From the IMG/VR virus record IMGVR_UViG_3300045988_122766: 40,283 nucleotides of DNA; one strand, 5' to 3'. How positions within the stretch are numbered: the stretch's first letter is position 1; the number at the start of each line of letters is the position of its first letter. The notes beneath the pieces were generated by a model. It saw only the letters and a list, made by a program, of their open reading frames with translations, had not been told where the DNA came from and searched no databases. Below are positions 1 through 40,283 of the stretch, in pieces. This DNA comes from a virus. The translations under genes and the position numbers were made by a program.

Positions 1-30
1 ATAAAAAGTTCGTCAAGATTGTTGACGAAC
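1..30 (-). terminator. Rho-independent terminator inside the att core, reading on the minus strand
   Basis: On the minus strand the 9-bp perfect stem GTTCGTCAA/TTGACGAAC (plus-strand coordinates 8..16 and 22..30), with 5-nt loop, is followed by TTTTTAT (complement of 1..7). The same element is present in the right copy at 40237..40259. This suggests integration at the 3' end or terminator of a leftward-transcribed host gene. Confidence 0.55.
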
Positions 31-54
31 ATTAAATAAACACGAGGATATTAA
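1..54. repeat. Left copy of 54-bp perfect terminal direct repeat (putative attL core; alternatively a circular-contig overlap)
   Basis: Positions 1..54 are identical to 40230..40283. They lie about 150 bp upstream of the integrase gene and are flanked on the inside by tandem 11-mer arm repeats. Confidence 0.85.
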
Positions 55-184
55 GTTTTTGTTTTTAGATGTTTTTAATAATAAATTATAACAAGAAATA
101 AAAGATTATAAAAGTAACTCTTGACTTTTAAGGTTTTTTGTTTTTACATGTATTTTAATTTATTTTATTAATTTTTAATATTTT

Positions 185-206
185 AGTGCGGTAAAAGTGC
201 GGTAAA
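185..206. repeat. Tandem 11-bp direct repeat AGTGCGGTAAA x2 (candidate integrase arm-type sites, P' arm)
   Basis: AGTGCGGTAAAAGTGCGGTAAA lies immediately upstream of the int start codon. The same tandem recurs at 40146..40167 on the other side of the core repeat. Confidence 0.6.
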
Positions 207-209
207 AAA

Positions 210-1292
210 ATGGCAAATATAAAAAAAGTTAAAAACAAAAAAGGTATTACGTATCAAGTTGATATTAGAATTAAAGGTTACAAGCGCGTCATAAAGACAT
301 TTAGTAATAAAGACGACGCTTTACACTTTGCACAAAAAACGGAAGTTGCAATGAAAGAAGGTGTGTATAGGCAAAGTTCTTTCATGACTGAAGACGGCTT
401 AAAAATAGAAACACTTAGGCAGCTTATAACATTTTTTAGAAAAAAAGTGTCACCACGTCGATACAAACATTCTGAAAAATACGAAGTTATGTATGATTGG
501 TGGGAAAACCAATTAGGCGATATTCAGCTTAAAAAACTTTCTACATCAATGATAACTCAATGTAAAAATATCCTTGAAAACGAAAAATTTAAAAAGGGTA
601 ATAAATTAGTGGTGCGACAAGCTAACACGATCAATAAATATTTAATGTGTCTTTCTGCTGTGCTTAGATATGCTACTAAGGATTTGGAATTAATTTCTAT
701 TAATCCAATGAGCAATGTAACAACAGAAGTTAAACCTGAAGGACGTAAAAGATTTTTATCGGAAGTGGAATTGCAAAAATTGTTTACAGCTTGTAAGTCT
801 GATTCTGAATTAATATATGTTTTCTTTTTAATTTCTCTTACAACAGGCGCAAGATATTCAGAAGTTTTAAATCTAAGCATAAAAGATTTTGATTTTAAAA
901 ATGCGCAAGTTTCTTATAAAGATACTAAAAATAAAACTAGTCGAGGTGTTCCACTACCTCAAAATGTGCTGTTAGTTATTTCAGATTATATAGAAAATAA
1001 TGATATAAAAGATAAGCTATTTATAAATAAAAAAACAGGTAAACTTGTTTATGTTCGTGGCAAATTGCAAAAAATAATTAAAAATATTGGATTGGAAGAT
1101 TTTCACATTCACGACATACGACATACGACAGCAAGTTATATTGCTATGAATGGCGGAAGTTTATTAGATATTGCAGAAATTTTAGGGCATAAGTCTATTG
1201 TTATGGCTGACCGTTATTCACATTTAACGAAAAAACATACTGCTAAATTAATTAACAGTACGTCTAATCTAATGTTATCGCAAGAATTATAA
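210..1292 (+). CDS. int: Tyrosine site-specific integrase (P4/lambda-type)
   Basis: 360 aa. The C-terminal catalytic region HDIRHTTASYIAMNGGSLLDIAEILGHKSIVMADRYSH matches the R..H..R..Y tyrosine recombinase signature. A basic N-terminal arm-binding-like region is present. It is adjacent to the att repeat. Confidence 0.9.
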   Translation: MANIKKVKNKKGITYQVDIRIKGYKRVIKTFSNKDDALHFAQKTEVAMKEGVYRQSSFMTEDGLKIETLRQLITFFRKKVSPRRYKHSEKYEVMYDWWENQLGDIQLKKLSTSMITQCKNILENEKFKKGNKLVVRQANTINKYLMCLSAVLRYATKDLELISINPMSNVTTEVKPEGRKRFLSEVELQKLFTACKSDSELIYVFFLISLTTGARYSEVLNLSIKDFDFKNAQVSYKDTKNKTSRGVPLPQNVLLVISDYIENNDIKDKLFINKKTGKLVYVRGKLQKIIKNIGLEDFHIHDIRHTTASYIAMNGGSLLDIAEILGHKSIVMADRYSHLTKKHTAKLINSTSNLMLSQEL

Positions 1293-1616
1293 TCCTGTTG
1301 ATTCCATATATTTGAAATATTTATCCTCGTCAATCATAACTCTTGCGCCCTGTTTTACAATACAAGCGTCTTTGAACTCTTGATTGTGAAAAGCCCATTG
1401 TCTTAAAGTTCCGACAGCTGGCACATCATGATAATCATTCCATTTTGATAGTGGAATTAATCTAGATTGCTTTTGCACGTTTGCACTTGGTGTAATCATT
1501 TTTTCTAGAGCTAGAATTTCAACAATCAAAGTTTTGAATTCGTTACCGTATTTTTCAACTCCGCTATTGATTTTGCTTTCTATAATATTTTCTATTTCTA
1601 TTGTTGGTAATTGCAT
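1287..1616 (-). CDS. Excisionase-like small HTH protein (Xis/MerR-type)
   Basis: 109 aa. The segment VPAVGTLRQWAFHNQ...KQGARVMIDEDKYFKYME resembles excisionase-family HTH_17 proteins. It is divergent from and adjacent to int. A phased ATCG 11-bp repeat cluster lies upstream. Confidence 0.45.
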   Translation of the reverse strand: MQLPTIEIENIIESKINSGVEKYGNEFKTLIVEILALEKMITPSANVQKQSRLIPLSKWNDYHDVPAVGTLRQWAFHNQEFKDACIVKQGARVMIDEDKYFKYMESTGL

Positions 1617-1719
1617 ATTTTTAATATCCCTGTTTAGTGTAAATATATTTATCGTTTGTTTATCGCTTGATTATCGTTTGAAAATCGAACCATTTCTTTT
1701 TTAAATTGAAAATCAACAT

Positions 1720-1947
1720 CTATTCCACCTCGCTTAATATCGTATTTAGCCTGTGTAGAATTTGTGTATTCCTAATGTCTTGAATACGGCAAATATACCA
1801 TTCGCCATTATCACAAAGACCGTTGCCATATTTAATAAATTTGCCTCTTTTATCAGAATCTATACGCCCCATTCTAATCCGCCTTTTACCTGTTGTATAT
1901 GGGATAAAATATACTGGCTCGTTATCCAATAAATCGTTAGGTATCAT
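1720..1947 (-). CDS. Hypothetical protein
   Basis: 75-aa ORF whose start codon overlaps the stop of the next gene. Confidence 0.35.
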   Translation of the reverse strand: MIPNDLLDNEPVYFIPYTTGKRRIRMGRIDSDKRGKFIKYGNGLCDNGEWYICRIQDIRNTQILHRLNTILSEVE

Positions 1948-2357
1948 TATCCCACCTCGTTCAATAGTTCGGGAGTTTCGTAAATGTTACCGATTATTTC
2001 GTAGTCTTCGGGTTTGTAATCAAAGTTACATAAATAGTTTTTATATCCGCCGTCAAGTTCGGTAAAGCAAAAGGCGCTTACATCTTTATCGAATTCAACC
2101 TTGTAAAGGCAGCTTGTAAGTGAATCCGTATCCTCTGAAAAATATGTTTCTTTTAAAATATCGCCTTCAAAAATTAGATTGTTATTCTTATCTTTTTTGC
2201 CTGTGCATTGAATTAAGTTGTTTAAATCAAGTTTACACATTAAGGTTTCCATTTTATCTAGCGAAACAATTTCACCTCTTGAACGGGTAAAGTCTATGGC
2301 TGAACCGTCATATATTTTATTGTTGTTATTGTATCTAAACTTAAATCTATCTTGCAT
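1947..2357 (-). CDS. YopX-family phage protein
   Basis: 136 aa. The C-terminal IGNIYETPELLNE matches the conserved IGNIyenPELLe signature of the YopX family. Confidence 0.55.
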   Translation of the reverse strand: MQDRFKFRYNNNNKIYDGSAIDFTRSRGEIVSLDKMETLMCKLDLNNLIQCTGKKDKNNNLIFEGDILKETYFSEDTDSLTSCLYKVEFDKDVSAFCFTELDGGYKNYLCNFDYKPEDYEIIGNIYETPELLNEVG

Positions 2358-2375
2358 TATCTATTTCCTTTATCT

Positions 2376-2732
2376 TTAACTAATATCTATGTTCCATTTT
2401 GGGTCTAATATTCCTTTAAATTTTAAATAATACAAAATTAACCTTACACGGTGTATTGTATTGTATTTTAAATCAGAGCTTATACTAAGACATGTTTTTG
2501 AGTATATCGCATTTAAATGTGTCTTAACGGTGATTATTGATATTCCTAGATCGTCAGCAATTTGTTCGTTTGACAAACCGTGCGAAGCAAGTTCAACAAT
2601 TTGTTTTTCTCTGCTTGTGAAATCTTCATAATTTAATAATGGCTGTGTAACTGTTTTATTCTTATAAAGAATGTAAGTATTTAATAGTGTTTCTATATTT
2701 CTATATAATTCTTTTTCCATGAATTTTTCCAT
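2376..2732 (-). CDS. LuxR/GerE-type HTH transcriptional regulator (stand-alone HTH)
   Basis: 118 aa. TSREKQIVELASHGLSNEQIADDLGISIITVKTHLNAIYSK is a canonical LuxR-family C-terminal HTH. Confidence 0.65.
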   Translation of the reverse strand: MEKFMEKELYRNIETLLNTYILYKNKTVTQPLLNYEDFTSREKQIVELASHGLSNEQIADDLGISIITVKTHLNAIYSKTCLSISSDLKYNTIHRVRLILYYLKFKGILDPKWNIDIS

Positions 2733-3865
2733 TATTCACCACCCTTTGCTTTGTTAATGATGTCTAAAATTACAAACACTTGGCAATTTATATTACATTT
2801 TTGCGCATTTGCAAACACACAAGTTTCACAATTCCTTTGTTGGTAATTCTTAATCTCATCAAGTGCTTGTTTGTATTTTGAGTTTTCGGCATTTAGGTCT
2901 TTAAAAACTATGGCTCTTATTTTGTCAGACAATTTTCCATTGTTTCCAAAGGCTATTTCTCTTTTCAATTCTTCGCATTCTTGCTCCTTAGCTTGGAGTT
3001 CTTTTGCTTGTTCATCAATAATCAATTTTATTTGCTCGTGTAATTCTAAATAAGATAATCTTTCATCTTTATCAAGAATACCTTTTTTAATAAATTCAAT
3101 TCCGTATTTTGAATTATCATTTATAACAGCTTGAACTTTTTTAACTACGTCTGTTTCAATTCTATAAAGTTCATAATATGATTTCCATTTATCGCACTCT
3201 TGCTCTTTGGCTTTTCTTTTTGAACGTTCAAAATCTAAATCTGAACTTAGTCTTTTGTTTTCTTCCTTTAGTTGTGAAAATTGTTCAAATTCTTTTGCTG
3301 TAATTCGTTCTGGGTTTTCTACGTTATTTATAAACTCTGCAAAGTCTTTTTGTGTTGTGTAGTTTGGTTTTTCTATTCCTAATTTTTCTGCAAAATGATT
3401 AATAGTATTTTGCAAAAATGCAATTTCTTCTTTTGCTTGTGCAAGTTGTTTGAAATAACACCATTCAGAAGGGATATTTTTGCATTTAGTTTCCTTTTTA
3501 TTTATTGGGCTTGCGCAAATGCCATTGTTATAAAACTTGCATTCGATTCCGTCTATTGTTGTTTTGTTTGTGTTTTCGTCTACTTCTCTTATTATTTTTG
3601 GGAAGATGTTTCCAAGATGAGCCGTTAGAACTGTTGCTGTTAAATTTTTAATATTGTAATCAACACCTATTTTTAAAGAAATGGCATATTCATAACTGCC
3701 GTAATGTTTTGGGTTTAAATTATATCCAAAATTTTGAATAGTATGTATATTGTTAGATGTGTTGATAGATACGTTTTCGGGCGGTTGAACATCTACGGCA
3801 ATTTGCGATAGAATATTATATATGTCTTGTAGCACTTGTTTTTGTCGTGGTATATTATCTAACAT
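2732..3865 (-). CDS. Hypothetical coiled-coil protein with Cys clusters
   Basis: 377 aa with a long K/E-rich coiled-coil centre. Cys-rich segments include CKFYNNGICASPINKKETKCKN and C-terminal CETCVFANAQKCNINC. Confidence 0.5.
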   Translation of the reverse strand: MLDNIPRQKQVLQDIYNILSQIAVDVQPPENVSINTSNNIHTIQNFGYNLNPKHYGSYEYAISLKIGVDYNIKNLTATVLTAHLGNIFPKIIREVDENTNKTTIDGIECKFYNNGICASPINKKETKCKNIPSEWCYFKQLAQAKEEIAFLQNTINHFAEKLGIEKPNYTTQKDFAEFINNVENPERITAKEFEQFSQLKEENKRLSSDLDFERSKRKAKEQECDKWKSYYELYRIETDVVKKVQAVINDNSKYGIEFIKKGILDKDERLSYLELHEQIKLIIDEQAKELQAKEQECEELKREIAFGNNGKLSDKIRAIVFKDLNAENSKYKQALDEIKNYQQRNCETCVFANAQKCNINCQVFVILDIINKAKGGE

Positions 3866-4481
3866 TGTTTACTCCTGTTATCTGTTCAAGTATGTAACGT
3901 CCTAATTCTGGAATTACGCAATTTCTCAAGGCTTGTCTTGTATTTACACCTTTGAAAAGTTCTTTCGGTATGTCGTCATAACCGTATCTTTTTTTTAGTT
4001 TAGTGGGCTTATCTTTTATTTTCCAAAAATCCGCGTCTTGGAATTCTGCTGAAAGAATAAAATCTGAACTCCAAAAATAATGACGGCAAATAGAAAAGCT
4101 CGGCTGTATTAGTGGGGTGTAATATGGAATTACATTTTCTATTACCCATTTGATTTTTGCGTGATGTTGTAAAAGAATTATTTCTTCGTACAAAGACATT
4201 GACGGGTATTTAATTCTGTTTTGATATTTACCACCAAGTTGGTTTGTGAAATTTAGCCTGCTATGTGTTTGACAAGGTGGTGAACTCCAGATGAAATCGA
4301 ATTTATTAAAATTTTCTAGTAAATATTGATGTGCGTCACCAATAATAACTTTATCCTTCGGAAATTTGTAGCTATAAATTTTAGCAATTTTTTCATCTAT
4401 TTCGACGGCTGTAACTTCGTGATTTTCGCCCCATAAAGAACGATTACCGCCAATTCCGCAATAAAGATTAAGGATTTTCAT
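3855..4481 (-). CDS. DNA (cytosine-5)-methyltransferase, compact orphan
   Basis: Start taken at the internal ATG (MKILNLYCGIGG), which has an AAGGAAA ribosome-binding site. Motif I is LYCGIGG, motif IV is SSPPCQ, motif VI is WVIENV, and motif X is like QALRNCV. Only about 208 aa, with a very short target-recognition region. No restriction-endonuclease partner is evident. Confidence 0.75.
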   Translation of the reverse strand: MKILNLYCGIGGNRSLWGENHEVTAVEIDEKIAKIYSYKFPKDKVIIGDAHQYLLENFNKFDFIWSSPPCQTHSRLNFTNQLGGKYQNRIKYPSMSLYEEIILLQHHAKIKWVIENVIPYYTPLIQPSFSICRHYFWSSDFILSAEFQDADFWKIKDKPTKLKKRYGYDDIPKELFKGVNTRQALRNCVIPELGRYILEQITGVNNVR

Positions 4482-4945
4482 TTGCACGTTTCCTTTTCTT
4501 TTCTTTTCTTTTCTTTTCGGTCCTCGTTTATCATCATTGCAAATTTCAAAGGACAAAAACAATCTCTACAAATTTTTGTACCTCTTTGATAAAATGGATC
4601 ATCTACTAGAAGTCCGTAACAGTATGAATTGATTCTGTCACTACATTCGGGGTATTTATCACGATAGCGCTCAATTTTTAACTTTTTGTTTTTTATCGAA
4701 GTTTTGATATTATCTTGTAATGTTTTTAATTTATCAGTAACATAGCTACCTAAGCCAATAAACAATAAGGGGCAAAAAATACTTACAAGACAACAAAAAC
4801 TTAAAAGTGGGTTACTTGAGTTAGAATCTTTCTGTAAAAGCACAGCAGATACAACGATACTAAGCATGCTTAGAAAAACTGTAACGGTTAGGCAAATATT
4901 TTCTATTGGAAGTTTTATAAAGATTTTTGTTAGTGATTCTTTCAT
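4478..4945 (-). CDS. Hypothetical membrane protein (2 TM helices) with Cys-rich, K/E-rich C-terminus
   Basis: 155 aa. Hydrophobic helices near residues 20-40 and 48-68, followed by CxxC-type Cys pairs. Its stop overlaps the methyltransferase start (ATGA). Confidence 0.5.
   Translation of the reverse strand: MKESLTKIFIKLPIENICLTVTVFLSMLSIVVSAVLLQKDSNSSNPLLSFCCLVSIFCPLLFIGLGSYVTDKLKTLQDNIKTSIKNKKLKIERYRDKYPECSDRINSYCYGLLVDDPFYQRGTKICRDCFCPLKFAMMINEDRKEKKRKEKETCK
4494..4518. repeat. Pentanucleotide simple-sequence repeat (TTTTC)5, i.e. (GAAAA)5 on the coding strand
   Basis: Five perfect units plus one imperfect unit, 13-37 nt upstream of the methyltransferase ATG and inside the 3' end of the upstream membrane-protein gene. 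Confidence 0.9.
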
Positions 4946-4969
4946 TTGTTCAATCTTTCATTTGTTCAA
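4938..4969. repeat. 16-bp tandem duplication TCTTTCATTTGTTCAA x2 covering a start codon
   Basis: Two perfect copies. On the minus strand each contains ATGAAAGA, so the initiation region of the 4478..4945 gene is duplicated. Confidence 0.85.
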
Positions 4970-5242
4970 TCTTTTTTTTTGTTGCTTTACACAAAAGGTA
5001 CTAGATATTATTTATCCGTGCGCTGTACCTTTTGTGTCGGGCTGGTTAATTAGTGGTCTTAGTGTCACAACCCAGCTATGCCGTACCTAATGCGCCAAGC
5101 GTCTGATATAGGCTTTATTATGTTGTCTTTCCAACTGTCATTAGTTCTTTGTCTGTGTTAGTGCTAGTGAACTAAGACTTTCCCCCACAATCGGTAATCT
5201 CGGCTCTCGTGGGTTCAGAGTACGCCGTACACGCTTTATTAA

Positions 5243-5596
5243 TTACTTTAGGTTGTAGTGAGATTTTGCAATCTCTAAAGCTAATGTATCTTCCATTTCT
5301 TCACGTTGTGGAGTTGACAGATTTTCAAAATCTAATCTATTCATTTTCATTTCTGCTTGAATTGTTTTTGTTGGAAGTGGTAAACGTATTTGAATTGTTA
5401 CAACGTCGTATTCATCTGCAATTACATTCCACTTGAAAGCTAAACGAGGGCAAATGAAGAATTTTTCTAGTTCGCTAACTCTAGCTTGCAACTTTCTATT
5501 TTCTGATAGTAACTCGTCAACAGTGTGTATTTGTGTGATTTTGTTTTCTTCTGAAACTTTAATCTGAGCATTTTGTAGCATTAGACACCTCATCAA
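5243..5596 (-). CDS. Hypothetical coiled-coil protein
   Basis: 117-aa ORF. It overlaps the upstream ORF by 38 nt in a different frame. Confidence 0.35.
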   Translation of the reverse strand: MMRCLMLQNAQIKVSEENKITQIHTVDELLSENRKLQARVSELEKFFICPRLAFKWNVIADEYDVVTIQIRLPLPTKTIQAEMKMNRLDFENLSTPQREEMEDTLALEIAKSHYNLK

Positions 5597-5933
5597 CTGC
5601 GTTATTTCTTTTACAGAAGGTTACGCAATAATGTTCTTCATCAAACTTTTTAAGTTCTTCTTTTAGCTTTTCGTTTTCATCACTTAATGCGCTTACTTTT
5701 TTGTTAGCTTCTTCCAAGTCGATTTGTAAAACTGAAATTTCATTATTTAGTTCAGCTCGTTTTTGAATGTTTTTTCTTATTATATCAGCTTGATTAGCTG
5801 AAATAGTTTCGGCTTTTTTCCTTTTTTCAAGCTGTTTTTCTAAGTCTTTGATTACTCTGTTTATAAGACTACTTTGTATATCTGTAAGGAGTCTGTATGC
5901 TTTTAACTTTTTTTTATTAAATATGTCAAACAT
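5559..5933 (-). CDS. Hypothetical coiled-coil protein
   Basis: Start placed at the internal ATG (MFDIFNKK), which has an AGAGG ribosome-binding site. Heptad-like K/E/L-rich sequence. Confidence 0.45.
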   Translation of the reverse strand: MFDIFNKKKLKAYRLLTDIQSSLINRVIKDLEKQLEKRKKAETISANQADIIRKNIQKRAELNNEISVLQIDLEEANKKVSALSDENEKLKEELKKFDEEHYCVTFCKRNNAVDEVSNATKCSD

Positions 5934-6017
5934 TTTTTGTACCTCTTGATTTTGCTTTTTTGTGATTTTGATATATCGAATGATAAACATTCGATATATC
6001 GTTTTATTATCTTTTGA

Positions 6018-6845
6018 TTAGATATCTTTTAAAATTAAAAGATTTTCTTTGTCTTGTAGGTTATCAGAAATGTATTTAATTTCATCTTTGATAGCGTGCT
6101 CAATTTCGATTTCGTAATTTGGAATTTGCAATAAAATTGCTGGTCTATCGTAATCGTCTTTTGTAATTTGAAGTTCAATATCAAATGTGTAATTGTCTGT
6201 GCCAGCTTTTACGTACGGCATAGTACACTTAAAATTTGTTGGAAGTGTAATTTCTTCGGTTGTACCTTCTCTAGCGCCCGATTGAATCATAAATTGACAA
6301 GTTACACCTTCTTCAAGTTCACCGTCTTCATTGAAAATAGGTTGGCTTTGCATTCTTGCGGTTTTTGCAATTCTGATTGTTGAAAGTTTTGTATAAACAT
6401 TTTTGAAATCAACAATTGACGGTTTTAATCTTTGTAACAGCAACAAAAATGAATTATGGTCGAATAATTTATTTTTTGCGCCCGACAACGCTTCAAACTG
6501 TTCAGAGTAAATTCTCTCAAACGTACAAAATCCTTCGTGTTTGTCATCATCTGCACAGAATTTAGATTCATTGATACCAACTTGAACAGTTGCAAAATTG
6601 CCGTTCTCATTGTTTCTGCGTCTTAATTCTTCCTTGATAAAACTTACAAAAGACTCTCTAGAGTGTACTGTTGTTGACGGCACTGTAGCTCTAGAGCTCT
6701 CATTAAGTTTATATTCTGCGTTTGCGTCACTGTAAATTAGTTCTTTTTCTTCTTGTGTATAAGTATTTTGAACCCTTGTTATACTTGTTAAAGGTCTAAG
6801 GTCTTTTTTAAACAATTGTTCTAAGAATTTTAATAATGCTTCCAT
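6018..6845 (-). CDS. Hypothetical protein (early region)
   Basis: 275-aa ORF with a clean start. No recognisable motif. Confidence 0.5.
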   Translation of the reverse strand: MEALLKFLEQLFKKDLRPLTSITRVQNTYTQEEKELIYSDANAEYKLNESSRATVPSTTVHSRESFVSFIKEELRRRNNENGNFATVQVGINESKFCADDDKHEGFCTFERIYSEQFEALSGAKNKLFDHNSFLLLLQRLKPSIVDFKNVYTKLSTIRIAKTARMQSQPIFNEDGELEEGVTCQFMIQSGAREGTTEEITLPTNFKCTMPYVKAGTDNYTFDIELQITKDDYDRPAILLQIPNYEIEIEHAIKDEIKYISDNLQDKENLLILKDI

Positions 6846-6846
6846 T

Positions 6847-7128
6847 TTATTTATTGTCCTTTCTGATTATGTATTTTCCAATTTTTGATGAATAAAGTTC
6901 TTGGTTTTGTAGTTTGTAGAGAATTTTTCTCACATCTGCAGAGTGTCTGCGTAAAATTTCTTCTTCCTCGTCTGTTGGTGTTGCTGAAAATATTAAATCA
7001 TTCAGCAATTCTGACGCGCTAACATCTATACCGTGATGAGATGAGACATATCTACGTGTCAAGTTGTACAACCTCGCCTTTTGTAAATGTTTGAGGGTCG
7101 TCAAGGTAAATATTACCTTTGTTGTCAC
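6847..7128 (-). CDS. Hypothetical protein (start uncertain, GTG or TTG)
   Basis: 93-aa ORF with no internal Met. It overlaps the end of the upstream gene in another frame. Confidence 0.25.
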   Translation of the reverse strand: MTTKVIFTLTTLKHLQKARLYNLTRRYVSSHHGIDVSASELLNDLIFSATPTDEEEEILRRHSADVRKILYKLQNQELYSSKIGKYIIRKDNK

Positions 7129-7420
7129 GGAAGAATGGTTGTGCTGACGGTTTTCCTTTTGGTTTTGTTAGGTTGACGTCTGCGCTGATTGTTGTTTCTT
7201 TTCCGTTTTCGATTGGAGTGATCAACAAATTAATTTGCAATTTTGCAGATTTATTGTAGCGTTCAACTGCAATAATCGCATTTTTTAATTCGGTGTCGAT
7301 AACTTCACCAAGATACTTCGTTCTATCTTTTGAGTCGCAAGCTCTGATGATATTCATTAAACAACCAATTGTTAACGCTTCATCTGGTGCGATATACTCG
7401 CTGTCTTTTTCTTTAGCCAT
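7052..7420 (-). CDS. Hypothetical protein
   Basis: Start placed at the internal ATG (MAKEKDSEY). About 122 aa. Confidence 0.4.
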   Translation of the reverse strand: MAKEKDSEYIAPDEALTIGCLMNIIRACDSKDRTKYLGEVIDTELKNAIIAVERYNKSAKLQINLLITPIENGKETTISADVNLTKPKGKPSAQPFFRDNKGNIYLDDPQTFTKGEVVQLDT

Positions 7421-7679
7421 TGTTGCTGTTCCTTTCATTTTGTGTTTGTTTCCTTTCTTGAATTATTTCAACAGGTGCAAAAATTTCTTTTTCTTCCTGT
7501 CCGTCTATTTGGTACTTGTAGCCTTTGTTCATTGTTTTAAATAAACCGTCCGCACTCCAACCACAAGAAGGGCAATCATAGGGGCTTGGGGTAATCATTT
7601 CACAATTTGAGCAAATGTACATTTGACTTAAAAATTTTAGTTTGAACTCGCGTTCACTTTTGAAGTGTTCAACTTTCAT
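7413..7679 (-). CDS. Zinc-ribbon protein
   Basis: 88 aa with CSNCE...CPSCGW (CxxC-N13-CxxC). Confidence 0.45.
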   Translation of the reverse strand: MKVEHFKSEREFKLKFLSQMYICSNCEMITPSPYDCPSCGWSADGLFKTMNKGYKYQIDGQEEKEIFAPVEIIQERKQTQNERNSNNG

Positions 7680-7968
7680 TTTGTGCTCGGCTCATGATGT
7701 ATACTTGTGAACAGATGAAAGTTTTCTTTTCGGTGTCATTAAAACGTCCTATTAATGTTATTTCGTCGCCTGCGTTAAGTGTAATCTTTTTCCAATAAAT
7801 ACAAGTTATAGTTTTGCCCGATTCGCTTTTCACTTCAAAAACTATTTTAACTTGTCTTCCGTCGTTATAGTGAACTTCTTCAACTACTCGTGAAACCTTT
7901 ATGCCTTCATAGGTTTTTACACTTGAACTTTGCGGATTGTAAAATTTTCGGGTAACGTATTTTTTCAT
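7669..7968 (-). CDS. Hypothetical protein (possibly OB-fold-like)
   Basis: 99 aa with a beta-rich pattern. Its stop overlaps the next gene's start. Confidence 0.35.
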   Translation of the reverse strand: MKKYVTRKFYNPQSSSVKTYEGIKVSRVVEEVHYNDGRQVKIVFEVKSESGKTITCIYWKKITLNAGDEITLIGRFNDTEKKTFICSQVYIMSRAQNES

Positions 7969-7971
7969 TTT

Positions 7972-9063
7972 TTATTCCTTTAAGTCTAGTACGTCGTGAA
8001 TATTAAAGTTGTATTCTTTTGATAGGACTTGAAAATCTGTCACACGCCCTAACATATTTTTTCCAAAGCCGTTATAATGTTTTTTTATAAACTCGATTGC
8101 ACTTCTTTTGTCTGAAATGTTGTCATAATCGGCGTGTCTTTCTTTGAAATTTATATCTGCCAATCGTGAGTCTTCCGCCATACGCTTAAATTTTTTCTCG
8201 CTTTCAGCTTGTTCCTGTTCTTGTTGCTCTTCCGATTTACCTGTAAAATTCCAAGTGTCGTTGTAGCATAAATCCCAATTGTCTAAGATTTGAGTTAGAT
8301 TTGGTTTTTTAATAACATTGTCGATTTTCCAGCCACGATTGGCATTTTTGAACATCTTTGTCCAATCCTCAAGCGTAATCATTCTGCCGTCAATGCGTTC
8401 TTTTTGGATAATATTTTCAATTGTTTGGCGATTTTTATTAGATACAGCTTGATTTCTTTTTAAAATTTTGTTGTGTATAACAATGACATCTTGCGGAGTA
8501 TAAGGTAATTCGGTCGGTGTTTCATCTTCTTCAACAATAGGTGTCGGAGTTTCGTAACCGTCCTTGTCTTGTGTATCATAATCTAAAGGAGTTTGCGGTT
8601 TAATGCCTTCCGCTTGTGTGCTATTTAAGCCTTTAACTCCGCAAGCGTCTTCTTGTGTTTTGGTAGTACCTTCTTGTGTACCTGTGCCGTTTTGAGTTTC
8701 TGCTTCGGCTTTGCGTTTAGCTTCTCTCATTTCAACAGCTTTTCTTGCAGATTTTGATTTACTTTCAATCTCAAATTTTTGTAATTCAATTCGTTCTGAA
8801 GTGTAAATCTTTTTACCCTTGCGTTCGGCACGGTAAAATAAATCATAGTTATCAAGAATTCGTTGTATAATGTCTTCGTCTTCTCTAAAATGATTAGCGA
8901 TAATATCAATCTCATCTTGGTAAATTTCATCACGATAAGCGAACTCAACCAATCGCCAATAAATACCGTAGCCTTTGTTACCTTCTCGGGCTAACAGTTT
9001 TACAATTTTTGGGTCGCATTCTGCGTTTATATCGTGTTTAAAAAATGGGTTCTGTATTTTCAA
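7972..9063 (-). CDS. Putative phage replication initiation / replisome-organizer protein
   Basis: 363 aa. The N-terminal GYGIYWRLVEFAYRD segment resembles Lin1244/Lin1753-type (DUF4373) phage replication protein N-domains. An acidic T/E/P-rich linker follows. The C-terminal region resembles conserved phage replisome-organizer C-termini. Confidence 0.4.
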   Translation of the reverse strand: MKIQNPFFKHDINAECDPKIVKLLAREGNKGYGIYWRLVEFAYRDEIYQDEIDIIANHFREDEDIIQRILDNYDLFYRAERKGKKIYTSERIELQKFEIESKSKSARKAVEMREAKRKAEAETQNGTGTQEGTTKTQEDACGVKGLNSTQAEGIKPQTPLDYDTQDKDGYETPTPIVEEDETPTELPYTPQDVIVIHNKILKRNQAVSNKNRQTIENIIQKERIDGRMITLEDWTKMFKNANRGWKIDNVIKKPNLTQILDNWDLCYNDTWNFTGKSEEQQEQEQAESEKKFKRMAEDSRLADINFKERHADYDNISDKRSAIEFIKKHYNGFGKNMLGRVTDFQVLSKEYNFNIHDVLDLKE

Positions 9064-9316
9064 TTTTAACTTCCTTTTTTTGGGGTTTTCCGATTAGTCT
9101 AATTAGTTCTAGGACCGTTGCCTTCATTTGGCAAGGTCGACGTTTTGGGTCTTTTTTAAACTCAACCTTTGGGTCGTAAGAAATTTGTTGACGTACTATT
9201 TTGTCAAGTAGACAACCTTCACATTTGCAATGGCGCTCATAACAATCAAGCGCGGTTTTGTTCCAATAAAGGTATCTTGATTTTGCTGTAAAGCCGATAT
9301 CATTTTTCTTAGACAT
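9038..9316 (-). CDS. Hypothetical Cys-rich protein
   Basis: 92 aa with CYERHCKCEGC. Confidence 0.35.
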   Translation of the reverse strand: MSKKNDIGFTAKSRYLYWNKTALDCYERHCKCEGCLLDKIVRQQISYDPKVEFKKDPKRRPCQMKATVLELIRLIGKPQKKEVKIENTEPIF

Positions 9317-9530
9317 TTCTGCAAACCTTTAAATTTCCGTACTTGTCAATTCTTCCTGCTGTAATCCATTGGTTGACAATGTCAACTGCTCGCAATACCG
9401 CGCTTTTTTCAACAATTTCGCTTGTCATATCAAGCACTACGAAATAATCAGTCATTCTGTTTATTAGTTCTTGCAAGTTGATTGCTCGTAGTTTGCGAAT
9501 ACTTTGGCGTCTGCTTTTCTTCAAATCCAT
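9309..9530 (-). CDS. Hypothetical small protein, first gene of the leftward early operon
   Basis: Start placed at the internal ATG (MDLKKSRRQ), which has the strong ribosome-binding site AGGAGTAGAAATG. About 73 aa, basic. It abuts the switch region. Confidence 0.45.
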   Translation of the reverse strand: MDLKKSRRQSIRKLRAINLQELINRMTDYFVVLDMTSEIVEKSAVLRAVDIVNQWITAGRIDKYGNLKVCRNV

Positions 9531-9589
9531 TTCTACTCCTAGCTTGTTTTTGTTTGAAATGTTCAGGGGCAATGTATAAATTTTCAATT

Positions 9590-9779
9590 CTGAACATTTG
9601 GGGTTGTGTCATTTTTTTAAGTCCTCAATTTTGCAATTCTAATTTACAAAATCATTCGTTTGGTGTATTCTATTTTTCAAGAACATTTGATAAACTGATT
9701 GTAAATCTATGATAATACTTTTGTCAATCTATACTAAAATAAGTATTTACATAAGTTTACAATTATCGGGCAAAAACAC
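9590..9779. promoter_or_regulatory. Divergent genetic-switch intergenic region with repeated 8-mer TTGTAAAT/ATTTACAA and a candidate sigma70 promoter
   Basis: Copies of ATTTACAA at 9642..9649, TTGTAAAT at 9699..9706, ATTTACAT at 9745..9752 and TTTACAAT at 9756..9763. TTGATA (9687..9692), an 18-nt spacer and GATAAT (9711..9716) point towards the xre gene at 9780. Confidence 0.45.
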
Positions 9780-10079
9780 ATGACTACTCAAGGCGAACGA
9801 TTAAAAAATATCAGAAGAAAATTAGGGCTTTCTCAAGCTGAATTAGGCGAAAAACTTGGATTTTCTAAACAATATCTATCAAACATTGAGGCTGATAGAA
9901 ATTTAATGAATAATGACAAGTTAGTCAAGCTGTTAGTTGACTTTAATGTAAACATCAATTATCTTCTTGCGGGTGTTGGTGAAATGTTCAACACTCCGAC
10001 ATCTAATGAAGACTTTAGAAATTCTGAAATGATTAGCCTTATTGATGAAGCGCTTAAACGACACGGTCTAATCAAATAA
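9780..10079 (+). CDS. XRE-family HTH transcriptional regulator (Cro/CI-like)
   Basis: 99 aa. LKNIRRKLGLSQAELGEKLGFSKQYLSNIE is a canonical XRE HTH. No S24 peptidase domain. Confidence 0.8.
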   Translation: MTTQGERLKNIRRKLGLSQAELGEKLGFSKQYLSNIEADRNLMNNDKLVKLLVDFNVNINYLLAGVGEMFNTPTSNEDFRNSEMISLIDEALKRHGLIK

Positions 10080-10251
10080 AGTTCAACAGTTCGCTTAAAA
10101 TTTTTGCAGCTCTCTTTTTGCCGTATGTTTTATACAAGGCATACGAAACTTGAATAAGTACGATACGCATACATAATCTCTCTTTCATTTTTTGCTATTT
10201 ATTACTATTTCGGGTAAGTTGTGATAAAAAGTTAAGCAAAAAGTTTGACTA

Positions 10252-10280
10252 AAATCTACACACTATTAGGGTGTAGATTT
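10252..10280. promoter_or_regulatory. 10-bp perfect inverted repeat AAATCTACAC-N9-GTGTAGATTT (candidate operator) next to a -10-like TATAAAAT
   Basis: The repeat arms lie at 10252..10261 and 10271..10280. TATAAA at 10294..10299 is immediately before the xre2 ATG at 10307, so the transcript may be leaderless. Confidence 0.45.
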
Positions 10281-10306
10281 GATGAAAAATTGCTATAAAA
10301 TAGGAT

Positions 10307-10519
10307 ATGAATAACTTGTTTAAATCGGTTGGTTTCAGAATAGCAAAAAACAGAATATTATTGAATTTAAGCCAAGAAAAATTAGCGGAACTTGCACACG
10401 TAAGCCGTAATTTTATAGGCTGTGTTGAACGTGCTGAACGTCGTCCGTCTATCAATACTTTGTTAAGAATTGCAAAAGCTCTTAATATTTCGCTTGAGGA
10501 ACTCTTTAAAGATTTTTAA
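10307..10519 (+). CDS. XRE-family HTH transcriptional regulator (second copy)
   Basis: 70 aa. LSQEKLAELAHVSRNFIGCVERAERRPSINTLLRIAKAL is an XRE HTH. Confidence 0.75.
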   Translation: MNNLFKSVGFRIAKNRILLNLSQEKLAELAHVSRNFIGCVERAERRPSINTLLRIAKALNISLEELFKDF

Positions 10520-10558
10520 TTTTATGTTAGGTTAAAAACACTAAAAGAAAGGGCAATT

Positions 10559-10741
10559 GTGAAAGAATTTATAAAAAAAGAATGGTTCAAGTTAGCGTTC
10601 ATCATTTTATTTGTTGTCTTATTGTTAGAGCTTAATGCAATAAACAGCACTCTAAACAAAGTTAAAAACGAAGTAGGGGCAATTGATTCTATTGGTATAA
10701 CAAATGAATTAAGAGATATTAGCTTAAATCTAACTAGATAA
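10559..10741 (+). CDS. Small membrane protein (1 TM), GTG start
   Basis: 60 aa. The hydrophobic helix FKLAFIILFVVLLLEL is present. The ribosome-binding site is AAAGAAAGGG. Confidence 0.4.
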   Translation: MKEFIKKEWFKLAFIILFVVLLLELNAINSTLNKVKNEVGAIDSIGITNELRDISLNLTR

Positions 10742-10758
10742 TATCTGAAGGAATAAAA

Positions 10759-11034
10759 ATGTACCAACGTCACAACGCTTTAATAATTTCTTGTTTCTTT
10801 AATTTTTTACCGCTAATTTTACTTTTATCCATTTTTAAAAGTTCTAAGGTTTTATTGCTTGTTTCTATTCTTGCAATTGCCGTTACGACATATTTTTTTA
10901 TGGGAAAAATTGAAACTGTCTTAGATAAATTATTCGTGAATGTTGACGAGGCTTTACAAGAAAAAATAATGTTATTTTTTAATGTAGCTTGTGTTCTTGA
11001 AGTGGTAATTATAGGATCTCTGATTAATGCGTAG
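10759..11034 (+). CDS. Small integral membrane protein (about 3 TM)
   Basis: 91 aa with three hydrophobic segments. GAAGGA ribosome-binding site. Confidence 0.5.
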   Translation: MYQRHNALIISCFFNFLPLILLLSIFKSSKVLLLVSILAIAVTTYFFMGKIETVLDKLFVNVDEALQEKIMLFFNVACVLEVVIIGSLINA

Positions 11035-11428
11035 AATTTTTGTTTTGTTTACAGTTTTATTTTTGTTTCAATCGCAAGCTATGAGTGCAAAACTTTATAA
11101 TGAGCATTGGTATCAAAATCAATGGTGTACTCGTTGGGGCGGTCGACAAGAGGTCAAACTAGAAGACTTTACGCGCATTGATTGTGTAACAAAAAACTAT
11201 GTTGTTGAATTCGATTTCGGGCGTAAGTGGGCAGAATGTCTAGGACAGTCACTACATTATAGCGCAATGACAGGCAAAAAGGGGGCTTGTATTTTAATTC
11301 TTGAAAAGCCGTCAGATTACAAGTATTTTGAGCGTTTGCGCCTTCTTGGTAAAAAACACGGCATTCAAGTTTGGTATATGAAAAGTCCGCTTTATACAAC
11401 CAACGGAAAACTCATTTTAGGATTTTAA
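11027..11428 (+). CDS. Secreted protein with N-terminal signal peptide
   Basis: 133 aa. MRRIFVLFTVLFLFQSQAMSA is a type-I signal peptide. The gene is followed by a strong terminator. Confidence 0.5.
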   Translation: MRRIFVLFTVLFLFQSQAMSAKLYNEHWYQNQWCTRWGGRQEVKLEDFTRIDCVTKNYVVEFDFGRKWAECLGQSLHYSAMTGKKGACILILEKPSDYKYFERLRLLGKKHGIQVWYMKSPLYTTNGKLILGF

Positions 11429-11436
11429 AAATCATC

Positions 11437-11468
11437 AAAAGAAGTGAAAAATTTTTCACTTCTTTTTT
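11437..11468 (+). terminator. Rho-independent terminator
   Basis: Perfect palindrome GAAGTGAAAAA/TTTTTCACTTC (11441..11462) followed by TTTTTT. Confidence 0.8.
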
Positions 11469-11538
11469 ATGCAAAAAATAAAATTTAAAAAAAATCGAAC
11501 GGCTGAAACACAAACTACATTTATTTTTTTAATCGGTC

Positions 11539-11579
11539 GATAATCGGACGATAAACAATCGGTAAAACGTCCGATTATC
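11539..11579. repeat. GATAATC-N4-GATAAAC phased repeat plus the distal inverted copy GATTATC, within a 12-bp inverted repeat
   Basis: CGATAATCGGACG...CGTCCGATTATC is a perfect 12-bp inverted repeat. GATAATC at 11539 and GATAAAC at 11550 are 11 bp apart. AATCGG occurs three times nearby. Confidence 0.8.
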
Positions 11580-11580
11580 C

Positions 11581-11610
11581 ATAAGAGAAGATAAGAGAAG
11601 ATAAGAGAAG
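11581..11610. repeat. Tandem decamer (ATAAGAGAAG)x3
   Basis: Three perfect tandem copies, followed by the CCCCCAAAGGGGG hairpin at 11624..11636. Confidence 0.9.
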
Positions 11611-11896
11611 AATACCCCCATATCCCCCAAAGGGGGAGAGTGTAAAAAATTAAAAATCACGACAAAAACGGCGCATAATTTCAATGTGTCAAAAAGCCCT
11701 TAGAAAGGGGTATACAAAAAACGCTCTCTCGGAAATTCCATTATAGAAGGGAAAGTAACCCGTGCGCAAAAATTTCAAATTTCAAACACGTCAAATTACA
11801 TCAAAAACGAAAGCAAACACACGTTACAACTGCACTACAGGCAATAACACCTTGACGGCTGAAATGCGCATTTAATAATTTGTTACAAAACACTAG

Positions 11897-11919
11897 AACC
11901 CATGAAAAATTCATGGGTT
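11897..11919. repeat. Perfect 10-bp hairpin AACCCATGAA-AAA-TTCATGGGTT
   Basis: Seen directly in the sequence. It is not followed by a T-run, so it may be a binding site or RNA structure rather than a terminator. Confidence 0.8.
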
Positions 11920-11956
11920 TAGCTGGGTGAAAAATTTTAAAACCGTACGTCCAAAG

Positions 11957-11985
11957 TTGACAGAGTTTTAAAAATGGTACATAAT
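11957..11985 (+). promoter_or_regulatory. Near-consensus sigma70 promoter TTGACA-17-CATAAT
   Basis: TTGACA at 11957..11962, a 17-nt spacer, and CATAAT at 11980..11985. It would drive an approximately 200-nt leader to the gene at 12192. The leader contains the long-range pairing CTGTGCCTA(12093..12101)/TAGGCACAG(12163..12171, i.e. 3-29 nt upstream of the ATG), plus short hairpins. Confidence 0.55.
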
Positions 11986-12191
11986 GAGATTGTGCTTTGC
12001 ACGGACGCTCTAGTAAACGAAAACCAAGTAGATACGCTTGGAGCTGATACCTTTGAACGAAGTCGACGTGCGTTAAGAGTACAGAATAACTGTGCCTAAA
12101 CGAAGTAAATAACAAATAAATAGCAAGAAATTCTGAAATAAGATTTTACCATAAGGTTACCACTAGGCACAGTAAGTAGGATAGTTAGAAT

Positions 12192-12575
12192 ATGTTTACC
12201 CATTGCCACACAACATTTCGGACAAAAGACGTATATTTTTTGTTTGATAATAAAGACTTTATGAACCGTCATATCTTTATCGCTATGTGTCCAAAGTGTA
12301 AACAAATATTCACTAAGTTGGTAGAAACAAGAAAGGCAGATAACAAAAGATTTGAAAAAACTCTCATCGGCAATAAAGCAGAAAAGATGTTGAATTCATT
12401 ACGCAATGAAGTAGACATAAAGCAATCAGATTTAGTTCAGAAAAGGGCTAAAATGCACGAACAAAAAGGGATTGTTTACGGTGAGAATATCGAATACAAG
12501 TGCGGTGATGTTGCAAGATATGCGCATTCGTTTATAAACAACAAACGCAAGCTAGTCGGCATTGACCCACAATAA
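12192..12575 (+). CDS. Hypothetical Cys/His-containing protein upstream of terminase (possible Zn-binding regulator or HNH-like)
   Basis: 127 aa. The N-terminal HCH...N..H...CPKC pattern is present. AGGAT ribosome-binding site. Confidence 0.4.
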   Translation: MFTHCHTTFRTKDVYFLFDNKDFMNRHIFIAMCPKCKQIFTKLVETRKADNKRFEKTLIGNKAEKMLNSLRNEVDIKQSDLVQKRAKMHEQKGIVYGENIEYKCGDVARYAHSFINNKRKLVGIDPQ

Positions 12576-12805
12576 AAAAAGCTATTGTAATAGTTATCCA
12601 ACCCACGTAGGCAACGTGTTGTAGACCAAATATTTTTTCCAATTATCAAGCGTGGGTTTTTCTTTAAAGTTTAATGGCTTAGACCGACACCCCCTTTCTT
12701 TTTAAAGTAACAAATTGTCCTAGTAAGTTAATGACGTATTTAGTTCGGTCTAAGTTGACAAAATTTATTTCTCTCTCTTTTCTCATAAAATATTAATTAC
12801 AGTGT

Positions 12806-12829
12806 AGGGCTTAATGCCCTTTTTCTTTT
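12806..12829 (+). terminator. Hairpin-T-run terminator-like element
   Basis: AGGGC-TTAAT-GCCCT followed by TTTTTCTTTTC. A second hairpin, AACCCACG...CGTGGGTT followed by TTTT, lies at about 12610..12670. Confidence 0.45.
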
Positions 12830-12942
12830 CATCAATAAAAACACATATTGACTATTCTTAGTAAAAAATCAAATGTATCGGGCGTGAAGGGGTTCGCGTC
12901 CGTTTTCTTTCAGAAACACAATAGACGAGGGCAAAATAAAAA

Positions 12943-13410
12943 ATGTACGATTTACCTAAACTTACAGCTAAACAAAATCAATTTGTATTAAGTTATTTGA
13001 CCAATGGCAATAACGCAACTCAAGCATATAAGGCAGCTTATGACACTTCAAATATGCAAGATGAAACGATTCATTCGGAAGCGTCAAAATTATTGAAGAA
13101 CGATAAAATCCAACAATGGATTGAGCACTCACAAGCCAAACAACAAGAAGTGATTGAAGAAGAATTAAAGTACACAGCAAAAGAAGCCTTTAATGAGTTT
13201 GAAGCTCTACAAGTAATCGCGCTTAAATGCAAAGATAACAATAGCAATCCTTTGATTGGCGAAGCACGCAAGATGATTGAAAACAAATGCAAACTTGCAG
13301 GCTTGTATAAAGACAATGGTGATATGAATGTTGGTATCACAAACGTAATGCCTTCTGTAACTGTCAACGGTGAAGAACTAGATTTTGGGTTTGAAAAGGC
13401 TGAAAAGTAA
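12943..13410 (+). CDS. terS: Terminase small subunit
   Basis: 155 aa. The N-terminal HTH-like LTAKQNQFVLSYLTNGNNATQAYKAAY is typical of Terminase_2-type small subunits. It lies immediately upstream of, and overlaps the start of, the large subunit. Confidence 0.75.
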   Translation: MYDLPKLTAKQNQFVLSYLTNGNNATQAYKAAYDTSNMQDETIHSEASKLLKNDKIQQWIEHSQAKQQEVIEEELKYTAKEAFNEFEALQVIALKCKDNNSNPLIGEARKMIENKCKLAGLYKDNGDMNVGITNVMPSVTVNGEELDFGFEKAEK

Positions 13411-14753
13411 TGCAAACTCATTATGAACTAGAACTACCTCAAATTCTAAACATACCGCCTAAACTTTATCCGATATTCACAAAGTTTAAACAACACCGAT
13501 TTATTCTATTACACGGCGGTCGTGGCGGTGCTAAATCTCACAGTGTTGCAAGATTACTACTTTACATTGCGGAACATTATAAAGTACGCATATGTTGCGG
13601 TCGTGAAACTCAAAACACCATTGAAGACTCCGTTTACAAAATCTTTATGGGAGTTATCAGAGATAATAATCTGAACTTCTACGAAAGAAATAATAAAATC
13701 TACCACAGGCTTACGGGTTCTGAAATAGTATTCAGAGGATTTAGACAATCGGGTAACGTAAACATTAAAGGTTTGGAAGACTTCGACATTCTTTGGATAG
13801 ACGAAGCAGAAGCAATTACGGAAGAAACATTAGATATCATTATTCCAACAATCCGTAAAGCTGGTTCTAAACTAATATTCACAATGAACCGCAAGCTAAG
13901 ACGTGACCCTGTTTATACGGAAATGGTTAACAAAGAAGAAAATTGTTTAATCATCAAAATCAACTATTACGAAAACCCTTATTGTTCAGCTGAACTAATC
14001 GAAGAAGCTGAAAAAATGAAGGTTAAAAATCCTAAAAAGTACAAGCACGTTTACGAAGGTGAACCAGAGGAAGATTCCGAGTTGATGTTATTCAGCGCTG
14101 ACAAGCTGGATTTAATCAAAAAAGTTAAGATTTACCCAGAACGCATTGAACCATTTAGAAGTATGGCTGTTGATTTATCTGGCGCTGGTGGTGACTTCTG
14201 CGAATGTTCAATTGTAGACCAAGTAATGTCAAGCAAGTACAAAGTGTCAGACATTATCGAATGGCAGATTGCAGATACAGACGTAACTGTCGGTAAAATC
14301 ATCAATCTTTACAAGATGTTTGAACCCGATATCTTAACCTTAGACGCTGACGGTATGGGATATCCGATTTATTGTTCAGTATCAAAAGCCGTTGAAAATT
14401 GCATTGCCTTTCACGGTGCAGGTAAATCCAATCGTGAAAACTGTGCAAATCAAAGGGCAGACGGTTACATAACTCTGCAAGAGTACGTAGATAATCAGTT
14501 TATAATCATTCCGCAAGATAAATGCAGAAATCAATTAGAAACGATTGAAAAAAGATATCAAACGAACGGTGGCAAGATTGTCATTATCCCTAAAAAGGAA
14601 TATCGAGACAAATACGGCGAGTCACCCGATACTGCGGACAGCGTAATGATGAACATTTACTCAATCAATTACAACAAATTTATGAGTAGAAAACAATCTT
14701 ACGGTTTTGAGAATTATGAATATTCTATGGAAGAATACAGCGTTTATGATTAA
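13410..14753 (+). CDS. terL: Terminase large subunit
   Basis: 447 aa. Walker A motif LLHGGRGGAKS, plus a downstream Walker B-like DILWIDEAE. The C-terminal half is nuclease-sized. Confidence 0.88.
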   Translation: MQTHYELELPQILNIPPKLYPIFTKFKQHRFILLHGGRGGAKSHSVARLLLYIAEHYKVRICCGRETQNTIEDSVYKIFMGVIRDNNLNFYERNNKIYHRLTGSEIVFRGFRQSGNVNIKGLEDFDILWIDEAEAITEETLDIIIPTIRKAGSKLIFTMNRKLRRDPVYTEMVNKEENCLIIKINYYENPYCSAELIEEAEKMKVKNPKKYKHVYEGEPEEDSELMLFSADKLDLIKKVKIYPERIEPFRSMAVDLSGAGGDFCECSIVDQVMSSKYKVSDIIEWQIADTDVTVGKIINLYKMFEPDILTLDADGMGYPIYCSVSKAVENCIAFHGAGKSNRENCANQRADGYITLQEYVDNQFIIIPQDKCRNQLETIEKRYQTNGGKIVIIPKKEYRDKYGESPDTADSVMMNIYSINYNKFMSRKQSYGFENYEYSMEEYSVYD

Positions 14754-14756
14754 CGC

Positions 14757-14786
14757 TCGATAATCAAACGATTAACAGAAAGGAAA
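14757..14786. repeat. Phased GATAATC/GATTAAC 11-bp repeat cluster overlapping the late-gene ribosome-binding site
   Basis: CGATAATCAAACGATTAACAGAAAGGAAAC. The CGAT units are 11 bp apart. Confidence 0.8.
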
Positions 14787-14793
14787 CTAAATT

Positions 14794-15009
14794 ATGTGTA
14801 TCGGTTCAGGCGGTGGCGGTTCTACTAAAGTTGTTCAAGCGCCCGTAGAAACAATTGCTACACCAACAATAGCAAATGCAAACGTACAAAAGGCTGGCAG
14901 TGACGCACGTCGACAAGCGTCGGCAGCTGCAAATCAAAATATAAAAACATCTGCAAACGGTCTTAATGACTTTGCAAATACAAATAAAAAGAAATTATTA
15001 GGTGAATAA
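14794..15009 (+). CDS. Hypothetical small protein
   Basis: 71-aa Gly/Ala-rich ORF between the large terminase and the portal. AGAAAGGAAAC ribosome-binding site. Confidence 0.45.
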   Translation: MCIGSGGGGSTKVVQAPVETIATPTIANANVQKAGSDARRQASAAANQNIKTSANGLNDFANTNKKKLLGE

Positions 15010-15011
15010 TA

Positions 15012-16724
15012 ATGAAAACAAGCACTACTGAAAATAAGCAAACTGAAATTAAAGATGTAAAAAGTGTTTACTCTGTCTCATACTTAGAACAGGTGAGAGC
15101 TGAACACGACAAAGTTTTTAATTACATTAAACCCGAGTTACAGGATTTATCAGAATACTTTATTCCTCGTGGTGCTAGATTTTACGCAGATGAAAAAAAC
15201 AAAAAGCGTAAAAAAATAAACAAGATTAAAGACAGCACACCTTTACGCGCTGTTAGAAATTATTCATCTGGTTTAATGACTTCGGCAAGTTCGCCTGCGT
15301 CAAGTTGGTTTACAGCTAAAGTAAAAAACTATACATCTAAAAATCACGACGTAGAAAGCTGGTGCGCATACGTTACAGAGTTGTTGAACTTAATTCTTTC
15401 AAGCTCTAACTTCTATCAAACGATACCGCTTTGTTACAGACATTTAGGCGTTTATGGTTTCGGTGCAATTTATGGCGAAAGTCATTACGACAATGTGGCT
15501 AACTTCAAGCTAATTCCAATGGGAAGTTATCGCTACTCTAGAAATGCACAAGGTGAGATTGATACGTTTATCCGAGTTTACAAAGAGTCTGTTAGAAACA
15601 TTGTAGACCAATTCGGTATAGATAATGTTTCAGACCAAGTTAAAAATGATTTCAACAATAAACGCTTTAATGAGCAATATGAAATTTGTCACTTCGTAGC
15701 GCCAAACAAAGAATATATGCCAAAAGCCGTTTGGGCTAAAAATAAGAAGTTTGTTTCAATCTACTATGAAATTGGAACAACCGCAAATAAAAACAACAAG
15801 CTATTAAGCAAGAGTGGTTACAACCGTTTTCCTTATTTTGTGTATGAAAGTGAGTGCACAGGCACAGACACTTATCCGTCGATTTCATCTGGAATTGAAG
15901 CATTACCAGATACACGCCAACTAATGGAAATGATTGAAGATGAAGCAAAGGGCATAAAGAAAATTTACTCACCTGCTTACAAAGGTCCAGCTAACTTAAA
16001 ATCGAAATTGACAGATAAAGCTGGTGCTTATGTTGCAATTCCAGATAACGCAAAAGAAACAATTCAGCCAATTAGCCAAACTCCTGCGCAGTTTATGAGT
16101 ATTCACGACTTAATCGAAATTAAGAAAACTGATGTTGAAAATGCGTTCTTTAATGATTTATTTGCAATTATCTTGAATACACAAAAAGGTGATAGAACAG
16201 CTTTTGAAGTAAACGAACTAAAAGAAGAAAAGTTATCTTTGTTAGCCCCATTGCTTAACCAAGTTTACAACGGACATAAACGATTAATGGAATGGTTATT
16301 TGAACTAGCTTGTGAAGTTGGATTAGTTCCAGAACCACCAGAAGAAATTTTAGACAAAGAATTGGATATTGAATTTTGCTCTACATTAACTCGTGCACGT
16401 TTAGCAAGCAAAATTTCGGGCTTTGAAAGATTTGCTACATTCGCATTAAACCTTGCAACACGAGTTGACCCAGCCTACATTCATAAGGTTAAATGGCTTG
16501 AAGGTATGGACAAATATTCAGAATGGGGTAATATTGACAGTTCATTATTAAATTCAAACGAAGAAGTTGAAAACATAATGAAAGCTCAACAGCAACAACA
16601 ACAGCAACAAGCGCAAGAAGCACAACTAATGCAAGCAATGAAAGACGGTTCAGAAATCGTTAAAAATATTGGCGGACAAGACAGCTCTGGCGCTGACCTA
16701 TTACAAAGGTTTGGTGTTGGCTAA
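15012..16724 (+). CDS. Portal (head-tail connector) protein, putative
   Basis: 570 aa, immediately after the terminase genes, with a poly-Q C-terminal tail. Size and position fit a podovirus portal. Confidence 0.55.
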   Translation: MKTSTTENKQTEIKDVKSVYSVSYLEQVRAEHDKVFNYIKPELQDLSEYFIPRGARFYADEKNKKRKKINKIKDSTPLRAVRNYSSGLMTSASSPASSWFTAKVKNYTSKNHDVESWCAYVTELLNLILSSSNFYQTIPLCYRHLGVYGFGAIYGESHYDNVANFKLIPMGSYRYSRNAQGEIDTFIRVYKESVRNIVDQFGIDNVSDQVKNDFNNKRFNEQYEICHFVAPNKEYMPKAVWAKNKKFVSIYYEIGTTANKNNKLLSKSGYNRFPYFVYESECTGTDTYPSISSGIEALPDTRQLMEMIEDEAKGIKKIYSPAYKGPANLKSKLTDKAGAYVAIPDNAKETIQPISQTPAQFMSIHDLIEIKKTDVENAFFNDLFAIILNTQKGDRTAFEVNELKEEKLSLLAPLLNQVYNGHKRLMEWLFELACEVGLVPEPPEEILDKELDIEFCSTLTRARLASKISGFERFATFALNLATRVDPAYIHKVKWLEGMDKYSEWGNIDSSLLNSNEEVENIMKAQQQQQQQQAQEAQLMQAMKDGSEIVKNIGGQDSSGADLLQRFGVG

Positions 16725-17002
16725 TGCTTTTAGAAGAAAAAGAATTCAAGAAAGCCTTTAAATCTGTTATTGCGACTAAAGAAGGGCAACAGCTTTTAAG
16801 TCACTACATTTCATATTGTGGTTGTGATGATTATTTAAGACTATCAAACAATCAGCGCGAAGATGATTTTGACGCTGGAAAAAAGTTTATAGGCGGAAAT
16901 ATATTAGAAAATTTTAAGCGCTACAACCTAAAAGGCTACTGCGCTGTGCTTGAAAAAGAACAAGAAAAACTAGCTGAAAATGAAAGGAACGACGAAGAAT
17001 GA
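16724..17002 (+). CDS. Hypothetical protein
   Basis: 92-aa ORF with overlapping start and stop between the portal and scaffold genes. Confidence 0.4.
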   Translation: MLLEEKEFKKAFKSVIATKEGQQLLSHYISYCGCDDYLRLSNNQREDDFDAGKKFIGGNILENFKRYNLKGYCAVLEKEQEKLAENERNDEE

Positions 17003-17649
17003 CAACAGAAGAAATTACAGCAGGTCAAGAAGGACAACAAGAAGAAATTACAAACGGCTTAAACGGCGCTAAAGCTGATGAAGGTGCTGACGGTGAACAA
17101 GAAGGACAACAAGGCGCTAGTGCTGATGAGGGTCAAGAAGAAGAAAATGACTTAATTGGTAAACCAGAAGCATACACAACAGATGATATCGAACTTCCAG
17201 AAGGTGTTGAATTAGACCAAGATTTAATGAAGTCTTTCACTGAAAAAGCTGAAAAGTTAAACCTATCACAAAAAGGTTACAACGAATTTATTAAATACGG
17301 TATTGATATTTTGCAAAAAAGTCAATCTCAAATGCAAGAAGCATTTAAGCAACAAGAAGTAGCTAAAATTAATGGCTACAAACGCGCAGCTTTAGCTGAC
17401 AAAGAAATCGGCGGAAGTGTAGCGAATATTGATAAGGCTTGCAAAGAAGCAATCTTAGCATACGACAGATTTGCCTCTGATGAACTTAAGCAAGTCTTAG
17501 GTGATACAGGCTTAGAATATCACCCAGCTGTTATTAAGTTGTTTAGAAATATTTCATCACAAATGCAAGATGATACATTCAAAGGTAACAGCGATAACAA
17601 AGCTGAATTGAAGGGTGACGTTGCAGCTCGTATGTACCCTAATATGTAA
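16999..17649 (+). CDS. Scaffolding protein, putative
   Basis: 216 aa. Highly acidic, QEGQQ-repeat N-terminus. Lies between the portal and capsid genes. Confidence 0.5.
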   Translation: MTTEEITAGQEGQQEEITNGLNGAKADEGADGEQEGQQGASADEGQEEENDLIGKPEAYTTDDIELPEGVELDQDLMKSFTEKAEKLNLSQKGYNEFIKYGIDILQKSQSQMQEAFKQQEVAKINGYKRAALADKEIGGSVANIDKACKEAILAYDRFASDELKQVLGDTGLEYHPAVIKLFRNISSQMQDDTFKGNSDNKAELKGDVAARMYPNM

Positions 17650-17675
17650 ACAAAGTAAGTAAAAGTATATAGCAA

Positions 17676-17702
17676 TTGCGCCTCATAAGAGGCGCTTTTT
17701 AT
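17676..17702 (+). terminator. Rho-independent terminator (partial, upstream of the capsid gene)
   Basis: GCGCCTC-ATAA-GAGGCGC followed by TTTTTAT. Confidence 0.75.
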
Positions 17703-17733
17703 TGCAAAAAAAACAAGGAAAGGAAACTGAAAC

Positions 17734-18729
17734 ATGAGTTTAATTGGAACAGATTATGTGAATTTAGTTGATTCAATGAAGGAACAAACTGACAAAGACC
17801 TTATTGAATTATTAGCTGAAACAAACGACATTATTAAGGACGCACACTATCAACCTTGTAATGCAGCTAAAGGCGGTACTACAAACCACAATGTTACTGT
17901 TAGAAATGGTTTACCAAAAGCAACTTGGGTTAAATACTATGAAGGGGTAAAACCTTCTAAAGGTACTACAACCGTTGTAACTGTTTCAACAGGTATGTTG
18001 AAAGCGTACAGCGAAATTGATGAGGATTTAGTATTAGACAATCCTAACCCTGCCAAATTCAGACTTAACCAAGCTAAGGCTCACTTGGAAGCAATGAATC
18101 AAGAAATGCAAACTCAAATTTTCTACGGACAAAAAAAACAGGGCGATCAATTCGACGGTATTGCTAATTTGTACTCTAGCATTTCTGATGATAAGTCAAA
18201 AATTGGTTACAACGTAATCGACGCTGGCGGTACAACAGGTAACTTGACATCAATCTACTTAGTATGTTGGCGTGATACAGGTGTAAGTTTGATTTACCCA
18301 GAAAACGGCAAAGCTGGCTTAGAACACGTTGACAACGGAGTTATTAAAGCAGAAGCGCCAAACGGTGGTAAATTTAATGTTTACTCTGACGATTACAAAT
18401 GGAAACTTGGTGTTGCTGTTGAAGATTGGAGATGTTCTGGACGTATTTGCAACATTCCTGTTGACGAAGACGCGCGCAAAGATTTAGGCATTGACCTTGC
18501 TAAATTAATGCGTCACTTAGTTCGCCGAGTTAAAAAACACGCTAAAGGCGGTAAGTTATTCTTCTATATGAATTCGGATATTATCGACGCATTTGAAGAC
18601 CAAATTCTAGATAAGAACAATATCCAATTTACAATGGGTGAATACTTAGGCGAAGAAGTAGAAATGTTTAAGAAAATCCCATTAAGAGAAATTGACCAGA
18701 TTTCATTGGAAGAAAAGAAAGTAGCTTAA
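17734..18729 (+). CDS. Major capsid protein, putative
   Basis: 331 aa, after the scaffold gene, with the strong ribosome-binding site GGAAAGGAAA. Confidence 0.55.
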   Translation: MSLIGTDYVNLVDSMKEQTDKDLIELLAETNDIIKDAHYQPCNAAKGGTTNHNVTVRNGLPKATWVKYYEGVKPSKGTTTVVTVSTGMLKAYSEIDEDLVLDNPNPAKFRLNQAKAHLEAMNQEMQTQIFYGQKKQGDQFDGIANLYSSISDDKSKIGYNVIDAGGTTGNLTSIYLVCWRDTGVSLIYPENGKAGLEHVDNGVIKAEAPNGGKFNVYSDDYKWKLGVAVEDWRCSGRICNIPVDEDARKDLGIDLAKLMRHLVRRVKKHAKGGKLFFYMNSDIIDAFEDQILDKNNIQFTMGEYLGEEVEMFKKIPLREIDQISLEEKKVA

Positions 18730-18829
18730 TTCCTTCTTATAGCAAACCTAAACAGACTAGGGGATAGTCGAAATAAAGCGGTAGTGTCTGTTACTCCGCT
18801 TTTCTAAAACAAAGAAAGGAAATACCAAA

Positions 18830-19231
18830 ATGTTATTTGATGAACAATCAATCTTATCGGATAATCAACCAATTACAGCAAACGCTGTATCAACTAACAC
18901 TCTTTACGTAGGCAAAAATGACGCGTCAAGAGAAGATGTACCTTTTAAGGGTGTAGTTACAGAAGCATTTAACAACTTGACTAAATTACAAGTTTTGCTT
19001 GAAACTTGCGCAAATGGTACTTTTGCAACTGACAGCACTACAACAATTTACGATAGAATTTTTGAACTTGCAGAGTTGAAACAAGGTGCAGATATCGCCC
19101 CTCGTTACGTACCTAAAGGATTTAAAGATTACGTTAGAGCTAAATACGTTATCACGGGTACAGCGCCTACAACAGGTAAAGTTAAAATGGGTGTTGTTGA
19201 TTGTCACGACGACGATTGGGCTGATGTATAA
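18830..19231 (+). CDS. Hypothetical head-associated protein
   Basis: 133-aa ORF after the capsid gene, followed by a hairpin. Confidence 0.4.
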   Translation: MLFDEQSILSDNQPITANAVSTNTLYVGKNDASREDVPFKGVVTEAFNNLTKLQVLLETCANGTFATDSTTTIYDRIFELAELKQGADIAPRYVPKGFKDYVRAKYVITGTAPTTGKVKMGVVDCHDDDWADV

Positions 19232-19252
19232 AACATCTAACTATCATAATAA

Positions 19253-19285
19253 AAACGGTGGGCTTTTGCTCACCGTTTGCTTATC
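19253..19285 (+). terminator. Terminator-like hairpin
   Basis: AAACGGTGGGC-TTTT-GCTCACCGTTT with one G.U pair, then a T-rich stretch. Confidence 0.5.
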
Positions 19286-19311
19286 AAACGATTAACAAAC
19301 GATAAACAAAA
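19281..19311. repeat. Phased 11-bp repeat cluster (CTTATC / GATTAAC / GATAAAC)
   Basis: TTATCAAACGATTAACAAACGATAAACAAAA. The CGAT units at 19289 and 19300 are 11 bp apart. Confidence 0.8.
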
Positions 19312-19350
19312 TTACATTAATGCTCATTAAGTGATTATTAATGTAATTTT
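19308..19350. promoter_or_regulatory. 13-14-bp perfect inverted repeat AAATTACATTAAT-N15-ATTAATGTAATTT
   Basis: Seen directly. It lies immediately upstream of the tail tubular A ribosome-binding site. A long stem-loop at the RNA level. Confidence 0.8.
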
Positions 19351-19363
19351 AAAGGAAAAACAA

Positions 19364-19948
19364 ATGAGATATACAAAGCAAAAAATATTCAACCTTACAT
19401 TAAAAAATCTAAAAATTACAATGGTTGCAAATGAAGGTGATAAAAATTGGGAAGTTTTGGAAGAATATTATCAACCAGCTTTTCAACAAGTTATTGAGGC
19501 TACTGAGTGGGTTTTTGCAGACCAATTCAGAAAACTTTTAAAATTAAAAGAAGCGCCTTTAGATATGAATTATCTTTTTGCATACGATTTGCCTAATGAC
19601 TGTGCAAGCCCTAGAGAAATTGTAAAGCTGAAAACAGAAAAAATTGAAAATTTTAAAATTGCAACTGTAAATAAAAAAATGCAATTATGGTGTAATCGTG
19701 ACAATGCGGTTTTGAGATACACTAGAAATGATGTAACTGAAGATGAAATTACTAGTAATTTTGCGATTGCGTTATCGTGGTATCTTGCTTTTCTATCAGC
19801 GCCGTCTATTGCTGGCTCAAGAGCTACACAATCAGACTGTCTACAAGTTTACACACAATTAATTGATTCTGCTCAAGTTGTTAACGCAAACTTTGATAAC
19901 AACGACGAAGAACAATACAACAATTGGCTAGAGGCGCGCAATGGCTAG
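19364..19948 (+). CDS. Tail tubular protein A (gp11-like adaptor), putative
   Basis: Start placed at the internal ATG (MRYTKQ), with AAAGGAAAAACAAATG. About 194 aa, against 196 aa for T7 gp11. It lies immediately upstream of, and overlaps, the tubular B-like gene. Confidence 0.45.
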   Translation: MRYTKQKIFNLTLKNLKITMVANEGDKNWEVLEEYYQPAFQQVIEATEWVFADQFRKLLKLKEAPLDMNYLFAYDLPNDCASPREIVKLKTEKIENFKIATVNKKMQLWCNRDNAVLRYTRNDVTEDEITSNFAIALSWYLAFLSAPSIAGSRATQSDCLQVYTQLIDSAQVVNANFDNNDEEQYNNWLEARNG

Positions 19949-22028
19949 AGTTGTACAAAAATCATTCAATGGTGGTGAAATCACACCAGCTATTCACGCA
20001 CGCAACAATTTGCAAAAATATGAAAGTTCTTTAGCACGCCTTAAAAACGGTTTTGTTCATATTGAGGGCTGTGTATCAAACAGGCAAGGTACAGAATTTG
20101 TCACAGTTGGCAAATATCCTCAAAAGAAAATTAGACTTATTCCGTTTAAGTTCAACAATGAACAAACTTATATGATTGAAGCAGGTGACAAATATTTTAG
20201 ATTTATTCAAAACGGCGGTGTTGTTGTTTATCCCGATAATTTTGAAGAAGAAGAAAAACGAGGTCTGCCTGTTGAGGTTGAAACTCCATACAGTGAAGAT
20301 GATTTAGATAAATTACAATGGGCGCAAAATGCTGATGTAATGACATTGTGCTGTTATCCGCAAAAGGAAGTTTATGAGTTATCTAGATTGTCTCACTATG
20401 ATTGGGCTTTGACTCAATTGGTTATAACTCCAGAGATTTCTGCGCCTACGAACTTAGCCGTAAGTTGGCACGGTTCGTTAGATTCACCACGTGATTATTC
20501 ATACTGTGTAACAGCTGTTAAAAAGGATAGCTATGAAGAAAGTATACGTAGCGAAGTCGTTACTGTTCGGGGTGAAATTGAAGCTAAATGGGGTGTTGAA
20601 GAATATTTTACGCTTAATTGGGCAGCTGTCGAGGACGCGGTAGAATACAATATTTATCGCTCTGTCAACGGTGTTTATGGGTTTATTGGCACAAGTGAAA
20701 CTAATTCTTTTAAAGATATCAAATACGAACCCGATTTATCATGTACTGCGCCAATATTTAAAAATCCTTTTGCAAATGGTAATTGTCCAGCAACAACAAC
20801 TTGGTTTCAACAAAGAAGGTTCTTTGGGCGTTTCCCAGACGCGCCCTCTAAGTTTATTGCAACTCAATTAGGTACTAATAAAAACTTTAATATTTCTCGT
20901 CCTCTGATTGCTTCTGACGCAATTACAATTAATTTATCTGATAACGGCGTTAACACGATTAAACATCTTATCGGTATGAAAAAGAATTTAATTATATTTA
21001 CTGATGAAGCGGTTTGGTCTTCTAAGGGTTCTGACGGTACTTATAGCGCGTCACCTTTACCAGAAAATGAAATTGAAGCATATATCGGTTCTTCTGATGT
21101 TAAGCCTGTTGTAACAGGACGTATGATTATATTTGTTCACGCTGGCGGTCAAATGCTATCAGACTTAGGCTATACTTGGGCGTCTGATAGTTACGACACA
21201 ACAAAATTATCTGTTTGGGCACAACATCTGTTTGAAGGTAAAAATGTTGTACAAATGGATTACTCTGAAGAGCCATATCATCAATTATTTGTAATTGAAA
21301 ACGACGGCACTGCTAATTGCTTAGTTTATGATAAAGCTCAAGAAGTTATTGGCTGGGGTCAATACATCACCAAAGGGCAATACGAAGACGCTAAATGTGT
21401 TCGTGAGGGCAAAGAAAATATTGTTTACTTTGTTGTTGAAAGAATAATTAATAATGTAACTAAAAAATTTATAGAACGTCAACCGTCAAGAATTCCTAAA
21501 GATGTTTCGGGTGGTTGTTATTCGGATTGCTCACTTCGTTATTCTGGCAAAGCTACTTCGCACGTTACAGGGCTTGAACATCTTGAAGGTGAAAAGGTTT
21601 CAATAAATGCTGACGGTGGACACTATGAGGGTGTTGTTGTCAATGGCTCAATTGATTTAGAAATTGAAGCGAAAAATATAGTTGTTGGTCTTCCTTATGA
21701 ATTCATACTAAAAACATTAAATATTGAAGCAGAGAACACTCATGGCTTAAAGAAGGTCGTTACTAAATGTGACATAGGAATTTATAAATCAAGAGAAGAT
21801 TTTAAAGTTCTGACAGAAGGTGTACGTCCTTATGAATGCCTACGTTCTAATGAGTCAATTAATAATGATGAACATTTAATCACAGGAATTGTTGAAGCCT
21901 ATCCACACTCTGATTACACTACCAATGCAAGTGTAACAATTATTCAAGACAAAACATTACCTCTGACTATTACGTCGATTGCAACAGTTCTATCAGTACA
22001 GGAAGAACCAACAGATGAACAAGGTTAA
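19941..22028 (+). CDS. Tail tubular protein B (gp12-like nozzle), putative
   Basis: 695 aa. The N-terminus VQKSFNGGEITPAIHARNNLQKYE resembles the T7 gp12 N-terminus (IKNLKGGISQQPDILRYPDQG). Confidence 0.5.
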   Translation: MARVVQKSFNGGEITPAIHARNNLQKYESSLARLKNGFVHIEGCVSNRQGTEFVTVGKYPQKKIRLIPFKFNNEQTYMIEAGDKYFRFIQNGGVVVYPDNFEEEEKRGLPVEVETPYSEDDLDKLQWAQNADVMTLCCYPQKEVYELSRLSHYDWALTQLVITPEISAPTNLAVSWHGSLDSPRDYSYCVTAVKKDSYEESIRSEVVTVRGEIEAKWGVEEYFTLNWAAVEDAVEYNIYRSVNGVYGFIGTSETNSFKDIKYEPDLSCTAPIFKNPFANGNCPATTTWFQQRRFFGRFPDAPSKFIATQLGTNKNFNISRPLIASDAITINLSDNGVNTIKHLIGMKKNLIIFTDEAVWSSKGSDGTYSASPLPENEIEAYIGSSDVKPVVTGRMIIFVHAGGQMLSDLGYTWASDSYDTTKLSVWAQHLFEGKNVVQMDYSEEPYHQLFVIENDGTANCLVYDKAQEVIGWGQYITKGQYEDAKCVREGKENIVYFVVERIINNVTKKFIERQPSRIPKDVSGGCYSDCSLRYSGKATSHVTGLEHLEGEKVSINADGGHYEGVVVNGSIDLEIEAKNIVVGLPYEFILKTLNIEAENTHGLKKVVTKCDIGIYKSREDFKVLTEGVRPYECLRSNESINNDEHLITGIVEAYPHSDYTTNASVTIIQDKTLPLTITSIATVLSVQEEPTDEQG

Positions 22029-22491
22029 TAAAAATGAAAAAGATGTACGCTACATCTTAAACCACTTGCGACAACCTGACAAAATTGAATGTATGGCACT
22101 CAAAGGTGAAAATTGGAAAGAAGAAGTTTTCAACGAAATAATCAATACAGATTTTGAATGTTTAATCGGTGAAGATGATAACATACCCGTTTGTATGGGT
22201 GGTGTATGGTCTACTGATGAAAACAATCCAGATATTGGCTGTATTTGGTTTCTATCTACTGATGAAGTCGTAAAGCATAAAATCAGCTTATTAAAGCATA
22301 TTAAACGTGAATTAAAAAACTATGACAACAAATATTTTATGACTTACAACTACATTCACGACTCAAACCTTGAAGCGCGCAAGTGGCTTGAACCTTTAGG
22401 GTTTGTATTTGGAAATATGAAAGGTATTCCAAAAAGAGAAAATCAAACCTTCTTTTACAGAATTAATCAATCAATGAAAGGACTTAATTAA
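22015..22491 (+). CDS. Hypothetical virion protein (C-terminus ARKWLEPLGF is GNAT-like)
   Basis: Start placed at the internal ATG after an AGGAAG ribosome-binding site. About 158 aa. Confidence 0.35.
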   Translation: MNKVNKNEKDVRYILNHLRQPDKIECMALKGENWKEEVFNEIINTDFECLIGEDDNIPVCMGGVWSTDENNPDIGCIWFLSTDEVVKHKISLLKHIKRELKNYDNKYFMTYNYIHDSNLEARKWLEPLGFVFGNMKGIPKRENQTFFYRINQSMKGLN

Positions 22492-22492
22492 T

Positions 22493-23176
22493 ATGTGTGT
22501 TTTATCTGCAATAAGTATCGGAAGCGCTATCGCTGGAATTGTCGGCACTGCTGTTAGTGTTGTCGGCGGTATGCAACAAGCAAAAGCCCAACAACAGGAA
22601 GCTGAATATCAGGCGCAAGTTGCGCAACAAAACGCTAACATTGCTAACGAAAATGCAGCTCAAGTTAGACAACAGGGGATTGAAGACGCAAGAAATCAAA
22701 GGCTAAAAGCTCTTTCTACAATCGGAACTCAAAAAGCTCAAATGGCAGCTAACGGTATGAATATCGGTGACGGTTCGGCTTTAGATACGATTGAAGATAC
22801 TGCAATGTTAGGCGAAATGGACGCGCTATCTACAATGTACAACGCTGAACAACACGCCTTAAACTACGAACAACAATCAGCTAATTTCCAAAATCAAGCT
22901 AACTTGTCACGTATGGCAGGACAAAACGCTTCATCTGCAAGTCGTATTAATGCTATTGCTGGGGGCTTAAATGGTGCTTCTAAGGTTGGTCTTTCTGTTT
23001 CAAACGCTTGGGGTGGTATGAATAGCGATTGGTTATCTAACACAAAATCAAACATTAAAAACTTCGGTAGCTCGTTAAGGGCTAAAACTTTTAGTGTATT
23101 GCACAAACCTAAATTTAAAGGTAATCAATTGACATCTGCGGAATACACATTAGACGGAATGTACGGATTAGCATAA
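22493..23176 (+). CDS. Internal virion protein, putative (N-terminal TM helix, Q/A-rich)
   Basis: 227 aa. MCVLSAISIGSAIAGIVGTAVSVVGG hydrophobic N-terminus, then a Gln/Ala/Asn-rich region. Position equivalent to the T7 gp13/14-like proteins. Confidence 0.45.
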   Translation: MCVLSAISIGSAIAGIVGTAVSVVGGMQQAKAQQQEAEYQAQVAQQNANIANENAAQVRQQGIEDARNQRLKALSTIGTQKAQMAANGMNIGDGSALDTIEDTAMLGEMDALSTMYNAEQHALNYEQQSANFQNQANLSRMAGQNASSASRINAIAGGLNGASKVGLSVSNAWGGMNSDWLSNTKSNIKNFGSSLRAKTFSVLHKPKFKGNQLTSAEYTLDGMYGLA

Positions 23177-23188
23177 GGAATTAATAAA

Positions 23189-25369
23189 ATGGTACGTATA
23201 GATAAAGCTCAAAGAGAAGTTAATACTCAAGCGATACCACATCAATACGTGGACGGTGGTAATACAAGAGGTGCATTTGGTGAAAATGTTGCGCTTGCAA
23301 CTCAAAAAGCTGGTGAGGATTTAGAAGACATTGGTATTATGCTTGATAAAATTCAAGCACAGAATGAACGTGCAAATGTTGTTAAGCTACAAAATGATGT
23401 TTACCAACAGTGGGAAGAACCTAATCTTTATTCTAAAGACGGTTATTTTAACCAATTTGGTCGTAATGCAGCTGGCAAGTCTGCAGAAGTATTAGCCAAT
23501 TATGACGCTTGGGTTGAACAACGTAAAAAAGAATTAGGTATAAATTCTAAACGTGCAAATGTTGTTTTTGCTGAAATGAACAACAGAAACCGTGAGAGAA
23601 TTTCTAGGGCGATTCTTGCACACGATTTGCAACAAACGCAAGAAACAGAAAAAACAGAACTTAGCCAGCTTTGCAAAAACTATGACACACAGGGTGTTTG
23701 GGATAGAAACAGTGATGAACAGTTTGAATATAATCTATCAGAAAAGATTAAAGCTGTTAAAAATTATGGTGTCGTTGCAAACCTTGATAAAACGCAAATT
23801 AAAGCATTGATAGATAAAAGTAATGACGAATATCTTAATGGTGTACTGACAGCCTTACTTACTGACGGAAATTATCAACGCGCAAGTGTAATTTTAGAAA
23901 ATAATAAAAGTTTATTGACTCCAGATAATTATATTAAATTCACGAAAGAAATTAAAAACTTTTCTGATGAGGATTTTGCAAGACAATTTGCTACTGATTT
24001 AATAAACAAGGGTTATACAGTAGAACAAGCACAAAATCTTATTGATCAAGAAACGAACTTTGAGATGTGGCAAAAGAAAAATAATCTTTATCATAACTTA
24101 TATAATACAAAAAAACACAATGAAGAAACTGTTCAAAATGAGATTTTGACAAACGAATTTAATAACCTATTATCTGGTAAATATGACATTGCTACATATA
24201 CACCGCCAAATAGTTTAGAACCTATAAACCAACAAAAATTAATTAAGATGAAACAAGATTTACTTGAAGGTGGCGGAATTAAAACAGACCCTAGAGTTTA
24301 TACTGGTTTCTCTATGGCTATGCTTACTAACGCAGAAGAGTTTTCAAAAATTAATTTTGACTTATATCAAAATGTACTAGAACCTAAAGATATTTTAAAA
24401 TTCAAACAAGCACAGGAAAGAATTAGACAACATGGTTATAGTTCAGTTACCCCTGATGATGAATTTGTATTGAATGCAGCTAAACAATATGGCTGGTTCA
24501 CAGATAAAAATGCTATGGCAAGTGCAATTGAAGCGTCAATTCAGACAGAAGAAGCTAGATATGGCAAGCAATACAGTAAAGATGATTTAAGACAAAGAGG
24601 TGAAAAATACGCTAGTTACTACGGCTTAAGAGGTAATAAAAACGAACGTAGTGCTCTAGATGTTATTAATGACAATATGTCAAAAGAGTTTATGGTTCGT
24701 GTTCAACAAGGTTTAAAGGCATACGAAAATAAACACGGCATAAATTCAATGACACCTGAACAATTTAGAACTATGGTTAATAGAATTGCGGGCGAAACAA
24801 AAACTAAAGGTGTACAACTTAAGTATGAAACTTTAAGAAAAACCAATATTCAATCTCAAATAAAAGAGTCTCCTAATTTAATTAATTTTAGACATTCTGA
24901 AATTCCAGATATTGAAAAAGCATTAGGTTTTAAACTTAATATCTCATCAACAACAAGAGAGCCTAACGGAAGTTACAAATCAAAACATTCAGAAGGCTTG
25001 GCAATGGATATAGGCTACACATTAGCTAATGGTCGTAAGATGTCAACGCAACAAAAGCTAACACTTGTAGGAAGAACCTTAGCGTCTGATAAAGTTGCTA
25101 AAATTGCAATTTCATCAGCAGACCCCGACGGCAAAATGATTATGCAAGCATACGGCAAAAGATTTGCGTCAAAAATTCAAGATATGAACCAAAAGGACGC
25201 TAACGGTAAAACTCGAGACCAAAATTTAAACACAAATCATACAAATCATTTACACATCTCTTTTAAAACAGGGCAACAAACCCCTCAAATAAAAGAAGGT
25301 ACGATTATTAAAAACAAACAATCAGGCGAAAGAATGATATTGAAAGGTGGAATATGGCAAGCAATTTAA
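23189..25369 (+). CDS. Internal virion protein with C-terminal M15/LAS-family zinc peptidase (cell-wall hydrolase) domain
   Basis: 726 aa. SKHSEGLAMDIG (24980..25015) matches the SxHxxGxAxD motif of VanY/M15 peptidases. HLH follows 80 residues later (25247..25255). Position and size (against 747 aa) resemble T7 gp15. Confidence 0.5.
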   Translation: MVRIDKAQREVNTQAIPHQYVDGGNTRGAFGENVALATQKAGEDLEDIGIMLDKIQAQNERANVVKLQNDVYQQWEEPNLYSKDGYFNQFGRNAAGKSAEVLANYDAWVEQRKKELGINSKRANVVFAEMNNRNRERISRAILAHDLQQTQETEKTELSQLCKNYDTQGVWDRNSDEQFEYNLSEKIKAVKNYGVVANLDKTQIKALIDKSNDEYLNGVLTALLTDGNYQRASVILENNKSLLTPDNYIKFTKEIKNFSDEDFARQFATDLINKGYTVEQAQNLIDQETNFEMWQKKNNLYHNLYNTKKHNEETVQNEILTNEFNNLLSGKYDIATYTPPNSLEPINQQKLIKMKQDLLEGGGIKTDPRVYTGFSMAMLTNAEEFSKINFDLYQNVLEPKDILKFKQAQERIRQHGYSSVTPDDEFVLNAAKQYGWFTDKNAMASAIEASIQTEEARYGKQYSKDDLRQRGEKYASYYGLRGNKNERSALDVINDNMSKEFMVRVQQGLKAYENKHGINSMTPEQFRTMVNRIAGETKTKGVQLKYETLRKTNIQSQIKESPNLINFRHSEIPDIEKALGFKLNISSTTREPNGSYKSKHSEGLAMDIGYTLANGRKMSTQQKLTLVGRTLASDKVAKIAISSADPDGKMIMQAYGKRFASKIQDMNQKDANGKTRDQNLNTNHTNHLHISFKTGQQTPQIKEGTIIKNKQSGERMILKGGIWQAI

Positions 25370-34910: not shown

Positions 34911-35779
34911 CAGTAAGTAAAGATGAAAAACTATACTACAATTGGGACGGTGACGGCTCAACTACTCAATTTGATTTTGACTTTTCTATTGATAATGAAA
35001 GTCAATTGGTAGTTATGCATACAGATAATTTAGGTCTGCAAACTACACTTGAATTAAACAAAGATTACACTATTGACGAGGTTGGTAATGATAATGGTTC
35101 TTTTATCACATTCCCTATTGAAGGAAGTTCTTACGGCGTAGCAACTGATGAAGAAATAATTTCTATTGTTTTAGAACTACCAATCGAACAAACTATGCCT
35201 TATGAAGAAAGTGACAAACTAATAAAAAAAAGGCTTGAAAGAAACTTCGATTATATAACAAAACTTCTGAAGATAATGAATAGAAAAATTGAAAGAAGTA
35301 TTAAAGTGGCAGAAGGTTCAAAATTACTGCCTGATGATTTATTTAAGAACATAGCTGAAGCTAAAAAACAAGCGGAACAATATGCCAAAAAGGCTTGTGA
35401 ACAAGTAGAGGGTGCTACGGAATTACTTAATTCTGTAACCGCTATTACTGACACACTAACAGAACAATTTACAAGTTTGTCTGAACAGCAACAACAAATT
35501 ACAGAATTAACAGCTAACGCTCTTGAAACTATTAATGCTGAAATGGAAAAAGTTAAACAAGGGGCAGAATATATAAAGAACAGTCATACGGATTCTCAAC
35601 TTGTTAAATTTAAAGTTGTTACAGATATGACACCAGCTGAATACAAAGAACTTAAAAAGGCAGGACAGCTAAACGCAGAATCAATGTATTTTGTGTATGA
35701 AAATGACGACACTCCAAAATACACAGTTGAAGCAACGACAGGAGAAACAGGTGGAACAACAGAAAGCGAAGGTGCATAA
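34907..35779 (+). CDS. Tail fibre protein, N-terminal (tail-attachment) part, T7 gp17-like
   Basis: 290 aa. The N-terminus KLYYNWDGDGSTTQFDFDFSIDNESQLVVMHT resembles the T7 gp17 N-terminal domain (TVLTYQLDGSNRDFNIPFEY...KFVVVTL). A coiled-coil follows. Confidence 0.55.
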   Translation: MTVSKDEKLYYNWDGDGSTTQFDFDFSIDNESQLVVMHTDNLGLQTTLELNKDYTIDEVGNDNGSFITFPIEGSSYGVATDEEIISIVLELPIEQTMPYEESDKLIKKRLERNFDYITKLLKIMNRKIERSIKVAEGSKLLPDDLFKNIAEAKKQAEQYAKKACEQVEGATELLNSVTAITDTLTEQFTSLSEQQQQITELTANALETINAEMEKVKQGAEYIKNSHTDSQLVKFKVVTDMTPAEYKELKKAGQLNAESMYFVYENDDTPKYTVEATTGETGGTTESEGA

Positions 35780-38439
35780 TGGCGGTATATTTAGGCGATA
35801 AAATAATTTATTCTGGTGGTGGTTCTGGCGGTTTGACCGTTGATTTACCAGCTGATATAACACAAGGTTATGAAACTGTTACTAACAATCCTGCAAGACC
35901 TTTATATAGTGATTGGGGTACATTACAAGGTGAAGTAGATTCTTGTATAAATCAATACAGTAGTGAAAACTTTTTCGTAAATATCTTGCAAGCCTTAAAC
36001 TTATGGCAACAAGATATGAACTTTGCTTCTGCGTATGGTTTTATTGTTGCAAACGATTGCGATAGTATCACTTTCTCTATTGGTGACTATTACGTTACAT
36101 CAACAGGTGTAGGTGGTGCAAAAAGAACAGTAAACGAAGACGGTACAATTTCTGTAAAAACAGAAGCTACACTTACTAATGTTAAGGCAGGTACACGTAT
36201 CATCACAGCCTATCAAGACATTGAGCAATTTGATATTAAAACATTAAAATTTCCCACAAACGTAAGCTACTATTATTTTAACTGCAACCTTGTTTATAAT
36301 GAAAATATGTTTACTTATGGTAGTTTTATCTCTAGTTATAGTGACCTTAGAGGTTTTGAAATTGCTGAAGGTAAGAATATTATATTTGACAGCTCGACAG
36401 ATTACAGTACCAAAACATTTACTATCTTTACAAACTTCCCACGATTAGAGTCACTACCTAAGAAATTAGACCTTTCGGGATTTACAGGAACAATAAATTT
36501 TGCTAATGATTGTCATATCTTAAAGCAATTGCCAGAAGTTTTAAACATTCCAAATATTTGCGGAATTGACGGATTTTTAAAGAATTCGGGTTGTCCAGAA
36601 AATTTCCCTTACACACTAAATCTTAGCGGTCTAACTAAGTGTAATGATATCCTATATAACACAAAAGGTATAAAAAGGCTTACACACCCGATTACAATTA
36701 GTGCTAATTGTAACATTGTTAATTTACTAAGAAATACTGTTGGTATTGATACAATTGAAAAAATTTCTTTAACTTTAAACAATACGGTCAATGGTTCAAA
36801 CACTACTAACTACACTTTAAATAACTGTCTTGACTCTTTGCAGGCGCAAGAGATAAAAGAATTAGCAATTAAAAGTAATGTAACAACGTCAACATTTGAA
36901 GGTTTAAAAGACGGTTATATCATCTGTCAAAAAATTGGAACATTTACTGCTGAAGCTGAACATTTAGGTTCTTGCTTAACACGTTTACCTCGTTGTTTAA
37001 AAATCGACAAAGTTATTTTGAACACAAAAAATTCAACAAGTACCCAATATGTCGCTTTACCTTCTGTTGAGTTTGGTGATATTGGCGAGGTTGAAATCAC
37101 ATCAGAAGGTGATTTATATTTCACTCTTGGTAAAATTGGTAACGCAACAGCAAAATATAACAACATTGACAGTATCACATTAACCGCAAGTGGCGATATT
37201 GTTTCTAATGATAAAATTAATCAGATTACCACTCTAAAAAGCCTTACTGCAACAACAACTAACGGTAAATGCGATTTGAACTATGGCGCAAAAAATGTTA
37301 GCAATATGACAATTAACGCAACAGGCGATTGTAATATCGGCACAAATACAATGACATTCGGGAATGTTAGCGTGACGACTTCTGGCAAAGTTGGCGGTGG
37401 TGGTAGCGCCTACAAATGCGGTAATGTCAATATCTCTTGTGGTTCTGTCGACGGATTGCTTTCAAGCGGTACTCTTGTTTCTGTTGGCGATATTTCTATT
37501 ACAAGCACAGGCGATATTAAAGCTGTATTAAAAAATACTGGACAATTAATTAAAGCAGGTACAATTACGGTTACATCTGGCACATTAATTAATGAACTTA
37601 TTTCTGCTAGCAAAGTTTTTGAAATGGGTGAGGTTATTCTTACTGCGCCAAGTGTAGTAAGTTCTCTATACAATCTTAGAGGTTTGCAAAGTTTAAAAGT
37701 TACAATTAATGCAAACACCAAAATATCTAGTGTTTTATATATTGCTGAAAAAGTTTTGTTTATGGAAGATTTAGATATTACCGCAACTGCGTTAAGCCTT
37801 GCTGAAAATGGTAACATTGGTTTTAATTGTTCCGCTAAAAACTTGAATATTAATTTGCACGTTGAGTCAACAGCATGTAAAATAGATGTCTTTGACGGCG
37901 ATTTGACAACAATGTTAAATGTTACAGGGCAAATTAAAATTAAGGCTAAAGGTGATTGTAAGATATTTACAGGCACTCAGAGACTTGAAAACTTTAACTG
38001 CGATTTAGATATAGATATCGTTGGACAACTTGGTTTATTTTATGGCACTTCAAACAGTCCAGAACTAAATAAATTAAAAACATTAAATCTTGGAAATAAA
38101 ATCAAAGCAACAGGCGGTTTGAGAATTGGAAACCCTTATTCAATCGTAACGCTTAATGGTGATTTTTCTAACTTAACAGCAAATGACCAATATAATACAT
38201 TTTTCGACAAAATGTACAATCTTGTTAATGCAAATGTTATTCTATCTTCAACCGCAAGCATAGATTGCTTCAAAGACTCAACACTATTAAGTCTTGCAAG
38301 TTTAAATTATATAGCAAATAATGCCCCAACCTTAACGACATCAAAGGCTATTGCATTTTCTAAGGCAGTATATGACCAAAATGCGGATTGGTACAGCACA
38401 CTTGTATCAAAAGGTTGGACAGTAAATAAAACAAATTAG
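35779..38439 (+). CDS. Tail fibre/spike distal receptor-binding protein with beta-helix-like repeats
   Basis: 886 aa. Its start overlaps the stop of the fibre N-terminal gene. Recurring [ST]x[GS]GD[ILC] motifs (TSEGDLYF, TASGDIVS, NATGDCNIG, TSTGDIKA, KAKGDCKIF), and Gly-rich and Asn/Thr-rich content. Confidence 0.5.
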   Translation: MAVYLGDKIIYSGGGSGGLTVDLPADITQGYETVTNNPARPLYSDWGTLQGEVDSCINQYSSENFFVNILQALNLWQQDMNFASAYGFIVANDCDSITFSIGDYYVTSTGVGGAKRTVNEDGTISVKTEATLTNVKAGTRIITAYQDIEQFDIKTLKFPTNVSYYYFNCNLVYNENMFTYGSFISSYSDLRGFEIAEGKNIIFDSSTDYSTKTFTIFTNFPRLESLPKKLDLSGFTGTINFANDCHILKQLPEVLNIPNICGIDGFLKNSGCPENFPYTLNLSGLTKCNDILYNTKGIKRLTHPITISANCNIVNLLRNTVGIDTIEKISLTLNNTVNGSNTTNYTLNNCLDSLQAQEIKELAIKSNVTTSTFEGLKDGYIICQKIGTFTAEAEHLGSCLTRLPRCLKIDKVILNTKNSTSTQYVALPSVEFGDIGEVEITSEGDLYFTLGKIGNATAKYNNIDSITLTASGDIVSNDKINQITTLKSLTATTTNGKCDLNYGAKNVSNMTINATGDCNIGTNTMTFGNVSVTTSGKVGGGGSAYKCGNVNISCGSVDGLLSSGTLVSVGDISITSTGDIKAVLKNTGQLIKAGTITVTSGTLINELISASKVFEMGEVILTAPSVVSSLYNLRGLQSLKVTINANTKISSVLYIAEKVLFMEDLDITATALSLAENGNIGFNCSAKNLNINLHVESTACKIDVFDGDLTTMLNVTGQIKIKAKGDCKIFTGTQRLENFNCDLDIDIVGQLGLFYGTSNSPELNKLKTLNLGNKIKATGGLRIGNPYSIVTLNGDFSNLTANDQYNTFFDKMYNLVNANVILSSTASIDCFKDSTLLSLASLNYIANNAPTLTTSKAIAFSKAVYDQNADWYSTLVSKGWTVNKTN

Positions 38440-38450
38440 AAAGGAAAACA

Positions 38451-38711
38451 ATGAAAAAGATTTTACCCTTATTAGCATTGTGCATTTTTTGCACGTTGCC
38501 GACACTAGCAGACGAATTAAAAGAGGTTGAGCCTGCAAATGAGATAATTAATGCTCAAGACAATAAAATTGTCGTAGTGGTTCAGAAACAACCTCTAAAT
38601 GAACGCTCTAATCAAAAGGTCATTATCAAGCGAAATTGGTTAGGTGTTTATATTCAAATTAATGGAAAAGTTAAAGTGAATCCGCTAACTAGCACTTACG
38701 AGGTACAATAG
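38451..38711 (+). CDS. Small secreted protein (signal peptide)
   Basis: 86 aa. MKKILPLLALCIFCTLPTLA-DE is a type-I signal peptide. It does not have a convincing lipobox. Confidence 0.45.
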   Translation: MKKILPLLALCIFCTLPTLADELKEVEPANEIINAQDNKIVVVVQKQPLNERSNQKVIIKRNWLGVYIQINGKVKVNPLTSTYEVQ

Positions 38712-39224
38712 ATGTTACAAGTTCCTGAAGTTGCCCCTAGTATGTTACAAATTTATGGCGAAAAAAAACTTGTCATAACTTTTGATTGCAAAAATCCTGA
38801 CGAATATCTTGCTGATGTTTCGCTTATTGGATTATCAAAAGCCGAGAAAAAGTTAGCAAAGAAAAAGCCTTTTGTTGTTACAAAAGGCTTTAAGGTACTT
38901 ATCGACTTCGAAGACGATCATTATTTTTTTGTTATTCCCAATGGGTATCGTTGGAATGGTGCGAATGTTCCGCCATTCGCTTGGGTTCTAATCGGACAAA
39001 GAACTGACCCAAGATTTAAGCTCGCTAGTTGTGTTCATGATTATATGTGCGAACACCACAAAGTTATAGGCTACAATCGTTATTTATCTACGCTTGTTTT
39101 TGTTACTTGTTGTCAACATTTTGGCGACTTCCCTGCGTGGAAATTATTTGCAATGAAACATAGTATTGACAATTATCAAAAGGTATTTGGTAAAGATGAG
39201 GAAGGTAAAAGGTGGAAAGTATGA
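38712..39224 (+). CDS. Hypothetical protein in the lysis module (possibly DUF1353-like)
   Basis: 170 aa with a conserved-looking GYRWNGANVP...HDYMC segment. Confidence 0.35.
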   Translation: MLQVPEVAPSMLQIYGEKKLVITFDCKNPDEYLADVSLIGLSKAEKKLAKKKPFVVTKGFKVLIDFEDDHYFFVIPNGYRWNGANVPPFAWVLIGQRTDPRFKLASCVHDYMCEHHKVIGYNRYLSTLVFVTCCQHFGDFPAWKLFAMKHSIDNYQKVFGKDEEGKRWKV

Positions 39225-39496
39225 ACATTGAACAAGCTACGCTAGTGGCTATTGTTGCTTTAATTATAACTGTCGCAGGGCAATTGTTGTATATCGCTTA
39301 TATGTTTGGGCGCTTTGCAACAAAACTAGAGAATTTAGAAAAGCGACAAGAGAAGCATAATAACGTAATTGAACGACAATTTAAAACTGAAAGCGACGTA
39401 AACACTTTATTTGAAAAAGTAAAAGTGAGCAATCATAGATTACAAGATTTGGAAAATGCAGTTATGGGTAGCCATAATAATAATGAGAGGTGGTAA
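39212..39496 (+). CDS. Holin or i-spanin-like membrane protein
   Basis: 94 aa. Single N-terminal TM (ATLVAIVALIITVAGQLLYIAYMFG) followed by a coiled-coil. Confidence 0.4.
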   Translation: MESMNIEQATLVAIVALIITVAGQLLYIAYMFGRFATKLENLEKRQEKHNNVIERQFKTESDVNTLFEKVKVSNHRLQDLENAVMGSHNNNERW

Positions 39497-39498
39497 AT

Positions 39499-39981
39499 AT
39501 GGCAAAAGTTAAGTACATTATAGGACATTGGACAGGTGCAAGCTCATACAACGTGAGCGAATACATCAAGAATTGTTATCAACTAATTATCACGAGAAAT
39601 GGCGACGCAATAAAAGGTTATAAAGGTGTTGGCGAAACTGCAAGCACCGCAGGTATGAATTCTATTACTTATAATATTTCTTGCGCGGGTGATAATTTGA
39701 GCGCACCGCTAACAAGAAAACAATGTGAACGATTTTTCTACGAGTGCGCATTTATGCTTAAACATTATAATTTAACAGTTGATAAGTTTTATACGCACGC
39801 TGAAATAGGTAATATGTATAAGAATGGTACAATTACAAAATTATTGCCAATGAATAAATGGTTAAAGGATAATGAAGGCAAAATCGACTTAACAAAATTG
39901 CCGTATGACTTTAAAGGTAAATCTCATGGTGATTTTATCCGTTCAAAAATTAAATGGTATTATAACGAACTGTTTAAATAG
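39499..39981 (+). CDS. Endolysin, N-acetylmuramoyl-L-alanine amidase (T7 lysozyme-like, Amidase_2)
   Basis: Start at ATG 39499, after the GAGAGGTGG ribosome-binding site. IIGHWTGAS, YQLIITRNGDAIKGYKG and ITYNISCAGDN parallel T7 lysozyme HCSAT, YHFIIKRDGTVEAG and SIGVCLVGGID. Confidence 0.6.
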   Translation: MAKVKYIIGHWTGASSYNVSEYIKNCYQLIITRNGDAIKGYKGVGETASTAGMNSITYNISCAGDNLSAPLTRKQCERFFYECAFMLKHYNLTVDKFYTHAEIGNMYKNGTITKLLPMNKWLKDNEGKIDLTKLPYDFKGKSHGDFIRSKIKWYYNELFK

Positions 39982-40007
39982 TATCGTTTGATTATCGAAC
40001 GATAAAC
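39979..40007. repeat. Phased repeat cluster (TAGTATC) GATTATC-N4-GATAAAC after the last late gene
   Basis: TAGTATCGTTTGATTATCGAACGATAAACAAA. TTATCGAACGATAA is nearly palindromic. Confidence 0.8.
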
Positions 40008-40040
40008 AAATATTTTAAAATGGGTTGTCATTTTTTCTTT

Positions 40041-40070
40041 GCTCGCTAAGAAATTAGTGAGCTTTTTTTT
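40041..40070 (+). terminator. Rho-independent terminator ending the late operon
   Basis: GCTCGCTA-AGAAAT-TAGTGAGC (8-bp stem with one G.U pair) followed by TTTTTTTT. Confidence 0.8.
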
Positions 40071-40145
40071 ATGCAGATAAAAGAAAATAAAAGAGATTAA
40101 AAGAAATTAAAACCGACTTGAATTTTATTTCATTTTTTATAACAC

Positions 40146-40167
40146 AGTGCGGTAAAAGTGCGGTAAG
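40146..40167. repeat. Tandem 11-bp direct repeat AGTGCGGTAAA/AGTGCGGTAAG (candidate arm-type sites, P arm)
   Basis: Same 11-mer pair as at 185..206, in the same orientation, about 65 bp inside the right-hand core repeat. Confidence 0.6.
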
Positions 40168-40229
40168 AACTTTTAATATTTATTAGCAGGCGAACAACAT
40201 AAAAATAGCCAAAATATAGATTTTGCATA

Positions 40230-40283
40230 ATAAAAAGTTCGTCAAGATTGTTGACGAACATTAAATAAACACGAGGATATTAA
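40230..40283. repeat. Right copy of 54-bp terminal direct repeat (putative attR core)
   Basis: Exact match to 1..54. The window ends exactly at the end of the repeat. Confidence 0.85.

Follow-up and report, generated by a model that had tools for sequence, protein, structure and literature searches.

Proteins that act on phased arrays of short DNA sites are known from several settings, i.e. ParR on the 11-bp iterons of parC, Cox on the Cox boxes of P2, SinR on heptamers in direct or inverted order, and R-M controller proteins on tandem C-boxes. The proteins are small dimers that bind the units cooperatively, all on the same helix face. These arrays are found at one or two loci each (centromere, promoter, attP) and are not dispersed through operons. 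Dispersed sites are described in cluster A mycobacteriophages, the repressors of which recognise one and the same motif both at the early promoter and at over 20 short sites between genes, where elongation is stopped (PMC9283540). In phage L5, these sites (>20) are single asymmetric 13-mers with an orientation-dependent effect, bound by a monomer with two HTH-type domains. The start-associated sequences (SAS) of cluster K mycobacteriophages are 13-bp asymmetric words that contain the Shine-Dalgarno (SD) sequence, preceding 10–19 genes, all of them in the non-structural half of the genome (PMC3203893), and the PeSL cassettes of T4-type phages combine an early promoter and a stem-loop terminator in about 50–70 bp (PMC2839356).

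The window, i.e. the whole stretch of 40,283 nucleotides analysed here, is a closed 40.2-kb genome of a temperate, epsilon15/BPP-1-like podovirus with the host group Gastranaerophilales (gut Melainabacteria). It carries dispersed arrays that share traits with each of these systems.

Phased heptad arrays and their placement

Eight dispersed arrays (L1–L7 and X) were identified, and a further, degenerate array of four heptads overlies the divergent early promoters (Table 1). The arrays consist of two to four near-palindromic units of 7 bp at one-turn spacing, and both direct and inverted unit order occur. All seven loci of the sequence-only reading were recovered, including the ATCG tetramers of L1 at 1651, 1662, 1673 and 1684, whereas array X and the switch array had been missed. 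The spacing of exactly 11 bp claimed for all units holds for most steps, but not for the three-unit palindromic core of L2 (12 + 11 bp) or for one step of L3 (12 bp).

Table 1. Heptad arrays and candidate repressor genes of the phage genome.
Feature	Position	Strand	Units or description
L1	1647..1686	-	four phased units: GATTTTC, GATAATC, GATAAAC, GATAAAT
L2	5970..6022		palindromic GATATATC-gaat-GATAAAC-attc-GATATATC (5970-6000) and two degenerate units
Switch array, degenerate	9689..9729		GATAAAC 9689, GTAAATC 9701, GATAATA 9711, GTCAATC 9723
CI-like XRE repressor, 99 aa	9780..10079	+	Pfam HTH_19/HTH_3/Phage_CI_repr
XRE70, second XRE protein, 70 aa	10307..10519	+	PHROG transcriptional regulator
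L3	11539..11579	+	GATAATC, GATAAAC, GGTAAAAC, GATTATC
L4	14748..14776	+	GATTAAC-gctc-GATAATC-aaac-GATTAAC
L5	19279..19307	+	(GCTTATC)-aaac-GATTAAC-aaac-GATAAAC
X	29882..29914	+	GATTATC-aaat-GATAATC-aagaggt-GATTAAAC
L6	34438..34466	+	GATAATC-attt-GATTATC-gaat-GATAAAC; fused to RBS after giant gene
L7	39979..40007	+	(TATC)-gttt-GATTATC-gaac-GATAAAC

The heptad GATWAWC was only mildly enriched on the two strands (30 sites versus 20.3 ± 4.5 in 500 dinucleotide shuffles), whereas strict pairs at exactly 11 bp numbered nine against a shuffle mean of 0.01 (maximum 1). No pairs were present at any other spacing of 5–21 bp. In a phased PWM scan, the arrays reached 25–30 bits against a null maximum of 20, and heptads outside the arrays were not enriched (11 observed, about 20 expected). 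The signal resides in the arrays, not in the heptad word itself.

Of the eight dispersed arrays, all but X lie between genes, where the gaps leave too little room for a promoter, and most locations are joints between gene blocks, in agreement with the module boundaries first suggested. Asymmetric units were co-oriented with transcription in 10 of 11 cases, a bias that is not significant because coding-strand A-richness alone predicts about 73%.

L1 precedes the 109-aa xis-like gene (1616..1287) by 25–70 bp, with a period of 11 and 3.0 copies by TRF, and L2 lies in the gap between two leftward early genes. L3 is flanked by the moron terminator (11437–11466) on one side and a (ATAAGAGAAG)x3 tandem repeat on the other, ca. 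400 bp upstream of the late promoter. L4 reaches from the TerL stop codon, with which its first unit overlaps, to within 1 nt of the RBS of a 71-aa gene; the last unit of L6 is likewise 1 nt from its RBS. The sequence abutted by both arrays is AGAAAGGAAA, and their reported fusion to ribosome-binding sites was thereby substantiated. L5 lies between the post-capsid terminator hairpin (19245–19278), which is the head-gene hairpin noted earlier, and a second conserved hairpin. Array X is positioned in frame within the gene of a 3024-aa polyvalent ejection protein (giant gene). L7, correctly placed after the endolysin, is 3′ of its stop codon and ahead of a terminator (40040–40070). No gene is found downstream of L3 and L7. 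The attP core is situated ca. 220 bp from L7, and attP carries phased repeats of its own, which are different.

In the switch array, the spacing is 12/10/12 and each heptad has at most one mismatch; it is one of only two four-unit arrays in the genome at spacings of 10–12 bp (null 0.00, 100 shuffles). The switch region contains a 22-bp direct repeat and is identical across the three genomes aligned. The array overlaps both divergent promoters (minus strand 9727..9698, plus strand 9687..9716), which face each other, and every heptad falls on a -35 or -10 hexamer of these promoters. Since the heptads are on promoter hexamers and the spacing is not 11, the resemblance could partly stem from promoter sequence.

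Conservation within one phage lineage

About 15 contigs have the same immunity region, and the arrays were kept in these. In all further contigs of the homoimmune cluster that cover them, L4, L5, X, L6 and L7 were present, L4 in every cluster relative covering the position and X in 11 other contigs. Between sublineages, only one of 65 sites had changed at the invariant G, A, T, A and C positions of the heptad, compared to 10 of 40 sites in the spacers (Fisher's test p = 2.3e-4, substitution counts tabulated by hand), and phase was kept. At the W positions, 5 of 26 sites had changed, in every case A<->T. Base-specific conservation with kept phase fits protein recognition on duplex DNA.

At L1, homology to relatives is limited to the last unit, and the different module upstream of it still has phased GTTCATC/AATCATC/GATGAAC units. 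L2 is a perfect 31-bp palindrome with GATAATC as central unit in relatives, and is missing together with its flanking genes from one genome (L326). The three population alleles of L3 differ in their spacers and retain the units, and at L6 the array and RBS are kept when the downstream gene is swapped or absent.

Outside this group, searches for arrays were negative in relatives whose portal is 67%, 42% or 22% identical, in eight prophage loci that are unrelated but come from the same host group, and in the ca. 42 kb of host flank scanned. Conservation in related phages was thus observed in the contigs of the same immunity type, but not in relatives at 67% portal identity or less. The 67% relatives have the same late operon without any array, and their TerL stop is directly continuous with the RBS where L4 would be; the function of the arrays is therefore dispensable or otherwise supplied there. 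Confinement to the lineage points to a phage-encoded rather than a host factor. On the basis of purifying selection on specific bases, retained phase and lineage restriction, the proposal of one cis-element family for a binding protein of the phage lineage was upheld.

Candidate binding proteins and proposed role

The LuxR-type (GerE) protein, the first candidate named by the sequence-only reading, is excluded as the binder, because it is missing from several array-bearing genomes and homologues with 65–87% identity occur in phages without arrays. Eight further genes were also excluded as source of the binder. The Cys protein at 12192 has homologues of 22–50% identity in lineages without arrays, and is a possible, not favoured, candidate.

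From the proteins originally listed, the two XRE proteins were the best remaining candidates. The CI-like XRE was 96–100% identical in every array-bearing genome, and its nearest solved relatives are ImmR-like Xre, SinR, 434 and P22 C2. XRE70 was found in all array-bearing genomes and is nearest to the R-M controller proteins C.AhdI and C.BclI. SinR, 434, P22 C2, C.AhdI and C.BclI are dimers, and read half-sites about one turn apart. The CI-like XRE is the leading candidate for the binder, with XRE70 as the alternative. Throughout the dataset CI goes together with the arrays, and so do about 14 other core genes.

Our preferred reading, held tentatively and with somewhat less than even confidence, is that the arrays serve an XRE-type repressor as operators and as roadblocks or insulators, comparable to the stoperators of mycobacteriophages. 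They would be bound on duplex DNA by a single oligomerising protein with sequence specificity, the gene of which belongs to the conserved core of the phage, with the two to four units of each array on one helix face. This protein would most likely be a repressor of the immunity region, with the 99-aa CI-like protein as first choice and the neighbouring 70-aa C-protein-like XRE as second. The heptads over the divergent early promoters would act as operator, and in the lysogen protein bound at the block joints would act as a roadblock or insulator against transcription reading through into the following block. Such joints are found ahead of xis, within the early operon, where the moron block gives way to the late region, downstream of the terminase and of the head genes, within and behind the giant gene, and downstream of lysis. 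Being short conserved sequences repeated at block joints, the arrays may also serve as, or mark, crossover points of module exchange. Against the operator-roadblock reading count the overlap of the switch heptads with promoter hexamers, the non-significant orientation bias, the array-free late operon of the 67% relatives and the about 14 core genes that accompany the arrays as constantly as CI does. Moreover, a block 1 nt from the RBS would hamper lytic expression as well, unless the protein is removed on induction, and there are only eight arrays against >20 single sites in mycobacteriophage L5.

It is unlikely that the arrays are mainly recombination linkers or portable cassette boundaries for module exchange, with protein binding secondary, although recurrent mosaic junctions do coincide with three of them. 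Three of 26 breakpoint clusters lay within 40 bp of an array, at L1 (10 loci), X (6) and L6 (3); the binomial p of 0.023 refers to a uniform null and overstates the link, since breakpoints and arrays both favour gene boundaries. At L1 the junction falls within the array itself, and at L6 the gene directly after array and RBS is present, absent or swapped. The upstream and downstream alleles of X occur in all four combinations, and homology breaks 12 bp downstream, inside the gene, with the downstream module replaced. Moreover, L2 of the window resembles an L3 allele of relatives (79.5% over 44 nt), which suggests exchange between arrays, and PeSL cassettes provide a precedent (PMC2839356). However, homology-driven exchange leaves unexplained that five defined bases in each 11 stay fixed when the spacers drift, and that W alternates only A<->T. 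No breakpoints were seen at L3, L4, L5 or L7, and arrays of 18–30 bp are short for homologous exchange.

That the arrays drive late transcription block by block, as promoters or as activator sites, is improbable. In several late blocks a co-directional array precedes the first gene, L5 is directly 3′ of a terminator where re-initiation would make sense, and GATAAT is similar to a -10 hexamer. Against this, the consensus scan gave no sigma-70-like promoter (no -10/-35) at L3–L7, the distance of 1 nt to the RBS at L4 and L6 would place an activator site downstream of, or atop, any core promoter, and L3 and L7 lead into no gene; the late activator or phage-specific promoter initially envisaged thus fits poorly. 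In addition, the only sigma-region-4-like protein (GerE) is missing from most array-bearing genomes, no phage RNA polymerase was found, and a near-consensus late promoter with a conserved leader is already present at 11957.

We give little credence to the arrays acting as RNA, i.e. as processing or stability sites or translational operators, in the manner of T7 RNase III sites or of SAS, the precedent for an RNA-level element (PMC3203893). The SD is fused to L4 and L6, with X likewise in pattern, hairpins centred on the middle unit are predicted for L2, L3, L6 and L7 (z-scores -3 to -6.7), and in a distant relative (L332) the same gaps of the late operon are occupied by another dispersed hairpin element. 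The predicted hairpins of L3 and L7 were nevertheless not maintained in other alleles, as pairs were lost without compensation in L3 alleles b and c and in L7 of contig 174211. L1, L4 and L5 fold no better than shuffles (z -1.0 to -1.6, the L5 score deriving from a separate downstream hairpin), the asymmetric unit of L2 is antisense to the genes, and no gene follows L3 or L7. A strict phase of 11 bp, combined with units in both direct and inverted order, is what duplex recognition typically shows. Selection acts on bases, not on a fold.

There is a slight chance that the arrays are iterons for the 363-aa replication initiator, or small-terminase sites, with L3 as primary site (ori/pac) and the others secondary. 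In every lineage, the spot upstream of the late region equivalent to L3 has its own repeat cluster, followed by A-rich tandem repeats; the repeats are AACTTAAGTT in L061 and TGCA-type in L064, L331 and L332, and internal iterons were sought in the rep gene with none found. L061 and L064 are 85–88% identical in TerL and portal, but only 32% in TerS and 30% in gp127, and their repeats differ; repeat type and TerS similarity do not, however, group together. The repeat of the other lineages is limited to one spot as opposed to 8–9 places here, and the arrays are kept by selection in late-operon gaps and the switch, where ori/pac copies have no obvious use.

Binding by a host factor (e.g. a Fur-like, IHF-like or nucleoid-associated protein) is very improbable. 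What speaks for it is a sequence resemblance: the units are similar to Fur-box GATAAT hexamers and to TCGATAAATT, the nucleation motif of H-NS, and two arrays also to WATCAANNNNTTR (with AATCAAACGATTA and TATCAAACGATTA in L4 and L5, CGATAAATA within L1 and TCGATATATC within L2). Against it, the ca. 42 kb host flank, the eight unrelated prophage loci and the 67% relatives lack arrays, the spacing is 7-4-7 versus 7-1-7 in Fur-family boxes, and H-NS is not known outside Proteobacteria.

Comparison with known systems

Like PeSL cassettes, the arrays are short intergenic repeats that border on swapped or inserted genes and coincide with mosaic junctions (PMC2839356), but they have phased heptads in place of a promoter match or conserved hairpin. 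With SAS and ESAS they share being dispersed, phage-cluster-specific repeats directly upstream of start codons, retained ahead of differing downstream genes, and with no compensatory changes to support a hairpin (PMC3203893). Unlike SAS, the units are upstream of the SD, only two or three arrays touch an RBS, two arrays have no gene after them, and the late operon contains most of them. As in the arrays of ParR, Cox, SinR and controller proteins, short units are about one turn apart and direct and inverted order is tolerated; homology to these proteins was compared for the XRE fold only.

The operator/stoperator system of cluster A (L5 gp71, the TipsytheTRex repressor) differs in host and phage type from this epsilon15/BPP-1-like podovirus of Melainabacteria. 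In contrast to L5, the units are near-palindromic, 7 bp long and set in arrays of 2–4 at one-turn spacing in only 8–9 places, the candidate binder is a small protein of the XRE type, and unit orientation shows no significant bias. The two systems are alike in that the motif occurs at the early-promoter region and in short intergenic gaps of early and late operons. In both, the phage is temperate, the motif is specific to the immunity group, and the proposed effect, which we infer here, is a block of initiation at the promoter and of elongation elsewhere (PMC9283540).

Anatomy of the phased heptad arrays

The first and last 54 bases of the window were identical, indicating a closed assembly and a genome of ~40.2 kb, and the GC content was 30–37%. 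The rightward late operon encodes TerS, TerL, a T7-type portal, an epsilon15 gp7-type capsid protein, a nozzle protein, a 3024-aa polyvalent ejection protein, fibre genes and an amidase. Identity of the portal to known phages, including Vibrio podoviruses, BPP-1 and SPN1S, was at most 30%. Portal homologues, at least hundreds of them at 45% identity, were from Candidatus Gastranaerophilales or Melainabacteria where the source was named, and integrated prophages in Melainabacteria MAG chromosomes carried an identical CI (the 99-aa XRE protein). In samples of the human gut the prophage is frequent. Melainabacteria (Gastranaerophilales) are a common, uncultured gut lineage, and to our knowledge nothing is known of gene control in their phages.

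The giant polyvalent protein, with ART, nucleotidyltransferase and peptidase-like domains, ranged from 2898 to 3063 aa across the cluster, with breakpoints at ~28873, 29927 and 30472 of the window (L336, L339, L342). In two related loci (L339 and L342, 6087–9950) the fibre region was swapped for a 564-aa gene, a 225-aa gene and an opposite-strand 235-aa tyrosine recombinase, a replacement that may be an invertible host-range cassette.

The sequence-only reading had reported seven loci (L1–L7) of the heptad GATWAWC repeated in 11-bp steps, and on re-reading each was found as described. The spacing, given there as exactly 11 bp, held for most steps but not for L2 (12+11) or for one 12-bp step in L3. 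Nine GATWAWC pairs lay at exactly 11 bp, against a mean of 0.01 in shuffles, and among the remaining spacings between 5 and 21 bp the window had no pair at all. On both strands together the heptad occurred 30 times (20.3±4.5 in dinucleotide shuffles) with no enrichment outside arrays, and so the functional object is the phased array, not the word. A position weight matrix derived from the 11-bp units, applied to the window with in-phase scoring, recovered the known loci at 25–30 bits (null maximum 20), together with an eighth array, X, inside the giant gene, which the sequence-only reading had not listed.

Within these eight dispersed arrays the units, YGATWAWC plus three variable bases, always stood in phased groups of 2–4. 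GATWATC is self-reverse-complementary, and the asymmetric GATAAAC and GATTAAC were usually last in the array, facing the downstream gene. L2 was a three-unit palindrome followed by two degenerate units. Most arrays were located in the structural operon, and only L4 and L6 adjoined a ribosome-binding site (RBS).

All lineages had a long AT-rich hairpin 3' of the post-capsid terminator and ahead of the following gene (z = -5.4 in the window). Its sequence differed between lineages and showed compensatory changes among close relatives, and it is a possible site of RNase III-type processing.

Features of the phage genome and of compared loci (window coordinates unless a locus is named)
Feature	Position	Strand	Remarks
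attP core	~40226/1		homology break in integrated copies; adjoins 23-nt hairpin (8–30)
attP arm repeats	40146–40166; 185–207		AGTGCGGTAAA x2 on both arms
Second attP-side array	40077–40112		ATAAAAGAAA x3.6
Integrase gene	210–1292	+
Leftward early operon	9587 down to 1287	-	last gene encodes 109-aa xis-like protein
LuxR(GerE)–YopX pair	1947–2732		GerE gene 2376–2732; pair also in L067–L070, L311–L314
Switch heptads	9689; 9701; 9711; 9723		GATAAAC; GTAAATC; GATAATA; GTCAATC
Leftward early promoter	9727..9698	-	11 of 12
Rightward promoter	9687..9716	+	10 of 12; overlaps leftward one
CI-like XRE gene	9780–10079	+
Second XRE gene (XRE70)	10307–10519		70 aa; then two membrane/secreted 'moron' genes
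Late promoter	11957		TTGACA-17-CATAAT
Late leader region	11957–12192		Cys protein follows, then terminators at 12806 and 12879
Giant polyvalent gene	25354–34428
Array L1		-	25–70 bp upstream of xis-like gene
Array L2			gap between two early genes
Array L3			3' of moron terminator, 5' of 10-bp tandem repeat
Array L4			starts at TerL stop codon; ends 1 nt 5' of RBS AGAAAGGAAA
Array L5			between post-capsid terminator hairpin and second hairpin
Array X	29882–29914		inside giant gene
Array L6			after giant gene; layout as L4, 1 nt from RBS
Array L7			3' of endolysin, 5' of terminator
Post-capsid AT-rich hairpin	19309–19350		also L001 ~15900; L061 14250–14300; L064 8510–8560
Lineage-specific repeat spot	11500–11640		also L061 6900–7040; L064 1320–1440; L331 3283–3440; L332 11290–11440
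L332 dispersed hairpin element	L332 12160–12674; 14489–14621; 14832–14994; 17790–17899; 18938–19059
L332 (GAAT)n/(ATTC)n run	L332 9858–9870; 11700–11716		switch; near putative late promoter
L050 repeat	L050 3194–3290		GATAAAC-TTTT x3, 11-bp spacing, plus inverted GTTTATC

Conservation, immunity switch and candidate binding proteins

Arrays were kept in contigs with an 87–100% identical portal and a 96–100% identical CI, in all ~15 distinct contigs from different samples (IMG/VR 174211, 151406, L066, L323–L330, L336–L344). L4, L5, X, L6 and L7 were present in every locus covering them, L3 had three alleles, and L2 was a perfect palindrome in some relatives. Substitutions between the two main sublineages, tabulated by hand, affected 1 of 65 sites at the five invariant heptad positions, 5 of 26 at the two W positions (all A<->T) and 10 of 40 in the spacers (Fisher's test for invariant positions vs spacers, p = 2.3e-4). 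The 11-bp phase was preserved throughout the array alleles, and the two units nearest to the downstream gene decayed less than outer units. This substitution pattern is the signature of base-specific recognition and not of mere homology or fold.

Arrays were absent at 67% portal identity (L061/L062 and L064), where the TerL stop runs straight into the RBS, as well as in more distant relatives with a related CI (L331, 62%; L332, 56%), and the same host group also has unrelated prophages of sipho- and myovirus type, eight loci of which showed no 11-bp pairs. A triple-heptad scan of the IMG/VR viral collection returned 58 stretches, with relatives only among contigs of sample 3300045988; among the matches listed from metagenomes and genomes there were only chance ones, having no genes in common with the window. 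By these comparisons the arrays are a property of one narrow, homoimmune phage cluster. They are real, selected, lineage-specific cis-elements that would be read on duplex DNA.

Elsewhere, a GATAAAC repeat was seen in L050 (IMGVR_UViG_3300045988_138687), an unrelated 64-kb contig of 49% GC from the same sample as the window. Many of the triple-heptad matches listed (L193–L267) were in Bacteroidales and Paludibacteraceae MAGs, several per genome (for instance five contigs in RUG14682), which hints at an unrelated repeat family there. In L332, a distant relative, these late-operon gaps carried a different dispersed element of ~100 bp. It has the hairpin CTCCTCTCC...GGAGAGGG and in each case lies immediately 5' of the RBS.

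A 22-bp direct repeat in the region separating the divergent early genes breaks down into four heptads, none with more than one mismatch, which together span both promoters. The switch was identical across the three genomes aligned. When four units at spacings of 10–12 bp were demanded, only L1 and this switch passed in the whole genome (0 of 100 shuffles). At a strict 11/12 spacing the switch failed. Its own spacing is 12/10/12; each heptad coincided with a -35 or -10 hexamer, and the resemblance may derive partly from promoter sequence. Shared k-mers between the switch regions and the rest of each locus were AT-rich noise only. In L332, the (GAAT)n/(ATTC)n run of the immunity switch recurred near the putative late promoter.

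The LuxR-type (GerE) protein, put forward as a candidate binder by the sequence-only reading, was excluded by double dissociation: its gene was missing from array-bearing 174211, 151406, L323, L325, L326, L327 and L329, and homologues of 65–87% identity in L067–L070 and L311–L314, which travel with a YopX gene in unrelated array-free phages, had zero 11-bp pairs nearby. Shared k-mers between the window and the GerE-carrying phages were likewise AT-rich noise. The GerE–YopX pair forms a mobile two-gene module. Where it occurs in those unrelated prophages (sipho- and myovirus-type, same host group), it closes the early region and directly precedes the terminase genes, the usual place of a late-gene regulator.

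As obligatory partner, several window ORFs (named by coordinate) were rejected, each being absent from at least one array-bearing genome: the 75-aa w1720, the C5 methylase (3855), w2732, w6018, the RHH-looking w6847, and also w7052, w10759 and w34458. Found in every array-bearing genome were int, the xis-like gene, YopX, w4478, w5243, w5559, w7413, w7669, the replication initiator, w9038, w9309, CI, XRE70, the Cys protein gp127, TerS and the virion genes. Sequence searches against Pfam, PHROG and PDB gave no usable matches for the xis-like protein, w6847, gp127, w1720 or w9309. Homologues of gp127 at 22–50% identity occurred in array-free lineages.

The xis-like protein and Int are unlikely binders, as attP has separate phased repeats and they therefore have more obvious targets: AGTGCGGTAAA on the attP arms probably represents Int arm-type sites, and ATAAAAGAAA may represent excisionase sites. 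The arrays were rejected as such sites themselves, since the attP repeats differ and L7 lies ~220 bp away, beyond a terminator. A 56% identical homologue of the xis-like protein in L061 had no upstream array.

The nearest solved relatives of CI were the Xre-family regulator of ICEBs1, SinR, and the 434 and P22 C2 repressors, and those of XRE70 were the controller proteins C.AhdI and C.BclI. Proteins of the SinR/434/P22 C2 and C.AhdI/C.BclI types act as dimers; they recognise half-sites separated by roughly one turn of the helix and occupy neighbouring sites cooperatively, which fits the 7-4-7 unit pair. We infer both the binding protein and its transcriptional effect: an XRE repressor of the immunity region would occupy the switch array as operator, and on the dispersed arrays would act as a roadblock or insulator. 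This is the best-supported mechanism, and it is proposed tentatively.

Mosaic junctions and other explanations

Comparison of the window with 26 related loci gave 26 breakpoint clusters, three of them within 40 bp of an array, at L1 (10 loci), X (6) and L6 (3); against a uniform null the proximity had a binomial p of 0.023. At L1 the junction was inside the array, and the alternative upstream module had its own phased GATGAAC-type units. At X homology stopped 12 bp past the array, and upstream and downstream alleles were found in all four pairings. At L6 the array and RBS stayed and the first gene after them was present, absent or replaced. These three arrays thus flank inserted, deleted or replaced genes and mark recombination points in the cluster genomes, X doing so inside a 9-kb gene. 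With them, the long-standing proposal that regulatory 'linker' sequences steer modular phage evolution gains a concrete case on which to be tested. That recombination linkers are what the arrays primarily are is nevertheless unlikely, because homology alone cannot explain the base-specific constraint and no mosaic junction was found at L3, L4, L5 or L7 in the 26 related loci. The junctions are read as a consequence of short conserved sequences at block joints.

The sequence-only reading had also suggested phage-specific promoters. That the arrays are late promoters or activator sites is quite improbable: a consensus scan found no sigma-70-like promoter at L3–L7, L4 and L6 end 1 nt from an RBS, and L3 and L7 have no gene downstream. 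A near-consensus sigma-70 promoter was located instead ahead of a ~200-nt leader conserved in L066 and L061. The leader contains a long-range helix, GCACGGAC...GTCGACGTGC, that is invariant, shows a few compensatory pairs and has no match in Rfam; 3' of it come the 127-aa Cys protein, two terminators and terS. The arrangement is reminiscent of an antitermination or attenuation unit of a late operon.

A function at the RNA level is just as improbable, as other alleles of L3 and L7 have uncompensated losses of base pairs in the predicted hairpins; no Rfam families were found at or near the arrays.

Origins of replication or packaging sites are a more doubtful reading still. At one shared spot upstream of the late region, each lineage had its own short-repeat cluster, with A-rich tandem repeats after it and in many cases a G+C hairpin. 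The short repeats were GATWAWC in the window, AACTTAAGTT in L061 and TGCATTGCA-type in L064, L331 and L332; this spot, which includes L3, could be an ori or pac site. Between L061 and L064, TerL and portal were 85–88% identical, TerS and gp127 ~30%, and the spot repeats differed; similarity of TerS and gp127 showed no clear grouping with repeat type. Contig starts beside tandem repeats were rejected as physical genome ends, being explained by assembly breaks at repeats.

Binding by a host factor is the least probable explanation and scarcely to be expected, since no arrays were found in the host sequence adjoining five integrated copies (~42 kb) and restriction to one homoimmune cluster argues for a phage-encoded partner. 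The host flanks of the integrated copies L336–L341, beyond ~11800, differed between contigs (flagellin genes, a ribosomal protein S9/L13 operon, or a ROK kinase with DNA polymerase III delta), which may reflect either several integration sites or rearranged hosts.

Comparison with known dispersed phage elements

A Fur-family box is a 7-1-7 inverted repeat or a run of contiguous GATAAT hexamers at host promoters, unlike the 7-4-7 spacing of the arrays and their absence from host flanks. In promoter-early stem-loop (PeSL) cassettes a conserved stem-loop comes after a sigma-70 promoter of the early type; the arrays resemble them in flanking exchanged genes at L1, X and L6, yet have neither a promoter match nor allele-conserved hairpins, and are not PeSL cassettes. 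Nor are they start-associated sequences (SAS) as in cluster K, where the word is 13 bp long, asymmetric and inclusive of the Shine–Dalgarno sequence, and lies 3–7 bp from the start codon of many non-structural genes, whereas the heptad units lie upstream of the Shine–Dalgarno sequence and most arrays are in the structural operon.

The closest likeness to the proposed operator and roadblock arrays of an XRE repressor is found in cluster A mycobacteriophages, in which repressors bind at the early promoter and also at over 20 short sites between genes, the 'stoperators', where they halt elongation (PMC9283540). In the window eight arrays are dispersed, and a degenerate four-heptad array covers both switch promoters, but its heptads coincide with the promoter hexamers and are spaced 12/10/12. 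The cluster A site is a single asymmetric 13-bp one, read by a monomer, whereas the units here are 7 bp, mostly palindromic (GATWATC) and in phased groups. In cluster A, site orientation correlates with transcription; here 10 of 11 asymmetric units were co-directional with the genes (L2 being antisense), where strand A-richness alone predicts ~73%. The cluster A repressor is of the gp71 type, with an HTH and a second 'stoperator' domain, and the candidate here is the 99-aa XRE protein. By this analogy the arrays may work like a stoperator system while departing from it in site architecture.

A fuller reading, unlikely as a whole, is convergent stoperator-type immunity outside actinobacteriophages. 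A small XRE repressor would polymerise on the helically phased arrays, silencing the switch promoters and insulating each prophage gene block, and homoimmune phages would swap modules at the arrays, with one in-frame junction in the giant gene. If one small repressor does read the arrays, prophage silencing by roadblocks scattered over intergenic gaps would no longer be peculiar to cluster A mycobacteriophages, and the same solution would have been reached independently, its sites being phased heptads of palindromic form and not single asymmetric 13-mers.

Follow-up and report, generated by a model that had tools for sequence, protein, structure and literature searches.

That repeats can switch DNA methyltransferases is well established for Type I and Type III enzymes from host-adapted pathogens, whose own genes contain the repeat; there is hardly any such documentation for phage-borne C5 enzymes or for uncultivated gut lineages. 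In these phasevarions, which include modA, modB and modD of Neisseria and Haemophilus, modH of Helicobacter pylori, modS of S. suis and pentanucleotide GCACA[n] mod genes, the length of the repeat unit is not a multiple of three, whole units are gained or lost by slippage, the unit number differs between strains in near-identical DNA, and the downstream product affected is a DNA methyltransferase (PMC5909438). A survey of phasevarions accepted three or more units for units of at least 3 nt, and in it expanded tracts of trimers were practically absent from mod genes (PMC5909438).

The locus described here is located in a 40,283-nt stretch of viral DNA (IMG/VR record IMGVR_UViG_3300045988_122766), referred to below as the window, and carries a pentanucleotide tract of five perfect and one imperfect units, a length that the above survey would accept. 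As in the phasevarions, the unit is not a multiple of three, whole-unit changes probably arising by slippage distinguish near-identical DNA, and a putative DNA methyltransferase is the downstream product affected. In phasevarions the mod ORF itself contains the repeat and is turned ON or OFF through truncation; here the tract is found at the 3' end of the upstream gene, and none of its alleles truncates the methyltransferase. The enzyme stands alone on a prophage and is of a compact C5 type, in contrast to the N6-adenine Type III or Type I enzymes of phasevarions, and the tract is a recent five-unit expansion in one clone, whereas phasevarions have conserved and frequently long tracts (4-48 units). 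A slippable length, a unit number that differs in near-identical genomes and an altered product (from predicted and observed ORFs) are thus traits shared with contingency loci, while a repeat within the methyltransferase ORF or promoter, and a tract conserved with variable length among relatives, are not found. The comparison with phasevarions drawn in the original prediction does not extend to their ON/OFF design, as the tract lies beyond the methyltransferase ORF, which stays untruncated in every allele.

Restriction-modification loci of Campylobacter jejuni and H. pylori offer a second parallel, in which homopolymer tracts join a pair of annotated ORFs into a single protein. Here too, tract length decides whether one polypeptide or two is encoded; however, in those bacteria one ancestral gene was split by frameshift, whereas here the fusion joins two unrelated genes, one for a membrane protein conserved in phages and the other an inserted methyltransferase cassette, and the separate state is ancestral and common. 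The locus also resembles the solitary anti-restriction C5 methyltransferases of phages, in that there is likewise no adjacent restriction partner, and the ATGA overlaps of phage operons, the arrangements with two or five units corresponding to classic translational coupling with the Shine-Dalgarno (SD) sequence inside the upstream gene. Unlike standard ATGA coupling, the geometry is mutable in 5-nt steps, and ATGA, an overlap of about 13 nt and stop loss all occur among relatives. The features of the locus, where n is the number of perfect GAAAA units, are as follows.

Positions 4478 to 4945, minus strand: membrane-protein gene, 155 aa, with its TGA stop at 4480-4478.
Positions 3855 to 4481, minus strand: C5-cytosine-methyltransferase-like gene, 208 aa (Pfam PF00145, PHROG 363).
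Positions 4494 to 4518, minus strand: five perfect GAAAA units, the slippage-prone tract, encoding part of the membrane-protein tail that ends in ...DRKEKKRKEKETCK before the stop.
Positions 4489 to 4493, minus strand: imperfect sixth unit GGAAA, forming with the preceding A's the methyltransferase SD AAAAGGAAA.
Positions 4482 to 4562, minus strand: methyltransferase frame open upstream of its ATG and through the repeat, giving in-frame read-through at n = 1, 4 or 7.
Positions 4468 to 4470, minus strand: TAA stop used by the membrane ORF at n = 0, 3, 6 or 9, 11-13 nt inside the methyltransferase ORF.
Positions 4938 to 4974, minus strand: lineage-specific 16-nt tandem duplication over the membrane gene start codon, creating a 3-codon upstream mini-ORF.

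The upstream gene encodes a protein with hydrophobic segments at residues of about 17-37 and 47-67, corresponding to two predicted transmembrane (TM) helices; its C-terminal part is basic, contains the conserved cysteines C101, C109, C126, C129 and C131, and according to the positive-inside rule should be cytoplasmic. The protein has no match among Pfam, PHROG or PADLOC families, and in its AF2 model the Cys-rich part reaches a pLDDT of only 36-50, too weak for a fold search. The downstream protein scores 45.1 bits against the PF00145 profile (cutoff 22), the match covering only residues 1-111 against profile positions 1-104 of 324. It carries motifs I (GIGGNR), IV (SPPCQ), VI (ENV) and an X-like LRNCVIPELG; G9, G11, G12, P68, P69, C70, E115, N116 and V117 show no variation among 30 family members, PCP replacing PCQ in some of the family, and the VIII-like RH.FW and X-like LRN.V.P..G motifs are also conserved in the family. 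The AF2 model of the enzyme (pLDDT 84) gave DNMT2, M.HaeIII, DNMT3A/B, DNMT1 and M.HhaI as top Foldseek matches, with E values of 5e-7 to 5e-5 and query TM scores of 0.39-0.59. The 208-aa protein is consequently regarded as a candidate C5-cytosine methyltransferase on the basis of profile, catalytic motifs and predicted fold. Characterised C5 enzymes are longer (M.HhaI has 327 aa and M.HaeIII about 330 aa), and this putative enzyme is devoid of a large target-recognition domain, a normal one being excluded because 208 aa leave no room for it. The idea of a truncated methyltransferase was discarded, as the whole family spans 195-215 aa; this PF00145-positive phage and prophage family of about 200 aa is very large, with at least 8000 clusters in that size range.

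On the plus strand, TTTCC at 4489-4493 is followed by five perfect TTTTC units at 4494-4518, which read on the minus strand as (GAAAA)5 and an imperfect GGAAA; TRF reported a period of 5, 6.0 copies, 96% matches and a score of 53. Both the sequence and TRF agree with the original prediction, which had placed five perfect units and one imperfect unit in front of the methyltransferase, the perfect ones 13-37 nt upstream of the A of its ATG and within the upstream gene. The tract is the sole simple sequence repeat (SSR) with a 4-8 nt unit and at least four copies in the 40 kb window, and four or more perfect pentanucleotide copies appeared in 0/2000 second-order Markov simulations of the window, which rules out a chance origin. 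Equally correct was the description of a repeat in the 3' coding end of the upstream gene, an overlap between the stop of the membrane ORF and the methyltransferase start (ATGA, 4481-4478) and a ribosome-binding site that unit changes leave untouched. The SD has its AGGA core at 4494-4491, spaced 9 nt from the ATG; AAAGGA-type SDs at similar spacing precede 17 of the 23 window genes. The GGAAA unit is kept in all relatives, serving the next gene where the methyltransferase is absent. The open methyltransferase frame upstream of the ATG also appears in the ORF listing, as a 235-aa ORF with a TTG start (4562..3855) that spans the repeat. Scanning of 3700-5700 for promoters and terminators gave nothing exceeding shuffled expectation, so that a separate promoter for the methyltransferase cassette is unsupported, and an Rfam search of 4800-5400 gave no match.

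In public assemblies the tract is length-polymorphic, with n = 3, 4 and 5 found at zero substitutions across 4.9-20.5 kb. One four-unit contig (L012) aligns with the window over 7,086 nt and the three-unit contig (L015) over 4,927 nt, both without mismatches and with a single gap, of 5 nt and 10 nt, respectively. Two further pairs of four- and five-unit contigs likewise differ by a single 5-nt gap and no mismatch: L022 (ENA ERZ27311591) and L024 (ENA ERZ19661938) over 20,468 nt, of which about 5.5 kb are host flank, and L023 and L028 over 11.6 kb. These natural three- and four-unit alleles in otherwise identical prophages bear out the proposal that slippage of a unit frameshifts the tail of the upstream gene. 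Since a five-unit prophage (L026) with 9 SNPs in 15 kb falls outside the zero-SNP group, n = 5 is taken as ancestral and n = 4 and n = 3 as derived contractions. The five-unit allele was counted in 40-41 index blocks, the four-unit allele in three contigs (ENA ERZ27311591, Logan SRR35867472 and one further contig) and the three-unit allele in one; the predominance of n = 5 could reflect purifying selection on the frame or simple ancestry. All of these alleles were taken from consensus assemblies, and the four-unit contigs could stem from one or few samples, only two mutational events being firmly required. By exact look-up of predicted products in a collection of 15 billion proteins no allele with six or more units was found, and products predicted in the window background for n = 0, 1, 2, 6, 7, 8, 9 and 10 had no exact match; gain alleles would be expected under truly reversible slippage, and only contractions are seen.

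As a unit of 5 nt is not divisible by three and the repeat lies just 5' of the SD and ATG, unit number sets one of three translational arrangements. With two or five units the membrane ORF ends on ATGA, and two proteins would be made, by termination-reinitiation coupling together with the SD. With four units, in-frame read-through would yield a 361-aa fusion, in which the methyltransferase is carried on the predicted cytoplasmic C-terminal end of the two-TM protein. With three units the membrane ORF ends 11-13 nt into the methyltransferase gene, and two proteins would again be made, the first with an altered 9-residue tail. The simulated four-unit product is exactly the natural 361-aa protein P0023, and the simulated three-unit product is exactly the natural P0046 (155 aa, from L015), with tail DRKEKKRKRANENP. 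The products therefore differ by allele, in predicted as in observed ORFs, between a 155-aa protein with the tail ...EKETCK, a 155-aa protein with the tail ...KRANENP and the 361-aa fusion. The alleles, their reading frames and the fusion ORF are directly visible in the assemblies, and in every one of them the methyltransferase ORF, its ATG and its SD are intact, none truncating the enzyme, which is presumably still made from its own SD in all of them; if so, the main change would be between a free and a membrane-tethered enzyme, accompanied by changes in the membrane-protein tail. This choice between separate proteins and a membrane-protein::methyltransferase fusion had not been foreseen. RNA folding of the junction for n = 2-5 was no better than that of shuffles (z -0.06 to -0.44) and showed no allele-dependent change, and a structural RNA switch at the junction was consequently rejected. 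A weak hairpin pairing the SD with methyltransferase codons 3-7 is present in all alleles.

Among relatives the situation is different. All ten homologous membrane-protein clusters, as well as loci L001, L002, L010, L011 and L018-L021, have two units, the clusters all with a short tail, and relatives at 66-91% protein identity have a fixed (GAAAA)2, including phages that do not carry the methyltransferase; in these, (GAAAA)2GGAAA encodes a conserved K/E tail and the SD for whichever gene follows. In L018-L020 the homologue of window ORF 2732-3865 comes immediately after the membrane gene, again with (GAAAA)2GGAAA at the junction, and this arrangement marks the methyltransferase as an inserted accessory cassette. 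Products with three or five units predicted in six common two-unit backgrounds were absent from the 15-billion-protein collection. Other overlap geometries do occur, namely a 1-nt deletion in L021 that gives a stop geometry like that of the three-unit allele (about 13 nt of overlap) and stop-loss variants in P0031, P0035 and P0041, and in one case the methyltransferase is split (P0013/P0014). At 80 distant methyltransferase-family loci, no SSR with a 4-9-nt unit and at least three copies was found from -150 to +650 of the start, and homopolymers occurred at background rate (about 0.23 vs 0.27 per kb); as there was no enrichment, the idea that SSRs accompany this methyltransferase throughout its family was rejected. 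Megablast of window positions 3000-6000 against GenBank phages gave no match, GTDB representative genomes had none by protein pattern or by a DNA pattern allowing 1-7 units, and a DNA-pattern scan of IMG/VR returned only two two-unit contigs, both already known. Given the invariant (GAAAA)2 of relatives, the tract is best seen as a recent expansion in one clone and not as a conserved contingency locus. It would have grown from the conserved (GAAAA)2GGAAA, five units remaining in frame with the ancestral two while adding five residues, and it would now lose whole 5-nt units far faster than flanking DNA gains substitutions, replication slippage being the probable mutational mechanism and the changes presumably reversible.

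The element is a prophage, as had been supposed: its loci encode a PF00589 integrase, Phage_CI_repr/HTH and Terminase_2/3 proteins, the window is bounded by 54-nt terminal direct repeats (1-54 identical to 40230-40283), and in L024-L026 host flagellar and other genes follow past the junction. The orphan status proposed for the methyltransferase is also upheld. The enzyme is solitary, its neighbours have no nuclease match in PADLOC, Pfam or NCBIfam, and neither of them can be a cognate restriction enzyme, because both adjoin each other in phages devoid of the methyltransferase. The junction genes belong to an operon divergent from a CI-like repressor, a position from which the methyltransferase may be unexpressed in lysogens and which seems more in keeping with anti-restriction in lytic growth than with an epigenetic role in regulating the lysogen.

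Taken together, these data are best explained by a young, lineage-specific and truly hypermutable microsatellite that alters the products of the junction and constitutes an incidental, contingency-like locus, a reading to which we assign a probability of about 0.7. On this reading, the most economical one, its out-of-frame states are tolerated because the enzyme comes from an accessory cassette. So far there is no sign that the tract is kept by selection to act as a switch. Such a selected phase-variation switch, as put forward in the original prediction, in which stochastic, reversible unit changes would alter methyltransferase activity and hedge the phage or lysogen population between methylation states for anti-restriction or epigenetic regulation, is considered unlikely, although it is the alternative with most in its favour. 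A 5-nt unit, not a multiple of three, in coding DNA is a typical trait of contingency loci; out-of-frame alleles are the consensus in several assemblies with identical flanks of 5-20 kb, in agreement with the 100-10,000-fold higher mutability cited for SSRs that vary in phase (PMC11868660); loss of one unit results in a clean in-frame fusion instead of a truncation, and the product affected, a DNA methyltransferase, is the classic phasevarion effector. On this view the enzyme would alternate between free and membrane-tethered or inactive forms, or between coupled and uncoupled translation. Against this, the repeat lies outside the methyltransferase ORF and promoter, with ATG and SD unchanged in all alleles; two units are fixed in every relative, hence the tract is not a conserved, evolved switch, and the 80 distant family loci are devoid of a comparable SSR. 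Furthermore, only contractions are seen and off-frame alleles are rare, the five units are short and would be expected to switch at low rates, a frameshifted methyltransferase is tolerated in relatives, and the enzyme may not be expressed in the lysogen, given the divergent repressor.

More doubtful still is a working three-state frame switch in a prophage of uncultivated gut Melainabacteria, with the methyltransferase either free in the cytoplasm or tethered to the membrane. If it were real, tethering would change which DNA is methylated, whether incoming, replicating or host, producing heritable and reversible heterogeneity in anti-restriction protection or lysogen epigenetics, and phase variation would operate through gene fusion and localisation and not through ON/OFF truncation. 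The series of three-, four- and five-unit alleles that public metagenomes contain on an otherwise identical prophage is the signature taken elsewhere as evidence of phase variation. A fusion that changes methylation would represent a distinct way of diversifying phage or lysogen methylation; without any such change, the locus would still be a clean record of the passage from a conserved two-unit coding motif to a hypermutable tract.

It is very improbable that the repeat is a static feature of ordinary mutability, merely encoding a K/E-rich tail and an A/G-rich ribosome-binding region. The original prediction had itself named an invariant K/E-encoding repeat as the outcome that would count against it, and this part stands for the relatives, in which (GAAAA)2GGAAA is unchanged whatever gene comes next, and n = 5, by far the commonest allele here, is in frame with n = 2; it does not stand for the window's own clone, where three length alleles, two of them out of frame, occur at zero substitutions over 5-20 kb, which is incompatible with ordinary stability of the tract. 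Even less credit can be given to an assembly or sequencing artefact. Purine-rich low-complexity tracts are error-prone in some pipelines, which could make n = 3 and n = 4 assembler errors, and the ENA and Logan sets are possibly not independent; however, the alleles differ by precisely one or two complete units (5 or 10 nt) in a tract of 25-30 nt, below read length, the four-unit allele was obtained from two different pipelines (Logan, and a k119 assembly deposited in ENA), and the record name of the three-unit contig gives a coverage of about 18x. A programmed -1 ribosomal frameshift, by which lysyl-tRNA slippage on GAA-AAG would yield some fusion at n = 5 with no DNA change, is just as improbable, for although at n = 5 the methyltransferase is read in frame -1 relative to the membrane ORF, a frame open from 4562, and two A-AAG contexts lie within the tract, the canonical X-XXY-YYZ heptamer is absent, the junction folds already described provide no stimulatory structure, and no SD-like upstream stimulator lies at the right distance.

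The repeat is not the only such mark on the membrane gene, as the 16-nt tandem duplication over its start codon constitutes a second replication-slippage or duplication scar.

The junction between the membrane-protein gene and the methyltransferase gene reads, on the minus strand 5' to 3', ...ATGATGATAAACGAGGACC (GAAAA)5 GGAAA CGTGCAA ATGA AAATCC..., and comprises the following features:

4945..4478, minus strand, membrane-protein ORF (155 aa)
4481..3855, minus strand, methyltransferase ORF (208 aa)
4494-4518, minus strand, five perfect GAAAA units
4489-4493, minus strand, imperfect unit GGAAA

The membrane ORF ends in ...DRKEKKRKEKETCK followed by a TGA stop, whose TG is shared with the methyltransferase ATG in an ATGA overlap at 4481-4478. 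TRF gave the tract a score of 53 (period 5, 6.0 copies, 96% matches). No other repeat with a 4-8-nt unit reaches four copies anywhere in the 40 kb window, and four perfect pentanucleotide copies were reached in none of 2000 second-order Markov simulations of the window. Since sequence, ORF positions, TRF score, uniqueness and simulations agree, the original prediction described correctly the anatomy of the tract and its distance of 13-37 nt from the methyltransferase ATG. The imperfect unit and the A's before it form AAAAGGAAA, with 9 nt from the AGGA core to the ATG; an AAAGGA-type Shine-Dalgarno (SD) sequence, as at the methyltransferase, is found ahead of 17 of the 23 window genes.

Relative to the membrane ORF, the methyltransferase lies in the -1 frame, which is open from 4562 across the tract. 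In simulated alleles, the membrane ORF terminates at the ATGA overlap when the number of perfect units (n) is 2, 5 or 8, is read through to give a fusion when n is 1, 4 or 7, and stops at the TAA at 4470-4468, 11-13 nt inside the methyltransferase ORF, when n is 0, 3, 6 or 9. The SD and ATG of the methyltransferase are unchanged in all alleles. With three or five units, the methyltransferase would still be translated as a separate protein. With four, much or all of it would be part of a 361-aa protein tethered to the membrane by the two TM helices, its catalytic domain predicted on the cytoplasmic side.

Several of these states have been recorded in nature. The exact 155-aa window protein occurs in about 40 index blocks (21-22 contigs read), and its 90% cluster includes methyltransferases and the 361-aa protein P0023, in which the membrane protein is fused in frame to the methyltransferase via ...DRKEKKRKGNVQ-MKIL.... 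When the products simulated for n = 0-10 were each searched by exact sequence in the protein collection, P0023 agreed with the 4-unit product and the 3-unit product (tail DRKEKKRKRANENP) was recorded as P0046, while none was recorded for n = 0, 1, 2 and 6-10 in the window background. Frameshifting by unit slippage had been rightly foreseen, as natural 3-unit and 4-unit alleles exist. At the DNA level, loci differing in unit number were aligned as follows.

Pairwise alignments of loci with different unit numbers
L012 (n=4) and the window: 7,086 nt aligned, 0 mismatches, one 5-nt gap
L015 (n=3) and the window: 4,927 nt aligned, 0 mismatches, one 10-nt gap
L022 (n=4, ERZ27311591, 75,780 bp) and L024 (n=5, ERZ19661938, 75,822 bp): 20,468 nt, 0 mismatches, one 5-nt gap
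L023 (n=4, 11,580 bp) and L028 (n=5, 11,585 bp): full length, 0 mismatches, one 5-nt gap

About 5.5 kb of the alignment of L022 with L024 is host sequence. L026, an n=5 prophage, differs by 9 SNPs per 15 kb and falls outside the zero-SNP group, so that five units are the ancestral state and n=4 and n=3 are contractions. At least two tract events against zero substitutions in about 76 kb compared pairwise imply a per-nucleotide excess of mutability that is roughly estimated at three orders of magnitude; for phase-variable SSRs, values of 100-10,000-fold are given (PMC11868660), a range that includes this estimate. Only the expanded tract is unstable: for six common n=2 backgrounds, the protein collection contained no product with n=3 or n=5.

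All ten clusters homologous to the membrane protein (66-91% identity) finish DRKEKE..., and the DNA of five relatives (L001, L002, L010, L011 and L021) reads GACC GAAAA GAAAA GGAAAC, that is, two units. The relatives have a fixed two units and K/E tail, the window lineage a variable number (3, 4, 5). In L018-L020, which are without the methyltransferase, a homologue of the window's 377-aa ORF (2732-3865) comes directly after the membrane gene, so the methyltransferase is an inserted accessory cassette. The two-unit junction of the relatives, kept even there as (GAAAA)2GGAAAATAAAAATGA, is an old, stable motif encoding the K/E tail and the SD of the following gene. The stop/start overlap geometry varies among relatives: L021 has lost one A of CAAATG, so that the membrane ORF stops 11-13 nt within the methyltransferase, and the database proteins P0031, P0035 and P0041 have lost the membrane-ORF stop entirely. 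The cassette appears dispensable, because the methyltransferase of the two-unit relative L002 (IMGVR_UViG_3300045988_174211, 4001-4623) is split by a frameshift into pieces of 100 aa and 114 aa (P0013/P0014), a type found on at least eight contigs. The relatives without the methyltransferase have differing cargo 3' of the membrane gene (L018 2949-4824, L019 2955-3548), with 288-aa and 197-aa versions of the 377-aa-protein homologue in L018/L019 and an additional PAPS-reductase-like gene in L018; the early-operon stretch after the membrane gene is a hot spot of cassette exchange.

Taken together, we give a probability of roughly 0.7 to the reading that the tract is a young, incidental yet truly hypermutable microsatellite whose states alter gene products. 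A selected switch, as originally predicted, is considerably less probable. The phasevarion design is not matched, as the repeat is not within the methyltransferase ORF and the enzyme is left untruncated in every allele; moreover, relatives do not conserve the tract as a tract and tolerate loss of the methyltransferase, the only length changes observed were contractions, alleles out of frame are rare, and at 80 distant loci of the methyltransferase family there is no 4-9-nt SSR near or inside the gene, with homopolymers at background rate. Gene fusion or tethering would be an unusual way for such a switch to work. A static K/E tail no more mutable than other DNA is unlikely given the n=3, 4 and 5 alleles in lineage DNA with 0 mismatches, and an assembly artefact is likewise improbable, the gaps being whole units (5 or 10 nt) in otherwise mismatch-free alignments. 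Programmed frameshifting is unlikely too, as the predicted junction RNA structure, the same across alleles, is no better than that of shuffles.

The window locus behaves like an SSR contingency locus, with the tract length and between-genome variation of that type (PMC5909438). It differs from phasevarions in repeat position and tract conservation. In some restriction-modification loci, adjacent ORFs are merged in a repeat-dependent manner, one gene being split; the joining is alike, but here it concerns two unrelated genes.

The 208-aa protein matches PF00145 with 45.1 bits (cutoff 22), the match being confined to the first 111 residues. A truncated methyltransferase was ruled out, since its family (at least 8000 clusters, many from Caudoviricetes contigs) consists almost entirely of proteins of 195-215 aa. 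The GxGGNR, SPPC, ENV, RH.FW and LRN..P..G motifs are invariant among 30 family members, and the AF2 model (pLDDT 84) has DNMT2, M.HaeIII, DNMT3, DNMT1 and M.HhaI as its closest folds; the profile match, motifs and modelled fold point to a compact C5-methyltransferase-like enzyme without the normal target-recognition domain. Within its ORF, an A8 homopolymer (T8 on the plus strand, 3989-3996; codons for KLKKR) is unvarying among all clonal contigs compared. Two distant compact methyltransferases, L086 and L087, have an equally long G9 homopolymer at +54..+62 of the ORF (5' coding region, W-G-G codons), which could be a classical frameshift-prone tract. The 55% identical family member P0064 (228 aa) has a hydrophobic C-terminal extension (MKTAIIFLVIAIFIICSL...), which may have arisen by reading through into a small membrane ORF; in that case a compact methyltransferase would once more be fused to a membrane segment.

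The membrane protein has hydrophobic segments at about 17-37 and 47-67, then a basic C-terminal part bearing conserved cysteines, and by the positive-inside rule its C-terminus should be cytoplasmic. It matched no Pfam, PHROG or PADLOC family and had a single weak, below-threshold NCBIfam match; its AF2 model is a helical hairpin, unreliable across the Cys-rich part. Its start codon is covered by a 16-nt perfect tandem duplication (TCTTTCATTTGTTCAA x2.3, 4938-4974), which yields a 3-codon mini-ORF (ATG AAA GAT TGA) ending 5 nt ahead of the true ATG. The duplication is present in every n=3, 4 and 5 contig, L015 starting within it, and is single-copy in relatives of about 90% identity. The non-coding gap of about 300 nt 5' of the gene (4946-5242; GC 0.39-0.46 vs about 0.30) has a fold z-score of -2.1, no Rfam match and no terminator-like T run, and a perfect 13-bp hairpin within it (ACACAAAAGGTAC...GTACCTTTTGTGT) is kept in L001 and L002.

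The first and last 54 nt of the window (1-54, 40230-40283) are identical direct repeats, and a perfect hairpin (GTTCGTCAA...TTGACGAAC) lies in each. Identity with the window ends at about position 1 in longer public contigs, which continue into three different host contexts (flagellar hook genes, a RadA-like gene, or FliE/FliF), so that the 54-nt repeat is probably the att core. As the loci also encode a tyrosine integrase, a CI-like repressor and terminase subunits, the window is a complete integrated temperate phage with the 54-nt att repeat at both ends. A 'Candidatus Melainabacteria bacterium' MAG includes a 528-kb contig with a related prophage. Membrane protein and methyltransferase are encoded in an operon that is divergent from the CI-like repressor, which suggests expression in lytic development; no separate promoter or terminator is prominent. 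Near-repeats of 46 nt just inside the prophage ends (163-208 and 40124-40169), each with a doubled AGTGCGGTAAA, are possible arm-type binding sites of the integrase. Several genes are preceded by a recurrent motif, ATCAAACGATTAACA...GATAAACA, made of TTATCGTTTGA-like half-sites and in some cases followed by GAAAGGAAA and ATG; it is a candidate promoter or operator of the phage and occurs at these sites:

1649-1681
5997-6020
11532-11557
14744-14794
19264-19314
29875-29900
34434-34484
39983-40008

The structural module contains one ORF of 3024 aa (25354-34428), very large for a 40-kb phage.
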